Source of the DNA: Candidatus Uhrbacteria bacterium
GTDB lineage: Bacteria > Patescibacteriota > Patescibacteriia > UBA9934
Direction: 5' to 3'
Assembly: GCA_963822405.1 (NCBI GenBank)
Contig: CAWGHH010000004.1
Span: forward strand, 70,226 to 134,225
DNA length: 64,000 bases
Shown: piece by piece, positions 1 to 64,000 of the stretch
How the letters are laid out: each line of letters opens with the position of its first letter
How positions within the stretch are numbered: position 1 is the first letter of the stretch
Translations under genes and position numbers: made by a program
Notes under the pieces: generated by a model
Databases searched by the model: none
What the model was told of the DNA's origin: nothing
What the model saw: the letters and a program-made list of their open reading frames with translations, nothing else

Positions 1-201
1 AGCAGCCGCAGTAATAGTGATGCCGCGCTCCTGTTCCTGCTCCATCCAGTCCATAGTAGCCTCGCCCTCATGAACCTCTCCGATCTTATGCTTTTTTCCG
101 GTATAGAAAAGCACGCGCTCTGTGGTAGTTGTTTTACCAGCGTCAATGTGCGCGATGATACCGATGTTGCGAACTCGCTCTAACGGATAATCACGGTTCA
201 T
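1..201 (-). CDS. fusA: Elongation factor G, N-terminal fragment (gene continues beyond window start)
   Basis: Minus-strand translation from ATG at 199-201 gives [67 protein letters not shown], the GTP-binding N-terminus of EF-G. Sits downstream of rpsG as in the str operon. Confidence 0.85.
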
Positions 202-213
202 AGATAATGGAAA

Positions 214-681
214 TTACCGAGCAAAGTGAGCGAAGGCACGGTTAGCATCTGCCATGCGCTGAACGTCAGCACGCTTCTTCACGGAATCGCCTTCGTTCTT
301 AGCAGCCATCATAATCTCTTCAGCTAGCTTTTCTGCCATTGGCTTGCCCTTCTTGCTGCGAGCAGCGTCTAGAAGCCAGCGATAAGCCAAAGCGTAACGA
401 CGATCACCGCGAACTGGCATAGGCACCTGGTAGTTTGCACCGCCAACGCGCTTGCTCTTAACTTCAACGGTAGGTGTAATGTTTTTCAAGGCGTTATCAA
501 AGACAACCATTGGGTCTTCCTTTGTTTCAGAAGCTACAATAGCGAAACAATCATACACGACTCTTTCTGCAGTAGACTTCTTACCATCCTTCATGACGTA
601 ATTGATGAGCTTCGAAACTAAAACATTCCCGTACTTAAAGTCAGGAATGAGGACGCGTTTTATAGCGGATTTACCACGCAT
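214..681 (-). CDS. rpsG: 30S ribosomal protein S7
   Basis: 155 aa ORF with typical S7 sequence (…NALKNITPTVEVKSKRVGGANYQVP…). TAA stop. str operon context. Confidence 0.95.
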   Translation of the reverse strand: MRGKSAIKRVLIPDFKYGNVLVSKLINYVMKDGKKSTAERVVYDCFAIVASETKEDPMVVFDNALKNITPTVEVKSKRVGGANYQVPMPVRGDRRYALAYRWLLDAARSKKGKPMAEKLAEEIMMAAKNEGDSVKKRADVQRMADANRAFAHFAR

Positions 682-754
682 ATTATGTTAGTGTTTTAGG
701 TTTCCGTTTTACTTCCCGCGTGGGCGGTACTCGGAAACTATGAATAATTTACCT

Positions 755-784
755 GAGAGGGTCGACACAAAGGTCGACCCCTAC
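755..784. repeat. Family A palindromic element (GAGAGGGTCGAC-acaaag-GTCGACCCCTAC), intergenic rpsG/rpsL
   Basis: Perfect 8-bp arms containing SalI sites. Same 30-nt consensus as copies inside leuS and the rsmB-like gene. Confidence 0.8.
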
Positions 785-790
785 AACACG

Positions 791-1231
791 CTATTTCTTG
801 GCTGCTGCCTTACCGGCCTTTGGCTTCTTTGTGCCGTAGCGTGAACGGCTACGGTTACGACCCTCAACACCCGTAGCGTCATAACGACCGCGCACGATGT
901 GATAACGAACACCTGGAAGGTCCTTCACACGTCCACCACGGATCATGACGATGGAGTGTTCCTGAAGGTTATGACCTTCGCCTGGAATATAAGCCGAAAC
1001 TTCCGTACCATTAGAAAGACGAACACGAGCGATTTTACGAAGGGCCGAGTTTGGCTTCTTCGGGGTCATAGTAGTGACCTTCACACATACACCGCGCTTA
1101 AACGGAGCTCCCTTAGGGAGAACGGTGCGCTTACGGTGCAAAGAATCGTGCGTGTACTGCATGGCAGGAGATTTGCTCTTGCGTTTTGCAGTCTTGCGCC
1201 CTTTTCTAACTAGCTGGTTGATTGTCGGCAT
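791..1231 (-). CDS. rpsL: 30S ribosomal protein S12
   Basis: 146 aa ORF beginning [12 protein letters not shown] with [16 protein letters not shown] motif. Long basic C-terminal tail. Confidence 0.95.
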
Positions 1232-1342
1232 AAAAGTGGCAAAACTCTAACATAAGAGAAATTATTGGTCAACACACGCTATCCCCCTTGTGACCCGTAA
1301 GAATTTCCGCTAACCTTAGATGGAACCAGACGTGGAGGGATC

Positions 1343-1669
1343 ATGGCTCAAGTCATTGCTCAACTCGTCCCGCTCAATCGCGATGGTTCCGTGATCATGG
1401 AATTGCCCGAAGACGTGGCGGATGCTGACGAACCGATGGGGTTCATTAACCCGCTCGTCGGCGATCATCTGGGTTGTCTTGGATACTTCGCCCTGCGAGC
1501 GCTCGAAAACGACGCAGGAATCAGTACCACTGACCTCGTGCTCAAGTGCACGTTCTGCAACTCTTCACTCGTCATCCCGGCAAAAGTCAGGACGTACAAA
1601 GGTCTGTGGCTCTACCTCGTTGATGCTGGCGTAGTAGACGAAGATGATCTCTGGCCACGGATCTACTGA
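1343..1669 (+). CDS. Hypothetical protein (108 aa), GC-richer than surroundings
   Basis: ORF preceded by GGAGGG 5 nt upstream of ATG. TGA stop followed immediately by a GC hairpin plus T-run terminator. No recognisable family. Confidence 0.55.
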   Translation: MAQVIAQLVPLNRDGSVIMELPEDVADADEPMGFINPLVGDHLGCLGYFALRALENDAGISTTDLVLKCTFCNSSLVIPAKVRTYKGLWLYLVDAGVVDEDDLWPRIY

Positions 1670-1687
1670 CCCCGAACTGCCCTAAGG

Positions 1688-1718
1688 CCCCGCCTGAGCG
1701 CAGCGCGGGGTCCTTTTC
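1688..1718. terminator. Rho-independent terminator shared by the convergent 1343..1669 ORF and the M50 protease gene
   Basis: CCCCGCctgagcgcaGCGGGG hairpin followed by tccttttc. Confidence 0.6.
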
Positions 1719-2398
1719 TATTGACCAAGATAGTGACCAAGAAGCCCAAGACAAGACATTTGAGACAATGTGTCACAAGCGAAAGTGGCCGGAGCCTGGA
1801 CGACGATAAAAACATTCAACGGAGTTAGAAGAGAAAGGATAACTAAACCAAGAAGAATCTTTGGTCCATTCATCTCAAGCCAAGCACGAGCCTGATGGGC
1901 ATTCCCGTGAACAAGAGCTGCATCAAGAACCTTTGAGCCATCAAGTGGAGGGACTGGAATGAGGTTGAAAAATAACAAAAGCATATTTACTAACATAACG
2001 AAAACTAAAAACGCAGGAAGAATAGAATTTGGATCAAGCGAACCACTTTTAGCAAGGCCATGAAAAATCCCTGCAGCTATAAACGCCACAATTAAATTCG
2101 CAAGCGGTCCGGCAAGCGCAATAGCCACGCCATCAGCCAATGGATTTTTTAAACGCATCGGGTTGAATGGAACTGGCTTTGCCCAACCAAAACCCACAAT
2201 CAACAACATGAGCGTACCGGCAACATCTAGGTGAGCCAGTGGGTTCAATGACAATCGACCCATTTGCTCTGCCGTATCATCACCCCGCCACTTCCCCACT
2301 AGCGCATGCGCAAACTCGTGGACCGTCAAAGAAAGAATCAATGCTGTTGCCCAAGCGAGAGCGAGAAAGGGAGACGAGAAAAGAAGTTCTAGAAACAT
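1718..2398 (-). CDS. M50 family zinc metalloprotease (site-2 protease-like), integral membrane
   Basis: HEFAHAL (HExxH) motif inside a hydrophobic multi-TM protein of 226 aa. Confidence 0.75.
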   Translation of the reverse strand: MFLELLFSSPFLALAWATALILSLTVHEFAHALVGKWRGDDTAEQMGRLSLNPLAHLDVAGTLMLLIVGFGWAKPVPFNPMRLKNPLADGVAIALAGPLANLIVAFIAAGIFHGLAKSGSLDPNSILPAFLVFVMLVNMLLLFFNLIPVPPLDGSKVLDAALVHGNAHQARAWLEMNGPKILLGLVILSLLTPLNVFIVVQAPATFACDTLSQMSCLGLLGHYLGQ

Positions 2399-2401
2399 AA
2401 A

Positions 2402-3700
2402 TTATTCAACAGTTATATCTGCGCCAACCGCTCGAAGTTTGCCGAACAAATCTTCGTAACCGCGTTCGAGATGCTCGATGCCGGTTAGCGTTGAGGTACC
2501 GTCCGCCACGAGAGCAGCGATCACATAAGCTAACCCAGCGCGAATATCCGGAACCTTCAATTCAGTCGCCGGCTTCAACGTTGCCGGTCCCTTGATAACT
2601 GCCGAATGCTTATAGTTCTGGTCCTTAAAACGACAAGCAACTTCACCTAAACAATTTTCAAACAACGTAATGTCTGCGCCCATTTTTACTAGTTCATCAG
2701 TATAACCAAAACGCTCCTGGTAAACCGTCTCATGCACAACACTCGTTCCCTCAGCCTGTGTAAGCGCAACAACAAACGGCTGTTGCCAATCAGTCATAAA
2801 GCCAGGATGCGTATCAGTTTCCAACTGCAAACCCTTATATTTTTGACCGCCGATGAATCGGATGCCGCCTTCCTCGACAATATATTCACCGCCCATTCGC
2901 CTAACAGCGTTCAAGAATGTCACCATGTCTCTATGCTCAGCGCCTTCGCAGAAAATCTCACCACGAGTGGCCAACGCCATAGAAGCATATGATGCAGCCT
3001 CCATCCGATCCGGAAGAATTCGGTGCGTACAACCGTGAAGCTTTTCAACGCCAGTGATTTCAATATGTCTACCCGCGCCCATCTCAATAATCGCGCCCAT
3101 CTTCTGGAGCATCATGATCAAATCAACGATCTCTGGTTCGATGGCCGCATTCTTAATCACTGTCCTGCCCCGAGCGAGCACACCGGCGAGTATCGCTGTT
3201 TCAGTCGCCCCAACTGATGGATACGGCAACTCGATCAATGTGCCTTTAAGTCCATCTTTCGCGGTTGCTCGGTATCCTTCTTTGTCAGCTTCGATTGTCG
3301 CTCCCATCTTTTCAAGCGCGTCAATATGAAAGTTGACTGGTCGAGGACCGATCTTGTCACCGCCGAGCATTGGCACGTATCCCTCCCCCGCCCGATGAAG
3401 CAATGGAGCGAGCGCGAGAATAGCCAAACGATTCTTTCTTGAAAGCTGCATGGCCGAGGTACTCGCAATCTCCTTCACCTGAATCTTCATGGTGTGATCG
3501 GTCAACTCAGTCTTAGCGCCGAGCATAGTGATCAGCTCGCGCGCGATCTCACTCTCTTGCTGAAGCGGAACGTTCTCAAGCGTCACTTCATCAGCCGTCA
3601 GCAAACAAGCGATTAGCATTTTTGACGCCGCATTTTTTGCGCCGGCAATTTTTACGGAGCCGTGAAGAGGTTTACCACCAGTGACTTTCAGGGTATTCAT
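2402..3700 (-). CDS. murA: UDP-N-acetylglucosamine 1-carboxyvinyltransferase
   Basis: Starts MNTLKVTGGKPLHGSVKIAGAKNAASKMLIACLL…, classic MurA. Start ATG at 3698-3700 chosen over the longer upstream ORF extension. Confidence 0.9.
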   Translation of the reverse strand: MNTLKVTGGKPLHGSVKIAGAKNAASKMLIACLLTADEVTLENVPLQQESEIARELITMLGAKTELTDHTMKIQVKEIASTSAMQLSRKNRLAILALAPLLHRAGEGYVPMLGGDKIGPRPVNFHIDALEKMGATIEADKEGYRATAKDGLKGTLIELPYPSVGATETAILAGVLARGRTVIKNAAIEPEIVDLIMMLQKMGAIIEMGAGRHIEITGVEKLHGCTHRILPDRMEAASYASMALATRGEIFCEGAEHRDMVTFLNAVRRMGGEYIVEEGGIRFIGGQKYKGLQLETDTHPGFMTDWQQPFVVALTQAEGTSVVHETVYQERFGYTDELVKMGADITLFENCLGEVACRFKDQNYKHSAVIKGPATLKPATELKVPDIRAGLAYVIAALVADGTSTLTGIEHLERGYEDLFGKLRAVGADITVE

Positions 3701-3706
3701 ATTTAG

Positions 3707-3735
3707 AAGGGTCGACGCATGGGTCGACCCCAACG
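3707..3735. repeat. Family A element (GGGTCGACgcatGGGTCGACCCC), 6 nt upstream of murA start
   Basis: Same sequence class as copies at 29993, 30719, 43655 and 57627. Confidence 0.8.
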
Positions 3736-3740
3736 GCGAG

Positions 3741-4265
3741 TTATTGGACGAACTTCTTAAGAGTCTCAAGGCTCAAATCCACGAATTTGTCGGCCTTCTC
3801 AAGCCAATCAGCCGGTGGGTTTTGCTCATCGAATTGTTCGACTGATGGCGTTGGCAAAAACATCGGCAAGGCAATGCCCTTATTTCCAAGCCAAATTAAT
3901 TGCAACTCTTTGATGGCTCGCACGCCACCGAATGGACCGCTAGAAACCGCCACGGAAGCGAGTGGCTTGTTCGCCATTACTCCCCCGCCAAGATAATCAA
4001 TCGCATCCTTAAGTACGCCTGGAATCGCGTGATTGTATTCCGGAGTCACGATCATTACCCCGTCTGCCAATTTCACGCCTTCAGCCAATTTCAACACACC
4101 TGGATGACTATAACTTTCCCCGTCATATCTAGGAAGATCTAGTTCCGCAAGATCAAGAGCCGTAACTTCTATTCCCTTCTGTTTCAAAATCCCTAATAGT
4201 ACTTTATAAACTTTTTCTGATTGGCGACCCTTTCGCACCGTTCCGAGAATTACAGCGATGTTCAT
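3741..4265 (-). CDS. NADPH-dependent FMN reductase / flavodoxin-like fold protein
   Basis: MNIAVILGTVRKGRQSEKV…TPEYNHAIPGVLKDAIDYL matches the NADPH-dependent FMN reductase family. Start at ATG 4263-4265. Confidence 0.7.
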   Translation of the reverse strand: MNIAVILGTVRKGRQSEKVYKVLLGILKQKGIEVTALDLAELDLPRYDGESYSHPGVLKLAEGVKLADGVMIVTPEYNHAIPGVLKDAIDYLGGGVMANKPLASVAVSSGPFGGVRAIKELQLIWLGNKGIALPMFLPTPSVEQFDEQNPPADWLEKADKFVDLSLETLKKFVQ

Positions 4266-4282
4266 AGTATTAAAGCTTGTAA

Positions 4283-4379
4283 GGTAAAAGAATATATTCG
4301 TCAAAATTTGAGTCGGACCCTCGGCTGAGCCTACGGGCAAGTTACCTCCTAAAAATTTTACCGAACATATTCTTTTACC
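4283..4379. repeat. Family C long hairpin with conserved loop core (expanded variant)
   Basis: Arms GGTAAAAGAATATATTCG / CGAACATATTCTTTTACC around AAATTTGAGTCGGA…TTACCTCCTAAAAATTT. Confidence 0.7.
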
Positions 4380-4455
4380 TTTGGATAGAGTACACGAGCT
4401 AGAAAAAAAGAGGAACCGCGCCCCAGGCATGCGAGCCCAGGAACGCGGTTTACGG

Positions 4456-5766
4456 CTAGCACTTCAAGCTGAAGCGCTCTTTCCAATACTCGTACAATTC
4501 ACGACGAACTTCCTGGTCCTCCCAATTAACCCCAAAGATTTCTCTATCCCAGTAGTAGTTCACGTGCGTGAGGAGCTGTTCCCCACGCCGAATACCGTGG
4601 TTCAAGTTATCCGTTGCGTACGCCTCGTTAATCCCGTCGCGCAACGTCGTCACCTTCTGTTCGACGAAGGACCGAATGATCCGATCTTCTTCATCGCGCG
4701 AGATTGTACCGATCAGCTTCACGTCCCAATAATCAATGTTTCGGTTAGGTTTCTTACTGGATTCTTCCTCGCTGCGAATGTGCTCAATGGCCAGTGGAGC
4801 CTCACCCCACAGCTTTTCGCACACGTAGGCAAAAAGGCGCAGAGCATCCTCACGTGTCGGAACACGAAGTTCTCCGTGCTCAAGCACTGCCGCCACAACG
4901 TAGAGTCCGCGTCGCGAATCTTTCACCACGGGATAACCGCTCTCAATGCCGATACACTCCCGCTCGTGCTTCATGGCTCGCGAGAACATGCGCTTACGCG
5001 GGTCATCACTCAAAACAAATTGCGTGAACCCGTTGTGTTTGATGATGCGACACGGAAACTCGGACATGACTACCCGTTGGTGACTCTCCGATTTCGCGCG
5101 CAGATCATTTGCCCACCGTTCGGCCTCTGCTTTATCAAATGTGACCCTTGGCTCCTCAATCAACCGACGTTGTTTACTTGAGTTCAGTCGAAACACAGCG
5201 TAGACCGTAGCCGAATCCTCGGCAAACAACCGATTCGCTGCCAAGTTCTCAAGCATAATGACGTCTTTCGAGATCCACCCGTCAGGATCTACAAGTTCGA
5301 GCTGGAACAACTGCGACGCGATGGCGAAGTTCCGTCGAGCCTCAAAAGCCGCCTGACACGCGAGTGTATCCGTACGTTTTTCCATCTTTTGCCAGAGGTA
5401 CATGAGACCAACCGGGTCAAGCTCGTTCGCGCTCGTGTTGTACGTACGCAAGGACAACGCCTTCGGAAAGAAATAATTTCCGATCAGATATTCCAGATAC
5501 AAGTCTGTGAGCTTAATTGCCTCAACAAACATGTCCCAGAATTTCTCAGCTCCAAGCGACGGGAGATCGATCTCGTCATTCGTTCGGTGTGCCCTCTTCC
5601 AGGCGTGATAAAACGCACCCTTTATACCCGCACCTTTCTTCCGTCGTGCCTCGTACAAACGCAAGATCTTATCGAGCAACTCCATTTCTCGGGCGATCGG
5701 TAAGAATTGAAGCACCTCAGCGGGACAAAAAACGCAATCCGTACGCAGAACCATGACAACCCCCAA
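4456..5766 (-). CDS. Hypothetical protein (436 aa), no recognisable family
   Basis: Long clean ORF. Arg/Glu/Trp-rich soluble protein. C-terminal R-x6-H (RRGEQLLTH) is weakly HEPN-like. Confidence 0.6.
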   Translation of the reverse strand: MGVVMVLRTDCVFCPAEVLQFLPIAREMELLDKILRLYEARRKKGAGIKGAFYHAWKRAHRTNDEIDLPSLGAEKFWDMFVEAIKLTDLYLEYLIGNYFFPKALSLRTYNTSANELDPVGLMYLWQKMEKRTDTLACQAAFEARRNFAIASQLFQLELVDPDGWISKDVIMLENLAANRLFAEDSATVYAVFRLNSSKQRRLIEEPRVTFDKAEAERWANDLRAKSESHQRVVMSEFPCRIIKHNGFTQFVLSDDPRKRMFSRAMKHERECIGIESGYPVVKDSRRGLYVVAAVLEHGELRVPTREDALRLFAYVCEKLWGEAPLAIEHIRSEEESSKKPNRNIDYWDVKLIGTISRDEEDRIIRSFVEQKVTTLRDGINEAYATDNLNHGIRRGEQLLTHVNYYWDREIFGVNWEDQEVRRELYEYWKERFSLKC

Positions 5767-5805
5767 GCGTAAAAAGTAAATTTAAGAATAAGACATTGAC
5801 CCTAA

Positions 5806-5838
5806 CAAATAGCAAAAGACGGCGCAAGTGCGCCGCCT
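5806..5838. terminator. Rho-independent terminator downstream of ndk (minus strand)
   Basis: GGCGCAcTTGCGCC hairpin followed on the minus strand by GTCTTTTGCTATTT. Confidence 0.5.
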
Positions 5839-5840
5839 TC

Positions 5841-5890
5841 AACCACCCTGAACCCCCTTTGGTCCCCCTGGGAGGGGGAAGCGAACCAAC
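5841..5890. repeat. Family B C5/G5 hairpin element, intergenic (downstream of ndk)
   Basis: aaccaccctgaaCCCCCtttggtCCCCCtgggaGGGGGaagcgaacc. Confidence 0.75.
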
Positions 5891-5892
5891 CA

Positions 5893-6360
5893 TTAGATGC
5901 CTTCGCCGAAGTGGTAGATGTCGGTCAATTTGTCGTAGGCGAAGACTTCTTCTGGTTTAAAGAAACGATTAATTTCAACGGTAGCTGCTTCAACGGAGTC
6001 AGAAGCGTGAACCATGTTTGATGGGACGTTCATGGAAAGATCAGCACGGATTGTACCTGCATCAGCTACGCGTGGATTTGTAGCACCGACGATTACGCGG
6101 ACTGTTTCAATGACATCCAAGCCCTCAAGCACCATAGCGATCACCGGGGTCTGCATCATGAACTTTAGAAGTGCCGGAAAGAAAGACTTTTCCTTCAAGT
6201 GGCCGTAGTGCTCAGTGAGTGTAGCTTCATCAAGATGAGCCATCTTCATAGCAACAATCTTCAAACCCTTACGCTCAAAGCGACCAATCACTTCACCGGC
6301 CAATTCACGCTGCAATGCATCTGGTTTAATGAGCACTAATGTCTTTTGAACTTCAGCCAT
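5893..6360 (-). CDS. ndk: Nucleoside diphosphate kinase
   Basis: MAEVQKTLVLIKPDALQRELAGEVIGRFERKGLKIVAMK… is typical NDK. Start at ATG 6358-6360. The longer ORF extension overlaps the upstream gene. Confidence 0.9.
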   Translation of the reverse strand: MAEVQKTLVLIKPDALQRELAGEVIGRFERKGLKIVAMKMAHLDEATLTEHYGHLKEKSFFPALLKFMMQTPVIAMVLEGLDVIETVRVIVGATNPRVADAGTIRADLSMNVPSNMVHASDSVEAATVEINRFFKPEEVFAYDKLTDIYHFGEGI

Positions 6361-6409
6361 AAAAAGTTTGTTTAATTTGCGTAGAAGATACGGGAGGCGG
6401 AAACGTTTG

Positions 6410-7321
6410 TCAAAAGTTGAATGAAGTAATTGAGGGTTCTCCACCGGTACTCGTAACCCTAATACTTCCAAGTTCATCGGTTCGATAAATAGTTGCACCA
6501 AATTTTTCTAGTCGAGTGATTGAATCTTCGTCGGGTAAACCGTATGAGTTTCCTGCGCCAACGGAAATTATCGCCGAGTCTGGGGTGATTGCTTGCAAGA
6601 GTTTTTCACTGGTTGACGTACGGCTGCCGTGGTGGCCAACTTTGAGAACGTCGATGTGACCCATTCGACCCCCCGCATTCAGGCCTGAACCCCCTTTGTC
6701 CCCCTGGAAGGGGGAAGAAGCGAGAAATGCGGCTTCCTGTGCAACACCGGCGTCGCCGGTGAGTAGCATCGTCGTGTCGCCGTAAGTAAGAAGGGCGACA
6801 ACGGAGCCGTCGTTAGCGTCGGACAGCAACGCGCCATCGTATGACTCATTCGGCCAAACGAAATCTAGTCGCGCTCCCCCGCCGAGATCATAAGTGTCGC
6901 CGGCCTTCAAGTGGAGCGCGTCGGGCGCGAGTTTTTCGTACTCATGAAACTCGGGTGTGCCATATCCTTGTCCGCTATCGGCCACCTGCGCAACACGGTA
7001 GCGCTCGAGTACCGGCACGAGACCCATAATGTGATCTGCGTGCGGGTGCGTGTCGATTACGAGGTCTATCGAGCTATCCCACGGCAACATCACACTGGCC
7101 AATTTTTCGAGAATTGACGTATCGGGACCGCCATCGATCAACACCTGCTTCTCGGGACCGTCAATGAATATAGCGTCGCCTTGGCCAACATCAAAAACAA
7201 ATACAGACAACTTTGCAGGTTCAAATAATTTGTCGTTCACGAGTTCAACTCGCCCAATCAAGATACCGACGATAATTATCGGAGTCAGGACTGCTAAAAT
7301 ATTTTTTTTCGAAATCTTCAT
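6410..7321 (-). CDS. ComEC C-terminal metallo-beta-lactamase domain protein, encoded as a separate gene
   Basis: VFDVGQGDAIFI…DTHPHADH…GHHGS MBL motifs. N-terminal TM. 4-nt overlap with the upstream comEC channel gene. Contains the family B repeat in-frame. Confidence 0.8.
   Translation of the reverse strand: MKISKKNILAVLTPIIIVGILIGRVELVNDKLFEPAKLSVFVFDVGQGDAIFIDGPEKQVLIDGGPDTSILEKLASVMLPWDSSIDLVIDTHPHADHIMGLVPVLERYRVAQVADSGQGYGTPEFHEYEKLAPDALHLKAGDTYDLGGGARLDFVWPNESYDGALLSDANDGSVVALLTYGDTTMLLTGDAGVAQEAAFLASSPFQGDKGGSGLNAGGRMGHIDVLKVGHHGSRTSTSEKLLQAITPDSAIISVGAGNSYGLPDEDSITRLEKFGATIYRTDELGSIRVTSTGGEPSITSFNF
6674..6732. repeat. Family B element inside the ComEC-MBL gene, in-frame, flanked by 7-bp inverted repeat CCGCATT/AATGCGG
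   Basis: Encodes SSPFQGDKGGSGLNAGG. Confidence 0.75.
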
Positions 7322-8757
7322 AGGTTAATCGCAGCGAAAGGCAAGGCGGCCATGGCGTCGATGATCCGCAAGATGACGTCGAGGAAGAGCCAACCAGGAA
7401 GAACCAAACCCCCTTTTATTCCCCCTAAAAGGGGGAACCAAGTGAATACATGAACCAATACCCCGAATGTGCCGGTAGCCATGGCGTAAGGTAGAAACGG
7501 GAGGACGAGGAGGTTTGTCACGGGACCGATGATTGATAGCCGATGAAAACCGAAGATGATTACTGGCAAAGTTGCGAACGTGGCGGCGAGGGTGCAAGAG
7601 AGTGATTCGCGTAAACCAAAAGCTTCGGGGATCCATTCAAGTTTAGCAGCAATTGGTTTGGCAAACGCAATTAATCCGGTAGTCGACAAAACAGATAATT
7701 GAAAACCGGTATCGTCCCGCAGGATCCGGGGCTCGATCATGACCATGATGGCCGTTGTCAGCAACAGAGCATTTCGCGCCGAACTTTTGCGACCAAGCTG
7801 CGTCGCTGAAACTGCAATGGCGCCCATGATGCCGGCTCGTAAAACAGCACCGGACCCACCGGCAATAATCACAAACGAAGCAATCGCAAATAACACAAAC
7901 GGAAATGCATACTGTCGTCGGAGTCCCGCATAGATGAGGAACGCTAGCGCCAGCGAAGACACGAGCGCAACGTTGTATCCGCTGGCCGCAACTACATGCG
8001 ACGTACCCGTAGTAATGAATTTCTGTTTCCACTTATCGGAAAATGAATTGTCGCCTAGCAACAAACCGGCGAGTAATTGAGCGTGTGGCTCGCCGTACGT
8101 TCGACGAATTTCCCCCACCGCCTTCTCGTGAATCTTCCCAAGAATAACTTTCGGATTATTTACCTCTTCTCGCTTTAAAATAAATGGTTCACTTCTCGAA
8201 TAACACTGCGCATAAATACTTTTCGCCGCAAGATATCTGTCATATCTAAAACCATCGAGTGGCTCAGGCGCTTCAAGATCGCAATGAACGCCAACTCTGT
8301 CGCCGAGCTCACCGTGAGAATAGAGCGGGACGAAGGTGAGAATTTTGTCGCCAACTTGTTCGCCGTTCACAGCCAATCGTTCGAGCGTTAACGTCTCGCC
8401 TTTCTCGCCAACTGAGTGCGTCATGATGACGCCAGTAACGCTCGCATTTTTTGCGAGGTGAAAAGCGACGGAGTTGGTCGAAGGCGTTGCAAGGGAGTAA
8501 CGCCAGATGCCGAGAAGTGAGGAGAGGGTGAAGAGAGTGAGGAGAACCCCCTTGGTCCCCCTGGAAGGGGGAAGCGAACCACTCCTGACCACCGACTCCC
8601 CCGTAGCCCCCTCTTTGAAAGAGGGGGAGGATACCACCCAACCCACGGCGCAGACGCCGAAGAGAACCAAGACTGGCCAGCCGTAGGACGCAAAAGCGAC
8701 TCCGAAGAGGAGACCTGCGAGGATGCTCGTCAGGATTCTGCTCGGAGTCGCCTTCAT
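7318..8757 (-). CDS. comEC: Competence protein ComEC/Rec2 membrane channel domain (DUF4131 + competence domain)
   Basis: Polytopic membrane protein with ComEC-like sequence. GTG at 8760 or ATG at 8755-8757, overlapping the leuS TGA stop. Carries three family B repeats in-frame. Confidence 0.75.
   Translation of the reverse strand: MKATPSRILTSILAGLLFGVAFASYGWPVLVLFGVCAVGWVVSSPSFKEGATGESVVRSGSLPPSRGTKGVLLTLFTLSSLLGIWRYSLATPSTNSVAFHLAKNASVTGVIMTHSVGEKGETLTLERLAVNGEQVGDKILTFVPLYSHGELGDRVGVHCDLEAPEPLDGFRYDRYLAAKSIYAQCYSRSEPFILKREEVNNPKVILGKIHEKAVGEIRRTYGEPHAQLLAGLLLGDNSFSDKWKQKFITTGTSHVVAASGYNVALVSSLALAFLIYAGLRRQYAFPFVLFAIASFVIIAGGSGAVLRAGIMGAIAVSATQLGRKSSARNALLLTTAIMVMIEPRILRDDTGFQLSVLSTTGLIAFAKPIAAKLEWIPEAFGLRESLSCTLAATFATLPVIIFGFHRLSIIGPVTNLLVLPFLPYAMATGTFGVLVHVFTWFPLLGGIKGGLVLPGWLFLDVILRIIDAMAALPFAAINL
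7401..7440. repeat. Family B element inside comEC, in-frame (encodes FPLLGGIKGG)
   Basis: GAACCaaaCCCCCttttattCCCCCTaaaaGGGGGAACC, flanked by GAACC direct repeats. Confidence 0.75.
8544..8632. repeat. Two adjacent family B elements inside comEC, in-frame
   Basis: Encode SPSFKEGATGES and SLPPSRGTKGVL. Second copy contains the perfect palindrome CCCCCTCTTTgAAAGAGGGGG. Confidence 0.75.
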
Positions 8758-11150
8758 CACACTACGAAGTTCACGATTTTGTTTTTAACAACGATTGTCT
8801 TCTTTGGTTCACTGGTCAAAAACTTCTGCACGTTCTGATCGGCCTTCGCGACCGCAACCACTTCGTCGTCCGCAGAATCTGGGGGCACGGAGATTGTGCC
8901 GCGGAGTTTGCCGTTTACTTGAACAGAGATCGTTACGGCTTCGTCGACGAGTAAAGCAGGATCCACTCCAGGCCAAGCTTGCGCCTCTACAAATCCTTCA
9001 TGCCCAAGCTGTTCCCAAAGTTCGTTTGCGAGATGCGGAGCGAACGGCACCAATAGAAGAAGAAACTTTTCAAAACTTTCTTTTGAAACGCCTTTTTCCT
9101 GAGCCTCGTTCACAAAGATCATGAGGGAAGAGATCGCCGTATTGAAACGGAAACCGGCGATGTCGTCTGTGACTTTTTTGATGGTTTTATTCAATGTGCG
9201 ATCGATCGAGAGAGGGTCGACATTGAAGTCGACCCCTACGCGCTCGGATAACCTCGCGATCTTGTCCAAAAATCGACGAACGCCAATCACGCCATTTGTA
9301 TTCCATGGCACTGGCTCCTCAAATGGTCCCATGAACAACTCGTACACGCGCAAAGTATCCGCACCGAATTCTTTTACAATTTCGTCAGGGTTCACTACGT
9401 TACCTTTTGACTTACTCATCTTTGTTCCGTCCTCAGACATGATGAGGCCATGGGAATGGCGACGAACATATGGCTCACTCGCCGGCACCAATCCTTGATC
9501 AAATAAAAACTTGTTCCAGAACCGTGAGTACAACAAGTGAAGCGTGGTGTGCTCCATGCCACCATTATACAAGTCGACTGGCATCCAGTATTTAAGTGCT
9601 TCTTTCGACGCAAACGCGTTGTCATTATGCGGATCCGCGTAACGCAAGAAGTACCAGCTCGAGCCAGCCCAGTTAGGCATAGTGTCGGTTTCGCGCTTCG
9701 CCGGTCCTCCACATTGAGGACATGCTGTGTTCACAAATGACTCGATAGAAGCGAGAGGAGATTCGCCGTTGTCAGTTGGTTCGTAACGTTCGACTTGAGG
9801 GAGTTCCACGGGGAGTTGAGAGTCGGGAATCGCAACCCAACCACCCTGAGACTCCCCCGTAGCCCCCTCTTGGAAAGAGGGGGAATGTGCACCGTCCTGA
9901 TCACCCTGAGCACAATGCTCGCAGTAGACTAGGGGGATCGGCTCGCCCCAGTAGCGTTGACGGGAAAAGACCCAGTCGCGGAGTTTGAAGGTGGTTTTCT
10001 TAGTACCACCTGACTTAACTATGGCCTCGTCGAACGATACGAGTGGCTTATCGACAATTGACAACTCGAAGGTCTCGGCGAACGCTCGATCACGTTCATC
10101 GTGTTGCGGAACAGCCATAACTGCGCCGGTGCCATAATGGCCAAGTACGTAATCAGCAACCCAAACCGGAACTTTTTCACCGTTAAAAGGGTTGGTCACA
10201 AATGAACCAGTAAACACGCCGGTTTTTTCTTTCGTGTCGTCGCCACGTTCAATCTCTGTTTTCTTTTTTACATCCGCAAGATATTTCGCAACTGCCTTCT
10301 TCTGTTCATCGGTAGTTAGTTTCTCGACCAATGAATGTTCGGGAGCGAGAACCACATAAGTGACGCCATCGATCGTGTCGGGGCGGGTTGTAAATACCCG
10401 GAGGGGGCCGACATCGAAGTCGGCCCGTACGACCCCCTCTGCTCCCCCTAAAAGGGGGAAGGTGATTTCGGCGCCCTCGCTTCGGCCGATCCAGTCTTCC
10501 TGTTGCTTTTTAATCTTTGGCAAATAGTCGACGTCCTTAAGGTCGTCGATCAAACGGTCGGCATACTTGGTGATGGCAATCATCCACTGCTCCTTCTCGC
10601 GCTTTTCAACGGGTGTACCACAGCGTTCGCAGCAACCGCCGACAACTTCCTCGTTCGCCAAACCAATCTTGTCTTTAGGGCACCAGTTGATCATGGTCTT
10701 CGCTTTATAGGCGAGACCAGCTTTAAAAAACTGCAAAAACTGCCACTGCGTCCAACGATAATATTTTGGATCAGTTGTATTGATCTCCCTCGACCAGTCA
10801 AAACTAAAACCAATAGATTGAAGTTGGCGACGGAAATTATCGACGTTTGTCTTAGTGACAACGGCCGGATGAACACCCATCTTTATGGCGTAATTTTCCG
10901 TCGGCAATCCAAATGCGTCCCAACCCATTGGGAACAAAACATTTTTGCCTTCCATTCTTTTCTTTCGAGCGACAACATCAAGTGCGGTATAACTGCGCGG
11001 ATGACCCACGTGAAGTCCCTCGCCGGACGGATAAGGAAACTCGACCAAAACATAATACTTGTCTTGACCCGAATCCTTCGCGTGAAAAATGCCAGAATCT
11101 TCCCAACGCTTCTGCCACTTGGGATCAATCAAAGAATGGTTGTAGGACAT
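8757..11150 (-). CDS. leuS: Leucyl-tRNA synthetase
   Basis: Begins MSYNHSLIDPKWQKRWEDSGIFHAKDSGQDKYYVLVEFPYPSGEGLHVGHP with HIGH and KMSKS (KMSKSKGN) motifs. TGA stop. Contains two family A and two family B repeats in-frame. Confidence 0.95.
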   Translation of the reverse strand: MSYNHSLIDPKWQKRWEDSGIFHAKDSGQDKYYVLVEFPYPSGEGLHVGHPRSYTALDVVARKKRMEGKNVLFPMGWDAFGLPTENYAIKMGVHPAVVTKTNVDNFRRQLQSIGFSFDWSREINTTDPKYYRWTQWQFLQFFKAGLAYKAKTMINWCPKDKIGLANEEVVGGCCERCGTPVEKREKEQWMIAITKYADRLIDDLKDVDYLPKIKKQQEDWIGRSEGAEITFPLLGGAEGVVRADFDVGPLRVFTTRPDTIDGVTYVVLAPEHSLVEKLTTDEQKKAVAKYLADVKKKTEIERGDDTKEKTGVFTGSFVTNPFNGEKVPVWVADYVLGHYGTGAVMAVPQHDERDRAFAETFELSIVDKPLVSFDEAIVKSGGTKKTTFKLRDWVFSRQRYWGEPIPLVYCEHCAQGDQDGAHSPSFQEGATGESQGGWVAIPDSQLPVELPQVERYEPTDNGESPLASIESFVNTACPQCGGPAKRETDTMPNWAGSSWYFLRYADPHNDNAFASKEALKYWMPVDLYNGGMEHTTLHLLYSRFWNKFLFDQGLVPASEPYVRRHSHGLIMSEDGTKMSKSKGNVVNPDEIVKEFGADTLRVYELFMGPFEEPVPWNTNGVIGVRRFLDKIARLSERVGVDFNVDPLSIDRTLNKTIKKVTDDIAGFRFNTAISSLMIFVNEAQEKGVSKESFEKFLLLLVPFAPHLANELWEQLGHEGFVEAQAWPGVDPALLVDEAVTISVQVNGKLRGTISVPPDSADDEVVAVAKADQNVQKFLTSEPKKTIVVKNKIVNFVV
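9208..9239. repeat. Family A element inside leuS, in-frame (encodes GVDFNVDPL)
   Basis: GAGAGAGGGTCGACattgaaGTCGACCCCTAC within the leuS reading frame. Confidence 0.8.
9841..9910. repeat. Family B element inside leuS, in-frame (encodes SPSFQEGATGESQGG), bounded by 9-bp direct repeats CACCCTGAG
   Basis: CCCCCTCTTggAAAGAGGGGG core. Direct repeats at 9842-9850 and 9902-9910. Confidence 0.75.
10401..10463. repeat. Composite family A variant (GGGCCGACatcgaaGTCGGCCC) + family B element inside leuS, in-frame
   Basis: Encodes …RADFDVGPL… and …FPLLGGAEG… in LeuS. Adjacent CCCCCTAAAAGGGGG hairpin. Confidence 0.75.
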
Positions 11151-11165
11151 ACGTCCGCCATCCTA

Positions 11166-11519
11166 CTATGAAGCCTTCCCGCCTTCAACCGCATATCCCG
11201 CTTCCATCCAACCCATAAGTCCTCCCGTGAGTCTGATCAACTTTGTGTACCCCGCAGCTGCCAGCACATCCGTGGCCTGCGAGCCCTTACCAAGTTCGTC
11301 AAATTCGCCATAAACAATAATAGTCGCGTCCTTGTCTTTGAGGACATCGGCGCAAGTTTCATCGCACTTATCGCTCATGGGAATATTCACCGCCCCTGGA
11401 ATATGACGGTGCTCGAACTCATGCGGATCTTGAAGATCAACTAGCGTAAACGCCTCGCCTGCCTCGATCTTTGCTTTCAGATCCTGAACGGAGAGAGTAT
11501 CCATAATAAAATGCTTCAT
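11166..11519 (-). CDS. Rhodanese-domain protein (sulfurtransferase)
   Basis: Rhodanese fold sequence with catalytic Cys context (…IIVYGEFDELG…). Start at MKHFIMD (ATG 11517-11519). The longer ORF extension runs through a family C hairpin and is rejected. Confidence 0.7.
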   Translation of the reverse strand: MKHFIMDTLSVQDLKAKIEAGEAFTLVDLQDPHEFEHRHIPGAVNIPMSDKCDETCADVLKDKDATIIVYGEFDELGKGSQATDVLAAAGYTKLIRLTGGLMGWMEAGYAVEGGKAS

Positions 11520-11526
11520 GGGACTA

Positions 11527-11588
11527 CGAATGTCCTCGTTAAAATTTGGAGTCGGATTACCTCCTGGCAAATTTTTCCGAGAACATTC
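11527..11588. repeat. Family C hairpin between the GDH-like gene and the rhodanese gene
   Basis: Arms CGAATGTCCTCG / CGAGAACATTCG around AAATTTgGAGTCGGATTACCTCCTggcAAATTTTT. Confidence 0.65.
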
Positions 11589-11596
11589 TTCGTCCA

Positions 11597-12808
11597 TTAA
11601 TTGATAGACTTTGCGGATAGTATACGATCAATTGCCCTAAGAAATGCTCCGCGGCGCAAATCAGTGTGATATTTTTCACTCATAGTCCAAGTGTCCAGCG
11701 CAGCCGCCTCCATGCGCTCCTTCAGCATTTCGTCGACCTTCTCTGCCGTCCAAACCTCATTCTTCATATTCTGATCCCACTCGAAATAGCTGACCGTCAC
11801 TCCCCCGCTATTAGCAAGAATATCCGGGATTACAACGACTCCTTTACCCAACAAAATATCATCAGCCTCTACAGTTGTTGGACCATTAGCAAGTTCAAGA
11901 ACAACTTTTGCTTTTATTCTTGACGCATTCTCTTCGGTAATTTGATTTTCAAGCGCAGCCGAAACAAGCACTCCACACTCAAGTTCAAGCAACTCGGCAT
12001 TCGAAATCTGTTGGGCGCCAGGAAAACCGACAAGCGATCCCGTCGATGTTTTGTATGCGTGCACCGCCGGAACATCAAGTCCCGCTTCTGAATAGATCCC
12101 GCTCTTCGAGTCCGAAACTGCTACTACTTTGACCTCGTGTCTCACACAAATATCGGCAAAAGTAGCCCCTGCATTTCCAAATCCCTGAATCGCTACCGTA
12201 AATGTTTCTGGATCCAGGAATAGCTTCTCTTTCAACGCAGACAACACATACCAGCCTCCCATAGCTGTGGCCGTATCTCGACCGAGTGATCCGCCATGTT
12301 CGATACTCTTCCCAGTGACAACGGCTGGGTGACCAAATTCTTCCGCAATAATATCCATCTCTCTGCTGGTTGTGTTTACATCCGGTGCCGGCACGTCGAT
12401 AGTTGGTCCGAGCACATCACGAAACGTTTTTGCATACGCGCGCGCGACCTCATCCTTTTCTCGTACTGACAACGTTTTTGGATCAACAGCCACCCCCCCT
12501 TTTCCGCCACCCATCGGAATATTCGCCACAGCTGTCTTGAATGACATGAGTGCCGCCAGCGTCTTCACTTCGTCTTGATCAACATTCGGGTGAAAGCGAA
12601 TTCCGCCCTTGTACGGACCTCGCCAATTGTTATGTTGGATTCGGTACGCAGATAGTTCGAGGCTAGAGCCATCATCCCGCGTAATAGAAAGTGATCGTAA
12701 GACTTCTTTCTGCGGCGCCTTAAGAACCTCTGCTTGAGTTGCCAACGCCTCATCAAATACTAAAGCCCGATCAAGCTGACGAATAAAATTCTGGTAAGAG
12801 TTTGACAT
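11597..12808 (-). CDS. Glu/Leu/Phe/Val dehydrogenase family protein (glutamate dehydrogenase-like)
   Basis: GGGKGG motif (IPMGGGKGGVAVDPK) and NAD-binding GFGNAG. Confidence 0.85.
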   Translation of the reverse strand: MSNSYQNFIRQLDRALVFDEALATQAEVLKAPQKEVLRSLSITRDDGSSLELSAYRIQHNNWRGPYKGGIRFHPNVDQDEVKTLAALMSFKTAVANIPMGGGKGGVAVDPKTLSVREKDEVARAYAKTFRDVLGPTIDVPAPDVNTTSREMDIIAEEFGHPAVVTGKSIEHGGSLGRDTATAMGGWYVLSALKEKLFLDPETFTVAIQGFGNAGATFADICVRHEVKVVAVSDSKSGIYSEAGLDVPAVHAYKTSTGSLVGFPGAQQISNAELLELECGVLVSAALENQITEENASRIKAKVVLELANGPTTVEADDILLGKGVVVIPDILANSGGVTVSYFEWDQNMKNEVWTAEKVDEMLKERMEAAALDTWTMSEKYHTDLRRGAFLRAIDRILSAKSIN

Positions 12809-12900
12809 AGGTTTGTAGAACTTCAGCGTACAGAGCCTAAGCCCATTTGAATACCAAGCATGTGGATGATGTATTATTCACCTATCTTGATGGCCATTTT

Positions 12901-13578
12901 ATGCACAAATATTTTCTATATTCAGGCGTAACTGCATCCCTAGTTCTCTGTCTGACTGGCGCGGTCTATGTCAACGCTCAAACTAACCGCATACTTCTTG
13001 ATAACCGCGCGATCATTAATACTAATCCGGTAGTGAATAAATATTTTACCAGTACCGGCACGTATTCCTCTGCAAATATTGATCCACAAACTGAACAAGG
13101 AACACTGTCAGCCAGCAAGACAGACGTCAAATATGGAAAAGTTATAACCGATTTCCTGATTACCCCGCAGACTACTTTTCTGAGAAAATATGGAGGCTCA
13201 ACTACCCTGAGTGATTTCAAGCTAGATGAAGAGCTATCAATCTACGCCCAACGAAATACTGACGGTTCGCTCACAGCAATTACCGTAACGGACAATAATC
13301 TTTGGTTCCTCGATCCCGTCATCTCGATTGGCGAAATATCAGCCATTGACCTTGAAAAAAATACTTTATCCGTCATAGATTCCGCCTCAAAGAAAACCTA
13401 TGCCGTAGCGTATACGGACGAAACTGACATCCAAAAACCAAAAGCTGTCTCTGGTACAGAATCAGACCTTGTGGTAGGAAAAAACATCCGCGTCCGAGGT
13501 TTGGTACGCAAAACAGGTTCAACCACTAACATTGAACAGGCGTACGTAATTTGGATTCTCCCCGAACACGGCGAATAA
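12901..13578 (+). CDS. Secreted hypothetical protein
   Basis: Signal-peptide-like MHKYFLYSGVTASLVLCLTGAVYVNAQ. ORF may start at 12847. Confidence 0.5.
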   Translation: MHKYFLYSGVTASLVLCLTGAVYVNAQTNRILLDNRAIINTNPVVNKYFTSTGTYSSANIDPQTEQGTLSASKTDVKYGKVITDFLITPQTTFLRKYGGSTTLSDFKLDEELSIYAQRNTDGSLTAITVTDNNLWFLDPVISIGEISAIDLEKNTLSVIDSASKKTYAVAYTDETDIQKPKAVSGTESDLVVGKNIRVRGLVRKTGSTTNIEQAYVIWILPEHGE

Positions 13579-13579
13579 C

Positions 13580-14512
13580 ATGAAAGACCCACTTCCAGCG
13601 GCACTACGCGAAAGGCTAATAAAACAATGGGGCACGGGAACCTATTCCGCCATGCTCCAGGCTTTTTCCGTTAACCGAAAACCAACTTTCCGCGTCAACA
13701 CATTAAAAGCCACGGACGAAGAAGTAATGAGCATTTTTCGTGATGAACAAATCATGTTCGAACGGATCAAAACCGTCCCTCACGCCTTCATGGTTAAGAA
13801 TTTAACGGATGACGAATTACTCGAGCGCCCCCTCACCAAAGAAGGGAAAATTTACATGCAGGGGGTTTCGTCGATGATTCCACCAATCGTTCTCCTTGAA
13901 GAGAGAGGGCCGACATCGAAGTCGGCCCCTACCACCGCGTTGCGGGTTCTTGATCTTTGCGCGGCGCCGGGATCGAAGACGACCGAGATGGCAATGATGA
14001 CAAATAACTCAACGGAAATTATTGCGACCGAGGATAACGAGGTACGTTTTCAAAAGCTCGAAAATACGATTCGGATACAAGGCGCAAAAGTTGACGCCCG
14101 ACATACGGATGGCACGCTTCTGCACAAAGAATTTCCGGAATATTTTGACAAGGTCTTGGTCGATGCTCCCTGCTCTGCTGAAGGTCGAATTAACATCAAT
14201 GAAAAACGGACTTTTGGCTATTGGTCAGAAAAAAATATTGTCGAGCATGCCAAACTCCAACGTCGGCTTCTACGAGCCGCTGTGAGCTGTCTCAAGCCCG
14301 GTGGAACACTCGTCTACTCTACCTGTACCCTTGCACCCGAAGAAAATGAAAAAATGGTCGAGTGGCTCATCACCGAGTTCCCCCAAATGAAACCCGCCGA
14401 AATCACACTCTCCCTCCAAAACATCAAAAAAACTGCTCACAAAACCATCACGATGTTGCCAGCCGAAAACATGGAGGGGTTCTTTGTGGCGAAACTGGTA
14501 AAGGCCTCATAG
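13580..14512 (+). CDS. 16S rRNA m5C methyltransferase, RsmB/RsmF (NOL1/NOP2/Sun) family
   Basis: LDLCAAPGSKT (SAM-binding) and DAPCSAEG / YSTCT catalytic Cys motifs. Family A repeat in-frame at 13901-13933. Confidence 0.8.
   Translation: MKDPLPAALRERLIKQWGTGTYSAMLQAFSVNRKPTFRVNTLKATDEEVMSIFRDEQIMFERIKTVPHAFMVKNLTDDELLERPLTKEGKIYMQGVSSMIPPIVLLEERGPTSKSAPTTALRVLDLCAAPGSKTTEMAMMTNNSTEIIATEDNEVRFQKLENTIRIQGAKVDARHTDGTLLHKEFPEYFDKVLVDAPCSAEGRININEKRTFGYWSEKNIVEHAKLQRRLLRAAVSCLKPGGTLVYSTCTLAPEENEKMVEWLITEFPQMKPAEITLSLQNIKKTAHKTITMLPAENMEGFFVAKLVKAS
13901..13933. repeat. Family A variant inside the rsmB-like gene, in-frame (encodes ERGPTSKSAPT)
   Basis: GAGAGAGGGCCGACatcgaaGTCGGCCCCTACC. Confidence 0.8.
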
Positions 14513-14525
14513 CCCAGAAGCGAAC

Positions 14526-14602
14526 GGGTAATGAGACATTATTCCCAAAAATTTGAGTCGGATTACCTCCTAAAAATTTTTAGAAACAATGTCTCATTAC
14601 CC
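14526..14602. repeat. Family C hairpin between convergent rsmB-like gene and 14666 ORF
   Basis: Arms GGGTAATGAGACATT / AATGTCTCATTACCC around AAATTTGAGTCGGATTACCTCCTAAAAATTT. Confidence 0.75.
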
Positions 14603-14665
14603 GAAAAGAAAAACCGTCCAAGCCACGAGGCTCGGACGGTCTGTTGCTGACGATGTACCTTGATG

Positions 14666-15406
14666 CTACTCGGCGGAGAGGGCAAGGCGCAGATGCGCGT
14701 TCACGAGACCGCGCCGACGAACTTCCGCGAGAACGTCCCGGGTAACCCAGACGAAATCGGCCTGAGCAGCTTCTTTCAGCTCGCCCACGTACCGGTCGGC
14801 CACTTCACGACTCGACATCTTGAGCACGGCGACCGCGTCCACCTTCTCGTAGAACCGCGCGCCGTCCTGGGGAGCGTCCTCCCACCTGGCATCCTTGAGC
14901 TCAGCGTCAAAGATGATGCCCGCGAGCGGAACCGACTGCACGCCCGACTCACCAGCGCGGAACTTGTTGTGCTGATCCAAGTTCCCCTGAGAGAACTGCA
15001 CGCTCGGGGCCATGAGCACCCGGGAGTTCGTGCCGTCTGCGAGCTTCACACCGATGTTGCCGATGTCCGCTTTTGCGCGGACGAGCACGAGTTGCGGCGG
15101 AAGCGGTGTCGCGGTGAGACGGATCTCATCATCACCGGTGACCACGATAGCCGCCTTCGCGTTCTGCTCGCCGGCGATCATCGGCTGCTTCCAGAACGGA
15201 ACTTCACGGCCGGCGACTTTCTTCGCCCACGCCCCGATCACCTGGAAGAACGAGCCATCCGGACGGAACAACTGCTTCCAGGAGATCTGCCACGCCGGTC
15301 CACAATCGGACAGGTTGCACGGCTCGACCTCCATAGCGAGCGCATTTGCCCGCTCGTTCAACCACGCCGCGAACGCCTCCCAATCGGTAAAAACGAGAAT
15401 AGCCAA
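14666..15406 (-). CDS. Hypothetical protein (246 aa) in a GC-rich island
   Basis: Local GC content is markedly above neighbours. The minus ORF has ordinary composition, whereas the overlapping plus ORF is Arg-rich and antisense-like. Confidence 0.5.
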   Translation of the reverse strand: MAILVFTDWEAFAAWLNERANALAMEVEPCNLSDCGPAWQISWKQLFRPDGSFFQVIGAWAKKVAGREVPFWKQPMIAGEQNAKAAIVVTGDDEIRLTATPLPPQLVLVRAKADIGNIGVKLADGTNSRVLMAPSVQFSQGNLDQHNKFRAGESGVQSVPLAGIIFDAELKDARWEDAPQDGARFYEKVDAVAVLKMSSREVADRYVGELKEAAQADFVWVTRDVLAEVRRRGLVNAHLRLALSAE

Positions 15407-15479
15407 GATCCACCTCGCGTGAAAAGGTTTCGCTAGGAAACCAAACGCTGGCGGAGGTTAGCTAAAAAAGAGAATGGTG

Positions 15480-18400
15480 TCAACGGAATAACCTTGAAAT
15501 ATTAGAAAATACAGGGATAGGCGATGCCCAACCAACGAGCCCTTCGATGTATTGAATGGTAAACCGCAGGAAGCTAGCGATACGCTCCGCTAGGTCAGCG
15601 CGTTTTACAAGGTTTGCGGTGTCGACCGTCGACGTACCATCAAGTGGAGTCCCGACGGTTAGGCGTCCGAATGATGTTGGATCAAGATCGATAATATAGT
15701 CAGCCCAATGAGCTCCAAAGAGTGCAGCTGCCAGTTCCTCTGTTGGAACCCAGTGAATAATTGGATTATCAATCGTAGCTTCGACATCAAATGCGTACAC
15801 CCTGGTTGAACCTGGAGTTTTCAGGAGAACTGTGCCGGGTTTTGGTGGCATTGGCTTGCCGAGCGCGTAACTCAAGAGCTTTTCATTAGTAATAACTTTG
15901 ACCACAGAAAAATCCTTCGCATAAGTGAAGAACTCAACTGCGGTAATGAACGAATGACGCACATCATTTTCATCAACAAAATAGACGATGGACGAATCAG
16001 GCGTTCTGATAAAGTTATTGAAAGTTTGCTTGACTATAGGCACAACGACAGGCGGTTCAACAATCGGACCTGATCCGGGAGATATCTCACAACCCACGGA
16101 AAGCGTCACTGTGTCTGAAATTGCTAACGATGTCTCGCCTGTTGCTGACCTAAATTGCACCGTCACTATCTTTTCACCAGCTCCAGAAGAAAGTGCCCAG
16201 GGGAGAGTCATTGTTCGAATAAAAACTCCGGAACTATTCGTGGTCACCGTAACAGTTTCGTCCACAACAAACGGAATAAAACTGCCTCCATCAATACTGA
16301 CCGCCGTTGCATTAGCTGCTCGCATTGTTAAAATTACATCCGAAGAAGAAACACATTGAACTCCATTAGCAATAACAACGCTCACATCAGTCGGACTTTC
16401 GCTCACGGAAGATCCTTGACCGGCGAGTGTGAAGACAACGGAATCCACAGCTGGATGGCTAGCAACACTATCAGTTTCTAGCGTCACCGCCAGATCGATA
16501 TTTGAAGTGGTCGGCATGAATCCGCCGGTAAGCGACCAGTTGGTACGCTTAACTGCGCCCAGCACTGTCCCGGTCATCCGGTTATTCGTCGGCCCATTCT
16601 CAACTGCCAGTGAAATTGCTTCTGCGGGAGTGTTCGTAGGAGCCGGAGTCCACACGCTAGCATCGTTTCGATAATACCAATTACCGTTCACTCCCCCATG
16701 ATCAGTTGCCAGACTCGACGCTATAGTTCGCCAAGAAGTCCCGAACACCTTAAAACTTTGTCGAGCGTCAAAAGAAATTGAATAGTCAGCATTTCCCCCA
16801 TCAAGCGATTCGCTGACCGTTGCCGAACCAATTCTATTTGTTCCAGTGAAGTCTATATTCGAGGAAGCAGTAGTTAGTGTTGTGTAGTACTTACCGGCGG
16901 GAGCAGCGCCAATTATTAATTGATCCAACTCATTTGTAGGATAGGAATTGTAACTCCAGAACGTATCGCTGCTTTGTAGAGCAAATTGTAGGAGACCACT
17001 ACTCATAGGATACGTAGCCAAGCGATCGCCGGTATTCGCATCAAAAACAATGAGGCTCGCCGACTCCCCTCCAGGAGGCCCAAGCTCAACAGGAGAATAA
17101 CCAACGTACACCCTGCCTAAAACCGTATCAATATCAAGACCTTGAGCGTAAGTACCGGTATCATATGAAGCTAGAACGTTTCCCGTCGCGGCGTCAACTT
17201 TTACCAACGGATCAACGCCGTCAGCTTCAAATGCAGACAGCACCCAAATAATATTATTCGTTGCATCGAAGCGAATTGAGTCGTCCCCGCTATCCGCATA
17301 TCCAGGAATGGGGTATGTACTCGCTGATAGCGTTCCGTTCGCAAACGTCCCTGTAGTTGCCGAGAATTTATATAGAGCGGTACTAAAAGTATTGCCACCG
17401 GAAATCCAAACAGCGTGCTGAACGGAATCATAAACGATTCCGTTTGCCTCAATACCCAAAACGATCGTATTGATCACCGCTCCATTAGTCGGATTAATTC
17501 TGACGAGTTTACTTGAGGGATATGTGACAACCCAAATCTCATCAAGGTCTGGGTTATACACTACATCCCATGCATGACCAGAAACAGAGAATGAACTTGC
17601 TCCAAGCGTCCCGAACGCGTAGTTACCCGTTCCCGCATCAAACGCAACTAATTTGTTACTATCATAATCAGCAAACCAAAGCCTGTTTCGCGTCGGATCA
17701 ATGGCGAAATTATACGAAGAACCTGTCATTGATTTTCTCGCTACTTCAAGACCAGTCGCCATAGAAACCTCTACTAAAGCTGGAACACCGGCGTTGCCCA
17801 ACCAAATACGTCCATTTGTTTCATCAGCCAAAATTCCACCGTGCCCGGCGCCGGCCGACAAGAGATTCAAACTCCCAACGGAAATACGCGCGGTGCTACC
17901 ACCGAGTTGAGCGGCATCAACCAGCTCTGAGGTACATGCAATCTTCGTAACCGTAGCGTCAACAAGCGTGAGATATATTTGGTCAGGAGGCGTTATGCCG
18001 TCTGTAAGAAGCACTTGTCCGGTAGTAATCGGGTCTACCCGTAGAATCCGATAATCAACTCCGCCAACCGTCACCCTACAACCCGGCAAGATCTTAGTAC
18101 CGGCAAGACTTACCGCAGATCCGCCATTTGCCGTACGGAAAACACCCTCGCCCTGATTTGTCCGGTCAAACCACGCGACGGTGCCTTTTACATCTTCTTC
18201 CGTTAACATTGCGCCATTATCAAAATCAACTGTCATCAAATCCCGATCATCGTCTTCAGTAAAAAGAGAAACATCCACGGGGTTCAGAACCCCGTAAAGC
18301 GTGTCAGTACTAGTAGGAACAGCGAGGATGATGGAGGAAGCAATGCCTCCGTCATCCGCGGTGTCATCAACGCCCGTAACAGTCACAGTCTGTGGCGTAG

Positions 18401-19442
18401 CGTAATTTGACGAAGTAAAAACAAGAGAAGAAGGCGAGACGCTTGCCTCCGTAGAGTCCGATACCGATACTGGGATAGTCACGTTCGCTGTTGGCTCACC
18501 ACGAAGTGCCACAGTAAATGTTGCAGTCGCACCAGCCTCTGTTACGTTATTGGATGCTTGAGTAATCGCAAACCCCGGTTCGCCAAAACGAATATTTGTA
18601 TTATTTCCGTTGTTAATACATTGAGAATAACAATGGATTTGGCTCGTTCCGATGTTATTCACATCCGTAACATGAGCCGCGAACATCGCAAGAGCTCCTT
18701 GAAAATCCACACTCGCCTGAACCCCAGAAGAGCTACTAACAATTGTCAGCTTATTATCAACGGGCACATTATGGGTGCTGGCTAAAAGTCGTGTTGTGCC
18801 GAGCACTGTCGTGGTAAGGGACGCCGGCAACGTCAACGTCACATCAAGATTTGTTGTTGTCGCAATGTATAAATCATTAAACGTCGTAGCACCGGAAAGC
18901 GTCGGAGTAGCTCCGCTTAACTGCACCGTTCCGCTATTGTGCGCAAACGTTCCCGCTGAATGCGTAAAATTTCCGCCTATCAGCGTCGTACCGGACGAAG
19001 CCGTAAATACACCGCCAGAAAGTAAAAAGTTTGTGCCAACGGTGAGCGATTGACTCGACGCACCGAACGAACCATCAGCCTGAGAGAATGCCGCACTCGT
19101 CGTAAGCGATCTCGCGAGAGTAACGGTTCCCGTGTAACCAGCATTAATACTGACACTCGTAACAGTGCTGGTAAAACTCGCATCAGCCGTTGCATCTTTC
19201 GTCGAGGTTCCATCAAATACAACAGCGTCACCTGCGCCCGGTTCTACATCCCCCACCCAATTAGCGTCCTCACTCCAATCATTCGTAGCTCCCCCACCGT
19301 CCCAAGTTATTGTAGCTGCGTGAGCAGGTCTCAACAGCAATGAAACAATCAATGTGGGCACTGTGATGGCAACGAGAATCGGTAAGATGATTCTGTGCAA
19401 TCTATGATTTGTAAAAAAACTTCGCCGGTTGTTACTTGGCAT
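15480..19442 (-). CDS. Giant secreted surface protein (~1320 aa) with beta-propeller-like repeats and Thr/Gly-rich beta-rich regions
   Basis: Signal peptide MPSNNRRSFF…LIVSLLLRPAHA at ATG 19440-19442. NHL/YVTN-like repeats (IWVVTYPSSKLVRINPTNG, RLWFADYDSNKLVAFDAGTG). Upstream in-frame extension rejected because it overlaps rarA. Confidence 0.7.
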   Translation of the reverse strand: MPSNNRRSFFTNHRLHRIILPILVAITVPTLIVSLLLRPAHAATITWDGGGATNDWSEDANWVGDVEPGAGDAVVFDGTSTKDATADASFTSTVTSVSINAGYTGTVTLARSLTTSAAFSQADGSFGASSQSLTVGTNFLLSGGVFTASSGTTLIGGNFTHSAGTFAHNSGTVQLSGATPTLSGATTFNDLYIATTTNLDVTLTLPASLTTTVLGTTRLLASTHNVPVDNKLTIVSSSSGVQASVDFQGALAMFAAHVTDVNNIGTSQIHCYSQCINNGNNTNIRFGEPGFAITQASNNVTEAGATATFTVALRGEPTANVTIPVSVSDSTEASVSPSSLVFTSSNYATPQTVTVTGVDDTADDGGIASSIILAVPTSTDTLYGVLNPVDVSLFTEDDDRDLMTVDFDNGAMLTEEDVKGTVAWFDRTNQGEGVFRTANGGSAVSLAGTKILPGCRVTVGGVDYRILRVDPITTGQVLLTDGITPPDQIYLTLVDATVTKIACTSELVDAAQLGGSTARISVGSLNLLSAGAGHGGILADETNGRIWLGNAGVPALVEVSMATGLEVARKSMTGSSYNFAIDPTRNRLWFADYDSNKLVAFDAGTGNYAFGTLGASSFSVSGHAWDVVYNPDLDEIWVVTYPSSKLVRINPTNGAVINTIVLGIEANGIVYDSVQHAVWISGGNTFSTALYKFSATTGTFANGTLSASTYPIPGYADSGDDSIRFDATNNIIWVLSAFEADGVDPLVKVDAATGNVLASYDTGTYAQGLDIDTVLGRVYVGYSPVELGPPGGESASLIVFDANTGDRLATYPMSSGLLQFALQSSDTFWSYNSYPTNELDQLIIGAAPAGKYYTTLTTASSNIDFTGTNRIGSATVSESLDGGNADYSISFDARQSFKVFGTSWRTIASSLATDHGGVNGNWYYRNDASVWTPAPTNTPAEAISLAVENGPTNNRMTGTVLGAVKRTNWSLTGGFMPTTSNIDLAVTLETDSVASHPAVDSVVFTLAGQGSSVSESPTDVSVVIANGVQCVSSSDVILTMRAANATAVSIDGGSFIPFVVDETVTVTTNSSGVFIRTMTLPWALSSGAGEKIVTVQFRSATGETSLAISDTVTLSVGCEISPGSGPIVEPPVVVPIVKQTFNNFIRTPDSSIVYFVDENDVRHSFITAVEFFTYAKDFSVVKVITNEKLLSYALGKPMPPKPGTVLLKTPGSTRVYAFDVEATIDNPIIHWVPTEELAAALFGAHWADYIIDLDPTSFGRLTVGTPLDGTSTVDTANLVKRADLAERIASFLRFTIQYIEGLVGWASPIPVFSNISRLFR

Positions 19443-19470
19443 ATTAGGCCAAGTATAGCAAACTCTGAGT

Positions 19471-20727
19471 ATGGATCTCTTTGAGACGCAACTTAAAACA
19501 AACCTTCCCTCTACTCCCCTGGCCGAACGGATGCGTCCGCGCACGCTTGAGGAATTCTTTGGGCAATCAAATATTGTCGGCGAAGGAAAATATTTGCGGC
19601 TCATGATCGAGCAGGACAATCTCCCATCACTCATCTTTTGGGGACCGCCAGGAGTTGGTAAGACCACGCTCGCCCAAATCATCGCCAAGATGACTAAGGC
19701 TCGCTTCCTGCCACTAAGCGCGGTATCAGGCGGAGTAAAGGATGTACGCGACGTCATCAAGGACGCGGAAGAACGCCGAAAGTTTTACGGCGAACGAACT
19801 ATTCTCTTTGTCGACGAAATCCACAGGTTCAACAAATCACAACAAGATGCATTCTTGCCTGCTGTCGAAAAAGGAATCATCACCCTTATCGGGGCAACCA
19901 CAGAAAATCCGTCTTTCGAAATCAATTCAGCGCTTCTCTCGCGTGCTCGAGTGATTGTACTTGAGCGACTCAATGAATCAGAACTCGAAAATGTTATCCG
20001 ACGAGCTATAACAGACAAAGAAAATGGCCTCGGCCAAGAACCAATTAGCGTAGACGACGAAACAATTACTGAGTTGGCTAATTTGGCGAATGGAGATGCA
20101 AGAAATGCACTGAATACATTGGAGATATCCACCAAAATATCCCCACTTGTGGATAATAAAATTGCCATTACTAAAGATGTGCTGGCTCAGGCGCTACAAC
20201 GCACGCATTTGTTTTATGATCGAGCCGGTGAAGAACACTACAACATTATTTCGGCGCTACATAAATCCATGCGTGGAAGTGATGCGAATGCTGCGCTGTA
20301 CTGGCTCGGCCGAATGCTTGAAGCCGGTGAAGATCCACTATACGTGGCTCGCCGACTTGTTAGATTCGCGTCAGAAGACATCGGTCTCGCCGATCCGCAA
20401 GCACTTGTCCAAGCAGTCACAGCATTTCAAGCCTCCCACATGCTTGGTCTACCAGAGTGCAATGTCATCCTAGCTCAATGCGTTGCATATTTGTCGAACG
20501 CCCCGAAATCTAACGCTCTTTACGAGGCATACGGTAAAGTCCAAGAAGATATCCGCAATCTCCCAAACGAACCAGTCCCTCTCCACATTCGCAATGCCCC
20601 GACTAAACTCATGAAAAATTTGGACTACGGCAAAGGCTACAAGTACACACCGACGTTCAAGAAAAAAGAAGACGCTAAACAAGACTATTTGCCGGAGAAA
20701 CTTAAAAAAAGAAAATATCTAACATAA
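19471..20727 (+). CDS. rarA: Replication-associated recombination protein A (AAA+ ATPase)
   Basis: GPPGVGKTTLAQIIA Walker A, ILFVDEIHRFNKSQQDAFLP Walker B and sensor. RarA/MgsA C-terminal region. Confidence 0.9.
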   Translation: MDLFETQLKTNLPSTPLAERMRPRTLEEFFGQSNIVGEGKYLRLMIEQDNLPSLIFWGPPGVGKTTLAQIIAKMTKARFLPLSAVSGGVKDVRDVIKDAEERRKFYGERTILFVDEIHRFNKSQQDAFLPAVEKGIITLIGATTENPSFEINSALLSRARVIVLERLNESELENVIRRAITDKENGLGQEPISVDDETITELANLANGDARNALNTLEISTKISPLVDNKIAITKDVLAQALQRTHLFYDRAGEEHYNIISALHKSMRGSDANAALYWLGRMLEAGEDPLYVARRLVRFASEDIGLADPQALVQAVTAFQASHMLGLPECNVILAQCVAYLSNAPKSNALYEAYGKVQEDIRNLPNEPVPLHIRNAPTKLMKNLDYGKGYKYTPTFKKKEDAKQDYLPEKLKKRKYLT

Positions 20728-20856
20728 TTTCTCTTTTATCCACACCTTCTACACTATTTAGCGAAAACTGTGCACATGCTTGAATAATAAGCAATTTTCT
20801 GCTACACTCCCGGTATCAGTCGGCACCCGCCAGCTGTAAACACGCAGGAGTTCACC

Positions 20857-21603
20857 ATGCGCACGATTTCAATCATCGTCGCTCTTTCACTCGTTATGTT
20901 CACGGGTTGCAAACCCGGAGGAATCTTCGGTGGCGATCAGCTCATGCTCCGCTACACCTTCATCGCGAACGGGGAATCTCGCGTGGTTCCGCTCAACGTG
21001 GAAGGCAAGACCCTTGGCAATACGGGAGAAGAAGATATTCCGGTCTCGTTCAAAGACCACGAGATCACCTTCGGAAATCCTGATAGCATCAAACAAACCG
21101 ATGCCTTCAGCGTTCCGATCGTCGAAATCGAGGAATCGGACGGAACCATCTCGCACTACATCCATGAACCCGTCGAGGTAACCGTCGAACCGTCTTCCGC
21201 CCGCGAAGACATGGGGCTCGACTCGGCGACTCCGCCCGTCGATACCGCCACTCCCGTGATCGACAACGGCCTCATCATCAGCACAGCAATCGGCAGTTTT
21301 CTCGCAGAAGGAATCTGGACGTGTCGAAGTGCCGATCAAACGGAAATCAGCACTACGGAAGTGTCATATCCCGACGCATCCACCGTCACTGTGCCCATAT
21401 TTGGCAATATGGCAATCGAAGATATCAGACTTCACCGTGCCGATAATGGAACAAATGAAGTTTTCGGAAACTTCTCAATACCGTTCCCCAACGTCACGGT
21501 TATCATGATCAACGTGAACCCGACCGACGGTAGTAATACCGAAGTTGGTCAGTATGATTGTTGGGCTGGACAACCTGCAGACAATCCGTGGGAAAACAGG
21601 TAA
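20857..21603 (+). CDS. Putative lipoprotein, hypothetical
   Basis: N-terminus MRTISIIVALSLVMFTGCKPGG carries a lipobox. Confidence 0.55.
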   Translation: MRTISIIVALSLVMFTGCKPGGIFGGDQLMLRYTFIANGESRVVPLNVEGKTLGNTGEEDIPVSFKDHEITFGNPDSIKQTDAFSVPIVEIEESDGTISHYIHEPVEVTVEPSSAREDMGLDSATPPVDTATPVIDNGLIISTAIGSFLAEGIWTCRSADQTEISTTEVSYPDASTVTVPIFGNMAIEDIRLHRADNGTNEVFGNFSIPFPNVTVIMINVNPTDGSNTEVGQYDCWAGQPADNPWENR

Positions 21604-21614
21604 TCCCACGCTTA

Positions 21615-21653
21615 GCCCCCCCCCTCGCGCGCCTGCGCGGGGGTCTTTTTTTA
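21615..21653. terminator. Rho-independent terminator after the lipoprotein gene
   Basis: GC-rich hairpin ccccTCGCGCgccTGCGCGgggg followed by tcttttttt. Confidence 0.6.
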
Positions 21654-21748
21654 ATCAAAAACTTAATCTAAAACATAGGGGATAAGCATAAAATTTCCTT
21701 CACCACCGATATATAATATAGAGAGGCGTGATGGCAGAAGAATAAAAC

Positions 21749-22261
21749 ATGAGTTTTCCCAATAGAACATTCAGGCTCGTCTGGAGCGTTTGTCTATTAA
21801 TCGGACTTTCATTTTCCGGTCTTTTAATTGCGCGCGCTACTACCCCAAATCCAGGACACGCTTGGTCAGGAGTTGGTGACGGACTTTTTGCTACTACGGG
21901 TCCAACTGTGCTTCGCACTTTTACCTTCCCGGATGCTGACGCCACCATCCTGACTTCGCTTACAACAGACTTTGGTGGTGCAAACTCAACCATGACCGTT
22001 TGTAACACGGCCACTTGTGACACTCTTTCTCTAGCCACGAACACTGATGCCGACACTGTTTCAATTGGCGATTCCTTAGACACTCTCAACTTTGCCGGCA
22101 CGACGGTTGCCACAACACTCACTACAACGAGCAGTGCTACTTTCGCTTCATCAACCACAAATAGCGACATACTGGCAATTAAGCCTCAATCTGGTACAGC
22201 TACAGCAACCTACACCGGAACAATCACTTCCGCGGATCTGGCGACTACTAATCGTACTTGA
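21749..22261 (+). CDS. Giant surface protein, N-terminal segment with signal peptide, ended by an in-frame TGA
   Basis: Signal peptide MSFPNRTFRLVWSVCLLIGLSFSGLLIARA. Sequence continues in the same frame after TGA 22259-22261 into the next segment. Confidence 0.7.
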   Translation: MSFPNRTFRLVWSVCLLIGLSFSGLLIARATTPNPGHAWSGVGDGLFATTGPTVLRTFTFPDADATILTSLTTDFGGANSTMTVCNTATCDTLSLATNTDADTVSIGDSLDTLNFAGTTVATTLTTTSSATFASSTTNSDILAIKPQSGTATATYTGTITSADLATTNRT

Positions 22262-24574
22262 ACCTTCCCAGATGCCACCGGTACAATCGCGCTGACCTCT
22301 GATCTCACATCTTCCGGCGGTTGGACAGATGGCGGAACGGACGTGCTCTTAACGACCTCGACGGATAACGTCGGCATAGGTGGCGCTTCTCTCGGCAAGT
22401 TATCAGTTGATGGCGACACTGACGAAATCCAACTCCTCATCCAAGGCAACGGAACGCAAACATCTAATCTCGCTGTCTTCGAAAATAGTTCCGGAACTGA
22501 TCTCGTGACCATCTCCAATACTGGACTACTCACTTCAAACTCATGGTCAGACAACACAAACACCATTTCTACATTTGGCGGGCGAACAACTTTTAGAAAA
22601 GCTTCGGCCGGAGTTACAGAATTTGTAGTTAGTCCGAGTGGATCACAAGCATATGACACTGCTGTGTTGAAAATTTCCGGCAGTGACTATGGCGCAGACC
22701 AAACAAACAATTGGGGTATGCTGTTTGATAACTTTGGCTCAAACGGAGCTACCGGATTCACTCTTTCAAACATGGCCAATGCCGGATTATTAACAATGTC
22801 TAATAGCGGAAGTACAACAGGCTATCATGACTTCGTTCTTGGTATTCAAAATGGAACAGGTGCCGAGTCAGCAGTAGTAGAAGGCATTCGTCTTGATTCA
22901 GCGGCTACACCAGCAGTAGACTTTTTCGTCGACAAAGTCATCATCACCTCTGGCACGGGAAACATTTCAACAACTGGTGACATCGCGGTAAACGGCGGAG
23001 ATGTAACCTCGACCAGCACTTTGAACCTAACATCAGCAACCTCAAGTGCGATCACCCTTGATTCTGGTACGACAGGTACGATCAACATCGGTACTGGAGC
23101 CTCCGGCAAGTCGATCAACATCGGCACGGACAACAGCAACGCCGATACGATTGGAATTGGTTCGGCTTTAGATACTTTGAGTATTGCCGCTACCACTTTT
23201 ACTACAACACTCACCACAACGAGCAGCGCCGCTTTTGCATCATCGACTACAAACAGTGACGTTATCGCCATTAAACCACAATCCGGCACAGCTACCACAA
23301 CCTATACTGGAACGATCACTTCAGCTGATCTTACAGCTGCCCGAACCTGGACATTGCCAGATGCCACCGGAACAATCGCGCTTACATCCGACATCGCTGG
23401 AGCCTTTGGCTGGACGGATGGCGGAACAGATGTAACGCTCACAACCTCTACAGATAATGTCGGAATCGGTGGCGCGTCACTCGGCAAACTATCAGTTGAC
23501 GGTGACACGGACGAGATCCAATTGTTAGTCCAAGGCAACGGAACGCAAACTTCTAATCTCGCTGTCTTCGAGAATAGTTCCGGCACGGATCTTGTCACCA
23601 TCTCAAATGCCGGCTTGCTCACCTCGAACTCATGGTCAGACAATACAAACACCATTTCTACTTTCGGTGGTCGCACAACCTTCAGAAAAGCTTCAGCTGG
23701 AGTAACGGAGTTTGTAGTCAGCCCAAGCGGAACACAGAGCTGGGACACTGCGGTACTAAAAATATCTGGAAGTGACTATGGCGCAGATCAAACAAACCAA
23801 TGGGGAATGCTTTTTGATAACTTCGGCTCAAGTGGAGCTGGTGGTTTTAGCCTTACCAACATGGCTTATGCGGGATTATTAACCATGTCCAACAGCGGAG
23901 GCACCACCGGCTACCATGACTTGGTCTTTGGTGTGCAAAATGGAACCGGCGCTGAGTCGGCAGTAGTCGAAGGCATCCGTCTTGATTCAGCGGCCACACC
24001 AGCCGTAAATTTCTTCGTCGATAAAGTCATCATCACTTCTGGTACAGGAGACATTTCAACTACTGGCGACATCGCAGTGAATGGAGGCGACGTGACATCA
24101 ACCGGCGCGCTCAATGTGACGTCTGCCACTTCGAACGCCTTGACACTCGATTCCGGCACGACGGGTACGGTCAATATCGGCACAGGAACTTCCGGTAAAA
24201 CAATCAACATCGGCACGAGCAACTCTAACGCTGACACCATCGCAATCGGTTCTGCGCTTGATACTCTCTCAATTTCTTCCTCTGCCTTTGCAGTCTCTAC
24301 CGCGGGCGTTGCCTCTGGACTCACCGGGCTTACCTCAACGGGAAACCTCACCTTCACCGGTGCAAATATTACTGGCGCTTCCCCACTTGTATTTGATGGG
24401 GCCACCGCTGATGCCGTGAAAACAACTTTTGCAATTACAGATCCAATACTCATCAGCAAAATCATAACGTTCCCTAACGCAACAGGCACCGTTGCTCTAA
24501 CGTCAGACTTAGCGATTGCTGGCGGTTCGAGCCGACGGCGGAACAGACATAACGCTCACAACCTCAACCGATAA
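22262..24574 (+). CDS. Giant surface protein, middle segment (same frame as 21749..22261)
   Basis: Continuous homology to tandem ~385-aa modules. Ends through a 1-nt frameshift near 24528. Confidence 0.65.
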   Translation, partial: TFPDATGTIALTSDLTSSGGWTDGGTDVLLTTSTDNVGIGGASLGKLSVDGDTDEIQLLIQGNGTQTSNLAVFENSSGTDLVTISNTGLLTSNSWSDNTNTISTFGGRTTFRKASAGVTEFVVSPSGSQAYDTAVLKISGSDYGADQTNNWGMLFDNFGSNGATGFTLSNMANAGLLTMSNSGSTTGYHDFVLGIQNGTGAESAVVEGIRLDSAATPAVDFFVDKVIITSGTGNISTTGDIAVNGGDVTSTSTLNLTSATSSAITLDSGTTGTINIGTGASGKSINIGTDNSNADTIGIGSALDTLSIAATTFTTTLTTTSSAAFASSTTNSDVIAIKPQSGTATTTYTGTITSADLTAARTWTLPDATGTIALTSDIAGAFGWTDGGTDVTLTTSTDNVGIGGASLGKLSVDGDTDEIQLLVQGNGTQTSNLAVFENSSGTDLVTISNAGLLTSNSWSDNTNTISTFGGRTTFRKASAGVTEFVVSPSGTQSWDTAVLKISGSDYGADQTNQWGMLFDNFGSSGAGGFSLTNMAYAGLLTMSNSGGTTGYHDLVFGVQNGTGAESAVVEGIRLDSAATPAVNFFVDKVIITSGTGDISTTGDIAVNGGDVTSTGALNVTSATSNALTLDSGTTGTVNIGTGTSGKTINIGTSNSNADTIAIGSALDTLSISSSAFAVSTAGVASGLTGLTSTGNLTFTGANITGASPLVFDGATADAVKTTFAITDPILISKIITFPNATGTVALTSDLAIAGGSSRRRNRHNAHNLNR

Positions 24575-25560
24575 CGTCGGGATCGGTGGCGCATCACTTG
24601 GCAAGTTATCCGTCGACGGCGACACTGACGAAATTCAATTGTTGATCCAAGGAAATGCCACCCAAACCTCTAACCTGGCGGTTTTCGAAACAAGCGCGGG
24701 CACTGACCTCTTTGCGATTTCAGGAGCGGGTGAATTAACACAAACCTACACCGGCGCAGGCAACGCATCTTCCATCACGTCCACCACTACTACCAATGGA
24801 TCTAAAGGCTTAATAGTATCAAATACTGGCGTTGTAACAGGGAGGGGTTACGCGGGATTCTTCTCTAAAACTGGAGCATCCACAACCAACGTTGGTCTTT
24901 ATGCCTCCGCCTCCGGGGCAACAGATAATTACGCGGCCATTTTTGACTCTGGGTACGTAGGAATCGGGACCACAAGTCCTATTGCAAAATTGAACATTCA
25001 GGGTTGGTGGGCTCAAACCCTAATGGACGGCGATAGCCTTGCCATAAGAAAACCAAACTACGCCGGTGGCGGATGGGCCAGAACTTTGATGGACTTCCAA
25101 GAATATGACGGCTCAACTCTAACAAGCATGGGAGCATTTGGCTCAAATAATACATTCGTTTACGGATATATTGGAGCTGCGTACAATGACACTACTTTCC
25201 AATGGTACCCAGATAAAAGCGTAGCCTTCAACGGTAGCGTCGGTATCGGCGACACCAGTCCGGCTGCCGCTTTCGTGGTTGGCAACGGAGACCTGTTCCA
25301 AGTAACTTCCGCCGGAATCATTGCCGCCGCCACCGGGATCACTTCAACGGGTAACGTCAACTTCACTGGAGCAATTCTTACCGGCGCTTCGCCGCTCTCT
25401 TTTGACGGTGCAACGGCAGGTGGCATCAAAACGATTTTTGCCATTACCGATCCTACCGTTGCAGATAAAACAATCACCTTCCCAAATGCCACCGGTACTG
25501 TTGCTCTGACTTCCGACCTAGCAATTGCCGGTGGTTGGACAGATGGCGGAACTGACGTAA
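22270..25560 (+). repeat. Three tandem ~1.1 kb near-identical coding modules within the giant surface gene
   Basis: Modules beginning WTDGGTDVTLTTSTDNVGIGGASLGKLSVDGDTDEIQLL recur at ~22320, ~23420 and ~25540 with high DNA identity. Confidence 0.75.
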
Positions 25561-28500
25561 CTCTCACAACCTCAACCGACAACGTCGGAGTAGGTGGTGC
25601 GTCGCTCGGCAAGCTATCAGTGGATGGTGATACTGATGAAATTCAATTTTTGGTACAAGGAAACGCGACTCAAAATGCGAACCTAGCTGTTTTTGAAAAT
25701 AGTTCAGGCACAGATCTAGTTACCATCGACAGCCTGGGAGCAATCGCTCAAACATACGCCGGCACTGCGTCAACCGCCACCACTATCTCCATGACCAACC
25801 TTACTTACGGCAGCGGACTACTAGTCATCGGAAGTGGAGCGGCGATGCAAAGTGGAGGGAATCTATTAAACCTCTCCATGGGTGCAGCCACCCAAGGACA
25901 GGCAATATCTATTGCCACTACCGGTATCTACACAGATACCTCTGGAGTCATAAACATGTTTGCAGGCTCTCTCACAAGTGGCATAGCAGAAAATATCGAA
26001 ATCAGCGGACTCACAACAGGCACAGGAATTAACGTTACTGGCGGCTACTCAATGGCGACTGGAAGCGAACTGTTAAATCTCAACATGGGCGCGGCAACTG
26101 CCGGAAACGGAGCTATCGTTACTACAACTGGCATCTATACAGGAACTGGACTTGCGACGCTCACCGCCAACTCCGCCACGACCGGCACGGGCGAAGCCAT
26201 CTCCATGACAGGTGTTACAACCGGTACCGGCCTTTCTATCACCGGCGGTTCGAGCATGACGACCAACGGCGAGTTGCTTGATCTCACAATGGGAACTGCC
26301 GCAGCTGGCAATGCGATCAATATTACCTCAACTGGAGTCTATACCGGCACTGGCATCATAAAAGCAAATGCTAACATCCTTACCTCGGGAACGCTCCTTG
26401 CCCTTTCTTCACCTAGTTCCGCTCAGTCCACAGCAATATTTCTTGACCTAGCTCAAACGGGGGTAACAACTGGTTTCAGTGGAAATCTAATCAATCTATC
26501 CTCTACCGCAACGACCGGTGCAGCAAAATTCATAAACTTAACAGCCGACTCTTCCACCGTCGGAATTGGAGAAAACATTTCCATGACCGGCCTCACCACA
26601 GGCACCGGTCTTTCTATTACCGGCGGATCAAGCATGACGGCTAATGGAGAACTCATCTACCTAAACACGAGCACAGCTGCTACCGGAAGCGCGATCAACA
26701 TAGACAACGCCGGAACTTACACCGGCACCGGTCTCATAGATCTCTCTGCAACCGGAATGACCACCGGTACCGGACTTGCCATCACCGCGGGTGGATTACT
26801 AGGCACCGGCGGAAGACTCACGGAACTTGACATGGGGACATCGACAGCTGGTAACGCGATCAATATAGACGCTATATCAAATTGGTATGAAGGCACCGGT
26901 CTGATAGCAATGACTGCCCCCTATTTAGATCAGGGCACGGCACTCTCCATAAACTCCGGCACAGTAGGTGACAATATGGCCGATGCTGGAGAACTAATTG
27001 ACCTCCAATTAGGTCCAAGCAGTATTGGACACGGAATAAAAATAACTGATAGTGGCGCATATACAGGAACTGGTCTTATCCTGATAACGGCCAACGGACT
27101 CACTACAGGTAAAGTCATCAACATTCCGCACACCACATCCGTCATTGCGTCCGGTGGTTCATTAATTAATCTTTCATCTACATCCATTGACACCGCTACA
27201 ACATCCGGCTCCCTTCTTAACCTATCCTCCACTGCATCTACAGCCGGCACACAATTCTTACAAACATATTCCGGACTGACCACTGGCATCGGACAAAGCA
27301 TAGTCAGCAACGCACTCACCTCCGGCAAACTTCTTTCATTAGCTTCCTCTTCAACAGGTCAAACAAGCGGAACTTTTCTTGATATCGCTCAAACTGGCGT
27401 TACAACAGGCTATACAGGAAACCTCCTGAACATCAGTTCCTCTAGCACGACGGGTGCTGCAAAATTCTTAAATATCCTCGCCGATGCGTCAACTGTGGGC
27501 ACCGGGATTGAACTCTCAATGGATGCGCTCACCACCGGAAAAGGAATCAACATAACCTCAACGAGCGCAGGACAAACATCAGCCAGTCTTCTGAATATCG
27601 CTCAAACCGGCGTAACTACTGGCTTCACGGGCAGCTTAGTCAACATCAGCTCGTCATCTACCACTGGCGCTGGATCAAAGTTTTTAAACATCGTTGCCGA
27701 TGCGTCAACAGTAGGTACAGGCATAAACCTCTCAATGGCGGCAATGACTTCTGGAGTTGGAATCTCCATCACCGGGAGCGGAGCGAGTATGTCAACTGGA
27801 AAACTAATCGATCTTCAACTGGGGGCCAATACTACAGGCAATGGCCTAGCCATAGTATCATCAGGTGCGTATTCCGGAGCAGGAATTATTTCGATCACCG
27901 CTGATAGCGCTACAAATGGGACAGGAGTTTATATATCGATGACCGGAAGAACGGGAGGTCAGGCACTCGCCATAATAGGAGGTACGGGTATGGCGAATGG
28001 TACATACTTAGCTAATCTTGACCTGGGCGCCGCAACAGCAGGGGCAGGGTTTATTGCACAAACTTCAGGAGCATACACAGGCACCGGACTTGGAATCATT
28101 TCAGCGCCGAACGCAACATCAGGAGAAATGCTCTTAATTTCCAGCAGCGGTCTCACCTCATCTGGACATGCTATTAGCATAGTTTCTGGATCGACCAGCG
28201 GAGGCATCATCATTGCAGGAAACGGCAATACTGCAACATCTATTGACGCGGATGGGCAGGTCAGAATTGGATTCTCTACAACGACTAGCTCTGTAGCGGT
28301 CTGTTCGACGCTCGGTGCCGGAGCCGCTCCGGTCTCCGGAACATCATATTTCCTTCGAGATTGTGCCGGAACAATCACCGCTGACTATGCTGAAATGTAC
28401 CCAGTAGAAACTGGAATTGAGTATGGAGATATTTTAACCACCGGCACAACTCCAATCAGCGTATACGCAGCACTCCCAGACGGTAGTGGCCTAGACCCGA

Positions 28501-30284
28501 CTAACGCTATCGGTAGCGTAACCTCCTTAGTAAAATCTGTCAGCGAATACCAAGCAAACATAATCGGCATCGCCTCAGATAACCACGGCGATTTCTCGAG
28601 TGCCGGTTACAACGTAATGGATGCCGATAACCCCATGCCCGTCGCCCTTAACGGTCGCGTCCCAGTCAAGATTGCGAACACCTCCGCCCCAATCGTCGCC
28701 GGCGACTACATCACCACCTCAAGTGAAGCTGGCAAAGGCATGAAAGCTACACTGTCCGGCGTTGTTATCGGTAAAGCACTCGAATCATGGATCCCTGACA
28801 ACGGCCAAGCGACCGTCATGGTTTTCGTCGAGCAGGGATACAGTACCGGCTCCGGAACCGACCTCGCAGAAATGTATTACTCGACAGATGAAACTATCGC
28901 GAAGGGCGACCTCGTTCGCATTGACGACAACATTCACGCCGGCGTAGCAAAAACAAACGGTACTTACGACGGAACTATCCTCGGCATTGTCGCTAGCCGA
29001 CCAGGTCTCGTGCTTCACGATCCAAAAGAAGCACATGAAGGCACAGCAGTACTCGTTGCTCTTGTTGGTCGAGTGCCTGTCAAAGTAACTACCGCTAACG
29101 GAGATGTTCATGCTGGCGACCTACTTACTTCCTCAGCTATTCCAGGAGTAGCCATGAAAGCTACCGCCGGCGGTCGAGTGATTGGTCAGGCGCTCTCTTC
29201 ATACACAGACGCCGGTGAAGGAATAGTGCAGGTATTTATTAATAATTCTTACGCCCCGACAGAAGTCTTTGCGCAGATAAATGCAGGTGCTTCAGTCACT
29301 AATCCAACTGTCGATCCAGTTGCCCCGGCATTCGTCACCACTGCCGATTTCGCTACAGCTCTCAATGAGATGAACAGTAGTTTGAACGCGCACGTTGCAA
29401 ACGAGCTTATCATCACGGACGCTCTCTCGGCTGGTGTATCTGGTCTTAATGATCGAGTCACCACCCTCGAAACCACCGTTTCCGCCAATGTTTCTGCACT
29501 TGCGGACGTTTCGACCCGTTTAATTGCGCTAGAACAAAATAGCCTAAGCCTTACTAGCCTGAATTTGCCTGGCGCCTTAGAAGTTACTGGTACCACAAAA
29601 CTCACCGGCGGATTACAGGTTGATTCGATAAGTTCTATCGGTTCTTCGATCAACTTCGCATCCGACATCAATCTCATCGGTCGCCCACTCTTTAATAAGG
29701 ACACAGGTGGCTTTGCGATTATCCACACCGGCGACACGTTCGTTCGCGTCACGTTTGAAAAGCCTTATGTCACTACGCCGGTTGTCGATGCATCCGTGAC
29801 TTTCAATGCTATCACTGATGAAATCGTGGCCGCGCAAGCTGAAGCTGATTATTTCGCGAGCGGAATGCACCTCATCGTAACCAGAAAAGACGTAACGGGA
29901 TTCACCATCATGTTGAATGCCCCGGCAACTACAGACCTGTCGTTCAACTGGATCGCGCTTGCCATTACGGATGCGAGAACGGATGAGTCGGTAGGGTCGA
30001 CGCTTGGGTCGACCCCGACACCGGTTGTTGCTGGCGCTACTGATCCTGCGCCTATTGATCCGACACCAATCCCAGATCCAACTCCGGTAGTTGATCCAGC
30101 ACCAATCATTGATCCCGTTCCCGTCGATCCAACACCTGTCGTAGACCCAACCCCAATCATCGATCCAGCCCCAATCGTTGACCCCGCTCCGATCGATCCA
30201 GTATTGGTCGACCCAATACCTGCCCCTATCGATCCGGCTCCGATTATTGATCCCGTGCCAGTCGATCCAGCCCCTGTAATCTAA
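24516..30284 (+). CDS. Giant surface protein, main segment (1922 aa)
   Basis: Continues the module WTDGGTDVTLTTSTDNVG exactly where the previous frame breaks. C-terminal DPxPI(I/V)DP repeats. Family A repeat in-frame at 29993-30020. Confidence 0.7.
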   Translation: MLAVRADGGTDITLTTSTDNVGIGGASLGKLSVDGDTDEIQLLIQGNATQTSNLAVFETSAGTDLFAISGAGELTQTYTGAGNASSITSTTTTNGSKGLIVSNTGVVTGRGYAGFFSKTGASTTNVGLYASASGATDNYAAIFDSGYVGIGTTSPIAKLNIQGWWAQTLMDGDSLAIRKPNYAGGGWARTLMDFQEYDGSTLTSMGAFGSNNTFVYGYIGAAYNDTTFQWYPDKSVAFNGSVGIGDTSPAAAFVVGNGDLFQVTSAGIIAAATGITSTGNVNFTGAILTGASPLSFDGATAGGIKTIFAITDPTVADKTITFPNATGTVALTSDLAIAGGWTDGGTDVTLTTSTDNVGVGGASLGKLSVDGDTDEIQFLVQGNATQNANLAVFENSSGTDLVTIDSLGAIAQTYAGTASTATTISMTNLTYGSGLLVIGSGAAMQSGGNLLNLSMGAATQGQAISIATTGIYTDTSGVINMFAGSLTSGIAENIEISGLTTGTGINVTGGYSMATGSELLNLNMGAATAGNGAIVTTTGIYTGTGLATLTANSATTGTGEAISMTGVTTGTGLSITGGSSMTTNGELLDLTMGTAAAGNAINITSTGVYTGTGIIKANANILTSGTLLALSSPSSAQSTAIFLDLAQTGVTTGFSGNLINLSSTATTGAAKFINLTADSSTVGIGENISMTGLTTGTGLSITGGSSMTANGELIYLNTSTAATGSAINIDNAGTYTGTGLIDLSATGMTTGTGLAITAGGLLGTGGRLTELDMGTSTAGNAINIDAISNWYEGTGLIAMTAPYLDQGTALSINSGTVGDNMADAGELIDLQLGPSSIGHGIKITDSGAYTGTGLILITANGLTTGKVINIPHTTSVIASGGSLINLSSTSIDTATTSGSLLNLSSTASTAGTQFLQTYSGLTTGIGQSIVSNALTSGKLLSLASSSTGQTSGTFLDIAQTGVTTGYTGNLLNISSSSTTGAAKFLNILADASTVGTGIELSMDALTTGKGINITSTSAGQTSASLLNIAQTGVTTGFTGSLVNISSSSTTGAGSKFLNIVADASTVGTGINLSMAAMTSGVGISITGSGASMSTGKLIDLQLGANTTGNGLAIVSSGAYSGAGIISITADSATNGTGVYISMTGRTGGQALAIIGGTGMANGTYLANLDLGAATAGAGFIAQTSGAYTGTGLGIISAPNATSGEMLLISSSGLTSSGHAISIVSGSTSGGIIIAGNGNTATSIDADGQVRIGFSTTTSSVAVCSTLGAGAAPVSGTSYFLRDCAGTITADYAEMYPVETGIEYGDILTTGTTPISVYAALPDGSGLDPTNAIGSVTSLVKSVSEYQANIIGIASDNHGDFSSAGYNVMDADNPMPVALNGRVPVKIANTSAPIVAGDYITTSSEAGKGMKATLSGVVIGKALESWIPDNGQATVMVFVEQGYSTGSGTDLAEMYYSTDETIAKGDLVRIDDNIHAGVAKTNGTYDGTILGIVASRPGLVLHDPKEAHEGTAVLVALVGRVPVKVTTANGDVHAGDLLTSSAIPGVAMKATAGGRVIGQALSSYTDAGEGIVQVFINNSYAPTEVFAQINAGASVTNPTVDPVAPAFVTTADFATALNEMNSSLNAHVANELIITDALSAGVSGLNDRVTTLETTVSANVSALADVSTRLIALEQNSLSLTSLNLPGALEVTGTTKLTGGLQVDSISSIGSSINFASDINLIGRPLFNKDTGGFAIIHTGDTFVRVTFEKPYVTTPVVDASVTFNAITDEIVAAQAEADYFASGMHLIVTRKDVTGFTIMLNAPATTDLSFNWIALAITDARTDESVGSTLGSTPTPVVAGATDPAPIDPTPIPDPTPVVDPAPIIDPVPVDPTPVVDPTPIIDPAPIVDPAPIDPVLVDPIPAPIDPAPIIDPVPVDPAPVI
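29993..30020. repeat. Family A element inside giant surface gene, in-frame (encodes GSTLGSTPTP)
   Basis: GGGTCGACgcttGGGTCGACCCC. Confidence 0.8.
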
Positions 30285-30307
30285 ACCGTCGCTCAGTTTT
30301 AGAACGC

Positions 30308-30814
30308 GTGGTAGCATTATGCAGTATGAAAACAATTTCAAAGGCTAAGCCTGACTCTATGAACAAACTCACGGTCATCGGTCTCCTTATATTTGCCCTG
30401 GCATCCGTAGGCGGAAACGTTTTTCTTGGAGTGAAGTATTTCTCCGCACCAAAAGTAATCAGCGTGCTTGATGAAAATCAAAAAATTATTGCTGACGTGG
30501 GTAAACTCATGGAACTACCAACTGACGAGTTGCCGACTGTAGCTAAAGTCGACGATCCGCAGCAACTCATAGATCAAGGCGTGTTCACTAAAGTTCAAAA
30601 AGATGACACGGTGCTTATTTATCCAAAAGCTAAGCGAGCTATTCTTTACCGCCCAAGCACCAATAAAATTATCGAGGTGGCCACCGTGAATATCACTGAT
30701 ACACCACCAGCGGCTACGAACGGGTCGACGCTTGGGTCGACCCCAACGCCAACGACGCCACCGGCTCCCGCGCCAATCCCGGCACCTGCCCCAACACCCA
30801 CCCCTACGCCGTAG
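30308..30814 (+). CDS. Membrane-anchored protein, paralog of the N-terminal domain of 47241..47933
   Basis: TM helix, then LPTDE…ILYRPSTNKIIEVATVNIT aligning to the LPTDE…ILYRPSTDQIIQVASINVS domain of 47241..47933. Pro/Thr-rich tail. Family A repeat in-frame. Confidence 0.6.
   Translation: MVALCSMKTISKAKPDSMNKLTVIGLLIFALASVGGNVFLGVKYFSAPKVISVLDENQKIIADVGKLMELPTDELPTVAKVDDPQQLIDQGVFTKVQKDDTVLIYPKAKRAILYRPSTNKIIEVATVNITDTPPAATNGSTLGSTPTPTTPPAPAPIPAPAPTPTPTP
30719..30748. repeat. Family A element inside 30308..30814, in-frame (encodes GSTLGSTPTP)
   Basis: Identical 23-nt core to the copy at 29993. Confidence 0.8.
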
Positions 30815-30823
30815 GCCCTTCTG

Positions 30824-31831
30824 GTGTACGGGCTTGGCGCCGCCAAGCCCTTACGTATGATTACATCCAAACCAATCATTCTCTACGCGGCATTGATAGG
30901 CCTTCTTTTTGGCATGCCTTTTCAAGCGCTCGCCGGCACTCTCTCTTGCTCGGTAACAACCTCATGCCCAACGGGCACTGTGCTTTACCGCCTTTATGAT
31001 CCGAACGGCAATCACGCCGAGATGCCCAGCCAATCACTCTATACATATATGGTGTGCTGCACCGGCGTCGCTGGCCTGGGCAATAGCTGTGCTACTGGCG
31101 TGAACGCAGTTGTCGTCAAACTTTCGAGCACAACAAATGCACACATAGAACAAAACTCCCAGTCCAACTATTCCGGTAATGACGCCTGCTTATCAGTCGA
31201 TGCTGGTGGCTCGGTCTCGGTTGGTTATCAAGCCACTAATTGCAGCGGCTACGATACAACCATTGGCTCAATGACAGCGGTAACCAATAGCCACGTTGGG
31301 GATGGCGCCGCCTATGCCGTCAAAATCTGCGCGACCGCCCTACCGCCACAGACATTAACCTTCAACGTCTCAGATAACACGATCGGATTCGGAACACTTT
31401 CCGCAATTGTTCCCAGGTATGCAACGGGAGACGCCCAAGGGTCAGGCGCGGAAGTAGAAGCGCATACCTTAGCGATCAGTACATCAGCAGCAAACGGCTA
31501 CACGCTCACAATTAGAGGCACAACTCTTGCGGACGGTGGGAATGTCATAACCCCGATAGGCGGAACTAACACAGCCCCAATCCCCGGGTCAGAACAGTTC
31601 GGCTTAAGGCTAGTGGCAACTGGTGGATCAGGTACGGTAACTTCCCTGTATGGAGCTTCAGGATTTGCTTTCAATGCCACTGACTCTACTACCATCCAAG
31701 TAGCCACAGAGAATCCTGGAGATGAAGTGACCACCACATACTCAGCACGCTATCTTGCAAACATTACAAACACCACACAACCTGGAAGTTACGCAGCCAC
31801 ACTCACCTATATAGTAACGGGATCATTTTAA
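30824..31831 (+). CDS. Secreted Cys-rich beta-protein, paralog of 31945..33075
   Basis: Signal peptide. Shared C-terminal domain TLTFNVSDNTIGFGTL … YxxTLxYIxTGxF. Confidence 0.6.
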   Translation: MYGLGAAKPLRMITSKPIILYAALIGLLFGMPFQALAGTLSCSVTTSCPTGTVLYRLYDPNGNHAEMPSQSLYTYMVCCTGVAGLGNSCATGVNAVVVKLSSTTNAHIEQNSQSNYSGNDACLSVDAGGSVSVGYQATNCSGYDTTIGSMTAVTNSHVGDGAAYAVKICATALPPQTLTFNVSDNTIGFGTLSAIVPRYATGDAQGSGAEVEAHTLAISTSAANGYTLTIRGTTLADGGNVITPIGGTNTAPIPGSEQFGLRLVATGGSGTVTSLYGASGFAFNATDSTTIQVATENPGDEVTTTYSARYLANITNTTQPGSYAATLTYIVTGSF

Positions 31832-31880
31832 TTTTTTCCGTACGTATCGTAAGAATGTTATAAACAACCCGCCTTATATT

Positions 31881-31912
31881 TTACTAACATAAATTATTTG
31901 AGTGCTATAATG
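31881..31912 (+). promoter_or_regulatory. Candidate sigma70 promoter with extended -10 (TGcTATAAT)
   Basis: TG-n-TATAAT at 31904-31912 in an AT-rich intergenic region about 30 nt upstream of the 31945 ATG. Confidence 0.35.
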
Positions 31913-31944
31913 CTAAGTATTAATTACCAGGATACAATATTGAT

Positions 31945-33075
31945 ATGCGCACACCGTCATTTAAAAAAAGTTTTAGGTCTGGTGTCAGCCTTATAGTGGC
32001 GACTACCGCCATGATCGCCGGACCGCTTCTCCAGATTGGCGCACTTACTCAATACGCACACGCCGCTACCCTCACCACAATGTCAGATACCATGACTGAT
32101 CAGGCTCCATCAGCAGAATCAACCCATACGATCAAATGGACAACGGCCGGCCAAAACGTAACCGGAGACACTGTGATTATTGATTTCGTTGCGGCAGACT
32201 TCGTTCCCTCGGGAACATGGGCTACTACGGACTTCGCCCTTACTGACATTGGCGGGGGTCGCACAGCTACCGCTCCTGTATCTGTTGGCACTTACCTAAT
32301 CCCAGGAACATGTTCCTCCGGCGCAACTAATTATATTGTTGATGTTGATGCCACGAGCGGTTCATTCCGCATCACATTTTGTGCCGGCTGGACCGCAAGC
32401 ACGGCCGCTAACCTAACCACCTTCGTGATCGATGCCGATGCTCTGGCGACCGGCGGTATCATGACAAACAGTGCATCGAACGTTGAATCATCAGTAGTGA
32501 ACATTGCCTACGCTACTTCCAACTCAGACAGTGGTATGTTGGCCATCGTCGTTGAATCACTGGCAAACGTAAACATCACTGCCACGGCTGCCGTTGGACC
32601 AACACTCACTTTTAACGTCAGCGACAACACAATTGGCTTTGGAACGCTAAGTTCAGTGGCCGCTAGATACGCTTCGCCTGATACGCTTGGAAGTGCCCTC
32701 TCCACAACCGTCGCGCACACATTCTACGTTGATACTAACGCGACCGGCGGATATATTGTCACATTCAAAGGGGCTACACTAACATCCGGTGGTAACACCA
32801 TCACTGCGATCGGCAGTTCGAACACCGCATCCACCCCAGGAACAGAACAGTTCGGACTGCGGGCTACGGTAGCCAGCGGTAGCGGAACAGTAACGGCTCC
32901 GTATGCAGCGGCTGGATTTGCCTTCACGGCAGGTACCACACAACCAGTAGCGTCATACACCGGAGTTGATGCAGGCACTACTTTTAACGCCATTTATCTG
33001 GCCAACATCACCGGTGCCACGGAAGCCGGTGCTTACTCAACAACCTTGAAATACATTGCTACCGGAACTTTTTAA
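31945..33075 (+). CDS. Secreted beta-protein, paralog of 30824..31831
   Basis: Signal peptide. Same C-terminal domain as the 30824..31831 gene. Confidence 0.6.
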   Translation: MRTPSFKKSFRSGVSLIVATTAMIAGPLLQIGALTQYAHAATLTTMSDTMTDQAPSAESTHTIKWTTAGQNVTGDTVIIDFVAADFVPSGTWATTDFALTDIGGGRTATAPVSVGTYLIPGTCSSGATNYIVDVDATSGSFRITFCAGWTASTAANLTTFVIDADALATGGIMTNSASNVESSVVNIAYATSNSDSGMLAIVVESLANVNITATAAVGPTLTFNVSDNTIGFGTLSSVAARYASPDTLGSALSTTVAHTFYVDTNATGGYIVTFKGATLTSGGNTITAIGSSNTASTPGTEQFGLRATVASGSGTVTAPYAAAGFAFTAGTTQPVASYTGVDAGTTFNAIYLANITGATEAGAYSTTLKYIATGTF

Positions 33076-33088
33076 GCAATTAACTGAA

Positions 33089-33118
33089 AATACCGCCGAA
33101 AAGGCGGTATTTTTTATA
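33089..33118 (+). terminator. Rho-independent terminator
   Basis: ATACCGCCgaaaaGGCGGTAT followed by TTTTTTAT. Confidence 0.7.
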
Positions 33119-33184
33119 CACAGAATTTCACAAATTCATCATAGACACGAGCCGTCATACCTGAGAAAATGCAACTTAGAACAT

Positions 33185-34177
33185 ATGAAATACCTGTCTC
33201 TCAGCTTTCTCGGTGCGTTACTCGGCCTCTGTCTGTCAGTACAAAGCGCATTCGCAATTACCGTATCTCCAGTGAAAATAGAGGTGTCTGGGGATCCTGG
33301 ACATGCAGTTACCGGAGAACTAGAGCTGTTCAACGGCGAAAAAAATGCCGTAACTCTCTACTCATCTTTTGAAAAATTTGAAGCCCAAGGAGAAACCGGC
33401 AACCCTGTCTTCACCCCCGGAACGGAAGATCTTAGTACGTGGATTCAAGTCACTCCCAGTATCACTCTCCAGCCGATGGACCGAGTAAAGCTCCCCTTCC
33501 GTATCACCATCCCGGCTGACGCCACCCCAGGCGGACACTTTGCAGCAATATTCTGGAATAATGCGCCACCAACTGACTTACAGAATAGCGAGGTGAGAGT
33601 CGGTTCTAAAATTGGCATATTAGTCTTACTGAAAGTTTCCGGGGAAGTAACTGAATCTGGTAATTTCATTGGATTTGGCACTGAAAATGATCAAACATTT
33701 TTCACCTCGCCTCCAGTAAATTTCTGGTATCGATTTCAAAATGCCGGTTCAGATCGGGTGAAACCAACTGGAACTATTCTTATCAAGAATACTTTCGGCC
33801 TAAAGGCTACTGAATTCAACGCTAACCCAACAGATGGCAACGTGCTACCGCAAAGCATTCGTCGATTAACAGCTTCGTGGCTAGAAAAAGATCACTGGGA
33901 TAATGTAGTAAAAATACCAGACGATAAAAGCTTTCTATCGCTCGCGTCCTACGAATTACAGCATTTTCATTTCGGTCGCTTTACCGCCCACCTCAATCTT
34001 GAGTATGGCACCGAAGGAAAGATAGCTTACGCAAAAGTCTCTTTCCTGATGATTCCATGGCATGCGCTCATCATAGTCATTCCCACGCTCTTCATCATCT
34101 TTATTCTTGGTATAATCTTCTTGAAGCGGTATAACCGTTGGATTATTCGCCAAGCAAATGCGAAAACGCAGGGTTAA
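33185..34177 (+). CDS. DUF916 (CscA)-like cell-surface protein with C-terminal TM anchor
   Basis: Signal peptide MKYLSLSFLGALLGLCLSVQSAFA. ITVSPVKIEVS…LPFRITIPADATPGGHFAAIFW pattern resembling DUF916. C-terminal hydrophobic helix plus basic tail. Confidence 0.5.
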   Translation: MKYLSLSFLGALLGLCLSVQSAFAITVSPVKIEVSGDPGHAVTGELELFNGEKNAVTLYSSFEKFEAQGETGNPVFTPGTEDLSTWIQVTPSITLQPMDRVKLPFRITIPADATPGGHFAAIFWNNAPPTDLQNSEVRVGSKIGILVLLKVSGEVTESGNFIGFGTENDQTFFTSPPVNFWYRFQNAGSDRVKPTGTILIKNTFGLKATEFNANPTDGNVLPQSIRRLTASWLEKDHWDNVVKIPDDKSFLSLASYELQHFHFGRFTAHLNLEYGTEGKIAYAKVSFLMIPWHALIIVIPTLFIIFILGIIFLKRYNRWIIRQANAKTQG

Positions 34178-35228
34178 TCACAAGCATAAAGGACTTCTCG
34201 TCATCGCTCTCGCCGCCTTATTATTAGCGGCGGGAGTTTGGCATCTTGTCGAGTTAACCCGCGCTGATCCACCACCAGTCGAAATAGATGTCACAATTTC
34301 AACTATGGTTCTTGGCTGCGGCGACGGCATAGTCGAGCTAGGCGAAGATTGTGACGGAACAGAGATGAACGGACACACCTGCGCAACAGAGGGCTTCTTA
34401 TACGGCTCTATCAGCTGTCAGGCTAGTTGCGTAGTCCAAACCTCAGCCTGCACTATGGCCACACCAAGTGGAGGAGGTTCTACACCAGTCGTCCCGGTCT
34501 CCTCGACCAAAGAAATATTTACGGGTTACGCATCTCCGGAAAGTACCGTAAACATCTTTAAAGATGGTATTGTCGTCGCTACCGTTACAACAGATGCAAC
34601 CGGAGTATTTTTCGCCCAAATCAATAATGTGACAAATGGTAATTACATATTCGGTTTTCTAGCGACTGATGCTTCCGGCAACGCTTCTGCCTTTTCTACC
34701 CTAAATATTACGGCCAGTGGAGGAATTGCTACGAATGTAGATATGCTACTTTCGCCAATAATGGTTCCGATGATATCGCCTGGGACAACCGGAAATTCAG
34801 TCATGATGTCAGGCAGTACCGCTCCCAATGCTAGTGTAAAAGTATCGCTGTATTCACCGCTAGGAATATCGCTATCGAATCAGACCGTGTCAGCCGATGA
34901 CCAGGGGCTCTACATGGCAATGTTCGATGCATCTTTGTTAACTACGGATGGAGTCTATACAGATATTGATCAAGCATCACTGGGCACACTAACTAGCGAC
35001 TTCAGTCTCCCTGGCCTATTTACCGTTGGTGCCCCTGTCCCTCTCTACATGCCCGGTGACTATGACGAAAACTTGAGAGTAAATTTGGTCGACTTTTCGA
35101 TTGCCATGTACTGGTACAAATGGCCACTAACCGACGCTTTCAAAATTCTTGAACTTCGACACGGCAATGGAGACGGTCTCTTGAACTTGATCGACATCAG
35201 CATTATGGCTTACTGGTGGACTGGATAA
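34158..35228 (+). CDS. Secreted protein with C-terminal dockerin-like repeat pair
   Basis: N-terminal TM/signal. C-terminus has two EF-hand-like dockerin repeats (DENLRVNLVDFSIAMYWY / GNGDGLLNLIDISIMAYWW). Confidence 0.5.
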   Translation: MRKRRVNHKHKGLLVIALAALLLAAGVWHLVELTRADPPPVEIDVTISTMVLGCGDGIVELGEDCDGTEMNGHTCATEGFLYGSISCQASCVVQTSACTMATPSGGGSTPVVPVSSTKEIFTGYASPESTVNIFKDGIVVATVTTDATGVFFAQINNVTNGNYIFGFLATDASGNASAFSTLNITASGGIATNVDMLLSPIMVPMISPGTTGNSVMMSGSTAPNASVKVSLYSPLGISLSNQTVSADDQGLYMAMFDASLLTTDGVYTDIDQASLGTLTSDFSLPGLFTVGAPVPLYMPGDYDENLRVNLVDFSIAMYWYKWPLTDAFKILELRHGNGDGLLNLIDISIMAYWWTG

Positions 35229-35232
35229 TTCT

Positions 35233-36141
35233 ATGCACTCCCCTGCAAAAAAAATTATCGTCATCATCGTTTCACTCACCGCTCTTCTGGCGCCGCATTT
35301 ACTTTTCGCTGCCCAGGTTACCGTATTGCCGGGAAGTAAAGCGGTCATTCAAACGGCCGAATTTCAAACTGACGTCACAATCGATACTAATGGCGAATCA
35401 ATTAATGTCTTTTCGGGAAAAATTGTTTTTCCGAGTGATATTGTCGAACTAAAAGAAATTCGAAGTGGCAACTCAATAGTAAATTATTGGGTCGAGGAAC
35501 CAAAAAATGTGAACGGCGAAATCGCCTTCGCCGGCATGACGCCTGGAGGCTACAACGGCAATCACGGGGTAATCTTTTCACTCATCTTCACCGCTACTGC
35601 CCAAGGTCAAGGGAGTATAGTCGTTAAAGACCCACTGTTCCTAAAGAACGACGGCAAAGGAACCTCGGCTAACATCAATATCAGCAATTCGATCCTCACC
35701 GTTCTTGCGCCAGACCAAAGACGGAACATCGTCGTCCCGCCAATTACTGATACAACGCCACCTGAACTCTTCGCCCCGGAAATTTCACGCTCCCCGTCAA
35801 TCTTAAACAATGCTTGGCTACTATTCTTCAGCGCGCAAGACAAAGGATCTGGCATTGGTCACTATGAAATTCAAGAATATCAAAACGGCCTATTCAGCTT
35901 CTTCGCCCCATGGCAGATAGCGTCAAGCCCGTACTTGCTCAAAGATCAATCGGCCAGCAGCCAACTCAATGTTCGTGCAATAGATAAATCGGGAAACATT
36001 CGCACCGTTCATGTCTCGCCCCTTCATGCGCCGGTTTGGTACCTCAATATAATAAATTGGTTCGTTGTTATTGGTATACTGGCGCTGATCGTTACCCTGA
36101 AAACGGTACTATGGCGAAAGCGTGGAAAAATTTCCTCTTAG
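35233..36141 (+). CDS. Cohesin-like domain protein with C-terminal membrane anchor
   Basis: Signal peptide, QVTVLPGSKAVIQTAEFQTDVTIDTNG… cohesin-like beta-sandwich pattern, C-terminal TM helix plus KR tail. Confidence 0.45.
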   Translation: MHSPAKKIIVIIVSLTALLAPHLLFAAQVTVLPGSKAVIQTAEFQTDVTIDTNGESINVFSGKIVFPSDIVELKEIRSGNSIVNYWVEEPKNVNGEIAFAGMTPGGYNGNHGVIFSLIFTATAQGQGSIVVKDPLFLKNDGKGTSANINISNSILTVLAPDQRRNIVVPPITDTTPPELFAPEISRSPSILNNAWLLFFSAQDKGSGIGHYEIQEYQNGLFSFFAPWQIASSPYLLKDQSASSQLNVRAIDKSGNIRTVHVSPLHAPVWYLNIINWFVVIGILALIVTLKTVLWRKRGKISS

Positions 36142-37238
36142 GTTTTACCGCGCTCTTATTTTTCTTGCTCGGCACGTTACCGAATACTAGCCAAGCAGCT
36201 GGCTTCTTGTTTTCGCCGTCATCCGGCACAGGAACTGTCGGCGTTCCGCTAACTGTTACCGCAATCCTGAACACAAACGGCGTCATTGCGAACGCGGCTG
36301 ATGCGTCTATTTCATTTCCGCCTAGCTTACTGAATGTTTCTTCTGTTTCAAAAACTGGCTCCGTCATGGCGCTCTGGATCCTCGATCCTACGTTCTCCAA
36401 CAGCACCGGAGAAATCACTTTCACCGGTGGCACGCCTCGTCCTGGTTTCAGCGGCTCATCGCTCACTCTCGCTACCATCACCTTTATCCCAAAGGCCGCA
36501 GGAACAGCCACCATCTCTTTCACGGGAGTATCCGTCTTATCAGGCGACGGCCTAGCAACTGAGCTCTTAAACAGCCTCGGATCCGCAACATTCGTGATCA
36601 ACGCTGCGCCACCTCCCCCGCCACCACCTCCGCCGGTAGTCGTAGTCCCGCCACCAGCACCACCGCCAGTAATCATTTACGTTCCAGTTCCAGCAGTAAC
36701 TCCGCCAGCTCCGCCACCAGCTCCCCCAGCCCCACCTCCAGAACCCGTAGTCTGTCCACCAACGGGCACGGGCTATGTGCCACCGTCGACAATACCGACC
36801 GAACCACCGATTGCTCCAATAGAAATACCCGCCCCACCTACAGTGGCCGAGTTAGTAAATCTTGTTCCAACCTCAATCCCAGAACTAATTACTACGCCCG
36901 CGCAAATTTCGGCTTCATTTGATAGCGCAGCCACGGCCATGAGCAACATAGTCGGTAAAACAATAACTAGGTTCCTACAACCGGCACCGGTTGCACCAAT
37001 CGTGGACAAACAAGGCAACCTCCAATGTCCAGCCGCCTCAGCTATCACTATAACTCCCCCATCAGATGGTGGTTGGTTAGCATATCTTATTGCCGGACTC
37101 GCCGGTATCATCATCGGCTACCTCCTCAGAGAGTTGATCGAAAAGAAAAAGAAACGCAAAGAGCTTAAAGCCAAACCTACTCAGCCAAAAATCGTTCCGC
37201 CTCCAAAGCCGCCATACATCCCGTTCCCGCCGCGGTAA
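36111..37238 (+). CDS. Cohesin-like domain surface protein with proline-rich stalk and C-terminal TM anchor
   Basis: Start MAKAWKNF. Signal peptide, TVGVPLTVTAILNTNGVIANAADASISF domain, poly-Pro linker, TM helix + KKKKRKELK tail. Confidence 0.5.
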   Translation: MAKAWKNFLLGFTALLFFLLGTLPNTSQAAGFLFSPSSGTGTVGVPLTVTAILNTNGVIANAADASISFPPSLLNVSSVSKTGSVMALWILDPTFSNSTGEITFTGGTPRPGFSGSSLTLATITFIPKAAGTATISFTGVSVLSGDGLATELLNSLGSATFVINAAPPPPPPPPPVVVVPPPAPPPVIIYVPVPAVTPPAPPPAPPAPPPEPVVCPPTGTGYVPPSTIPTEPPIAPIEIPAPPTVAELVNLVPTSIPELITTPAQISASFDSAATAMSNIVGKTITRFLQPAPVAPIVDKQGNLQCPAASAITITPPSDGGWLAYLIAGLAGIIIGYLLRELIEKKKKRKELKAKPTQPKIVPPPKPPYIPFPPR

Positions 37239-38097
37239 TCGCTTGACGGTAGTGCGGATCCATAACATCCCCACAAGCAAACACGCCGGGGATGTTTGTT
37301 TTTGTAGATTTGCCTTCCGTCACAATATAGCCCTTTTGGTCGAGGGTGATCGAATTCGTGAATAATTCAGTATTCGGCTTGTGACCAATCGCGACAAATA
37401 ATCCTTGAGTCGCAAACTCGCTCATCTCACCCGTCTTCGTGTTCTTCAGTTTTAATGCACGAATACTTGCATCGCCGAGTACTTCTTCGACCGTCGAATC
37501 CATCAAAAATGAAATCTTCGGATTATTCTTCGCGCGGTCAAGCATGATTTTCGAGGCTCTAAAAGATTCGCTCCGGTGAATAATCGTAATCTTGCTCGCA
37601 AACCGGGACAAAAAGTTAGCCTCTTCCATAGCGCTGTCTCCCCCGCCAACTACGACAATTTCTTTACCGCGGAAAAAGAATCCGTCACATGTTGCACACG
37701 CAGAAACACCCTTGCCCTGGAATTCTTTTTCGCCAACACAACCAATCCACTTCGCACTCGCGCCCGTCGAAATAATGATCGAGTCCGTGGTTATTTCTTT
37801 GCCGTTTTCGCTCTTGATGGCATATGGCCTGGTCGAAAAGTCCACCGAGGTGACAACATCTTGAAAAACTTCTGTTCCAAATTTCTCCGCCTGCTTCTTC
37901 AGCTTGTCCATGAGCTCGACGCCCAAAACTCCGTTTGGTTCCCCCGGCCAGTTCTCAACTTCACTCGTCAGCATTAATTGTCCCCCGGGTTCGCGCCCCG
38001 CAAACAACACCGGCTTCAACATGGCTCGCGCCGCATAAATCGCCGCCGTGTAACCAGCAGGTCCCGAACCAATGATAACAAGAGAGTGGTGATTCAT
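37177..38097 (-). CDS. trxB: Thioredoxin reductase
   Basis: GSGPAGYTAAIYAAR FAD-binding, CATCDG redox-active disulfide, GGGDSAMEEA NADPH-binding. Confidence 0.9.
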   Translation of the reverse strand: MNHHSLVIIGSGPAGYTAAIYAARAMLKPVLFAGREPGGQLMLTSEVENWPGEPNGVLGVELMDKLKKQAEKFGTEVFQDVVTSVDFSTRPYAIKSENGKEITTDSIIISTGASAKWIGCVGEKEFQGKGVSACATCDGFFFRGKEIVVVGGGDSAMEEANFLSRFASKITIIHRSESFRASKIMLDRAKNNPKISFLMDSTVEEVLGDASIRALKLKNTKTGEMSEFATQGLFVAIGHKPNTELFTNSITLDQKGYIVTEGKSTKTNIPGVFACGDVMDPHYRQAITAAGTGCMAALEAERFLAE

Positions 38098-38210
38098 AGT
38101 TGCCAAAGTCTAGCACGCCCTCCTCGAACAACAAACTACAAAATACACACACCTCAAAACTAAACCGCCCCAGGTCATTAAGACCCGAGGCGGAGGACGA
38201 GAGAGAACGA

Positions 38211-39086
38211 TCAGCCGGTCATGAGCGACCAGGCGTAGAGGCTGGACGGGTGATCCTGGTAGTCCCAATTGATCATGGCACCGTAGATGCCTTCCCGCGG
38301 ACCGGCCAGGATAAAGCCGGTAACGGTGCGGAAGTCGTTGGAGCCAGGATAGAACCCGCGGAACCACGTACGGCTGTCGGAGTCGGTCTGCAGCGCGACC
38401 AAGCGGAGCTTGATCTCAGCTCCACCCTGGTACGGAAACACTTCCCGCACATCTTCGAGCTTCTCGCGCCGGATGACGGACAAACGCTCTTTGTGAGGTA
38501 CCCGGCTGGTCTGAAGCGCACAGTTCGGAAGTGTAATCGCCGGTTGCCCGGTGATGTAGTGGAGCGAACACGTGTTGTTCGCGAGAGATCCTCGCTGGTC
38601 GAACGGCGTGCTGATCACCTCCTTCCCCGGACCGTTGCGCTGGGCAGGAACGAGAGCATCCCAGGCATAGTCGATCGGCGGTTCTCCCCGATGATCCCAC
38701 ACTGTCACTACGCCATACGGGTACGCCTGCTCCTTCTTCAGGTAGAGAAACCCGCTCACCAGGTTGCGCTGTTCGCTGTAGGACGTGTAGCCCTCAAAGT
38801 GCACCACACCCGCTACTCGGTTCACGCGCACCTTCGTGATGTGCGCGTTGAGCACGGTCCACTGGAAGTCAAACCGTCTCGGCTCCACGGAAGAACGCGT
38901 CATGGGATTCGTGTAGCGCTCCATCTGCGGCGCTGTTGCATGGCGCATGTGCGCAAGGTTGAGGTCAAAGCTCAGCCGCTCCGACACTCCGTCAACATTA
39001 CCGATGAGGGCGAGGAACTCCGCGAAATTCTCCACCGTACGAATAACAGACACACACCCAGCAGCCCGATCAAGAACCTGTGACAT
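38211..39086 (-). CDS. Hypothetical protein (291 aa) in a GC-rich island inserted between trxB and trxA
   Basis: GGAGGT 4 nt upstream of ATG 39084-39086. Elevated GC. Own terminator-like hairpin at 38150-38190. Overlapping plus-strand ORF is Arg-rich and antisense-like. Confidence 0.5.
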   Translation of the reverse strand: MSQVLDRAAGCVSVIRTVENFAEFLALIGNVDGVSERLSFDLNLAHMRHATAPQMERYTNPMTRSSVEPRRFDFQWTVLNAHITKVRVNRVAGVVHFEGYTSYSEQRNLVSGFLYLKKEQAYPYGVVTVWDHRGEPPIDYAWDALVPAQRNGPGKEVISTPFDQRGSLANNTCSLHYITGQPAITLPNCALQTSRVPHKERLSVIRREKLEDVREVFPYQGGAEIKLRLVALQTDSDSRTWFRGFYPGSNDFRTVTGFILAGPREGIYGAMINWDYQDHPSSLYAWSLMTG

Positions 39087-39147
39087 GAAACCTCCAACAG
39101 TGAACGTGAACCGTGGCATTAGATATGAAAAAGTAGTTTTCGTCAAC

Positions 39148-39172
39148 CAAAAACGCCCCTTTCGGGGCGCCA
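39148..39172 (-). terminator. Rho-independent terminator of trxA
   Basis: GGCGCCCCgaaaGGGGCGtt followed by TTTTT on the minus strand. Confidence 0.65.
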
Positions 39173-39184
39173 TTGGCAATCAAA

Positions 39185-39496
39185 CTAACCAATAATCTGC
39201 TTAACTCTTTCCTTGAATGTTTCTTTGCTCATCGCTCCAGAGAATCTGCCAACTTCGCTTCCGCCCTTCATAACTACGAAGGTAGGAATCGACAAGACAT
39301 TGAAACGCATGGCCAGCTCCTGAGCATCATCTACGTTTACTTTAGCGAATGATACTTCAGTCATCTCGTTGCTCAGCTCCTCGATCATTGGGCCCATCAA
39401 GCGACACGGTCCGCACCAAGTAGCCCAGAAGTCGACAACTACAGGAGTTGTAGATTGAGTGATCTGTGAATCGAAGTTTGCGGTTGTAAGATCCAT
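39185..39496 (-). CDS. trxA: Thioredoxin
   Basis: WATWCGPCR active site. Confidence 0.95.
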   Translation of the reverse strand: MDLTTANFDSQITQSTTPVVVDFWATWCGPCRLMGPMIEELSNEMTEVSFAKVNVDDAQELAMRFNVLSIPTFVVMKGGSEVGRFSGAMSKETFKERVKQIIG

Positions 39497-39500
39497 AATT

Positions 39501-41522
39501 TTACACGGCTAATGTTCTAGCTTGTAATTCCTCTTTATACGCCTCGAGTGTATCACCAACTTCAATCTTGGTCTTGCCCTGGAAGGACAGTCCGCAGTCT
39601 TGACCGGCGAGCACGTCTTTAACTGTTGATTTACCGCTCTGCAAAGCCTCAATTCTTCCTTCGCCCATGATGTTACCGGCACGAAGGATACGGACAACCG
39701 CACCAGGAACAAATTTACCCTTCTTAACTTTAGCACCGACAATCTGTCCCTTATCCGTCTTCTTGAAGAGGGCGAGCACTTCACCTGTACCAAGTTCCGT
39801 GTAGATATTCTCAGACGGAATAAGTTTCTTCAAACGTTCAACTATGTTCTCAAAGATTCTGTAAATAACTGTATGTAGCTCTACATCAACATTCTTTGTT
39901 CTAGCTGCATCAGCGGCCGTAGTGCTAGCTTTTACGTTGAATCCGTAAATAACTGCCTGGGAACCTTCTGCTCGGTCAACGTCTACATCAGTAATGTTCC
40001 CGAGTCCTTTGTGAACGATCTTCACACCAACGTGCGGGTTCTCAATCTTTTCAATCATACCAACAAGCGCTTCAAGCGAGCCAAGTACGTCAGCCTTCAC
40101 CATGAGGTTCAAATATACCTTCTTGCTTCCGGCGTCTTCCGTGGTGTCAGCGGCCTTAGCCATCTTAGTACCAATATCCTGCGCACCACTCTTGTGCTTC
40201 ACGTCCTGGCGAACATCTTCTAATTCATCTGGATTTTCTGGCACTTCAAGGATGTCGCCAACTGACGGCGCAACTTTGAAACCAAGAATTTTTACTGGTG
40301 TAGAAGGCAACGCTTCTTTGATCGTCTTGCCGTCGTAAGTCGTCAAAGCACGAACCTTACCGTATAAGAAACCGCCAACGCTCAAGATGTCGCCGACTCG
40401 GAGAGTTCCAGTCTGAACGATAATAGTCGCAATTGGTCCTTGGCCTTTGTCGATTTTGGACTCGATAATAGTTCCAAGTGCTTTACGATCTGGATTAGCA
40501 ACAACGTTATCCTTCTCCATGTCAGCAACGAGCAATAGAACGTCAAGCAGCTGATCAATATGCAAATTCTTCTTAGCAGAAATTGGGACGCAAATAGTTT
40601 TGCCACCCCAATCTTCAGGAACAAGTCCAGCCTCGGCCAGCTGGCTCTTTACTAGCTCCATGTTAGCATTGTCTTTGTCGATCTTGTTGATCGCGACGAT
40701 GAATGGCAACTTAGCGGCCTTGATAATATCGATCGCTTCTTTAGTTTGTGGCTGTACACCGTCATCCGCTGCTACAACTAGAATAGCGATGTCCGCAACT
40801 TTTGCACCACGGGAACGCATGACCGTGAACGCTTCGTGACCTGGGGTATCAATAAATGTCAGCAAACGTTCATTGCGAACAACTTGGTACGCACCAATGT
40901 GCTGTGTGATTCCACCAGACTCGCCAGCAACAACGTTTGCCTTTCGAATAACGTCCAAGAGCGAAGTCTTACCGTGGTCAACGTGACCCATGACAACGAT
41001 AACTGGTGGACGAGCTGCAAAGTGCACACCCTCTCCACGCTCATCTTCACGCGCCTTTGCCAGGCGATCTTCACCGGCACCAAGGAGAGATTCCGTTACA
41101 ACATCTTGAGGCTCAGCAATAAATCCCAAATCTTCCGCAATAATAGAAGCAGACTCGTAGTCGATCGGTTCATTCAAGGACGCCAAAATTCCAGAACGCA
41201 TCAGTTCCTGCATCACTTTCTGCACCGGTAAGTTCAAGAGAGTAGAAAATTCGCGCACCGTAATTTTACCTGGGATCTTTACATGTTCAGCCGTACCAGA
41301 AAGAACAGACGCCTTCTTTTCTAGGCGAGACTTCTGATCTTCCATTTTCTTCTGGAGATACTGGCGCTTTTTCAAATCCTGCCAGGCGTTCTGGATCTTT
41401 CCAACGTCCCGATCTGGAATCTTCAAAGCCTTACCTCCAATGTCAAAACCAAGCTCCGGTAGCTTGGATCTCAATTCTTCTGTGGACACCCGTAGGCGCC
41501 GTGCTAATTCAGAAATGTTCAT
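39501..41522 (-). CDS. infB: Translation initiation factor IF-2
   Basis: G-domain [30 protein letters not shown]-2 C-terminal beta-barrels. Confidence 0.95.
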
Positions 41523-41562
41523 GGCAAGAGAATACGGGAAACAGGCTGTAAAGTCAAAAAAG

Positions 41563-42060
41563 TTATGGGGCGAATGTCTCCAACTGAATCACCCCCGTAT
41601 CAGCCCCACAGGAACCAACTTCGATCATATCGTTATGAGTGGTAACAAAGTAACCGGTACCGAAGAGACCGAAAACAGAATGTGCAGGGTCACTTGGCGC
41701 GTCTTCGGGCTTATTGAAGATTTCCTCGGGAGGTAGGCAGTCGTCGGCGACCTCGACATCCGGGCAGAATCTCCCCCAATCGCCGGAACAGGAAGTACCG
41801 GTACCAAGGAGGAACTTTGCGCCGTCCCGACCATGCAACCGGCGAAGTAAAGCGTCGTATTTGTCACTCTTTTGCTGAGAAAGCGTGAGAATGGAGGTCA
41901 TAACCCTTCTGACGTCATCGCTCCTCTTCATGTCCCTCACAATAGACAACGAATATATCGGATTCACTGCAATGATAATCACGATAGTCGTTACTAAAAG
42001 CAATCCAATGGCCATTAGATAGTCGAGTCTAGTTCCGCGCATGTAGTGGCCATGAGGCAT
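41563..42060 (-). CDS. Hypothetical membrane-anchored protein
   Basis: Single N-terminal TM helix (LMAIGLLLVTTIVIIIAV). No family recognised. Confidence 0.45.
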   Translation of the reverse strand: MPHGHYMRGTRLDYLMAIGLLLVTTIVIIIAVNPIYSLSIVRDMKRSDDVRRVMTSILTLSQQKSDKYDALLRRLHGRDGAKFLLGTGTSCSGDWGRFCPDVEVADDCLPPEEIFNKPEDAPSDPAHSVFGLFGTGYFVTTHNDMIEVGSCGADTGVIQLETFAP

Positions 42061-42064
42061 ATGG

Positions 42065-42100
42065 TTGCATTATAGCTGATTTTTCGCTAAGGTAAGGGTG
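42065..42100 (+). promoter_or_regulatory. Candidate promoter TTGCAT-N17-TAAGGT plus strong RBS for the 42118 ORF
   Basis: TTGCAT at 42065-42070, TAAGGT about 17 nt later, AAGGAGG 7 nt upstream of ATG 42118. Confidence 0.4.
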
Positions 42101-42117
42101 GTACCAAAGGAGGTCCC

Positions 42118-42492
42118 ATGCCAGATGACGCAGATCCCGATTCCGCTCACAAGCGGTTCGCCACGAGCGCCGGTCGGTACGGGGTAACCCTCGTGGTACG
42201 TACCGTCGGAAGAGGCCTGATTGCAGGCACCGTGAAGGTTCGAGACGTTGTCACGGAACGCGAAGTTGATGACATAGGCACGGACGAGATCACGCTCGAG
42301 TCCGAATCCGTCAGAACCCCTCGTGACGTAGCCAGCTGGCTCATCAACGAAGCGTTACCGGAAGTGATCAAGAGTAGAAAACTGTCTGCGCTCATCACCG
42401 AACGAATCGGATCCATTCGAACGGCGTTCGGAAGGATTGAGACGCAACTGCTCAATCGGGCAGAACCGTCTACCAAGACAAGAGCCGAATAG
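42118..42492 (+). CDS. Hypothetical protein (124 aa)
   Basis: Strong SD AAGGAGG. Terminator hairpin directly after TAG stop. Confidence 0.55.
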   Translation: MPDDADPDSAHKRFATSAGRYGVTLVVRTVGRGLIAGTVKVRDVVTEREVDDIGTDEITLESESVRTPRDVASWLINEALPEVIKSRKLSALITERIGSIRTAFGRIETQLLNRAEPSTKTRAE

Positions 42493-42513
42493 ATGGTTGG
42501 CAACAACCTCGCT

Positions 42514-42552
42514 CGCGACCCCCTTCACTGGCGGGTCGCGTTTCTTATTTCT
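42514..42552. terminator. Bidirectional terminator between convergent 42118 ORF and mutM
   Basis: CGCGACCCccttcactggcGGGTCGCG followed by tttcttatttct. Confidence 0.6.
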
Positions 42553-43360
42553 GGCAGGTTGGACAGTAGTGCGTACCCCGGCCAGCAACAACGATTTTCT
42601 TAATTGACGTCTTGCATTTCTTACACGGCTCCCCTGCTCGACCGTAAACTTTTAACAAAGCCGAAAATCCACCTTGAGCACCATTTGTATCCTTGTAGTC
42701 GTTCGAGGTGGTGCCATTCATCTCAATCGACTTCTGCAAAATCTTTTGGACTTCATTTATCACCTTCAGGCGATCCTTTTCCGTTAAAGTCTTTAGCCGT
42801 CGAGTAGGCCGAATCCCCGCTCGGTGACAAGCCTCGTCCGCATAGATATTCCCCACGCCAGCAATGCATTCCTGGTTAAGTAAAGCGGCTTTAATAGTCC
42901 TTGATGCTGGTGTACGAAGTCTCTCGGCGAGCAGATCGATCGGAGTTTCGAGTGGCTCTGGTCCATACTTCGATAAGACTCCCTCAAGACCCTCTTTGGC
43001 CACGCATTTTAGGTAGCCGAAAGTTCGCATATCAGACCACACCACTCGCTCTTTTCCCCCGTCGAACACAAAAAGTATTCGATCGTGTTTCTGTCGAACA
43101 TAATCCTTATCGACGAACAGAAACTTTCCCGTCATCTTCAAATGACCAATTACGGTCGTCCCATTATCGAGCCTGAACAGTAACAGTTTCGCCCGCCTCT
43201 CTACCCCCTTTAACCTTTCACCTTTAACCTTCTTTTCGAACCTCTTCCCTGCTGGGGTTTCCCTCCCAGTCTTCCAAATTTCAACGCTCGAAATCACCCG
43301 CCCCTTGAGGCGATCATGTAATTGGCGTTTAATGGTCTCGACTTCTGGTAGTTCGGGCAT
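42545..43360 (-). CDS. mutM: Formamidopyrimidine-DNA glycosylase
   Basis: N-terminal MPELPEVE catalytic Pro2/Glu3. C-terminal zinc finger CKKC…CPTC. Confidence 0.9.
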   Translation of the reverse strand: MPELPEVETIKRQLHDRLKGRVISSVEIWKTGRETPAGKRFEKKVKGERLKGVERRAKLLLFRLDNGTTVIGHLKMTGKFLFVDKDYVRQKHDRILFVFDGGKERVVWSDMRTFGYLKCVAKEGLEGVLSKYGPEPLETPIDLLAERLRTPASRTIKAALLNQECIAGVGNIYADEACHRAGIRPTRRLKTLTEKDRLKVINEVQKILQKSIEMNGTTSNDYKDTNGAQGGFSALLKVYGRAGEPCKKCKTSIKKIVVAGRGTHYCPTCQK

Positions 43361-43381
43361 ATATTCAATAATAGCTATTCT

Positions 43382-44062
43382 ATGCCATTTCTGTTAATCG
43401 ACAAGCCCGCCGGAATAACGTCGCATGATGTTGTAGACAAAGTTCGTAAGATAACCGGCGAACGGACTGTTGGTCACGCAGGAACTCTTGACCCTTTCGC
43501 GACAGGCTTATTGATCGTTGGCGTTGGGCGAGACTGCACCAAGCAACTTTCGACATATTTGGGCATGGATAAGGAGTATGAGGCTGAATTCGTGATAGGA
43601 GCGACCACAGAAACATTAGACCCGGAAGGAACGGTCGTCATTTCCCCATCACCGTGGGTCGACGCACGGGTCGACCCCAACGCCGAGATCCGTGACGCAA
43701 TGAAGAAACTCACCGGCGAAATCTCCCAAGTCCCTCCAATGCACTCGGCCATAAAAATAGGGGGACAAAAGATGTATGACCTAGCCAGAAAGGGAGAAAC
43801 GGTGGATATTCCGCCTCGAACACTCACCATTCACTCTTTTGAGTTACTCGACCAGCCAGATTTATCTATTTGGCCAATGGTGCTCAAGGTTAGAATTTCG
43901 TGTTCCTCGGGTACCTATATTAGAGCCTTAGCCCGAGACCTCAGCCAGCTTTTAGGTACAACGGGTTACGTTTCAGCACTTCGACGTACTAAAATCGGGG
44001 AATATTCGGTAACCTCTGCAAAAACCCTTGGCGAGCTGAGCTCTCCCGTGTTACCCTCTTAG
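43382..44062 (+). CDS. truB: tRNA pseudouridine(55) synthase
   Basis: HAGTLDPFATGLL catalytic Asp motif. Family A repeat in-frame (WVDARVDP) at 43655-43680. Confidence 0.9.
   Translation: MPFLLIDKPAGITSHDVVDKVRKITGERTVGHAGTLDPFATGLLIVGVGRDCTKQLSTYLGMDKEYEAEFVIGATTETLDPEGTVVISPSPWVDARVDPNAEIRDAMKKLTGEISQVPPMHSAIKIGGQKMYDLARKGETVDIPPRTLTIHSFELLDQPDLSIWPMVLKVRISCSSGTYIRALARDLSQLLGTTGYVSALRRTKIGEYSVTSAKTLGELSSPVLPS
43655..43680. repeat. Family A element inside truB, in-frame (encodes WVDARVDP)
   Basis: GGGTCGACgcacGGGTCGACCCC. Confidence 0.8.
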
Positions 44063-44092
44063 ACGTAAGATTGATTCTGGTAGAACTAAATT

Positions 44093-45619
44093 ATGCTCAT
44101 CCCCCTTATTCTTGCTCTCGGGGGGTTGGTCCTTGGCAGCGTAGCCGGCTATTTTGTCCGCGCTTACATAGTCAAAAACCAAACAAACTCCGCCGAGGCA
44201 CGTGCTGCTAGAGTAGTTGAACAGGCTAAAGATCAGGAACAGAAGATCATCATTGAGGGAAAAGAGAAGGCCATGGCCTTCATTGAAGAAGGAAAAAAGG
44301 AACTTCAGGGCAAGGAACGGGACATTAAGGTAATGCAGGATAGACTCGCTGATCGCGAGAAGCTTTTTGATAAGACACTGATGGATTTTGAGACTCGCAA
44401 GCTCCAGCTTGATGACTATAAAGCTAAGCTTGAAACAGCCAAAGCTAAAATTGATGAGGTACGGCTGGCAGCTGAACTTAAGCTTGAAGAAGTGGCCGGC
44501 ATGGGCAAGGCAGCGGCGCTTGAAGTCATCATGAAACGCGTGGAAACTGATAATGAAGATGCACTCATGAGCTTGATCCGTAAGTACGATCAGCATTCAG
44601 AAGAGGAACTTGAAAATCATTCTCGTAAGATTCTCTCGCTCGTTATTCAGCGTTTTGCTTCCAGCCAAGTTGTCGACTCTGCTACTACTTTTGTCGAGCT
44701 CACGAGCGAGGACATGAAGGGACGCATCATTGGCAAGGAAGGCCGCAATATCAAAGCGATCGAACATTTAACCGGCTGTGAACTCATTGTCGACGACACC
44801 CCAGGAATGATCACTATCTCCGGCTTCTCCCCTGTCCGCCGCCAAGTGGCTAAACGCGCACTCGAGATATTAATGAAAGATGGTCGAATCCAACCAGCCA
44901 AAATTGAAGACGCCGTTAAAGAATCCAAAAACGATCTAGCTAAAGAAATGAAGAAGGCTGGTGAAGACGCGCTTTACGAGCTCGGCATTCCAGTTTCATC
45001 TATTGATCCAAAGCTCGTTTCAATCCTAGGCCGCCTAAAGTACCGCACGAGCTACGGCCAGAATGTACTGCAACACTCTATTGAAGTTGCTCGCATTGCC
45101 GGCATGATTGGTGACGAACTTGGCATGGATTCATTCCCGCTTAAGAAAGGTGGTCTATTTCATGACATTGGTAAAGCCGTTGACCATGACATGCAGGGGT
45201 CACACCCGCAGATTGGTTACAACATCATGAAGAAGTTCGGTTTCCCAGAAGAGCTCTGCTATCAGTCTATTGCGCACCACGAAGATAAACCACGAACGAT
45301 CGAAGGCGTTGTTGTCAAAGCTGCTGACGCTATCTCTGGCGCACGTCCTGGTGCTCGTCGGAATTCCGTCGAGGAATATCTCCAGCGTCTGCAGAACCTT
45401 GAAATGACAGCCGCGGGCTTCCCGGGAGTTGAGAAGGCTTACGCTATTCAAGCAGGCCGTGAAGTGCGCGTTTTTGTGCAGCCAGGAACAATCAATGATT
45501 TCCAAGCACACGAACTCGCCAGAGACATTGCAAAGAAAATAGAAAGCGAACTCACGTACCCTGGAGAAGTGAAAGTAACCGTTATTCGCGAGACTCGGGT
45601 GATCGAGTTTGCCAGGTAA
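44093..45619 (+). CDS. rny: Ribonuclease Y
   Basis: N-terminal TM, coiled coil, KH domain (IIGKEGRNIKAIE), HD domain (HSIEVARIAG…LFHDIGK). Confidence 0.9.
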   Translation: MLIPLILALGGLVLGSVAGYFVRAYIVKNQTNSAEARAARVVEQAKDQEQKIIIEGKEKAMAFIEEGKKELQGKERDIKVMQDRLADREKLFDKTLMDFETRKLQLDDYKAKLETAKAKIDEVRLAAELKLEEVAGMGKAAALEVIMKRVETDNEDALMSLIRKYDQHSEEELENHSRKILSLVIQRFASSQVVDSATTFVELTSEDMKGRIIGKEGRNIKAIEHLTGCELIVDDTPGMITISGFSPVRRQVAKRALEILMKDGRIQPAKIEDAVKESKNDLAKEMKKAGEDALYELGIPVSSIDPKLVSILGRLKYRTSYGQNVLQHSIEVARIAGMIGDELGMDSFPLKKGGLFHDIGKAVDHDMQGSHPQIGYNIMKKFGFPEELCYQSIAHHEDKPRTIEGVVVKAADAISGARPGARRNSVEEYLQRLQNLEMTAAGFPGVEKAYAIQAGREVRVFVQPGTINDFQAHELARDIAKKIESELTYPGEVKVTVIRETRVIEFAR

Positions 45620-45660
45620 TACTTGACGGCGTTCTCATACTCCGCTAACATAAGCGCATT

Positions 45661-45978
45661 ATGAACAAAGCAGAACTCGCATTGAAGCTTTCCGAGCGTC
45701 TAGATATCCCTAAAAAGCTAGCTGAAGACTTCCTTGAGAACTTTGAACAGCTAGTTGTCCAGGCTCTCGTAGCTGGCAACGAAGTAACAATCGCCGGTTT
45801 TGGTACGTTCTCTGCTCGCACGCGCTCAGCACGCATGGGCGTGAACCCCCGGAACCCTACAGAGAAGATCCGCGTTCCAGAAGTCCGCGTTCCAAAGTTC
45901 AAAGCTGGCAAAGGCCTAAAGGATGCCTTGAAAAAGACGCACATGCCTAAGACAGAAACTGCTGTTACCGCTTCCTAA
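45661..45978 (+). CDS. hup: DNA-binding protein HU
   Basis: MNKAELALKLSERLDIPKKLAEDFLENF…GFGTFSARTRSARMGVNPRNPTEKI is typical HU/IHF. C-terminal Lys-rich extension. Confidence 0.9.
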   Translation: MNKAELALKLSERLDIPKKLAEDFLENFEQLVVQALVAGNEVTIAGFGTFSARTRSARMGVNPRNPTEKIRVPEVRVPKFKAGKGLKDALKKTHMPKTETAVTAS

Positions 45979-45981
45979 GAA

Positions 45982-46068
45982 GACAAAACAAAAGACCAGT
46001 ATTGCCTCGAAATTTGAGTCGGAGTACCTCCTAAAAATTTCTCGACAACACTGGTCTTTTGTTTTGTC
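45982..46068. repeat. Family C hairpin between convergent HU gene and 46074 ORF
   Basis: 23-bp perfect arms GACAAAACAAAAGACCAGTATTG / CAACACTGGTCTTTTGTTTTGTC around AAATTTGAGTCGGAGTACCTCCTAAAAATTT. Confidence 0.75.
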
Positions 46069-46073
46069 TGACG

Positions 46074-47234
46074 TTAATGCTTCCTGATCCAGAAACTTCT
46101 AGAGAATCGGAACGCAAGTAGGATGATAAGTAGTAAGAAACTTACAAAAGCGGCAAGACCCACAATAACCTTTCCTTGAATTTTTGCGCCTTGAGGAGCG
46201 ACCGGAACAACCTGCGGAGCGATAGGCTTCGCCGCCTCCGGTTGAACAGTTGGTGTTGCAATATGAGGAGACACGACCGGTGTAGATCCTGGGACAGGTT
46301 CGATCGGCAAACTCGGCGGCTTCTGTTCAACCGCTAGTCCACCAAAAATGGCGAACTTTGTTAAGTGACCCACTTGGAACGTCACTTTTGAAGAAGTGAA
46401 CACGGCATCGGGAATAAGTGCCCACTCGCGGTTAGCCTCAACGTAATAATAAACCCCGAGATCTTTAAGGCCTAGAAGATTTTGATCAATCGGCAAAGTA
46501 ATAGTTAGTGGCGGAGAGAATGAATCGACAATATTTCCTGCCGAATCTCGTGCGTAGATATTATAAAATTCACCGTTGATTAACACCTTGTCCGTTGGCA
46601 CTAGTCCTTCCGAACTAGGGGTCAAAGGTTCATGCTCAATAATAATGGTTATTTGGGATCCGGAAGTGTTAGCGGGAATAGTGATGATTACCGGTCCCGC
46701 TGGAGTATCCACAGTTAGCACACCAGCCTGATCAGGCTCCAAAATAAGTGGTTGATCAACAACTTCGACCTGCGCCGGAATACCGATAGTCTGTGCGCCT
46801 AAGACATGACCACCGCCAGGGTTTACCGTCACTCGCCAATCAGTTTGCACGTCACAATAAGTTGGACAACCAAAGTTTATAGTTCCAACCAGCGTGCCCG
46901 TAGCCGTTCCCGTGAATAGCCCGTCGGAATTAATGCTTACTCCGCTGAAATCAATCCAACCAAGCTGCTCGCCCCAAGCAGAACCAGAAAGATTGCCACT
47001 GCCGTCATTCATGACGCCTCCCCTGGCGGGATTAAACTTAATAAAACCCTTGCTCTCAGACCATGCGTAACCACTAAGCGCACTCTCGCCAACAATTACA
47101 TTTTTGAAATTAATGTAGCCGACATTATTGCTCCAAGCGTATTGATGGCTGGTCAGCACCGTGCCTGTCATAGCCAAAACACTCAACGGAGAATATATCC
47201 CCAAGAGTGTAATTATGGCTATTCTTTTCTGCAT
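46074..47234 (-). CDS. Secreted repeat protein with C-terminal TM anchor
   Basis: Signal peptide. Three ~24-aa repeats (YAWSNNVGYINF / YAWSESKGFIKF / SAWGEQLGWIDF). C-terminal TM + RFSRSFWIRKH. Confidence 0.5.
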   Translation of the reverse strand: MQKRIAIITLLGIYSPLSVLAMTGTVLTSHQYAWSNNVGYINFKNVIVGESALSGYAWSESKGFIKFNPARGGVMNDGSGNLSGSAWGEQLGWIDFSGVSINSDGLFTGTATGTLVGTINFGCPTYCDVQTDWRVTVNPGGGHVLGAQTIGIPAQVEVVDQPLILEPDQAGVLTVDTPAGPVIITIPANTSGSQITIIIEHEPLTPSSEGLVPTDKVLINGEFYNIYARDSAGNIVDSFSPPLTITLPIDQNLLGLKDLGVYYYVEANREWALIPDAVFTSSKVTFQVGHLTKFAIFGGLAVEQKPPSLPIEPVPGSTPVVSPHIATPTVQPEAAKPIAPQVVPVAPQGAKIQGKVIVGLAAFVSFLLLIILLAFRFSRSFWIRKH

Positions 47235-47240
47235 ACCAAA

Positions 47241-47933
47241 TTACTTACCGGAAATTATAAGCAGATCAGCATTTGGCTTCACCTCACCGTCTGGCAACTG
47301 AGCCACCACTCCATGAACTAACTGCGCCAGCTGAGTCGCCTCCGTAACGTGCTGACCTGACACATCGATCACCATTGTCTCCGTGTAATTAGTCTTGGCC
47401 GCAGTCTCTACAGAAACAGTTTTCAAATTGCTAAATGATTCTTTTACAGCCTTCTCTACCTCAGCCGACAAACCTGCCGTTGTAGTTCCATTGTAATACG
47501 CCACAGTAAGTTCCGCCGGCGTAGTCTGCGAGGCAGCGGTTTCAGCGCTTACGTTTATTGAAGCAACCTGGATGATTTGGTCAGTCGACGGTCGATACAA
47601 AATCGCTTCTTTGGTATTTACGTAGGCAAAGAGAACATCGCCATTTTCTGCCATCTTAAAAAATGGCTGGTCAGCTAATTTTGTTTTGTCTGAAATAGTG
47701 ACCACTGATGGTTCTTCGTCGGTGGGCAACAAGATATGCTTGCCGAGTGCCGCAATAAGTGCCGCGCTCTGCTTCTGAGCTTCTATATTTGGATTTGCTC
47801 GAAGTGCCGAATATTTCTGATAGAAGTACATTGATCCACCCACACCAAGCACCGCAACAGCCACAAGTAGCCCAAGAAGAACCTGCTTAATATCGAGAGA
47901 ACGAAGTGACTTAACAACATTCGGTTTGATCAT
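47241..47933 (-). CDS. Membrane-anchored protein with LytR_C-like C-terminal domain; paralog of 30308..30814
   Basis: N-terminal TM, shared LPTDE…ILYRPSTDQIIQVASINVS domain, C-terminal VAYYNGTTTAGLSAEVEKAV…TMVIDVSG resembling LytR_C. Confidence 0.55.
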   Translation of the reverse strand: MIKPNVVKSLRSLDIKQVLLGLLVAVAVLGVGGSMYFYQKYSALRANPNIEAQKQSAALIAALGKHILLPTDEEPSVVTISDKTKLADQPFFKMAENGDVLFAYVNTKEAILYRPSTDQIIQVASINVSAETAASQTTPAELTVAYYNGTTTAGLSAEVEKAVKESFSNLKTVSVETAAKTNYTETMVIDVSGQHVTEATQLAQLVHGVVAQLPDGEVKPNADLLIISGK

Positions 47934-47940
47934 AATTAGT

Positions 47941-49545
47941 TTATTGAACTATTGGAGTTTCTACCGGAACGTCAATCGGGACAACAACTGCGTCCATAAC
48001 AGGAGGAACATCAATAACTACCGGTTCCATCACAGGCTCTACTATTGCTTCAGGAATAGGCTCAGCGATAGGCTCGGTAACCGGCTCAATGACAGGCTCG
48101 ACAACTGGCTCTGCGACTGTTTCGGCGACTGGTGCCGGCGACGAATTGTCTACGGGCACAAAACTACTCGACGTGACCACTCCCCCGCTAATAACCTGTT
48201 GCAACTGGTCGCCGTCAACACATATCTCCGTTCCGTCAGTTTTCTTCACACAAAGCTGTTCTGTGTGTACTTTCTTCGTAAAGACTTCATCAAAGTAGCC
48301 ACGAATTGCAGTAACACGAGCAGACACAAAGTCAGTCAAGAACTGTTCGCCACTAGCAATCTTAGACGTGATAATCGAAATCGGATCTCGAGCAATCTCG
48401 GTCTGAATAATAGCCATTAAGCCGTTATCAGTTCCATTGGCTGACACCTCGCCCAAGAGCACGCCTTCCTCACCAAGATCAAGATTTTTTGCAAAGGCCA
48501 TAATCATTCCAACCCCCTCACCTTCATACGATTCCATCGCCTCTCCAATAACAAGACCCGCTCCAATCGATTTTGTCGCAACGCCGGGGGTTGATGAGAG
48601 AGCAAGATAGTCGCCGGCATGAATGCTGCCATTTTCCGTTGTGACTTTTACAGGAACCCGTCCGGATAGCGCAACCGGAACAGCGCCCACTCCCTCTCTA
48701 TTCACTCCCCCAATAAGCGATCCTGGTCTTGTCGAAACAATACCGATAGCATGTTCACCATGAACTCCTGAACTTTTCTTCACGCCAGTTTTCAAAGTAG
48801 AATCTAACGAGACAACATCTCCAGCTTCTAAACCAGAGTCTCTGGTGGTATAAATTTCGGCCAAGTCAGCGCCAGTATCTATAACAATGGCTTCAATGCC
48901 CCAGTTCAAAATATCAGAGTCTCCTCCACCAGATGTCACAGCGGCACATAACGAATAAGGCTGAGCGGATGTGCCCACATCAACTGCGATGCCTGATACG
49001 CGGATGGTTCCTCTGTCATTCACCGCGCTACTTGATGAGGTAATGGTATACGTCACCGTTGCATTCCCAACCGTTGCACCCGTACAATTCGCGGTAGTCT
49101 CAATAACAATTTGTAGCGGCTGGTCAGTACCACTGCCACTGTACACGTCAGCCCAACCTGTAACGTAGACATCCCCGAGCGCAGTTGTTGGTGTCAAAGA
49201 AATGGTTCCGAGAGTGATCTGGGCTCCGCCTGTGGGAATATTCGTCGGTGATTCATTCGTGTCATAAAGTGCCGCATGCTGAAGATCGGAGCCGGCACTC
49301 CTGCAGTTTACCCAAGCGCCGTTTTCATAACAACGGAACTTATTCGTTCCTGTGCTGTAATACATTCCGCCGTTAACCCCAGTTGGATCTGCCGTGCCGT
49401 TATCGAGAACCAACAAATCAGGAGTTGCGGTGCCCGCTATTACCAATTCGAACCATGTCGCTAGCACTCGTTGCTCCCACCGCCAGAAGAATATCACCAG
49501 TACCTGATTGAAGGTTGAGCGAAGTGGCACTGGTGGTGTTGCCAA
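47941..49545 (-). CDS. C-terminal segment of giant surface protein (separated from 49418..55591 by a 1-nt frameshift)
   Basis: The module …IAGTATPDLLVLDNG…KFRCYENGAW continues the repeat pattern of the upstream ORF in another frame. Confidence 0.6.
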   Translation of the reverse strand: MATPPVPLRSTFNQVLVIFFWRWEQRVLATWFELVIAGTATPDLLVLDNGTADPTGVNGGMYYSTGTNKFRCYENGAWVNCRSAGSDLQHAALYDTNESPTNIPTGGAQITLGTISLTPTTALGDVYVTGWADVYSGSGTDQPLQIVIETTANCTGATVGNATVTYTITSSSSAVNDRGTIRVSGIAVDVGTSAQPYSLCAAVTSGGGDSDILNWGIEAIVIDTGADLAEIYTTRDSGLEAGDVVSLDSTLKTGVKKSSGVHGEHAIGIVSTRPGSLIGGVNREGVGAVPVALSGRVPVKVTTENGSIHAGDYLALSSTPGVATKSIGAGLVIGEAMESYEGEGVGMIMAFAKNLDLGEEGVLLGEVSANGTDNGLMAIIQTEIARDPISIITSKIASGEQFLTDFVSARVTAIRGYFDEVFTKKVHTEQLCVKKTDGTEICVDGDQLQQVISGGVVTSSSFVPVDNSSPAPVAETVAEPVVEPVIEPVTEPIAEPIPEAIVEPVMEPVVIDVPPVMDAVVVPIDVPVETPIVQ

Positions 49546-52500
49546 TAGTTATCGTCTTAGCGTTTGCTCCAGTACCAAGATTCACGGCACCGGTTGTGCC
49601 AGAATCAAGCGTCAAGGCTGATGTGGTAGCTGAAGCAATTGAGGTGGCTCCCGTACCGGTCAAAGTTGTTGCTCCAGCCGCAAGAGTAAAACGAGTAGCA
49701 CCACCGGTGATAAGATTCAAAGCATTGGCATCCGTGGTTCCAAGTACTGCCGTTGCAGAGTATGCGTTCCCTCCTTGGATGAAAACCGTTGCGCCCAAGG
49801 TGCTGCTGGTAACGGGCATGGAAACCGTTCGCCAACGTGACGCGCCGGAATCATATTGAAAAGCAACAGTGGTATCTGGTGAGATAGTAAGTCCGCCTCC
49901 GTTTGCAGTAATGATTCTATTCGCAGCAATAGATCCAACATCCTGGTTAGCAAAAATGATACTGGAGGCCGAGGCGTTCATGATGCGCATATAGCGTCCG
50001 TCGGCACCCCCGGCAAAACCAGTGATGGTTGCCGAACCGGCACCGTTGTAGCGGAATAATGAGCCGTTTCCGAGGTCTACATCATTTGTAGTGCCGGTAG
50101 TGATATAGTCGGTTCCCTTTGGCGTGTACCAACCATCTGTAGCGCTAAGTGCGCCGGTCACGGTCAAACCACCATTCATAGTCACCAAACCAGAGCCAAA
50201 AGTAACAGCTCGATTAGTAGTTGTATTTATGCCGAGTATCCCCGCGCCTGTCATGTCCATTACCGTGCTAGCTCCAGCCAAGGTCAAAGCGGTCGAGTTA
50301 AACGTGGTGGCACCGGTACCAGTAGTGAAAGTATTACTACCCGAAACTGAAGCGTTTCCACCCATCACCACACCACCAGAACCGCTATTCAAGTTTAATG
50401 TTGTCGTGCCGGTGGTGTTACCAATAGTAACTATTTTCGAGCTCCCCCCAGTACCAAGGTTTACTGCGCCAGTTGAACCAGAATCAAGCGTCAGAACACC
50501 AGTCGTTCCAGTTGTAATGCCTATGGTCGAGGCCGCTGCTGATGAAAGCGTAAGCGATCCAGTTGACGTTAGTGTTGTCGAGCCTGTACCGGTCAAGGTC
50601 GAAGCAGCCGAGGCCACCTCAAACCGCGTGCTACCACCAGTCATCAAGTCCAACGCATATGCGTCAGTAGTTCCGATCGACAAGGCGGCGCCAATATTGT
50701 TCCCAGCTCCGCAAGCAAAAGAACCGGTCGTCGGACAAGTAGACGTATCAAGCAAAACGTTACCCGTCAGATTAGGGAAGGTCCAAGTCTTAGCGCTACC
50801 AGTTAGATCAGTTGAAGTGAGGGTTCCCGTAAACGAAGCTCCACCGCCAGTAGACGGTGTCAAAGCCAGCTCATCATTAGTAGCCGTACTAGTTTGGAAA
50901 TTTGTAGTTCCGGCAGTTAATGTTACGTTATTTGACCCAGCGTTGATGTTCACCGCAGTGGTTCCAGTTGTGTTACCTATAGTTATCGTCTTCGAGCTCG
51001 CCCCAGTGCCAAGATTGATTGCACCGGTTGACCCAGAGTCAAGCGTCAAAACACCAGTCGTTCCCGCAGTTACGTTTAACGACGTTGCGGATGGACTCGC
51101 AATGTCCCCACCGGTCACAGTTAAGTCCCCGGTTAAGTTTCCATTACCAGAAGTATCAAGTACTAAAGCGTTTGATCCATTCGTTTTCAAGTTCAAGGCG
51201 TAGGCGTCTGTGGTTCCAAAATTAGCGGCGGTCCCAAAGCCATTTCCGCCTTGGATATAGGCAAAGGAAGAAACTGAACCGCTCGATGCTGGCAAAATCA
51301 CTAGACGCCAACGCTGTGCAGTCGAATCGTATTGGAAAGTTGCGGTCACATCCGGATCGATCACTAAGTTTCCTCCAGTAGTAGTAATAATTCGGTTAAC
51401 GTCGGTCGAGCTAACATCTTGATTGCTAAATATCATGCTGGAAGCCGAGGCGTTGGTCAGACGAATCTGTTTTCCGTTAACAGGGTTAGCGATACCGGTA
51501 ATCGTGATCTGCGATGCGCCGGTAAATCTAAACCATGTTCCAGCGCCCAGGTTCAAGTTATTCTGTGTTCCAGTGACCGAGAAATCAGAACCACGAGTAT
51601 TAATCAAAGCTCCTGTATACGTCAGATCTCCATTGATAGTAGCCCCACCCCCAGTAGTAAACAATCCAGTTCCTGTAGAGATTGCTCGATTAGTTACAGT
51701 GTTCAAACTAAGTATTCCCGTGCCGGTCATGTCGATGACCGTGCTATTACCCGCAAATGTAACCGTCGAACCGTTTACCGTCACACTGTCGCCGGTAGCG
51801 TTGCCGAGAGTAGTCAAACCGTTAACTAGTAAATCATTACTAAAAGTTTTGTTCCCGGCCAAGGTCTGGGCGCCAGTTGTCACCAAACCTCGATTCGTTA
51901 CCGATGCATCAGGAATGTTGAACGTATGCGTACCTGATCCTGAAACGATATTAAAGTCAGTACCCGTTGTACCAATAACTAAAGTCTGTGACGCTCCACC
52001 TTCTCCGTTTAAACTAGTCAAACCAGCACCGCCCCCGGTGTCACAATCTTTCCAAGCGACACCTTCATAACATCTAAACTTACTGCTCGCTATATTGTAA
52101 TAGCTTGCTCCAGGCGTGCCGCCTGATGGATCTCCAGAACCACTGACCGCCGATTTTGTGTCGAGCACGAGCAAGTCTGGAGTAGCTGAGCCAGTCGAAC
52201 CAGCACCTATCTGCACATATGCAGTGGTACCCGTTCCCGCCACCTGTAACTTCAAATCCCCCGCGGTAGTTCCCCAGGTTGAGGTCGCACCAGCAGTGAA
52301 TGTCAAAGCATCGGCCGAAGTAAAACTTGACGCAGCTGTTGGTGTCAAAAGAACTGCGCCAGTACCAGTTGCCGTAAAGTTTCCAGAAGTCAGAGTAAGG
52401 GCAAAGTCAGCAGACGAACCAGTCGTAATTCCAGGACCGGCTGTATAGGCACTTTGCAAAGTAGTGGTTCCGCCGGTGGTGTCACAATCCTTCCATCCCC

Positions 52501-55500
52501 CACCTTCGTAACAACGGAACTTACTGCTCGTCGTGTTGTAGTAACTCGCGCCGTTTGTACCTCCAACAGGATCAGCTGAACTATTATTTTTAAGGTCAAG
52601 AACGAACAAATCCGGCGTAGCAGATCCACTACCTACACCGATCTGCACATTGCCGATAGCTCCCGTACCCGCCACCTGTAGCGAAATACCACCAGTTCCT
52701 GACTGCAAATTAAGAGTCGTCGAAGTCGTGGTATTACCAACGGTGACCGTCTTGGCGTTCGCCCCAGTTCCAAGATTTACCGCGCCAGTAGTACCGGAAT
52801 CAAGCGTCAACACGCCAGTAGAGCCAGAAGTCACATTCAAAGCCACGGTCGCGGCCGAAAGCACATCGCCACCGGTAACAGTTAGATCACCCGTTAAATT
52901 GGCGTTGCCGGAGGTATCAAGGGATAGGGCCGTTACATTGTTAGTAATCAAATTAAGTGGGTAACCATCAGTTGTGCCAACATTAAGCGCGGTATTGAAG
53001 CTATTTCCACCCGCCACAATTGCCACCGCCTCGACCGGTAAGGCGGTAACGCGCCAACGCAATGATCCTGAATCATATTGAAGACTGATAGACCCATTAG
53101 TGCCAATCGTTGCACTCTCCCCGTTCGCGGTAGCAATTCTATTTGCCGCCAATGACCCAGAATCCTGATTTGTAAGAACTATATTTGAAGATGAAACATT
53201 GGTGATTCGAATTTGTCTACCATCTGTTCCACCAGCAATACCCGTAACCGTTGCTGGGGCGCCGCCAGTAAAACGGAATAACATTCCAGAGCCAAAGTTT
53301 ACGTTGTTCTGAGTACCGGTAGACGAATAGTCAGTGCCCTTTGGCGTAATGAAATTACCGATGACTGAAAAGGCACCGGAACCAGAACTAAATGAGTTTC
53401 CATCCGTAAATGTTACGTTACCATCAATATTTATGCCTCCGGAACCAGCGTCAAGGTGAAGAGCGGTAGCACCCACGTTATTACCAATAGTAATTATTTT
53501 GGCGTTTGCTCCTGTTCCCAAATTAACGTCACCAGTAGTTCCAGAATCAAGGGTCAATACACCGGTCGTCCCTGTCTTCAAATTCATCGCCGTGACCGCT
53601 GGTGTTGAAATATCCCCGCCAGTGACCGTTAAATCTCCAGTTAAGTTACCGTTACCTGAAGTATCCAGTGTAAGTGCGTTTACTCCCCCAGTCTGCAAAT
53701 TCAGCCCATAAAAATCATCCGAGCCAAGAACTTCAGTAGCCCCGAAAGAATTTCCGCCCTGAATAAAACCAGTGGTCAAAATGTTTGCCACGTTAGATGG
53801 TGGCGACAAAACGTGCCAGTGTCCATAACCATTATAAATCTCGTATTGCAACATGACGGTTGTGTCTTCTGGAAGCACCAAGTCGCCCAACGTACCGGTG
53901 ATAATTCGATTATCAGTACTGGATCCCGCGTCTTCGTTCTTCAAAGTAATGGTGTTGGCACCCGCCGCGTTCATAAGCGTAAGTAGCTGACCGTCCGTGC
54001 CCGCCAAAATTCCAGTGAACGCCACTGGAGATGCTCCCGTATATCGAATCAATGCTCCGATACCAAAATTTGCATTATTCACGGTTCCAGTTGTCGTAAA
54101 ATCAACTCCATGGGGAGTGATTAAATTACCAGCAATCGTCAGACTGCCGTCTACATTATTATCTCCACCAACAGTGAATAGACCGGTACCAGTGGTGATC
54201 GCCCTATTTGTTGTTGTGTTTAGGCTGAGCGTACCCGTTCCGGTCATGTTTATCACCGTACTATTCCCCGCAAGTGTGATTCCCGTCGAGTTAATAGTGG
54301 TGATGCCTGTGCCGGTAGTGAAAGCGTTACTGCCAGTAATTGTTGTATTGCCACCAAGCGAGATGCCACTTGAGCCACTATTCAAGTTAAGTGCCGTCGT
54401 ACCTGACGTATTACCAATTGTGATTATTTTCGAGTTAGCCCCGTTACCAAAGTTAATCGCTCCGGTGGTGCCGGTATCGATCGTCAAAGTTCCCGTAGTG
54501 CCGGTAGTAATGCCTATAGTCGAGGCCGCCGCAGATGAAAGAGCAAGCGCACCAGTTGACGTGAGAGTTGTCGAGCCCGTACCAGTCAAGGTCGAGGCAC
54601 CCGCAGCTAGAGCAAACCTAGTCGCTCCGCCCGTGATAAGGTCTAGAGCGTAAGCGTCTGTTGTACCAATGGTTGCTATAGCTCCGAAAGAGTTACCGCC
54701 CTGCGCAAAATCGAGACTAGCGGTTGTAGGTAAAACAGCAACCCGCCAGCGAGACGCACCTGAGTCATACTGCATGTCAAACGTTGAGTTTGGCGGAATG
54801 ACTGCATCCAAACCAGTCTCTATGATAATTCTGTTGGCCGCCACCGAACTGGTATTTTGATGTCTAATGGTCAAATTAGATGAAGAAGCGTTTGTGATTC
54901 GGACCATCTGGCCGTCAACCCCGCCTGCAAAACCAGTAATCGTCGCCTCGCTCACGCCGGTATATCTAAAGAAAGAGCCAGTGCCAAGATCAACGTCATT
55001 CTGTACACCGGTCGTTGCGAAGTCGGTTCCCATTGGTCTCGCATAATCTCCAATGATGGTCAGTCCATCACCAAATGTCTTTGCGCCGGCAAATAACTGT
55101 GTTCCTGTCGTCACTAGTCCTCTATTTAAGGCCGAGGCATCAGGAATATTGAGTGTGTGAACGTTAGCCGCCGAAGCAAAACTAACATCCGTTCCAGATG
55201 TTCCGATGGCGAACGTTTGAGTGGTTCCAGTTTGGCCGTTCAAGCTGGTCAAACCAGCACCACCACTAACCGTCACCCACGCAGATCCATCATAGGCAAA
55301 GAAAGTCCCCCCAACTGTATCAAGATACAAGGCTCCCGTATCCGGGCTGACGAGTGCAGGCGCACCAGCACCAGTATTTGCGTCACCAATCGGCAACACG
55401 CCACAGTTGCTAGCGCCAGGTGCGCAATCTGGTTCTAGTGTTTCACCTGGTAAGTACACGGAAGCTTGGGCAAAAGGAGCCAAAACCAATGAAAATACAC

Positions 55501-55591
55501 AAAATAAAACAGATACACTAAATTTAGTAAATGTACTATGTACAAAATTCTGTCTATGGATGTCCATAGCGCACGTTAGGTTGACCAACAC
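49418..55591 (-). CDS. Giant Thr/Gly-rich secreted surface protein (2057 aa segment) with ~250-aa tandem modules
   Basis: Signal peptide. Repeated modules containing ATPDL(F/L)VLD…KFRCYEG(G/V)WKDCDT and long TGT-rich beta stretches. Confidence 0.7.
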   Translation of the reverse strand: MLVNLTCAMDIHRQNFVHSTFTKFSVSVLFCVFSLVLAPFAQASVYLPGETLEPDCAPGASNCGVLPIGDANTGAGAPALVSPDTGALYLDTVGGTFFAYDGSAWVTVSGGAGLTSLNGQTGTTQTFAIGTSGTDVSFASAANVHTLNIPDASALNRGLVTTGTQLFAGAKTFGDGLTIIGDYARPMGTDFATTGVQNDVDLGTGSFFRYTGVSEATITGFAGGVDGQMVRITNASSSNLTIRHQNTSSVAANRIIIETGLDAVIPPNSTFDMQYDSGASRWRVAVLPTTASLDFAQGGNSFGAIATIGTTDAYALDLITGGATRFALAAGASTLTGTGSTTLTSTGALALSSAAASTIGITTGTTGTLTIDTGTTGAINFGNGANSKIITIGNTSGTTALNLNSGSSGISLGGNTTITGSNAFTTGTGITTINSTGITLAGNSTVINMTGTGTLSLNTTTNRAITTGTGLFTVGGDNNVDGSLTIAGNLITPHGVDFTTTGTVNNANFGIGALIRYTGASPVAFTGILAGTDGQLLTLMNAAGANTITLKNEDAGSSTDNRIITGTLGDLVLPEDTTVMLQYEIYNGYGHWHVLSPPSNVANILTTGFIQGGNSFGATEVLGSDDFYGLNLQTGGVNALTLDTSGNGNLTGDLTVTGGDISTPAVTAMNLKTGTTGVLTLDSGTTGDVNLGTGANAKIITIGNNVGATALHLDAGSGGINIDGNVTFTDGNSFSSGSGAFSVIGNFITPKGTDYSSTGTQNNVNFGSGMLFRFTGGAPATVTGIAGGTDGRQIRITNVSSSNIVLTNQDSGSLAANRIATANGESATIGTNGSISLQYDSGSLRWRVTALPVEAVAIVAGGNSFNTALNVGTTDGYPLNLITNNVTALSLDTSGNANLTGDLTVTGGDVLSAATVALNVTSGSTGVLTLDSGTTGAVNLGTGANAKTVTVGNTTTSTTLNLQSGTGGISLQVAGTGAIGNVQIGVGSGSATPDLFVLDLKNNSSADPVGGTNGASYYNTTSSKFRCYEGGGWKDCDTTGGTTTLQSAYTAGPGITTGSSADFALTLTSGNFTATGTGAVLLTPTAASSFTSADALTFTAGATSTWGTTAGDLKLQVAGTGTTAYVQIGAGSTGSATPDLLVLDTKSAVSGSGDPSGGTPGASYYNIASSKFRCYEGVAWKDCDTGGGAGLTSLNGEGGASQTLVIGTTGTDFNIVSGSGTHTFNIPDASVTNRGLVTTGAQTLAGNKTFSNDLLVNGLTTLGNATGDSVTVNGSTVTFAGNSTVIDMTGTGILSLNTVTNRAISTGTGLFTTGGGATINGDLTYTGALINTRGSDFSVTGTQNNLNLGAGTWFRFTGASQITITGIANPVNGKQIRLTNASASSMIFSNQDVSSTDVNRIITTTGGNLVIDPDVTATFQYDSTAQRWRLVILPASSGSVSSFAYIQGGNGFGTAANFGTTDAYALNLKTNGSNALVLDTSGNGNLTGDLTVTGGDIASPSATSLNVTAGTTGVLTLDSGSTGAINLGTGASSKTITIGNTTGTTAVNINAGSNNVTLTAGTTNFQTSTATNDELALTPSTGGGASFTGTLTSTDLTGSAKTWTFPNLTGNVLLDTSTCPTTGSFACGAGNNIGAALSIGTTDAYALDLMTGGSTRFEVASAASTLTGTGSTTLTSTGSLTLSSAAASTIGITTGTTGVLTLDSGSTGAVNLGTGGSSKIVTIGNTTGTTTLNLNSGSGGVVMGGNASVSGSNTFTTGTGATTFNSTALTLAGASTVMDMTGAGILGINTTTNRAVTFGSGLVTMNGGLTVTGALSATDGWYTPKGTDYITTGTTNDVDLGNGSLFRYNGAGSATITGFAGGADGRYMRIMNASASSIIFANQDVGSIAANRIITANGGGLTISPDTTVAFQYDSGASRWRTVSMPVTSSTLGATVFIQGGNAYSATAVLGTTDANALNLITGGATRFTLAAGATTLTGTGATSIASATTSALTLDSGTTGAVNLGTGANAKTITIGNTTSATSLNLQSGTGDILLAVGATSASDMVRIGNSGHRNS

Positions 55592-55712
55592 CCCAATTCA
55601 ACTTTTCTCTAGCCACAGCATACCATGCACAACTATTACTGAGCATATCGGTGCATAACTTAAATCCCGCACCTCTTGGGGCGCGGGACGTTCGTATTCG
55701 GCCGTGGCCGAA

Positions 55713-56000
55713 TTACGAAGACGGACTGTTCGTCAGCACTTGGGTGCCGATTTTTCGGACGTTGTTCCAGGCGTGACGTATTCTCACTTCCGGTAGACTG
55801 TGGTCAATCGTGGCGTCAGCCGCATCGTACGGCGGCATGCGATCAACCTGTGTAGGGTCCATGTTTGCCCCCATCACGCGGTACGTAAGCACGTGAACCG
55901 CAACCATGAAGTCGCGCGAGGCAAACAGCTGGGGCGGCGGTTTCTGTGCCCCAATCCCAAACTGTAGCGTATCCACAGCAGTGAAATTATACTCGCCCAT
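55713..56000 (-). CDS. Hypothetical protein (95 aa), GC-rich
   Basis: ORF with elevated GC. Palindrome ATTCGGCCgtGGCCGAAT immediately downstream of its stop. Confidence 0.4.
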   Translation of the reverse strand: MGEYNFTAVDTLQFGIGAQKPPPQLFASRDFMVAVHVLTYRVMGANMDPTQVDRMPPYDAADATIDHSLPEVRIRHAWNNVRKIGTQVLTNSPSS

Positions 56001-56037
56001 CTTCCCTCCAAACGTTCAAACCTCCTACAGTTTACAC

Positions 56038-56122
56038 CAAAAAAACAAAAACCAGCGTTGTCGAGAAAATGTTAGGAGGTACTCCGACTCAAATTTCGAG
56101 ACAATACTGGTCTTTTGTTTTT
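56038..56122. repeat. Family C hairpin (inverted orientation) downstream of proS
   Basis: Near-identical arms to the 45982 copy, around AAATTTGAGTCGGAGTACCTCCTAACATTTT on the minus strand. Confidence 0.7.
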
Positions 56123-56126
56123 TGGT

Positions 56127-57383
56127 TTACACGAGTACGTTCATCACTTCATTGACCGCAACAATCTTCGCCTCGCCTCCGGCACGCTCTTTCCATTCTA
56201 CTCCCCCAGCAGCCAGAGATTTTTCGGAAACAACTAGTCGAACTGGAATTCCAATTAGATCAGCGTCGGCAAACTTAGCGCCAGGACCGATTCCTTCTCG
56301 ATCGTCCCATAACACCTCAACACCCTTTGCCAAAAGCTCTGAATACAATTTGTGTCCAGCCTCGTCGATCGTAATCTGAACCTCTGGGCTTTTCGCGTTT
56401 AGAGAGATGAGATGAACCGCAAATGGCGCTACAGCCTTTGGCCAAATGATACCGTTATCATCATGGGATGCCTCAACGATTGCGCCAACTAATCGAGAAA
56501 CGCCGATTCCGTAACAACCCATGAGAATAGGTGCTCGCGTACTATCCTCAAGTTGAACACTAAAATCAAAATCTTTAGAAAATCTATCGGCTAGGTCAAA
56601 GATATTCCCAACCTCTACGCCCTTTGTTGCCACTAGCGTTCCTTTGCAGTTTGGACAAGCATCCCCCTCTTTAACCGTGGCAATCTCAGTATTCTGCGCA
56701 AAGCTACAAGCTCGACAAAGAATAAGATTATCCTCACCGGCCGGAGTTTCAACTTGGAACTCGTGCGAGGCCTTTTTGGAAAATGAACCGCCAGACGACT
56801 CAGTCACCTTCGCGTCTAAGCCCATTCGGGTATACGCTTTTAAGTACGCTTGCTTGGCTTTTTCGTAGAATGCTTCAAAGTCCTCAGCTGTCGTATGGAA
56901 CGAATACATGTCCTTCATTAAGAATTCACGACCTCTAAGTACGCCACTCTTAGCGCGTAACTCGTCACGGAATTTTGTTTGGATCTGGTAAACGGCGAGC
57001 GGAAGGTCTCGATAGCTCTTAACGAATTCCTGAACAAGAGGCGTAACTATCTCTTCGGCAGTTGGTCCAAGACCGTACTCTTTTCCTGTTTGGCTTGGGA
57101 CTTTAAAAAGTACGTCAACGGAATCCCAACGGTTAGTTTTCATCCAGTTCTCCTTTGGCTGTAACGCTGTCATCAAAATTTCCTGTGCACCAAGGGCATT
57201 CATCTCCTCGCGAACAATCTTTTCGATATTACGAAGAACTCGCAATCCAAGTGGTAACCAAGAATAAACACCAGCCATTTCCTGGTGAACAAATCCGCCC
57301 TGGACTAAATATCGAGCATTGACGCTATCTGCATCAGCCGGACGATTCTTGGAAGATTTCGAAAAAAGTTGGGAGTACTTCAT
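56127..57383 (-). CDS. proS: Prolyl-tRNA synthetase, short form lacking insertion/editing domain
   Basis: Class II aaRS motifs with ProRS-like sequence (…FRDELRAKSGVLRGREFLMKDMYSFH…). 418 aa. Confidence 0.8.
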   Translation of the reverse strand: MKYSQLFSKSSKNRPADADSVNARYLVQGGFVHQEMAGVYSWLPLGLRVLRNIEKIVREEMNALGAQEILMTALQPKENWMKTNRWDSVDVLFKVPSQTGKEYGLGPTAEEIVTPLVQEFVKSYRDLPLAVYQIQTKFRDELRAKSGVLRGREFLMKDMYSFHTTAEDFEAFYEKAKQAYLKAYTRMGLDAKVTESSGGSFSKKASHEFQVETPAGEDNLILCRACSFAQNTEIATVKEGDACPNCKGTLVATKGVEVGNIFDLADRFSKDFDFSVQLEDSTRAPILMGCYGIGVSRLVGAIVEASHDDNGIIWPKAVAPFAVHLISLNAKSPEVQITIDEAGHKLYSELLAKGVEVLWDDREGIGPGAKFADADLIGIPVRLVVSEKSLAAGGVEWKERAGGEAKIVAVNEVMNVLV

Positions 57384-57409
57384 AGTGAAAGGATGGTAGC
57401 ACCCCTTCC

Positions 57410-57712
57410 CTACGGTGTCACCTGGATCATGGATCCAGCAAAATGCGCAATAATCAAAACAATTCCAATTCCCATAATAATGAGGGCGAGCTGGAAAATG
57501 GCCTTCGCGTCCTTATCGTCAGACACGAAACCGACGAATATATATGAGGCAAAACCCAGAATTAACATTGCTGGCACACCAGCCAAGACGATTCCAACCA
57601 GTAATAATGGTGACATATATGTGGTAGGGGTCGACCCATGCGTCGACCCATTTATATACATTATAACAGAAAAAATAATGGAGGGCGCATGAGCCCTCCG
57701 AACGACGGTCAC
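57410..57712 (-). CDS. Small hydrophobic membrane protein (start uncertain)
   Basis: Two predicted TM helices. A family A repeat lies within or just upstream of the N-terminus and encodes GSTHGSTPTT. Confidence 0.35.
   Translation of the reverse strand: MTVVRRAHAPSIIFSVIMYINGSTHGSTPTTYMSPLLLVGIVLAGVPAMLILGFASYIFVGFVSDDKDAKAIFQLALIIMGIGIVLIIAHFAGSMIQVTP
57627..57649. repeat. Family A element (GGGGTCGACCCatgcGTCGACCC) in small membrane ORF region
   Basis: Encodes GSTHGSTP in the 57410..57712 frame. A degenerate half-copy lies at 58055-58075. Confidence 0.7.
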
Positions 57713-57723
57713 TCAAACCGATT

Positions 57724-58008
57724 CTATTTCCCCTTTCGAGTCTTTTTGTACTTCTTGAGGATGTCACGGTACCGTCGCGGCATGGGACGACACGGAATAC
57801 CAGCTCGCTTGGCATTCTTTCGGACTATCTTGTCAATCCTCCACAGATCTTCAGCGGTGATTCGAATCTCACCTGGGTCATACGTCCTCACATCAGAATG
57901 CATCCTTGGACGAGTAGCGATTCGAGCAATCCTTCGTACCTCATCCAAAAACTCCTGACTTCCGCACAAATGAGTCACGACGACACACCGCACATCACTC
58001 GCCATCAC
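57724..58008 (-). CDS. Hypothetical basic protein (94 aa)
   Basis: ORF overlapping the upstream ORF by 4 nt. Lys/Arg-rich C-terminus. Confidence 0.4.
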   Translation of the reverse strand: MMASDVRCVVVTHLCGSQEFLDEVRRIARIATRPRMHSDVRTYDPGEIRITAEDLWRIDKIVRKNAKRAGIPCRPMPRRYRDILKKYKKTRKGK

Positions 58009-58310
58009 ACACCTCCCATTTGTCGTGACGCAGGTCCGTCGAAAACCGTGAACGAGTCGACCCCCACATACGAGCGGGAGACGATTTTTTCGTCGGACGG
58101 AACGTCGGGCACGTCGACATAAATCACACGTCCTTCAGTTTCCTTACACCCCCCACCACCGCGCGGAGGCCTTAATTCACCATGACGACCATGGAAGAGC
58201 CAGTACAAAAACCTCGGCACAAGGAGCGAGACCGCAACGCCCATCACCATCGCGGCAAACATTGAACTTGCGATTTGTTCGATGATAAACGACCAATCAA
58301 ATGCCCGCAT
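58005..58310 (-). CDS. Hypothetical small membrane protein (101 aa)
   Basis: N-terminal TM helix. Adjacent to the tRNA-Lys 3-prime end. Confidence 0.4.
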   Translation of the reverse strand: MRAFDWSFIIEQIASSMFAAMVMGVAVSLLVPRFLYWLFHGRHGELRPPRGGGGCKETEGRVIYVDVPDVPSDEKIVSRSYVGVDSFTVFDGPASRQMGGV

Positions 58311-58391
58311 GGAAACCTCCCAAAAGGGACAGTATGCAAAAACGGATGATTCGTCAAAACAAAACGACCCTTCTTTCGAAGGATCGGCTTG

Positions 58392-58467
58392 TGGTGCACC
58401 GGGCGGGACTCGAACCCGCGACCAAGAGATTAAGAGTCTCCTGCTCTACCAACTGAGCTACCGATGC
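58392..58467 (-). tRNA. tRNA-Lys (anticodon CTT)
   Basis: Cloverleaf folded by hand: acceptor GCATCGG/CCGGTGC, D-arm GCTC-AGTTGGTA-GAGC, anticodon loop CTCTTAA, T-arm GCGGG-TTCGAGT-CCCGC, encoded CCA. Confidence 0.85.
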
Positions 58468-58529
58468 GCATAAAGTCCATTTTATCCCCTTTTCAGGGAT
58501 AGATGACGGACGTCAGTATGCCAAATGCT

Positions 58530-58558
58530 TTGACTGTGGTCAAGATTTTTGCTAGTAT
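58530..58558 (+). promoter_or_regulatory. Promoter for tRNA-Arg: TTGACT-N17-TAGTAT
   Basis: Near-consensus -35/-10 with 17-nt spacer, ending 11 nt before the tRNA 5-prime end. Confidence 0.55.
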
Positions 58559-58569
58559 TCTAGCGTTCT

Positions 58570-58646
58570 GTGGTGTTAGCTCAGCTGGATAGAGCATCTG
58601 CCTTCGAAGCAGAGGGTCGGGGGTTCAAATCCCTCACACCACACCA
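58570..58646 (+). tRNA. tRNA-Arg (anticodon TCG)
   Basis: Acceptor GTGGTGT/ACACCAC, D-arm GCTC-AGCTGGATA-GAGC, anticodon loop CTTCGAA, 5-nt variable loop, T-arm GGGGG-TTCAAAT-CCCTC, encoded CCA. Confidence 0.85.
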
Positions 58647-58730
58647 GAAACAAAAGAGAGATATCTTGGTAAAATTTTTAGGAGGTAATCCGACTCAAAT
58701 TTTAACGAGATATCTCTCTTTTGTTTCTGG
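58644..58730. repeat. Family C hairpin between convergent tRNA-Arg and rnc
   Basis: 23-bp perfect arms CCAGAAACAAAAGAGAGATATCT / AGATATCTCTCTTTTGTTTCTGG around the conserved core (minus-strand orientation). Overlaps the tRNA CCA end. Confidence 0.75.
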
Positions 58731-58733
58731 TGC

Positions 58734-59426
58734 TCACCACCCCTTCTCTTTCACTGCCGCTTGGGCAGCTGCTACCTGCGCCTCCTGCTTGCTTGATCCT
58801 TCTGCTTGTGCAACAAGGTCTTTGCCGAGGAATGCGCCGACAACGAATATCTTTGCGTGGTCGGGACCGGTTTCGCTCAGCACTTTGTAGCTTGGTGTGA
58901 TGCCGAGTTTTGATTGGGAAGCTTCCTGGAAAACGCTCTTGGGATCCGCGAACAAACGCTTTTCAATAATATTCGGCAAGTGAGACAGGACGTGTTTCGT
59001 GATGAAGGTCTTCGACAACTCCCAACCAAAGTCCAAATAGATCGCGCCAATAATAGATTCCATCGCATTCGCCAAAATATATTTGCGCGCTTTTGAATTA
59101 GCGTCCTTCTCCTCGCCCTTCGACAAATACAGATACGGTTCAACCCCAAGTGACGCCGCGATTTCACCAAGCGAGTCACCGTTCACAAGCGCCGAACGCC
59201 AAGTAGTCAGATCTCCTTCTGGGTTTGGGTAGTTGATGTAGAGGTTCTCCGTGACGACGAGCTCAAGCACGGCGTCTCCGAGAAACTCCAATCGTTCGTT
59301 ATGATCAAGCGGAAAATCTGGGTGTTCATTAAGGTATGAACGGTGAACAACTGCCTGTTCTAAATGTCCGTCTGCCTTGAAAGGAATCTCGAGCTTATCT
59401 GCCAATTCTTGAATGTTCTTTTCCAT
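58734..59426 (-). CDS. rnc: Ribonuclease III
   Basis: ERLEFLGDAVLELVV catalytic signature. dsRBD at C-terminus. TGA stop. Confidence 0.9.
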   Translation of the reverse strand: MEKNIQELADKLEIPFKADGHLEQAVVHRSYLNEHPDFPLDHNERLEFLGDAVLELVVTENLYINYPNPEGDLTTWRSALVNGDSLGEIAASLGVEPYLYLSKGEEKDANSKARKYILANAMESIIGAIYLDFGWELSKTFITKHVLSHLPNIIEKRLFADPKSVFQEASQSKLGITPSYKVLSETGPDHAKIFVVGAFLGKDLVAQAEGSSKQEAQVAAAQAAVKEKGW

Positions 59427-59428
59427 AA

Positions 59429-59911
59429 TTATTTTTCAGCCAGTTCAGCAGCCTTCTTCTTCTCCATATCTACGTCTACTTGCTTAACTATCCCGTTATC
59501 AACTCTATCCTTGTAAATCGCGCCGAGGACTCCGTTCACAAATTTACCAGACGCATCTCCCCCAAAAGTCTTGCCGAGCTCAATCGCTTCATTGATCGCT
59601 ACCTTCGACGGAATCGTCTCGTCCAGCTTAAGCTCGTAAACACCAAGACGCAAAACGTTACGGTCGATCAAAGTCATCGTGTCGACTGTCCAGTTTGGCG
59701 CAAAACGGTTAATAGTTTCGTCTATCTCCCCCATTCGCTTAACAATATCTGTCACCTGACGCTCAACATAGCCACCGTCCTCAAAGTCCGGGGCAAACTC
59801 AGTTTTCACAAAATTCATGATCTCTGGTAATCGAGTCATTTCTCGGCCTCTGAAATCCCATTCGTAAAGGGCCTGCATGGCCATGGTTCTAGCTAGGTGA
59901 CGGTTGGACAT
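59429..59911 (-). CDS. nusB: Transcription antitermination factor NusB
   Basis: ARTMAMQALYEWDF… NusB family sequence. Confidence 0.85.
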   Translation of the reverse strand: MSNRHLARTMAMQALYEWDFRGREMTRLPEIMNFVKTEFAPDFEDGGYVERQVTDIVKRMGEIDETINRFAPNWTVDTMTLIDRNVLRLGVYELKLDETIPSKVAINEAIELGKTFGGDASGKFVNGVLGAIYKDRVDNGIVKQVDVDMEKKKAAELAEK

Positions 59912-59957
59912 ATTTCAAGGAACAGAATACCAAGATTCTCTTAAAACTGAAAACCGC

Positions 59958-60248
59958 TTATTCAGCGGCTTTCTTTTCTTCCTTTACTTTAGCTACTTTC
60001 TTTGGGGCTTTAGCTGCTTTTGCAACTTTTGGCGCCTTAACTTCTTTCTTCAAGACCTTCTTTACTTCTTCCATGCCCGTCTTCTTAACGGAGCGGTCAC
60101 CATACTTACCGCATTTCTTACAAGCACGGTGTGGAAGAGTGACGTAACCACAACCAGCACAGGTTGAAGTCATCACGGCCTTTAGGGCGTGGTGGGATCG
60201 GCGTCTTCGAACTTTTGAGCGAGAGCTTCTAAATGACGGTAGTGGCAT
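59958..60248 (-). CDS. rpmF: 50S ribosomal protein L32 with Lys-rich C-terminal extension
   Basis: RRRSHHAL…C-x2-C…C-x2-C zinc ribbon of L32. Start at MPLPSF. Confidence 0.75.
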   Translation of the reverse strand: MPLPSFRSSRSKVRRRRSHHALKAVMTSTCAGCGYVTLPHRACKKCGKYGDRSVKKTGMEEVKKVLKKEVKAPKVAKAAKAPKKVAKVKEEKKAAE

Positions 60249-60315
60249 AGAAATCAATTAAGGTTGGCCGAATAGTACAAAGATTGATGGAGAACGTCAA
60301 GAAATGACGGGTAGT

Positions 60316-62811
60316 CTATTTATCTGCCCCTTCTTCTCCCCCAACAATCGTGGCTGTTGCCACCTTATCTGATGGCGTCTTGAAGCGCATGACTTTCACG
60401 CCTTGAGTGGCTCGGCCAAGCACTGAAACCGTGTTCACGGCCGTTCTAATGATCTGACCAGCTACAGATACAACCAACAAATCCCTATCGTCTTTCTCTT
60501 TGACGATATGTGAGGCTACTAGTTTACCTGTTTTTGGCGACAACTGCGCTGCCTTGATTCCTTGTCCGCCACGATTCTGCAAGGTGTATTCCTCTACCGG
60601 CGAACGTTTGCCGTAACCGTTTTCCATGATGTTCAGGAATAGTCGGCCGTCCTTCAAGTCTTCCTGGGTGATCACGTCCATACCGATCACCTCATCTTCA
60701 CCCTTTAGTTTGATACCTCGAACACCAGCGGCGACTCTGCCCATGCCTCGAACATCCTCTTCCGAGAAGTGAATGGACATTCCGTTATAAGTAGTGAGCA
60801 GAATGTCATCTTTACCCGTCGAGGTCTTGACCCACTGCAAGTTATCGCCGTCGTTTAGCTTAATCGCAATCAAGCCAGACTTACGGACGTTTTCAAAATC
60901 GTCGAGTGATGTCTTCTTGATTGTTCCCCGGCTAGTCACCATGACAATGTATTTTGCTTTGCTCTTTTTCAAGTCGCCCGTGAGCACTGCAGTAACTTTT
61001 TCGCCTGGACCAAGTTCGAGGAAATTCACGATCGCCTGCCCCTTTGCAGTCCTTGATGCTTCTGGAATGTCATAAGCCTTCAAACGGAACACTCGGCCAC
61101 GAGACGTGAAGAACATCATGTCTTCATGGGTACTCGTCGACCAAATGTTTTCAACCGAATCTTCTTCTTTAGTCGTAAGACCGATAACACCCTTTCCGCC
61201 ACGGCCTTGAACAGTGAAATTATCAGGCGACACGCGCTTGATATAGCCGTCCTTGGTCATCAAAACAACCGTCTGGACATCTGGAATCAAATCCTCCATT
61301 GAGAACTCCTTCACGCCAGACTTAATGATTTTTGTTCGGCGAGCGTCACCGTATTCCTTCATGAGCACCTCGATTTCATCAGTAATCACCTTCATCATCT
61401 TTTTGTCAGACGCCAAAATTGATTCAAGCTCTTTCATGATCTTCGTCTTCTCCTTGTGCTCTTCTTCAACGCGCAAACGCTCAAGATTCGCGAGAGCTTG
61501 TAGGCGCATTTCAAGAATGGCAATTGCCTGACGCTCCGTCATCTTAAACCGCTTCATCAAATTAACTCGCGCCTCATCTTTATCAGCCGACTTCTTGATA
61601 GTAGCGATCACCTCGTCAATGTTCTCGAGTGCGATGATCAACCCGTCGAGGATATGCAAACGATCCTTGATCTTGTCGAGATCAAACTGGGTACGACGTT
61701 TAACAACAACTCGGCGGTGCTTGACGTGTTCTTCAAGAATCTGCTTCAAGTTCAAAATACGCGGCTGAATCCCGTCGACCAAAGCTAAAACGTTATAGTG
61801 GAACGAGGTCTGAAGTGGCGTCATCTGGTACAACATGTTCAACACTTTTCGAGGGTACGAGTCCTTCTTTAGCTCGATAACAATCCGCACACCCTCTTTG
61901 TTTGATTCGTCACGAAGATCACGAATACCCTCAATTTTCTTTTCGCGAACCAAATCTGCAATCTTTTCAATCAAGGTCGACTTGTTCACCATGTACGGGA
62001 TCTCGGACACCACGATCATGCTCATGTCCTTCTTGCCTTCGACAATTTCTGCCGTGGCCCTGCAAACTACTCCCCCGCGACCAGTTGAATACGCCGTTCT
62101 CAAATCATTTGCTCCGTAAACGATTCCTCCAGTTGGGAAATCAGGTCCCGGAATGTGCACCATTAGATCTTCAACCGTCATGTCAGGATTTTCGATCAAC
62201 GCCAAAAGACCAGCACAAACTTCCTTCACGTTATGTGGAGGAATGTTAGTGGCCATACCAACAGCAATACCGAGCGTGCCGTTTACGAGAAGGTTCGGTA
62301 ATTTTGTCGGCAAAACAACTGGCTCTTCATGAGAACCATCGTAGTTTGGGCGGAAATCAACTGTATTCTTTTCAATGTCGGTCAACAATTCCTCGGAAAT
62401 ATAAGAAAGCTTAGCTTCCGTGTAACGCATGGCAGCCGCTGAGTCTCCGTCCATTGAACCAAAGTTTCCTTGACCCTGAACGAGCAAATAACGCGTCGAA
62501 AAGTCCTGTGCCATGCGCACCATGGACTCGTAGATAGCCGAGTCACCATGAGGGTGATACTTGGCCATCACTTCTCCAACTACGTTGGCAGACTTACGGA
62601 AACGCGCCGTTGGCCTAAGACCAATAGTCCACATTGCGTACAAAATTCGACGATGCACCGGCTTCAAACCGTCACGCACATCAGGAAGCGCGCGCGAAAC
62701 AATCACGCTCATGGCGTAATCTAGGTAACATCTTCGCATCTCCTCTGTAATGCTCTGCTCAATGATTGTCCCAATTGGCTGTAACTTCTGTTCTTCAGGT
62801 TCTTTTGCCAT
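60316..62811 (-). CDS. gyrA: DNA gyrase subunit A
   Basis: [29 protein letters not shown] with active-site Tyr region. GyrA C-terminal beta-pinwheel repeats. Confidence 0.95.
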
Positions 62812-62817
62812 ACGAGC

Positions 62818-63147
62818 CTATTGTCCGCTAGGAGTTGTGGGTGCGGGTACCGAAGTATCCTGCAAAAGTTTCTTAAATTTTTCAACTGCAGTATCAGCAG
62901 CTGTAGGAGCAGCCTGTGCAACGCCTTCTTTAGCTGGCGCTGTAGCCGCTAAACTAGTATCAGCAAACTGCGTCTTCATGTCTGCGTAGTCAGTTCTCAC
63001 TGAAGCCAAAGCTCTAGTAGAGAGCGTAGCATTCAGCTGAGCAACTCCAACTATGACAACAACTACGAAGGCTCCAACAAAAATTGCTAAGAGTTCTTGC
63101 TTACCCTTTGGAATCTTCCGCTTGATAATGAGTCTATTTCCCTCCAT
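62818..63147 (-). CDS. Small membrane protein, hypothetical
   Basis: Single TM helix (LLAIFVGAFVVVVIVGVA) followed by an Ala/Thr-rich tail. Confidence 0.4.
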   Translation of the reverse strand: MEGNRLIIKRKIPKGKQELLAIFVGAFVVVVIVGVAQLNATLSTRALASVRTDYADMKTQFADTSLAATAPAKEGVAQAAPTAADTAVEKFKKLLQDTSVPAPTTPSGQ

Positions 63148-63155
63148 AAGCTATT

Positions 63156-63794
63156 TTATTTAGTGAAAATCACTAATTTCATATCTTCCTCGGGCAAACC
63201 AGACTTCACAATCTTCAGCTTGTTCACTTCTTCTGTTGGGCAACCAAGTTCTCGCTTAATAGCATCTGCCGTTCCGTAGTCATCTCCCCCGTCTACATAA
63301 GATGGGATCACTAGGCGAGGTTCGATTTGGGCAACAACCTCAGCTGCTAATGACGCGGTGAGTACATTCTTTCCCCCGGCTGGCAAAATGAGAATGTCGA
63401 TTGGCCCGAGCCCTTCGATCTCTTTCTCCGTCAAAACTCGATCAATCGCCCCAAGGAATCCAATCTTCACACCTTCAATATCAAAGTGATAAATAGTATG
63501 TGCAGTGCCATCTTTCTTAGTAGCATCAACTCCAGCAACTGCCACTCCCCCAACCTCATATTCCCCCGCGTGCGGAATGTTGAACACCTTTTTGTGATCC
63601 TCTGGATGTTCAGGTTCCACGGCCTTAAAGTTGTTCGCGTCAGCCTCATCATGGCTACTAACAACCAATGACGCAACCTGCGCTTTAAATTTAGTGTTCG
63701 GGCTATTAAATGGATTCGTCACCAAAGTAACATCAGCCTGCGCCGGTTTTGCCACAATCGTAAAACTCCCAAGTCCGTTATAAGCAATCTGCAT
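63156..63794 (-). CDS. MBL-fold metal-dependent hydrolase
   Basis: Beta-lactamase-fold pattern (VVSSHDEAD… ILILPAGG). Start at MQIAYNG. Confidence 0.55.
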   Translation of the reverse strand: MQIAYNGLGSFTIVAKPAQADVTLVTNPFNSPNTKFKAQVASLVVSSHDEADANNFKAVEPEHPEDHKKVFNIPHAGEYEVGGVAVAGVDATKKDGTAHTIYHFDIEGVKIGFLGAIDRVLTEKEIEGLGPIDILILPAGGKNVLTASLAAEVVAQIEPRLVIPSYVDGGDDYGTADAIKRELGCPTEEVNKLKIVKSGLPEEDMKLVIFTK

Positions 63795-63869
63795 AAGTGT
63801 ATTTCCCGTACAGATTACCACGACCCCCACAAAATACCAACACAAAATACACACACCAAATGCCAAACA

Positions 63870-64000
63870 ACTACTCCGCCCCCTCCTCTCTCACCTCCTC
63901 CTCTTCAAGCACCGTTGACCAATTCTCAATCTCCTTCATAATTTCATCCTCAACTGGATCACGCTCGACAATTGACCAACCTTCTTCGAATTGATCCGCC
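63870..64000 (-). CDS. C-terminal fragment of a hypothetical acidic protein (gene begins beyond window end)
   Basis: Open minus-strand frame ending …IMKEIENWSTVLEEEEVREEGAE-TAG at 63870. Confidence 0.3.

Follow-up and report, generated by a model that had tools for sequence, protein, structure and literature searches.

Short hairpin-forming sequences recur along the 64-kb stretch of Patescibacteria DNA analysed here (the window), several of them inside the reading frames of essential enzymes, which raises the question of what these elements are and how such genes came to carry them. The earlier note had reported at least nine copies in the 64 kb; nine were confirmed with matching coordinates (cores at 759, 3709, 9214, 10405, 13907, 29994, 30722, 43656, and 57628), and the peptides that it gave were confirmed by translation. 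These copies (Family A) and two other GTAG-tagged hairpins (Family B) are as follows:

755..784, minus strand: Family A copy 1, GTAG GGGTCGAC CTTTGT GTCGACCC TCTC; non-coding, 6 nt past the rpsL stop codon and upstream of rpsG.
3705..3734, minus strand: Family A copy 2, GTTG GGGTCGAC CCATGC GTCGACCC TTCT; non-coding, with a flavodoxin-like gene on one side and the ATG of a murA-like (EPSP_synthase) gene on the other.
9210..9239, minus strand: Family A copy 3, leuS amino acids 639-646, VGVDFNVDP, sense orientation; interhelix loop of the anticodon-binding domain.
10401..10430, minus strand: Family A copy 4, GTAC GGGCCGAC TTCGAT GTCGGCCC CCTC; leuS amino acids 242-249, RADFDVGP, sense; within a 16-codon compound insert at the editing-domain junction.
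13903..13932, minus strand: Family A copy 5, GTAG GGGCCGAC TTCGAT GTCGGCCC TCTC; rsmB/F-like methyltransferase gene, antisense; peptide EERGPTSKSA, amino acids 108-117, directly ahead of the SAM-binding motif.
29990..30019, minus strand: Family A copy 6, 1922-aa ORF 24516-30284 (no Pfam match), GSTLGSTPT, antisense; at the beginning of a Pro/Thr/Asp-rich C-terminal tail.
30718..30747, minus strand: Family A copy 7, ORF 30308-30814 (168 aa), GSTLGSTPT, antisense; precedes a Pro/Thr-rich tail.
43652..43681, minus strand: Family A copy 8, truB amino acids 92-99, WVDARVDP, antisense; in a coil, with strand 85-87 before and helix 99-109 after.
57624..57653, plus strand: Family A copy 9, GTAG GGGTCGAC CCATGC GTCGACCC ATTT; probably non-coding, 8-10 nt upstream of where a minus-strand gene for a 68-aa membrane protein probably starts (ATG).
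8603..8627, plus strand: Family B hairpin, GTAGCCCCCTCTT-TGA-AAGAGGGGG; comEC-like ORF, peptide SPSFKEGATGES.
9859..9883, plus strand: Family B hairpin, GTAGCCCCCTCTT-GGA-AAGAGGGGG; leuS, peptide SPSFQEGATGES.

In the Family A unit, a GTAG-like tetranucleotide lies 5' of a G+C-rich hairpin with a stem of 8 bp and a loop of 6 nt, and approximately four bases trail the hairpin. Its consensus, GT(A/T/C)(G/C)-GGG(T/C)CGAC-N6-GTCG(A/G)CCC-N4, occurs nine times in the window against approximately zero expected (one copy per 7 kb), and all nine share this reading from the tag to the second stem arm once they are oriented by the asymmetry of loop and flank. The exact form GGGTCGAC-N6-GTCGACCC accounts for seven copies and is absent from 100 dinucleotide-preserving shuffles; a looser scan of the window added two compensatory variants, GGGCCGAC-ATCGAA-GTCGGCCC, at 10405 and 13907. 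A generic scan for 8-bp hairpins with a GGG stem found 10 in the window versus 0.03 in Markov controls, and no one-mismatch (decayed) copies in the window. The stem is perfect and the loop 6 nt long in all nine copies, and folding as single-stranded DNA gives the identical hairpin in each, at -8.4 to -10.1 kcal/mol. The tetranucleotide lies 0 nt from the stem throughout (GTAG in four copies, GTTG in three, GTCG and GTAC in one each). No match to the unit was found in Rfam. Intrinsic terminators were rejected, given that no T-run follows any of the nine copies on either strand and that six lie within ORFs.

Two related Patescibacteria genomes of approximately 75-80% nucleotide identity, with stretches labelled L001, L121, and L128, were used for comparison, and contain 3-5 copies of Family A in 63 kb. 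In the window, eight of the nine copies are on one strand. This bias was not reproduced in a relative, nor against local GC skew among 118 other loci, and targeting of the lagging-strand template therefore gains no support.

The exact 26-nt core is found in at least 118 stretches of the genome collection against approximately one expected and, among the matches listed, in genomes of 27-77% G+C from more than 10 phyla, isolates included. At eight of the 118 loci listed (each up to 8 kb) there is a protein of 166-200 aa with HUH and Tyr motifs that scores above the Pfam Y1_Tnp threshold. The best NCBIfam match of these proteins is the REP-associated tyrosine transposase, ahead of the IS200 model, and their sources name them 'REP element-mobilizing transposase RayT'. 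The core lies both in the flanks of these genes and in-frame inside them, in paired orientation with a partner having a GGGCGGAC stem, and doublets of TCGAC and CGGAC stems approximately 110 nt apart are found beside them; the partner stem was not found in the window. One REP-flanked RayT-like locus, L114, is from the CPR lineage Candidatus Shapirobacteria. Other genomes also have other stems (CGGAC, CAGAC, and more), and in other CPR genomes the core is in-frame in a class I aminoacyl-tRNA synthetase, TruB, a FolC-like protein, a cyclophilin, and a surface protein, the TruB copy occupying the same loop in the opposite orientation. Neither the window nor the three stretches from the relatives (63 kb) yielded a RayT-like ORF; a RayT of this genome that is encoded outside the window is therefore inferred to move Family A.

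RayT is a REP-associated tyrosine transposase of the HUH/Y1 type, kin of the TnpA of IS200/IS605. REP hairpins form on single-stranded DNA, and RayT, which binds and cuts them, is thought to disperse them. Family A is likely to be a selfish hairpin mini-element of the REP type (a GTAG-tagged repetitive palindrome), approximately 30 nt long and dispersed by a RayT-type enzyme. It belongs to the known REP/RayT class, as a new sequence member and not as a new phenomenon. The earlier note was not aware of such behaviour being described for this sequence family; the GTAG-plus-hairpin architecture and the identical core tied to RayT-like transposases elsewhere show, however, that the kind is not an undescribed one, and in-frame GTAG-REPs within coding sequences (truB and aminoacyl-tRNA synthetases among them) are already published (Di Nocera et al. 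2013, PMC3733652).

As in the GTAG-REP/REPIN/RayT literature (Nunvar 2010; Bertels & Rainey 2011; Ton-Hoang 2012; Messing 2012; Di Nocera 2013), a GTAG-like tag adjoins a short G+C-rich hairpin (8 bp here, 6-13 bp in published cases), dispersed copies form sub-families set apart by compensatory stem changes (here TCGAC/CCGAC), and the core flanks RayT-like Y1 genes, here seen only in other genomes. Copies likewise adjoin start or stop codons, and some are translated within genes (truB and aminoacyl-tRNA synthetases). A tag of the kind expected of these REPs (GTAG, or GTGG/GTRG, within 0-2 nt 5' of the hairpin) is present in 9/9 copies, with a degeneracy somewhat past the published GYAG/GTRG/GTMG, given that five of the nine have GTTG, GTCG, or GTAC. 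In contrast to published surveys, which are mostly of Proteobacteria, the host is a member of the Patescibacteria (CPR), and the loop has 6 nt instead of the 2-4 nt of most families. Moreover, REPs are typically extragenic, whereas two-thirds of the Family A copies are intragenic, embedded in the folded portion of essential enzymes; given that intragenic REPs are an acknowledged minority (PMC3733652), this is a departure in degree. Unlike REPINs, which are inverted REP doublets with a short spacer, the copies in the window are all singletons, the nearest two being 728 nt apart. REPIN-RAYT systems are described (10.1101/2022.05.22.493013) as lineage-specific and vertically inherited, whereas the 26-nt core is common to more than 10 phyla among the matches listed.

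With IS200/IS605 and PATEs, Family A shares the type of associated enzyme, a Y1 HUH transposase that recognizes a single-stranded hairpin and an adjacent tetranucleotide, but it has neither left and right ends nor tnpA/tnpB cargo, and the analysis yielded no defined target tetranucleotide for it. HIP1 of cyanobacteria and USS/DUS are also short over-represented words (here containing a palindrome) that lie in coding regions in several frames. Those are linear words of 8-12 nt that spread without change of length, whereas Family A is a 30-nt hairpin unit, present or absent as a whole and associated with a transposase.

Rickettsia palindromic elements (RPEs), reportedly the subject of Ogata et al. 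2000, were the comparison made in the earlier note. The likeness in behaviour was borne out: both are palindromic selfish DNA, dispersed and in-frame in conserved genes (truB in both cases) of a reduced genome, translated and tolerated in surface-exposed regions. Membership was rejected, given that the RPE consensus unit has 100-150 bp and Family A has 30 nt; RPE-1 (approximately 100-150 bp) adds 30-50 residues and Family A 10, there is no sequence similarity, and the host is not Rickettsia. To our knowledge, the short RPEs have no dedicated transposase. Their tag is CGTC, while that of Family A is GTAG, and RPE-4/-6 are treated as CGTC-REPs in PMC3733652.

The comparison with the relatives shows that five of the nine sites are empty there (759, 3709, 10405, 13907, and 57628), three of them (759, 13907, and 57628) as clean insertions of approximately 30-31 nt. 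L001 lacks copies 1, 2, and 4, and its rpsL-rpsG spacer is 31 nt shorter; the rsmB/F-like gene differs from its 83%-identical L001 orthologue by a clean insertion of 10 codons (30 nt). The site at 57628 is empty and approximately 31 nt shorter in L128, and in L121 contains a degenerate, compensated copy, GTAG TGATCGAC GTCTCT GTCGATCC. Conversely, some sites without the element in the window are occupied in the L128 genome. The expectation that the insertions would be lineage-specific thus stands for these five sites and fails for the peptides of leuS 9214 and truB, which are shared with the nearest relative (P0002 genome, L001, and P0122 genome, L121, respectively). The truB copy of L121 has one loop base changed, and the truB allele of L128 lacks the element, is 5 codons shorter, and has the half-site ATCGAC. 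At leuS 9214, all six loop bases differ from those of L001 (CCATGC there) and none of the 28 stem and flank positions does, which simple vertical descent does not explain. The Family B copy in leuS lies inside a 25-residue insert that neither L001 nor T. thermophilus LeuS has.

The division into seven coding and two intergenic copies given in the earlier note held for six in-frame copies (two in leuS, one each in the rsmB/F-like gene, the 1922-aa and 168-aa ORFs, and truB). The copy at 57628 probably lies in a 5' untranslated region or is intergenic, as its ORF corresponds in two relatives to a 68-aa gene that starts downstream of the element; the tally becomes six coding and three non-coding copies. 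Given that 91% of the window is coding, this is a mild depletion from genes (p ~0.04) and not a preference for them. The translated peptides are GVDFNVDP, ADFDVGP, GPTSKSAP, GSTLGSTP (twice), WVDARVDP, and, for the ORF at 57628, GSTHGSTP. The coding copies are predicted to occupy permissive protein loops, in agreement with the surface-loop mapping proposed before: in the TruB model (mean pLDDT 86) the insert is in a coil, in the LeuS model the inserts are in coil or low-pLDDT segments (coil with pLDDT below 50 for copy 4), and solved homologues are gapped at the insert positions, by 8-10 residues in RsmF/NSUN at the site of copy 5. The insert of copy 4 is missing from T. thermophilus LeuS.

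In a genome with so much coding DNA, selection would leave two kinds of copy: those squeezed into very short intergenic spacers beside start or stop codons, and those that keep the frame within low-complexity linkers or permissive loops of proteins and add 8-10 residues to the translation product. Keeping the frame would be easy, given that the unit is open in five of its six reading frames and that 30 is a multiple of three.

An unlikely alternative to a dispersed REP is that the motif was built in place, by a sequence-specific drive that remodels existing DNA into the palindrome through point changes or the conversion of short patches, so that proteins are overwritten and not lengthened. The drive could be a DNA-uptake bias of the USS/DUS type, a bias tied to methylation or repair such as has been proposed for HIP1, or gene conversion among the copies. 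The genome encodes ComEC, copies are found in the same loops in several lineages, and the swapped loop with unchanged stem at leuS 9214 resembles conversion. In truB, TGG GTC GAC of the window corresponds to the half-site TCT ATC GAC in the empty allele, and the occupied alleles of truB, leuS 9214, and the L128-only site are just 1-5 codons longer than the empty ones (+15, approximately +12, and +3 nt, instead of 30). Nonetheless, variable loops gather indels, and such small differences at 60-80% identity are therefore weak evidence, set against the clean differences of 30-31 nt at rsmB, 759, and 57628. The absence of one-mismatch intermediates in the window and the identical core beside RayT-like genes in many phyla also speak against this drive. 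The stems, moreover, vary by compensatory pairs (T>C matched by A>G on the opposite arm in two window copies, G>A/C>T in L121), which suggests that what is recognized is the hairpin and not a linear word.

It is improbable that selection keeps the copies as RNA or DNA signals of use to the host, their mobile origin being merely historical; mRNA stabilizers or RNase III sites, rpsL-rpsG attenuators, intragenic pauses for translation rate or folding, and binding sites of nucleoid proteins are the candidate roles. REPs of other bacteria are reported to act on mRNA stability and termination (PMC3733652), three copies lie no more than 10 nt from a start or stop codon, every one of the nine stems is perfect and decayed copies are absent from the window, and two copies are kept at the same site with intact stems across approximately 20-25% nucleotide divergence. 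However, the genes and positions struck are unrelated, the coding copies have both orientations relative to transcription (two sense, four antisense), no copy is followed by a T-run, and relatives lack the element at most sites, their genes working without it. The chance that the inserted codons are removed at the RNA or protein level (excision, translational bypass, or intein-like splicing), restoring the ancestral sequence, is very slight. Of the two outcomes offered in the earlier note, tolerated loops or a removal mechanism, the predicted loops favour the former and no sign of the latter was found, the insertions in the essential LeuS and TruB being its sole basis. The 30-nt unit has no intein, intron, or bypass features, extra residues are tolerated in the predicted loops, and orthologues show many kinds of length variation at these same LeuS and TruB loops. 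Rickettsia RPE peptides are also reported as expressed, according to a passage of PMC3733652 that cites this. The insert peptides would probably stay in the mature proteins.

Within the preferred reading of a REP dispersed by RayT, a broader and rather doubtful proposal is that of a promiscuous RayT-REP system that spreads horizontally and repeatedly gives rise to loop insertions in CPR genomes. Its core, GTAG-GGGTCGAC-N6-GTCGACCC, is near-invariant across more than 10 phyla among the matches listed, which on this proposal would reflect horizontal spread and not vertical inheritance. The REP pair that its transposase genes have in-frame, just past the HUH motif, may be a master copy or an autoregulatory site. 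Turnover or conversion at fixed sites would then give orthologous copies that differ in 6/6 loop bases, and the ultra-small CPR genomes would receive repeated loop insertions in essential enzymes, at the same loops of TruB and LeuS.

The predicted insert-derived peptides include VGVDFNVDPLSIDR (LeuS) and SPSPWVDAR (TruB).

It is clear that family A, a hairpin repeat of about 30 nt, is dispersed over the window, as the earlier note claimed. The pattern GGGTCGAC-N6-GTCGACCC has seven exact matches, versus none in 100 dinucleotide-preserving shuffles of the window, and a looser scan adds two copies, at 10405 and 13907, which read GGGCCGAC-ATCGAA-GTCGGCCC and in which a stem T replaced by C is compensated by A to G in the partner. 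A generic scan of the window for 8-bp hairpins starting with GGG gave 10, versus 0.03 in Markov controls, and added no family A copy with one mismatch; therefore, the family consists of intact hairpins only. Folded as single-stranded DNA, all copies form one hairpin shape, with a stem of 8 bp, a loop of 6 nt, and energies of -8.4 to -10.1 kcal/mol. When oriented by the asymmetry of loop and flank, all nine copies follow the consensus GT[A/T/C][G/C]-GGG[T/C]CGAC-N6-GTCG[A/G]CCC-N4. The tag is exactly GTAG in four of the nine, and three of these four, together with one other copy, end in TCTC or CCTC. The hexamer GTCGAC (the SalI site) occurs 38 times in the window against 17.8 expected, with 14 occurrences inside the elements; the 24 found elsewhere are unremarkable.

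The window has a G+C content of about 49% and is about 91% coding. It belongs to a Patescibacteria (CPR) bacterium, and the closest homologues of its LeuS carry the label Patescibacteria or Candidatus Uhrbacteria. Its genes, identified by Pfam or synteny, include rpsG, rpsL, murA-like, ndk, comEC, leuS, gdh, rsmB/F-like, infB, fpg, truB, rny, hup, proS, rnc, nusB, and gyrA, besides several giant ORFs without a Pfam match. The hairpins lie among them as follows.

Hairpin elements in the window (family A copies are named by core position)
759: family A, non-coding, 6 nt past the rpsL stop codon
3709: family A, non-coding, directly ahead of the ATG of the murA-like gene
9214: family A, in-frame in leuS, residues 639-646, VGVDFNVDP
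10405: family A, in-frame in leuS, residues 242-249, RADFDVGP
13907: family A, in-frame in the rsmB/F-like gene, residues 108-117, EERGPTSKSA
29994: family A, in-frame in the 1922-aa ORF, GSTLGSTPT
30722: family A, in-frame in ORF 30308-30814, GSTLGSTPT
43656: family A, in-frame in truB, residues 92-99, WVDARVDP
57628: family A, counted as non-coding
8603-8627 and 9859-9883: family B, GTAG-CCCCCTCTT-N3-AAGAGGGGG, two copies, 0 expected
7421-7435 and 10444-10458: third palindrome, CCCCCTAAAAGGGGG, two copies, 0.01 expected, no GTAG tag
30826-30850: GTAC-GGGCTTGGC-GCC-GCCAAGCCC, perfect 9-bp hairpin with a GTAC tag

Predicted peptides across the inserts include ...ERVGVDFNVDPLSIDR in LeuS and ...EERGPTSKSAPTTALR in RsmB. 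Six of the seven copies first listed as coding do lie in-frame inside ORFs. The seventh, at 57628, is counted as non-coding because in two relatives the 68-aa orthologue starts downstream of the element, and a matching methionine is present there in the window ORF. Six genic copies out of nine is a slight deficit for a window that is 91% coding (p ~0.04), as expected if most genic insertions are purged by selection, and gives no hint that genes are preferred targets. Five of the six reading frames through the unit are open and its 30 nt make ten whole codons, so in-frame survival requires no special mechanism.

One family B copy lies in the comEC-like ORF and the other in leuS, each in-frame and encoding SPSF(K/Q)EGATGES; the leuS copy lies within a 25-residue insert that the nearest relative does not have. 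With two family A copies and one family B copy, leuS has therefore received three GTAG-REP insertions of two families. The third palindrome is translated as PLLGG in the same two genes; the leuS copy adjoins the family A copy at 10405, and the comEC copy brings no difference in length from the relative. The GTAC-tagged hairpin stands where ORF 30308-30814 and ORF 30824-31831 meet and may be a further REP-like singleton.

Occupancy of the sites was compared with two syntenic relatives, the P0002/P0124 genome (897-kb contig; loci L001 and L128; ~75% nucleotide identity) and the P0122 genome (locus L121; ~80%). The rsmB copy is a clean 10-codon (30-nt) insertion versus an 83%-identical orthologue. 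At 759, the window spacer is 31 nt longer than that of L001; at 57628, L128 is empty and about 31 nt shorter, and the L121 copy is degenerate, with compensating changes in the stem (TGATCGAC...GTCGATCC). Site 3709 is empty in L001, which also has no copy at leuS 10405, where the window element and the CCCCCTAAAAGGGGG palindrome together belong to a compound insert of 16 codons. Among the sites compared with L001, L128, and L121, insertion of the whole unit is demonstrated at three. Several occupied alleles exceed the empty ones by less than a full unit, and from filled and empty pairs that are 75-80% identical, neither a target-site motif nor a duplication can be derived.

Two sites are old enough to be common to the window and the sister genomes. 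The leuS site at 9214-9235 is also filled in L001 (11799-11820), within a gene about 75% identical around it. Given that 28 of 28 stem and flank bases are the same and all six loop bases differ, this suggests that an element may have been replaced or converted at a fixed site. The truB site is filled in L121 with one loop base changed; in L128 it is empty and five codons shorter, with the half-site ATCGAC present. Of the peptides that the earlier note expected to prove lineage-specific, those of leuS 9214 and truB are thus each common to a sister genome. Conversely, L128 carries copies at sites that are empty in the window, one of them intergenic and one in the orthologue of window ORF 62818-63147, where it encodes GSTEASTPT with almost no change in length. 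Wider alignments show variants of the motif in the same LeuS and TruB loops of further lineages (AVGVDPSIDP, GADVPVGP, RVDTWIDPY), as well as unrelated inserts.

Compared with solved structures, the inserts fall at gaps or variable segments in all three enzymes, in line with the tolerated loop insertions that the earlier note named as one option. In LeuS this holds for residues 242-249 and for the 25-residue insert (411-435) versus the T. thermophilus structure, and in TruB versus the M. tuberculosis and T. maritima structures. The rsmB insert, directly ahead of the AAPGxK SAM-binding motif, does so versus RsmF and NSUN structures. The AlphaFold model of TruB (mean pLDDT 86) shows residues 88-98 as a coil that joins a strand to a helix and is modelled less confidently than its surroundings. 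For LeuS, the model is poor (mean pLDDT 66) and lends weak support to a loop location, with all three inserts predicted in coil, two of them at pLDDT below 50.

The core GTAG-GGGTCGAC-N6-GTCGACCC, scanned in one genome per species, was found in at least 118 stretches versus about one expected by chance. Among the matches listed, the identical 26-nt core occurs in more than 10 phyla (Chloroflexota, Bacillota, Pseudomonadota, Planctomycetota, Acidobacteriota, Bacteroidota, Campylobacterota, Zixibacteria, Eremiobacterota, Patescibacteria, and others), in genomes of 27 to 77% G+C and often on several contigs per genome. Strictly lineage-specific, vertically inherited RayT-REP systems would not be expected to show such a spread. 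Of 124 loci, 42 have other fully complementary stems (CGGAC, CAGAC, CGAAC, and others) besides the TCGAC stem, so that the family takes the form GTAG-GGG-N5-loop-N5'-CCC, in which the stems covary. In other CPR genomes, the core is in-frame in a class I aminoacyl-tRNA synthetase, a FolC-like protein, a cyclophilin, a large surface protein, and TruB, in the last case in the same loop as in the window and in the opposite orientation.

Clustering of all ORFs of the core-bearing loci, made without prior assumption, returned a protein of 166-200 aa in eight of the 118 loci covered. It carries the motifs hhMPNHhHhh and WQRNYYEHhIR (HUH and catalytic Tyr) and is above the Pfam Y1_Tnp threshold. The NCBIfam model for REP-associated tyrosine transposases (RayT) beats the IS200 model, yet the score is below the equivalog cutoff; source databases name the protein 'REP element-mobilizing transposase RayT'. 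These genes have the core on their flanks, typically as alternating pairs of a GGGCGGAC-stem copy and a GGGTCGAC-stem copy on the opposite strand, about 110 nt apart. The CPR lineage Candidatus Shapirobacteria provides one such locus (L114).

In the RayT-like clade (proteins P0241-P0360; loci L072, L080, and L114), nearly all members have in-frame hairpin-derived peptides directly after the HUH motif, for example VGADLRVCP...GEHxGSPLH, which corresponds to GTAGGGGCAGACCTGCGTGTCTGCCC and an inverted partner. The peptide VGVDPCVDP is encoded by P0241 and by the L114 protein, among others. Because of these peptides, the RayT-like gene is read, from its sequence, as holding a REP pair within its own frame. 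Protein length ranges from 166 to 282 aa and tracks the number of hairpin-derived units.

Several other readings were considered. An assembly or adaptor artefact is ruled out by the presence of TruB with its insert in NCBI, ENA, and Logan assemblies, by two insertion sites common to relatives from other samples, and by the core in cultured isolates (Flammeovirga, Ruminococcus, Halonatronum). A known RNA family does not account for the repeat, as two tRNAs are the only Rfam matches in the window. A replication-strand bias could be read from the 8 of 9 window copies that lie on the G-rich strand, but it is not supported, given that this bias is not reproduced in the relative genome, with two copies on the other strand, or in 118 other loci, where the split versus local GC skew is 65:72. 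Carriage by phages is not evident, matches in viral contigs being rare (4 in 2.9 million contigs).

REP elements are characterised by a GTAG adjoining a hairpin, and the best-supported reading is that family A is a RayT-dependent REP population. A Y1 HUH enzyme would recognise the hairpin and the GTAG tag on single-stranded DNA, copies would be dispersed, and selection would retain those in spacers or permissive loops. Neither the window nor 63 kb of the two relatives yielded a RayT, and in a RayT profile search with at least 8000 matches, none of the 120 listed is on contigs of this genome or its relatives. A 9-kb Logan contig extends the window by 3.9 kb, with no element in the added part. 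A metagenome scan gave no match to the loop sub-family of the window and two matches to the core with a TCTC flank. We infer that a RayT is present in this genome; the element is probably still active, and the insert peptides probably persist in the proteins.

Di Nocera et al. 2013 (PMC3733652) sorted REPs from eight phyla into GTAG and CGTC super-families, linked GTAG-REPs to RayTs, and equated Rickettsia RPE-4 and RPE-6 with CGTC-REPs. Their list of REPs wholly within ORFs has copies in tRNA synthetase and truB genes, and in their view intragenic copies occupy flexible linkers or loops. Family A resembles these GTAG-REPs in its intragenic copies in truB and aminoacyl-tRNA synthetase genes, and, given that intragenic GTAG-REPs are already published, the phenomenon is known. 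The earlier note was right in spirit in seeing selfish hairpins tolerated in protein loops; its claim of novelty was too strong because family A belongs to the GTAG-REP/RayT class. In the literature searched, where absence is no proof of novelty, there was no description of the core, and no report of it in Patescibacteria, of mostly intragenic copies within folded parts of essential enzymes, of a near-identical core in many phyla, or of a REP pair in-frame within RayT genes.

Patescibacteria have genomes of roughly 1 Mb, almost without intergenic space. The findings do not overturn current understanding; they extend REP/RayT biology to this group and show a REP population for which protein loops are the only places left to survive. 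For LeuS, TruB, and RsmB/F, they also give a ready catalogue of sites that tolerate insertion, and for annotation a warning that 8-10-residue motifs of CPR proteins, such as VGVDxxVDP, GSTxGSTPT, and xVDxxVDPY, are repeat-derived. The identical core in many phyla and the REP pair within the RayT frame bear on whether RayT-REP systems are purely vertical and 'domesticated' or can move between lineages.

Other differences between the window and its relatives were also seen. Downstream of gyrA, L121 (17785-17808) and L128 (17481-17504) have GGGCCGAC-N8-GTCGGCCC followed by a T-run, which looks like a terminator; its stem is the same as that of the family A variant, and the window has no counterpart there. 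In L121, the closer relative, infB adjoins a diversity-generating retroelement module (RVT_1 reverse transcriptase and bAvd-like gene, 5185-6574) that is missing from the window. Between the 57628 element and tRNA-Lys, about 680 bp (57673-58356) with overlapping ORFs of about 100 aa and no Pfam match are found in neither relative, and may be a small insertion beside a tRNA gene. The block 46074-55591, with a 2057-aa ORF and three more ORFs without a Pfam match, is missing from the syntenic region of L121, which makes it a variable island of giant genes as is typical for surface proteins of CPR bacteria.

Follow-up and report, generated by a model that had tools for sequence, protein, structure and literature searches.

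Hairpins with a conserved apex in Uhrbacteria-like Patescibacteria: probable spreading palindromic repeats, partly co-opted at gene 3′ ends

Genomes of CPR/Patescibacteria are tiny and tightly packed, and are usually held to be poor in repeats and mobile DNA. What, then, are the long hairpins with a common core, called Family C, that recur six times in the 64,000 nucleotides of Candidatus Uhrbacteria DNA analyzed here (hereafter, the window)? An earlier note had taken them for structures at gene 3′ ends that plausibly act as bidirectional terminators, possibly with a mobile core in the loop.

All six hairpins described in that note were indeed present in the window, and they are exactly its six longest inverted repeats, with arms of 28–39 nt and a complementarity of 77–94%. 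The core AAATTTGAGTCGGA was matched six times with up to two mismatches, where 0.6 matches would be expected, and TACCTCCTAAAAATTT also six times with up to three mismatches (0.5 expected); the latter matches fell in five of the six hairpins, including a second match within copy 6, while copy 2 remained unmatched. The first copy, w1 (4281–4381, minus strand), has the FMN-reductase start codon 16 nt downstream and is preceded by the canonical intrinsic terminator of the upstream gene (4403–4447, minus strand; a GC-rich stem with a U tract), which is kept in L018 and L020. The tetraloop of w1 holds a 24-nt insertion (4318–4341) that is missing from its ortholog in L018 (15645–15711). Copy w2 (11521–11595, minus strand) extends between the stop codon of the glutamate dehydrogenase (GDH) gene (11597–11599) and the rhodanese start codon. 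While the earlier note had placed the hairpins at gene 3′ ends, w1 and w2 each lie directly 5′ of a start codon within a co-directional gene pair. The third copy, w3 (14525–14603, minus strand), is bounded by the stop codon of the RsmB-like gene and by the canonical terminator of a convergent gene (14611–14642, minus strand), which is separate from w3. The HU stop codon and that of a 386-aa gene border w4 (45981–46069, minus strand; ortholog in L002, 12196–12262), and w5 (56030–56132, plus strand; orthologs in L001, L002, and L003) follows directly 3′ of the ProRS stop codon, antisense to both neighboring genes. These two copies are inverted paralogs at the edges of a variable gene block of about 10 kb (46074–56000, minus strand), which is missing or far shorter in relatives. 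Finally, w6 (58642–58732, plus strand) begins inside the 3′-terminal part of tRNA-Arg and reaches to within 1 nt of the rnc stop codon.

The supposed 31-nt loop turned out to be mostly helix, in which AAATTT pairs with AAATTT and AGGAGG with CCGACU. The stretch is thus composed of a 7-bp A/U stem, a UU/C internal loop, the AGGAGG/CCGACU mini-helix (A-U, G-C, G·A, A·G, G-C, and G-C, i.e., with tandem G·A pairs), and a variable tetraloop (UAAU, UACU, UCAU, or UAAA). In relatives, the AAATTT/AAATTT pairing covaries to GAACTG/CAGTTC, and the mini-helix is backed by a compensatory change from A-U to G-C. The arms, in contrast to the four unrelated sequences counted before, fall into two types whose likeness fades away from the apex. 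T-type arms, AAAACAAAAGA..., are found in copies 4, 5, and 6, and the arms common to w4 and w5 were borne out, the two copies being in mutually opposite orientation; M-type arms, GGGAC-GNA-GAATGTTCTCGG, are found in copy 2, to which copy 1 is related. The ends GGGAC...GTCCC are common to the M-type copies only, and the subfamilies hence differ in their ends.

Pairing is maintained in spite of this variation. Among 20 copies from four related genomes, 94.2% of the paired cells were complementary, versus 66% in shuffles and 35–49% with slid partners, and double compensatory changes were seen in 21 of the 25 pairs. Even orthologous copies differ by compensated pairs, as in w6 and its orthologs in L001 and L002 (L001a and L002a), in w4 and L002hp2, and in L012 and L026. 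The covariation check proposed earlier therefore supports selection on secondary structure, although quasipalindrome template-switch correction can also give compensatory changes in a DNA palindrome without selection, a point that counts against the explanation preferred below. The two strands are, furthermore, not equivalent. When read on the AGGAGG strand, G·U outnumbers A·C by 21:4 over the modelled pairs and by 32:3 over the whole arms; this strand gives the more stable fold in 18 of the 20 copies and scores 59–85 bits with the covariance model, versus 18–32 bits for the opposite strand. Directly downstream of ProRS, w5 and the copies orthologous to it differ by about 50% in their arms but not at all in the apex. 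Such strict apex conservation in old, immobile copies fits better with a host function or gene conversion than with plain selfish DNA.

Are the hairpins then terminators? The enrichment at convergent junctions was confirmed, with copies at three of about 4–5 such junctions in the window versus three of about 45 co-directional and none of the divergent ones. In T-type copies (w4, w5, w6, L001a/b, L002a/hp1/hp2, L003b, L004, and L006), 7–10 of the basal 12 nt of the 3′ arm are U. Also, the slot between tRNA-Arg and rnc in L003 and the slot downstream of ProRS and HU in L022 each hold an ordinary GC-rich intrinsic terminator and no hairpin. Replacement of the hairpin by a canonical terminator at two orthologous sites makes it plausible that some copies are bidirectional terminators. 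T-type copies do resemble bidirectional intrinsic terminators in their A-rich 5′ arm, stem, and U-rich 3′ arm, their convergent sites, and the alternation within a slot, but stems of intrinsic terminators span 5–14 bp, whereas those of Family C span 30–45 bp and carry a conserved 19-nt apex module. No whole hairpin was called in a scan for consensus terminators, the sole overlap being the 5-pair apex stem within w2.

As a general explanation, however, termination is not supported. The M-type copies w2, L008, L011, L018a/b, and L012 have no U-rich 3′ arm, and w2, L008/L018b, and L011 are operon-internal, sitting in stop/start spacers of 1–14 nt without a U tract; one operon-internal copy is directly 5′ of the methionine aminopeptidase gene. 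Four copies (w1, w3, L005, and L002hp2) each adjoin a separate canonical terminator. The family is not restricted to the ends of transcription units, given w2, L008/L018b, and L011 in spacers and L012 and L026 within an ORF. Family C is therefore not simply a set of terminators but probably selfish or co-opted hairpin DNA. By the same token, we consider it improbable that the hairpins are purely host cis-acting RNAs with no mobility, namely, special bidirectional intrinsic terminators or 3′-end processing signals with an apex read by RNase III, a Nus factor, or an exonuclease blocker. The convergent sites, the A/U tracts at the base of T-type arms, the canonical terminators in the same slots of L003 and L022, and the apex kept at orthologous sites would all agree with such RNAs, but the copies without U tracts right before essential genes, the four beside separate terminators, and, as described below, the in-frame copy in riboflavin synthase, the identical hairpins at non-orthologous sites, and the close outgroups without the family all argue against them.

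The history of individual sites was examined with the tree ((window,L002),(L001,L003,L022)). Presence or absence of the hairpin differs at the orthologous EPSPS|M50 and GDH|rhodanese sites, the 3′ ends of RsmB and HU, tRNA-Arg|rnc, the site downstream of ProRS, and ribE. In three comparisons of filled and empty sites, the whole hairpin including its arms had been put into stop/start spacers of 1–3 nt. The EPSPS|M50 site, for example, is empty in the window, where 3 nt separate the EPSP synthase stop from the peptidase-M50 start (2396–2404, minus strand; CAT aaa TTA), and in the outgroup L019, while a hairpin and about 30 further nucleotides occupy it in both the L001 and the L003 genome. At GDH|rhodanese, the window alone has a hairpin, and L018 shows an empty site (TAA t ATG). 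Furthermore, L018 and L020 have no counterpart of w3 at their orthologous RsmB ends, and the second HU-side copy is confined to the window and L002. New copies have near-identical arms despite their origin in different sublineages, and whole hairpins of identical sequence are present at sites that are not orthologous. What is copied is thus the entire hairpin with its arms, and the mobile core inserting into terminator loops that had been suggested is not supported; no empty site with arms only was found. None of the three filled/empty pairs showed a target-site duplication; L012 has a possible 7-nt repeat, TCGAAGA, which overlaps the arms and is out of frame with clean excision. Neither a transposase nor a reverse transcriptase nor an HUH gene was found near any copy, and no IS elements were found in the DNA examined.

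One copy has even entered a protein gene. In L012, from the L003 genome, and in L026, a 66-nt in-frame copy lies within the riboflavin synthase ORF, which remains intact with both Lum_binding domains kept, and the insert occupies a surface loop in frame; the ortholog in the L001 genome has no hairpin copy. Copies persist only at harmless places, that is, after the stop codons of convergent genes, in gaps that separate a stop codon from a canonical terminator, in spacers of 1–3 nt between coupled cistrons, and once, in frame, in riboflavin synthase. After insertion, the arms drift yet remain paired, and the apical module, composed of the UU/C internal loop, the AGGAGG/CCGACU helix with its tandem G·A, and the variable tetraloop, stays near-invariant.

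The family is narrowly distributed. Its hosts form a small, Uhrbacteria-like clade of Patescibacteria, with one carrier among 185,579 species-representative genomes, and no true matches were obtained in the metagenome, viral, phage, and plasmid collections searched. The outgroups L019 and L020 had zero copies in the loci examined. The Rfam search for the core proposed earlier gave no family at the gathering score, with tRNAs alone reaching the threshold and only generic long-hairpin (miRNA precursor) matches below it. The clade DNA examined amounts to roughly 300 kb. The density of the repeat is about one copy per 10 kb, or roughly 1% of the genome. We also noticed that short-read assemblies are broken by the hairpin repeats.

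Family C is, we consider, probably a set of clade-restricted palindromic repeats of 75–100 nt, similar to MITEs, RPEs, and REPs, which belong to an Uhrbacteria-like lineage and are partly co-opted at 3′ ends. Copying would probably proceed via a single-stranded intermediate, either RNA or ssDNA, with the fixed polarity of the AGGAGG strand, and the apex, for which the binding role raised in the earlier note is attractive, may be the recognition site of a trans-acting factor, either the enzyme that copies or maintains the element or an RNA-binding partner from the host (e.g., the 30S subunit). A transcribed copy would fold into an RNA hairpin of 30–45 bp. As the equivalence of slots suggests, those copies at gene ends whose basal arms are A-rich on the 5′ side and U-rich on the 3′ side (w4, w5, w6, and related copies) may have been co-opted as bidirectional terminators or 3′-end protectors, which would be interchangeable with ordinary terminators, and the M-type copies in operons and the ORF may be tolerated passengers. 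Four co-directional sites (w1/L018a, w2, L008/L018b, and the riboflavin synthase ORF) have the AGGAGG strand in sense and two sites (w5 with its orthologs, and L011) have it in antisense, the remaining sites being convergent; this mixed orientation to flanking genes argues against a simple strand-specific function in mRNA.

A DNA intermediate would turn these spreading repeats into a REP/RAYT-like or IS200/IS605-like ssDNA element, in which an HUH (Y1) transposase, present as a single gene at another genomic location, recognizes and moves the AGGAGG-strand hairpin, with seamless excision and insertion and no target duplication. Strand asymmetry regardless of the local direction of transcription, the apparently seamless filled/empty junctions, and a family that is lineage-specific, vertically inherited, and slowly proliferating would suit this form of the model. 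So would the same apex-adjacent C-to-G change in all three copies of the L002 genome, a pattern suggesting that the copies co-evolve with a trans factor or undergo gene conversion. Nonetheless, we regard such an element as unlikely; no Y1/HUH gene was found in the roughly 300 kb examined (window genes and Pfam tables of related loci, less than 10% of a genome), REPs conserve their stem sequence and a 5′ GTAG rather than an apex, and the window copies, four on one strand and two on the other, do not follow the GC skew, which is uniform.

Comparison with known systems places spreading repeats of this kind near several families. REPs and REPINs with their RAYTs are likewise extragenic hairpins, situated mostly after genes and between convergent ones; they are specific to a lineage, inherited vertically, slow to duplicate, and polar in a single strand, and some REPs serve as stabilizers of RNA 3′ ends or as terminators. 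REPs are, however, 20–40 nt long with a conserved stem and a 5′ GTAG, whereas Family C conserves the apex and varies its stems, and in REPINs it is the arms that are conserved and the loop that varies, opposite to Family C; no RAYT gene was found among the window genes or in the Pfam tables of related loci, which cover less than 10% of a genome. Correia/NEMIS elements of Neisseria and enterobacterial ERIC are MITEs that are likewise non-autonomous, about 100 nt long, co-transcribed with adjacent genes as long RNA hairpins, and variably present among relatives. MITE-type hairpins in mRNA are processing substrates of RNase III or RNase E. These MITEs have conserved terminal inverted repeats and TA-like duplications, whereas Family C shares with them the presence/absence polymorphism but shows neither conserved, IS-matching termini across the family nor target-site duplications. 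Rickettsia palindromic elements (RPEs) are likewise dispersed palindromes of about 100 nt, confined to one reduced-genome lineage and found both between genes and in frame within them, where a tolerated loop is lengthened by a short peptide; riboflavin synthase is the counterpart here, with an in-frame palindrome that does not destroy the gene in two genomes. RPEs are conserved over their whole length, whereas Family C is conserved at the apex only, with arms that vary with compensation. So far, a single in-ORF site has come to light, and no sequence relationship is expected, as the host phylum is unrelated. Integron attC sites, too, lie at gene 3′ ends as imperfect palindromes that vary in sequence and length, and one of their strands folds and functions. 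Their outer core sites (R″/R′, GTTRRRY) are conserved around a variable centre in cassette arrays adjacent to an integrase, whereas Family C has a conserved centre, unconserved outer arms, dispersed copies, and no integrase seen, and we rejected membership among attC sites. TIGR-Tas arrays, known from Patescibacteria and phages, contain, like Family C, both short conserved motifs and variable segments that are partly palindromic, and their units are tandem 8–12-nt repeats with spacers of about 9 nt, or arrays of stem-loops, by a Nop-domain gene (PMC12045711). Family C, in contrast, consists of single dispersed copies and forms no array.

The likeness of the apex to the 16S rRNA tail, pointed out in the earlier note, was also found: the apex shows complementarity at 12 of 14 nt to the E. 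coli tail GGAUCACCUCCUUA, from which the tail of the clade may differ. The apex UUAGGAGGUAAUCC could accordingly be read as an extended Shine–Dalgarno that pairs with the 16S rRNA 3′ tail over its entire single-stranded length, making the hairpin a dock that holds 30S subunits on transcripts (for stabilization, standby, or re-initiation between cistrons) or titrates them. Full GGAGG sites are rare in the clade (about 22 in 300 kb), and the hairpin apices are therefore among its strongest Shine–Dalgarno-like sites; two independent insertions between translationally coupled genes, both sense, would agree with docking. The Shine–Dalgarno bases are, however, occupied in the conserved mini-helix that the A-U to G-C compensation backs, no start codon lies at Shine–Dalgarno distance, and the opposite strand is in the mRNA at roughly a third of the sites. 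We thus hold docking to be very unlikely. Similarly slight is the chance of the wider version, in which an extended anti-16S-tail on about 80 hairpins per genome pairs with the free 16S 3′ end to dock or titrate 30S subunits, or in which the rRNA 3′ end serves as a primer or handle for copying. If true, this would be a self-propagating hairpin with a ribosome-complementary tip as its sole sequence requirement, in a host that otherwise seldom uses strong Shine–Dalgarno sites.

In conclusion, the spreading palindromic repeat preferred here is a new MITE/RPE/REP-like element of unusual build, with a conserved apex and free arms. Its architecture, namely, an invariant purine-rich tip, arms that are free but paired, and wobble on one strand, is the inverse of the REP/REPIN and MITE designs, and the conservation of the apex suggests that the hairpin is recognized by its tip. 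Hairpin repeats of this kind are open to misreading as terminators or ncRNA genes. One small clade gains and loses a hairpin repeat that takes the place of terminators, separates coupled genes, and lengthens an enzyme by a peptide; since this repeat proliferates in a minimal genome, selfish or co-opted palindromes shape even these genomes.

The six family C loci that the earlier note described as long-stem hairpins are all present in the window at the positions claimed; as delimited here, w1 to w6 start at 4281, 11521, 14525, 45981, 56030 and 58642. An unbiased search for inverted repeats returned them as the top six by length, with arms of 28–39 nt that are 77–94% complementary, and each half of the core matched the window six times against about 0.5 expected. 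Their "31-nt loop" is indeed a conserved core but not an unpaired loop; on the AGGAGG strand, which we use for orientation, it resolves as a further helix. The hairpin has at its base a stem of variable sequence, above which come a purine-rich 2x2 internal loop (GA/GA or GA/AA), an A/U-rich inner stem of 6–8 bp, a UU/C internal loop and then the apex, namely a mini-helix of AGGAGG with CCGACU pairing in the order A-U, G-C, tandem G·A/A·G, G-C and G-C. The closing tetraloop varies in its two middle bases (UAAU, UACU, UCAU, UAAA). In w1, the tetraloop holds a 24-nt insertion (window 4318–4341, CCCTCGGCTGAGCCTACGGGCAAG on the + strand), which is absent from the orthologous hairpin of a related genome (L018 15645–15711); this insert is able to fold as a small stem-loop of its own. 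Also, the core contains the restriction-type sites TCCGAC and GAGTC.

Selection on secondary structure, as the earlier note proposed, is borne out by strong covariation: in the RNAalifold hairpin computed from an anchored alignment of 17 copies, 21 of the 25 pairs show double compensatory changes. In a 20-copy alignment, 94.2% of cells pair, compared with 66% upon shuffling and 35–49% when the partners are slid; the inner stem AAATTT/AAATTT is replaced in other copies by GAACTG/CAGTTC or GGCTG/CAGCC, and two copies have G-C in place of the apical A-U pair. The two strands are, furthermore, not equivalent. Wobbles read on the AGGAGG strand amount to 21 G·U versus 4 A·C at the modelled pairs (32 versus 3 over the whole arms), the fold of this strand is the more stable in 18 of 20 copies, and covariance-model scores are 59–85 bits for it versus 18–32 bits for the reverse strand. 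The folding entity is, therefore, one strand of fixed polarity. This polarity does not track the direction in which the neighboring genes run: at four co-directional sites (w1/L018a, w2, L008/L018b and a riboflavin synthase ORF) the sense strand is the AGGAGG strand, at two (w5 with its orthologs, and L011) the AGGAGG strand is antisense, and the remaining sites are convergent. In w3 and L002hp2, moreover, a strong canonical terminator precedes the favored strand. We therefore attribute the polarity to the element itself, as a feature inherited from the copying process, rather than to each host transcript.

By its ProRS and LeuRS homologs, the window belongs to Patescibacteria, close to Uhrbacteria, and not to a Firmicute, as a PolC-sized ORF (with no match in Pfam) had suggested. 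The range of family C is narrow. An exact 20-base core pattern had no match in species-representative genomes, and an exact 18-base core with the hairpin was found in only 1 of 185,579 of them, which is the genome of the related locus L003; other 18-base matches in these genomes were chance occurrences without a hairpin. Exact-core scans gave only chance matches in the metagenome collection and none in the viral collection, while blastn against phage and plasmid collections gave none. Rfam, at gathering and permissive thresholds, returned only tRNAs and miRNA-like generic hairpin noise, with no entry for family C, and the literature yielded nothing relevant on CPR palindromic repeats or anti-SD in Patescibacteria. 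Outgroups (L019, L020) at 77–83% LeuRS identity carry no copies. Where it occurs, family C averages roughly one copy every 10 kb, with 6 in the 64-kb window and, in relatives, 4 over 43.5 kb and 3 over 21 kb. The assembly supplying L003–L006, L008, L011 and L012 (GCA_964348985.1, CAYGEQ01) is titled "uncultured Gammaproteobacteria bacterium" and looks mislabelled, since it shares synteny and 85–92% protein identity with the Patescibacteria window. Also, Logan short-read contigs of the same organism (L025 9150–9196; L021) stop inside w6, and the assemblies are therefore broken by the repeat.

Gains and losses can be placed on the tree drawn from protein identities, ((window, L002), (L001, L003, L022)). 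Three sites are ancestral: S2 downstream of ProRS (hairpin in four genomes), S1 between tRNA-Arg and rnc (three genomes), and the one upstream of FMN reductase (two sublineages); there, the arms are heavily diverged yet still paired, and the apex is unaltered. The L001 and L003 genomes carry a hairpin in the EPSPS|M50 spacer, which the window (TAA ttt ATG) and the outgroup L019 have in its empty form; the GDH|rhodanese spacer contains a hairpin only in the window, L018 reading TAA t ATG. A second, inverted copy on the HU side is limited to the window and L002. On the other hand, S1 in L003 holds a GC-rich canonical terminator instead of the hairpin, and L022, nested beside L001, has canonical terminators behind both ProRS and HU. 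Since independently gained copies have near-identical arms (GGGAC-GNA-GAATGTTCTCGG...), the copied unit is the whole hairpin, from a conserved source. The earlier note had alternatively offered a core inserting into the loops of existing terminators; this we reject, as new insertions carry their own arms. Apart from the six hairpins, the window has no other long palindromes, and where a hairpin is missing, there is either no spacer at all or a GC-rich terminator unrelated to it. No target-site duplication was seen at the insertions, and the neighborhoods of the copies yielded no transposase-like gene.

Nor do w4 and w5 behave as borders of a cassette or transposon: the genes between them are surface-protein-like without a transposase, and a small conserved gene ties the block to the ancestral arrangement. 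This 10-kb block (window 46074–55591) encodes large proteins of 386, 230, 534 and 2057 aa with no Pfam match. Because the 230-aa and 534-aa genes have paralogous segments (30458–30697 and 28851–29246, respectively) in the 1922-aa/168-aa region (24516–30814), the two regions suggest a surface-protein gene family. In the closest relative, L002, a diversity-generating retroelement (18325–19714; a bAvd-like gene and an RVT_1 reverse transcriptase) adjoins IF2, with no counterpart at the syntenic position of the window.

One copy is intragenic. The hairpin at L012 3556–3622, which belongs to the L003 genome, sits in frame and in sense within the riboflavin synthase ORF, adding DQNVHENLLGGNPTPNFQEHSG between the conserved LTVIE and RRFTFSVSLIPETL; the insertion recurs in another genome, L026, where the arms are compensated and the apex is intact, and the ortholog in the L001 genome is without it. 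Such a copy is incompatible with a terminator role and behaves like Rickettsia palindromic elements, which also insert in frame within genes. Riboflavin synthase P0249, on the 163.6-kb contig of the window but outside the window, and P0247 have an extra LPGGLGGR at this site (LGG corresponding to UUAGGAGGU), which may be the remnant of a deleted hairpin copy.

The proposal that the hairpins act as bidirectional terminators is supported in part. In its favor, T-type copies (w4, w5, w6 and relatives) have basal arms that are A-rich on the 5' and U-rich on the 3' side; copies occupy 3 of the 4–5 convergent junctions of the window and no divergent one; and the same slot alternates between hairpin and canonical terminator in two cases. 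M-type copies (w2 and relatives, with GGGAC-GNA arms), however, lie inside operons directly before genes such as methionine aminopeptidase (map) and have no U tract, and four copies lie beside a canonical terminator distinct from the hairpin; together with the in-ORF copy, these count against a general terminator role. A consensus promoter/terminator scan was uninformative, with counts not above those of shuffled sequence. Between w1 and the canonical terminator beside it, a spacer of about 20 nt (window 4382–4402; L018 15620–15644; CTCGTGTACTCTATYCAA) is more conserved across genomes than the hairpin arms and may be a promoter, in which case the FMN-reductase mRNA would begin with the hairpin. 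At L006 230–460, an AAA-ATPase gene and a convergent 44-aa ORF both terminate within the hairpin arms, where the palindromic GTAAAAGGAAATAA gives a TAA stop on either strand.

We also noticed a second repeat family, GGGTCGACGC(A/T)(T/C)GGGTCGACCCC(A)ACG, composed of two GGGTCGAC units, with five copies in the window against zero expected: 3712–3735(+), 29997–30020(+), 30725–30748(+), 43659–43682(+) and 57623–57646(-). Several copies, including that in a TruB-like gene, read in frame as VDAWVDPN within apparent ORFs. In L003, furthermore, ARAGORN reported an 88-nt tRNA-like gene (13636–13723) with a 2-base anticodon "ct" flagged as undetermined.

In conclusion, family C is a real, well-supported and lineage-specific family of palindromic repeats, which moves, or at the least duplicates, as an entire hairpin, keeps its structure, and is in part co-opted at gene ends. 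It works similarly to RPE, REP and MITE, yet fits the definition of none of them in full; TIGR-Tas arrays are ruled out by the absence of arrays and a mismatched unit size. A design in which the apex is conserved and the arms vary is unusual. The strict conservation of the apex at old orthologous sites, together with a C-to-G change beside it common to all three L002 copies, points to a putative trans-acting partner or to gene conversion among copies. As for such a partner, UUAGGAGGUAAUCC is complementary to 12 of 14 nt of the 16S 3' tail of E. coli. Full GGAGG Shine–Dalgarno sites are rare in the clade, extended ones are too few for inferring its 16S tail, and the loci analyzed contain no rRNA gene. 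The apex as a possible complement of the 16S tail is hence a lead: if the tail of the clade is ...GGAUUACCUCCUAA, the apex would be its perfect 14-nt complement, whereas the canonical tail leaves 12 of 14.

Follow-up and report, generated by a model that had tools for sequence, protein, structure and literature searches.

Small palindromic repeats tagged by GTAG (GTAG-REPs) and RAYT/TnpA-REP transposases were described by Di Nocera et al. 2013 (PMC3733652) and Nunvar et al. 2010 (PMC2817692), with published ranges of 5–13 bp for the stems and 2–20 nt for the loops (PMC3733652), and intragenic REPs have been documented, including in the genes of DNA polymerase I and tRNA pseudouridine synthase (PMC3733652). 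Rickettsia palindromic elements (RPEs), which are selfish, occur in frame in functional protein genes of a reduced genome (PMC3733652, PMC1779305), and RPE-4 and RPE-6, which are short, fall in the group tagged by CGTC rather than GTAG (PMC3733652). As kinds of element, intragenic REPs and RPEs are already described; within the searchable literature, no report of REP- or RPE-class selfish palindromes was found for the Patescibacteria (CPR). Two features of the present case go beyond the ordinary, namely the LeuS-loop hairpins found across CPR lineages and the orthologous copies that are better conserved than their flanking codons.

In the window (i.e., the whole 64-kb stretch of DNA that was analysed), seven elements located between 5853 and 10459, on one strand only, share the layout of a C5 run, 4–7 nt, CCCCCT-loop-AGGGGG and a final A. 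The search pattern CCCCCN{4,7}CCCCCTN{3,9}AGGGGGA matched seven times, always on the + strand (5853, 6690, 7409, 8547, 8598, 9854 and 10433), against 0.00 matches in the control of 100 dinucleotide-preserving shuffles, and gave no further copy in the remaining ~59 kb. Indeed, the seven copies located by a preliminary description of this DNA are all present, exactly or within a few bases, six inside intact ORFs (comEC, its MBL partner gene and leuS) and one intergenic (Table 1). Copies of the same subtype are 94–97% identical: subtype A (5853, 6690 and 8547) reaches 94% identity over 35 nt, subtype B comprises 7409 and 10433, and the two copies of subtype C (8598 and 9854) differ by 1 nt. Subtype C forms a 9-bp stem closed by a 3-nt loop and immediately preceded, on its 5′ side, by an unpaired GTAG, whereas subtypes A and B have no GTAG, their tags being TGGT, TTGT, TATT and TGCT.

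Table 1. Positions in the window of the C5/G5 copies and of the surrounding genes
Feature	Position	Strand	Context
Hairpin with T-run, like an intrinsic terminator	5815..5840	-	Closely follows the A-type copy and ends the transcript of ndk
A-type copy, the sole non-coding one	5841..5888	+	3′ UTR of ndk, after its stop codon (5893) and before the terminator
ndk	5893..6360	-	Pfam NDK, E = 2.8e-51; upstream of the intergenic copy
Metallo-beta-lactamase-fold gene (MBL)	6410..7321	-	Pfam Lactamase_B; host of one A copy
A-type copy with extra G-run/TTCAGGCCTGAA tail	6665..6724	+	MBL gene (ComEC C-terminal-like); core 6690-6715
comEC	7318..8760	-	DUF4131 and Competence domains; host of three copies
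B-type copy	7409..7440	+	comEC C-terminal loop; peptide FPLLGGIKGG
A-type copy	8547..8580	+	comEC, loop after the second N-terminal hydrophobic helix; peptide SLPPSRGTKGV
C-type copy	8582..8645	+	comEC, 13 nt from the A copy; flanking modules of GGTGG type (SSPSFKEGATGES)
leuS	8757..11150	-	Host of two copies of the C5/G5 family and two of the GGGTCGAC family
C-type copy	9839..9917	+	leuS site 2, after the CxxC knuckle (HSPSFQEGATGES), with CCCTGAG end modules
B-type copy	10428..10460	+	leuS site 1, entry of the CP1 editing domain; peptide PLLGGAEGV

The intergenic copy is built as AACCACCCTGA + A + CCCCC-TTTGGT-CCCCCTGGGAGGGGG-AAGCGAACCA and the C copy of comEC as ACTCCCCC-GTAG-CCCCCTCTT-TGA-AAGAGGGGG-A, with a hairpin of −9.5 kcal/mol (z = −2.7); in the B copy of comEC, the outer C5 is used in the best fold, which has a 10-bp stem (CCCCCTTTTA/TAAAAGGGGG). 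Insertion status was judged from codon alignments with syntenic relatives (L001, L002, L228, L229 and L230). The MBL copy is an in-frame extra segment of 57 nt, or 19 aa (6665–6721, encoding ASSPFQGDKGGSGLNAGGR), which L002, L228 and L229 lack in their MBL genes, and at the comEC N-terminus 29 aa (C and A copies) stand in place of an 8-aa loop. In leuS, both sites are empty in L001, than which the site 2 copy has about 25 codons more, and site 1 is also empty in L228, so that the ComEC and LeuS orthologues display empty sites and a presence or absence that varies between relatives. The three insertions previously claimed in comEC are present as copies, but the one at 7409 is not a clean insertion: it occupies a variable loop, with a decayed copy at this place in L002, 4–6 aa less and no hairpin in L228 and L229, and unrelated sequence of equal length in L001. 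Some occupied sites likewise resemble the replacement of a few codons and not a clean insertion. The leuS gene holds two C5/G5 and two GGGTCGAC-family copies, and the site 1 copy adjoins a hairpin of the other family at 10401–10434.

The same element is also found in unrelated genes and other genomes. Subtype C, present here in leuS and comEC, occurs in the related MAG SO_2017_GW1_41 in leuS, pheT (L104; RSPSFQEGATGESQGG) and a NifU/IscU-like gene (L073); the pheT and IscU-like copies are in frame, the latter in opposite orientation and in tandem (1.5 units). Moreover, one metagenome match lies inside PolA (L206), and the two LeuS loops hold related hairpins in many CPR lineages. Empty sites in syntenic relatives together with in-frame copies in the pheT and IscU-like genes indicate repeat DNA of a dispersed type rather than coding sequence native to these genes, and these comparisons support the view that the C5/G5 hairpins are a dispersed repeat family that entered coding DNA.

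The reading that we favour, and consider rather probable, is that the C5/G5 hairpins are palindromic repeats of REP type, small and non-autonomous, which in this Patescibacteria genome survive mainly as in-frame gene insertions. A unit of 20–45 nt would combine a tag with a GC-rich stem-loop and with short modules at the ends, and would be copied from single-stranded DNA by an HUH/Y1 enzyme (RAYT or IS200/IS605 type) recognising the hairpin and its 5′ tag (GTAG in subtype C), with no target duplication and a strand bias as outcome. Selection would then purge every copy that breaks frame or fold, and a gene-resident copy may persist, decay or be refreshed or exchanged by recombination, either between copies or between lineages through homologous recombination of gene segments. 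Intergenic DNA is very scarce in this genome, so survival would mainly be as in-frame insertions in protein surface loops, as with RPEs and with the intragenic REPs known from other phyla; the lack of locus-specific target duplications is expected for HUH-type elements, and the strand bias seen at 10 of 11 loci also speaks for this reading.

Like GTAG-REPs, these elements are 20–45 nt units with a GC-rich 6–10 bp stem and a short loop, grouped or in tandem and with no target duplication; GTAG lies unpaired directly 5′ of the subtype C stem, whose length and loop fall within the published ranges (PMC3733652), and the in-frame copies ‘decorate’ housekeeping proteins. The sole non-coding copy, between stop codon and terminator, occupies a typical REP position. 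In contrast, REPs are mostly extragenic and six of the seven copies here are intragenic, GTAG is missing from subtypes A and B, an extra C5 run precedes the tag, and the Patescibacteria are not among the tagged-REP phyla of the survey (PMC3733652). REPs are usually scattered, and the confinement of all seven copies to 4.6 kb, with the remaining 59 kb of the window free of them, also speaks against a REP, as do the replacement-like sites and same-site copies far better conserved in relatives than their flanks. Among the 54 ORFs of the window, a Pfam scan detected no RAYT, no other Y1/HUH, DDE or other transposase, and no tnpA or tnpB, and tblastn of RAYT/IS200 probes against the relatives' loci, a weak test, gave no match.

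Other known systems share parts of this anatomy. RPEs are also palindromic in-frame inserts at tolerated protein regions in a small reduced genome, but their sequences are unrelated and the elements here measure 35–60 nt. RPE-1 is about 100–150 bp long. The ends of IS200/IS605 elements and of their miniature derivatives (PATEs) likewise show a strand bias, leave no target duplication and bear sub-terminal hairpins that are recognised as single strands, and in Prochloron a TnpB/IS605-type ORF has a C5-GTAG-C5 hairpin at its 3′ end; unlike these elements, the window elements have no distinct left and right ends, no definable conserved 4–5 nt target motif and no tnpA or tnpB in the window. The layout CCCCC-GTAG-CCCCCT..loop..AGGGGG is identical in an abundant, high-copy repeat of Lysobacteraceae genomes (Pseudoxanthomonas, Lysobacter and Luteimonas), which differs in its loop and flanks (agcaaat...caaagc), in the C instead of A after its G5 run and in its hosts, high-GC Gammaproteobacteria. 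The GTAG repeats reported for Stenotrophomonas are probably related to it, and the short motif in common with the window could have arisen by convergence or through enzymes with similar recognition.

As previously described, all six coding copies keep the host frame, and the quoted peptides are correct except that the B copy of leuS encodes FPLLGGAEGV and not an ending in KGG. The inserts leave the ORFs intact and encode disordered Gly/Ser/Pro-rich loops. All six frames of subtype A are free of stops, and two of them are used, the MBL copy and the comEC copy at 8547 being read differently. In the AlphaFold model of LeuS (mean pLDDT 85.5), pLDDT falls below 50 only at residues 236–246 and 419–433, which are the two inserts. 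Frame preservation thus appears best explained by selection, as the inserts are the only segments of LeuS predicted to be disordered; given the six open frames and the scarce intergenic DNA, survival of tolerated insertions suffices, and targeting of coding DNA, as had been proposed, need not be invoked.

Orthologous copies shared with relatives imply that not all copies are recent: at leuS site 2, 44 nt are identical to the L002 copy at the equivalent site, with a degenerate copy in L229, and at site 1, 29/30 nt are identical to the L230 copy at the equivalent site. These shared copies fit a reading that we regard as unlikely though worth weighing, in which the hairpins are fossil repeats that entered LeuS, ComEC and others long ago and are now inherited vertically and recombined, with no ongoing transposition; only gene patches acquired by natural transformation and homologously recombined would carry them from one CPR lineage to another, copy identity reflecting gene conversion or constraint. 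It is also favoured by the mosaic structure of leuS, nearer L002 at aa 20–60, 160–200 and 433–640 and nearer L001 at aa 260–400 and 720–797, by the window's lack of a detected transposase and by site 2 carriers, which share host-like CxxCA residues next to the hairpin peptide even where they are placed inside groups of relatives with CEKDGW or CEVDGW (e.g., P0030 versus P0037, with 93% identity, and P0033). However, it leaves unexplained the same 40–45 nt in leuS, comEC, pheT, the IscU-like gene and an intergenic spacer, as well as subtype A in two reading frames, and at least the initial spread requires a copy mechanism. As a point against the REP reading, the site 2 copies of the window and L002 agree at 44/44 nt against 75% identity in the flanks (P about 3e-6, or about 8e-4 if the local 85% identity is used), and on these alignments such conservation is not what an old insertion under simple neutral decay would be expected to show.

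That conservation, far above the flanking codons, which agree at about 50% of their third positions, would suit a functional cis-element, kept for a role in DNA or mRNA (for instance as a site bound by a protein, a signal for mRNA stability or translational pausing, or a cassette that binds ribosomes) with the protein inserts as by-product. So would the neighbouring GGGTCGAC-family hairpins, which keep their pairing through compensatory changes between the window, L001 and L002, and the orientation relative to transcription, the hairpin lying 5′ of G5 in the mRNA sense at 10 of 11 loci by our own count. Contig L164 has the same layout before start codons, where the second G5 resembles a Shine-Dalgarno run, but this placement is not general (a start codon within 15 nt in only 12 of 101 metagenome matches). 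Moreover, the elements are missing in close relatives at every site, the stems are short with a modest gain over shuffles (z = −0.6 to −2.9) and an Rfam search of the hairpins matched no family, so that we hold this role to be improbable.

The MITE-like element of the preliminary description, taken as a classical MITE with terminal inverted repeats, a DDE transposase acting in trans, target-site duplications and cut-and-paste or replicative movement, appears very improbable, even though MITEs (Correia/NEMIS, Nezha) are also small, non-autonomous, multi-copy and in some cases readable through in frame. It was supported by direct repeats beside some copies, which recur elsewhere. The 9-bp repeat at 9841–9910 (CACCCTGAG twice) returns at unrelated loci: the CTCAGGGTG/TCAGGGTGG repeat also lies 3′ of the C element in pheT and L002 leuS, 5′ of the element in the IscU-like gene (as TCAGGACGGGTGG) and 3′ of the intergenic A copy (AACCACCCTGA on the + strand). 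GAACC, noted at 7401 and 8544, recurs as GAACC...GAACC in three A copies (5853, 8547 and, degenerate, 6690). Since CACCCTGAG, GAACC and AACCACCCTGA recur at unrelated loci, even in another genome, they belong to the element or to a tandem-unit boundary and are not target duplications. The inverted repeat CCGCATT/AATGCGG, read as a sign of transposition, concerns one copy only, with one arm in the insert and the other in the host, and has by our estimate roughly a 1% chance per copy. Besides the central hairpin there are no terminal inverted repeats, the window holds no DDE transposase, and 35–60 nt is below the published MITE size of 70–300 bp (PMC3733652), the elements being several times shorter than MITEs such as Correia/NEMIS or Nezha.

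DNA uptake sequences for the ComEC competence machinery could be suspected from copies in and around comEC in CPR bacteria thought to depend on DNA uptake; such sequences originate through point mutation and are normally genome-wide, with about one in each kb, whereas the copies here are insertions with a density that contradicts this highly improbable reading. Finally, although the genome is a MAG from short reads and its LeuS protein is on record from one contig only, an assembly chimera or sequencing artefact at GC-rich homopolymer hairpins is extremely improbable, as the six coding copies are all in frame with no stop (for random-length junk, we calculate a chance of (1/3)^6, about 0.001), the same element occupies the same leuS site in two independent assemblies of one relative, L002 (JGI/NCBI) and L003 (ENA), and related inserts occur in many independently assembled LeuS genes.

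We found that the C5/G5 element (a C5 run, 4-7 nt, then a CCCCCT-loop-AGGGGG-A hairpin) occurs at seven sites, all on the + strand, and that the same sites are returned by a listing of C5/G5 runs, a regular-expression scan and a separate pattern search, which confirms the sequence observation of the preliminary description. The pattern gave 0.00 matches in 100 shuffles versus seven in the window and, by a rough calculation of our own, the probability that seven sites fall by chance into 4.6 kb out of 64 kb is ~1e-6. No further copy was detected in the remaining ~59 kb of the window, nor in ~4 kb past its right edge (covered by an independent 9.2-kb assembly recovered via gyrA), so that the seven copies read over 64 kb plus ~4 kb of genome all lie inside these 4.6 kb. 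Three subtypes can be distinguished: A (consensus CCCCC-TTGGT-CCCCCTGGAAGGGGG-AAGCGAACC), B (CCCCCTAAAAGGGGG, with C5 upstream) and C (ACTCCCCC-GTAG-CCCCCTCTTkGAAAGAGGGGGA, which reads in mRNA sense roughly as (TCAGG)AYGGGYGGGCGYT, CCCCCTCTTTCCAAGAGGGGG, CTAC, GGGGGAGTC, TCAGGGTGG). In all seven copies, the stem measures 6-10 bp and the loop 3-7 nt; folding energies as single-stranded DNA are -7.4 to -9.5 kcal/mol (z = -0.6 to -2.9 versus shuffles); the fold by itself is unremarkable for a sequence so rich in C and G (the window has 49% GC). Six copies lie within ORFs, which remain intact with the frame kept in all six, as first claimed, and the seventh is extragenic: it follows the stop codon of ndk and precedes a hairpin that resembles a terminator. 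The peptides quoted earlier are correct, except that the second FPLLGG copy reads FPLLGGAEGV.

Coordinates of the element copies, their genes and the other hairpins of the window
Feature	Position	Strand	Remark
C5/G5 element, subtype A	starts 5853, 6690, 8547	+	
C5/G5 element, subtype B	starts 7409, 10433	+	
C5/G5 element, subtype C	starts 8598, 9854	+	
ndk	5893-6360	-	co-directional row with the three genes below
Metallo-beta-lactamase-fold (MBL) gene	6410-7321	-	
comEC	7318-8760	-	
leuS	8757-11150	-	
GT(A/T)G-tagged second hairpin family	759-780, 3709-3730, 9214-9235, 10405-10426, 13907-13928, 29994-30015, 30722-30743, 43656-43677, 57628-57649		nine copies
Long gene-boundary hairpins	4281-4381, 11542-11578, 14525-14603, 45981-46069, 56041-56121, 58642-58732		six hairpins

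The element is a dispersed family. Using one genome per species, the scan for the GTAG subtype returned, among the matches listed, two further loci in the related MAG that also carries leuS locus L002: in pheT, the C element keeps the reading frame that it has in leuS and comEC (RSPSFQEGATGESQGG), and in a NifU/IscU-like gene it stands in the opposite orientation as 1.5 tandem units. This MAG thus holds at least three dispersed C copies on two contigs. Indeed, the same ~45 nt occur in at least five unrelated genes over two genomes as well as in one 3' UTR, which excludes both a native coding sequence and convergence at the protein level. For subtypes A and B, a metagenome scan yielded 105 loci (GC 0.35-0.71), mostly intergenic repeats of unrelated organisms, with in-frame matches in PolA, PBP transglycosylase and cysteine desulfurase; it showed that the A/B layout is widespread and does not tell the relatives of the element. 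Rfam gave no matching family in 20 metagenome loci and only two tRNAs in the window.

Comparison with relatives, whose syntenic loci (L001, L002/L003, L228, L229, L230, L232 and L234) were fetched by exact-protein look-up and aligned by codons, revealed filled and empty sites, with insertion boundaries uncertain by 1-2 codons. The best LeuS relatives are labelled 'Patescibacteria group bacterium' or 'Candidatus Uhrbacteria', and LeuS identity to the window is 82% for L001 and 70% for L002/L003. The MBL copy is a clean extra segment of 19 codons, absent in three relatives. At the comEC N-terminus, 29 residues encoded by a C and an A copy stand against 8 in L228 and L229, with the same helices. 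In leuS, site 1 (after EI.F, at the editing-domain entrance) is empty in L001 and L228, occupied by a B copy in L230, and holds in L002 a hairpin of the other family only (GTAG-GGGTCGA...). At site 2, which follows the CxxC knuckle, L001 and L230 show an empty site, L002 has a C copy and L229 a diverged one (CTAC changed to TTAA). The comEC C-terminal copy is not a clean insertion: at the same place, L002 has a decayed version and L001 a stretch of the same length but unrelated in sequence. Overall, empty orthologous sites together with the same DNA in unrelated genes support the view that mobile-type repeat DNA decorates proteins in frame.

In contrast, the MITE-like mechanism first proposed, with target-site duplications (TSDs), is not supported. 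The direct repeats taken as duplications (CTCAGGGTG, GAACC and AACCACCCTGA) are modules of the element, found again at unrelated loci as well as in a second genome, and therefore are not target duplications. GAACC, read as a scar, is part of the A consensus at either end, and the CTCAGGGTG pair at the leuS copy represents the 3' module of the C element plus an upstream remnant of that module. This module also follows the element in pheT and in the leuS of L002, where part of it is duplicated again. The flank said to be common to the intergenic and leuS copies is present (AACCACCCTGA), but it is simply the same C-element 3' module following the intergenic A copy. The 7-bp inverted repeat CCGCATT/AATGCGG at 6672/6727 was seen at the MBL copy only and pairs the insert with host sequence, in which one arm lies. 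Unlike a MITE, the element has neither a locus-specific target-site duplication nor terminal inverted repeats of 15-30 bp, its central hairpin standing alone. PATEs (IS200/IS605-derived miniature elements) have different hairpins at their left and right ends and insert 3' of a fixed tetra- or pentanucleotide; here, no common target motif was separable from the element's own ends, at boundaries known to within 1-2 codons.

REPs are short palindromes (20-40 bp) dispersed through a genome in tens to thousands of copies, mostly extragenic, downstream of ORFs and typically between stop codon and terminator. Longer RPEs are the classic in-frame case. The ranges published for GTAG-type REPs, 5-13 bp for the stem and 2-20 nt for the loop (PMC3733652), include all seven copies; the mobilisation of such REPs on single-stranded DNA is ascribed to RAYT (Y1/HUH) enzymes cleaving at the tag (PMC3733652; PMC2817692). 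In subtype C, a stem of 9 bp with a loop of 3 nt is immediately preceded on its 5' side by an unpaired GTAG, the signature of this REP type (8603-8606 and 9859-9862, and in every copy in the leuS, IscU-like and pheT loci of the related MAG). However, subtypes A and B lack GTAG and carry TGGT, TTGT, TATT or TGCT instead, only one of the seven copies is extragenic (in the typical REP position), and no RAYT gene was found among the window ORFs, whereas REPs are associated with RAYT genes flanked by repeats. Units inside genes are a recognised minority in published REP families; they are known from several species, where the genes for DNA polymerase I and tRNA pseudouridine synthase are among the hosts, and the short Rickettsia RPEs were assigned to a sister (CGTC) group (PMC3733652). 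With RPEs, the element has in common a palindromic repeat in frame in functional genes (n = 6, the sites being empty in relatives and the inserts being disordered loops in the LeuS model); its host belongs to Patescibacteria and not Rickettsia, and we do not claim RPE membership. No Y1_Tnp or other transposase was found by Pfam among the 54 window ORFs. A tblastn search with approximate RAYT/IS200 queries (a weak probe) had no match in the relatives' loci and two weak matches elsewhere, namely a TnpB neighbourhood in Prochloron and an unrelated transporter. Judged by its sequence features, the element is best read as a REP/RPE-like family new for Patescibacteria, and by analogy it may be mobilised by an HUH-type enzyme.

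Two other occurrences of the layout fit the REP reading, as do the in-frame metagenome matches of the A/B layout. In a Prochloron MAG (OZ240666.1), a TnpB/IS605 OrfB-like ORF (83-757) has a C5-GTAG-C5 hairpin at its 3' end (708-734), and a second TnpB-like ORF begins nearby; this case links the motif to IS200/IS605-type element ends in cyanobacteria. Lysobacteraceae genomes (Pseudoxanthomonas, Lysobacter, Luteimonas and Thermomonas; L004-L122) are filled with an abundant repeat, agcaaatCCCCCGTAGCCCCCTTTTTCAAAGGGGGcaaagc, whose flanks are of the (a)agc(a)a type; the layout of this repeat is identical to that of subtype C, and it dominated the GTAG-subtype matches listed.

Concerning the in-frame state, type A has no stop codon in any of the six frames and is used in two, type C is open in all three frames of the observed orientation, and the genome is densely coding. 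In the AlphaFold model of LeuS (54 homologues, mean pLDDT 85.5), the only two segments with pLDDT < 50 (residues 236-246 and 419-433) are the insert regions, partly due to low alignment depth at those columns. Given open frames, dense coding and disordered inserts, it is enough to suppose that copies would be inserted at random and that those breaking frame or fold would then be lost; frame-sensing is not needed, and the active targeting of coding DNA put forward earlier is not supported.

Four features, namely the hot spots and mosaicism of leuS, the conservation of orthologous copies and the orientation, are nevertheless out of the ordinary and might reflect homing, gene conversion or selection for a function of the hairpin. 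Among 120 LeuS homologues, the same two loops hold hairpin-type peptides in many lineages (FPLLGG.EGV, FPLLTKEGAKGR, FPLLFKEGARGRS, LPPEKGGVGG, LPLTKGESEGV, TPSSEEGVKGES), and the DNA of two such carriers shows the layout of hairpin, 4-5 nt and G-run. Carriers are scattered among close non-carriers in a neighbour-joining tree (P0031/P0022, 94% identical; P0030/P0037, 93%). Orthologous copies are far better conserved than their flanks: 44/44 consecutive nt are identical between the window and L002 versus 75% overall leuS identity (P ~3e-6, or ~8e-4 at the local 85%), and 29/30 nt between the window and L230 versus 71% (P ~5e-4). The orientation relative to the mRNA is the same at 10/11 loci by our own count. 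In addition, the window leuS is nearer L002 at residues 20-60, 160-200 and 433-640 and nearer L001 at 260-400 and 720-797, and site-2 carriers also have adjacent host-like residues (CxxCA) in common; therefore, gene-patch exchange between lineages contributes to the pattern, and the mosaic suggests that homologous recombination may be frequent between co-occurring CPR lineages. A broader reading, which we consider improbable, is that a CPR-wide 'C5 hairpin + G5' superfamily occupies, repeatedly and in many separate lineages, ComEC loops and the same two LeuS loops (one behind EI.F at the CP1 hinge, the other behind the CxxC knuckle), in near-constant mRNA orientation and with orthologous copies that stay near-invariant beside diverging codons. 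If true, this pattern would not be predicted by random insertion with filtering and would imply site-specific homing by a single-stranded-DNA enzyme, or a selected hairpin function (e.g., pausing or a protein-binding site) in the DNA or mRNA of essential genes. With their many independent occupants, the two loops offer a tractable case for telling apart target preference, selection and recombination. Note that LeuS of this clade is unusually prone to insertions (homologues P0012, P0047, P0049, P0056, P0089 and others); many homologues have a whole NUDIX domain inserted at ~residue 365, and one an alpha/beta-hydrolase domain after the CxxC knuckle.

A Shine-Dalgarno cassette fits the metagenome contig Ga0247727_10020112, but was dropped as a general explanation because a start codon lies within 15 nt in just 12/101 metagenome matches. 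On this contig, C5-N-C5T..AG5 occurs at 1036, 5623, 6222, 7980, 9042 and 9082 along a row of co-directional genes, for the most part where two genes meet; where such a junction was examined, 4-5 nt separate the second G5 from the ATG that follows it, an arrangement resembling a mobile hairpin with a ribosome-binding site. In the window, the most likely start of the 436-aa ORF that lies downstream of ndk is the ATG of MVLRTD, just after a GGGGG run (5760-5764, CCCCC on +; window 5754-5766), and therefore G5 may act as a Shine-Dalgarno-like sequence in this organism. GC skew is uniformly negative on the + strand, and no clean lagging-strand rule can be derived because the tagged strand runs one way in one hairpin family and the opposite way in the other. 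DNA uptake sequences and an assembly artefact were discarded as identity and origin of the element.

If read as proposed, the element extends REP/RPE-type selfish palindromes to Patescibacteria and explains odd Gly/Ser/Pro-rich inserts in CPR housekeeping proteins (LeuS, PheT, ComEC, IscU and MBL), which aligners and structure predictors should not take as lineage-specific functional motifs. In a genome with scarcely any intergenic DNA, such elements would persist mainly within genes.

The second hairpin family, GT(A/T)G-GGG(T/C)CGAC-N6-GTCG(A/G)CCC, is also GTAG-tagged and occurs all along the window. According to the ORF calls used, seven of its nine copies are in frame, in leuS (twice), RsmB, TruB and ORFs of 1922, 168 and 107 aa (the last lacking a Pfam match). 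Of the two leuS copies, that at 9214 occupies the same site in L001 and L002, and that at 10405 is found in L002, all stem changes being compensatory. In the six gene-boundary hairpins, the stems (25-35 bp) are of differing sequence, while the loops are conserved (AAATTTGAGTCGGAkTACCTCCTAAAAATTT; on the other strand TTAGGAGGTAATCCGACTC, with a perfect Shine-Dalgarno-like AGGAGGT). None matched Rfam, and they may represent a further repeat family or else a terminator or regulatory motif not yet described. Finally, very large ORFs of 1426, 743, 1922, 534 and 2057 aa (15480-19760, 22343-30284 and 47941-55591) had no Pfam match, and internal repeats (families D1-D6, D10 and D14) are present in the ORFs at 22-30 kb and 49-55 kb; these repeat-bearing ORFs are probably CPR surface proteins.
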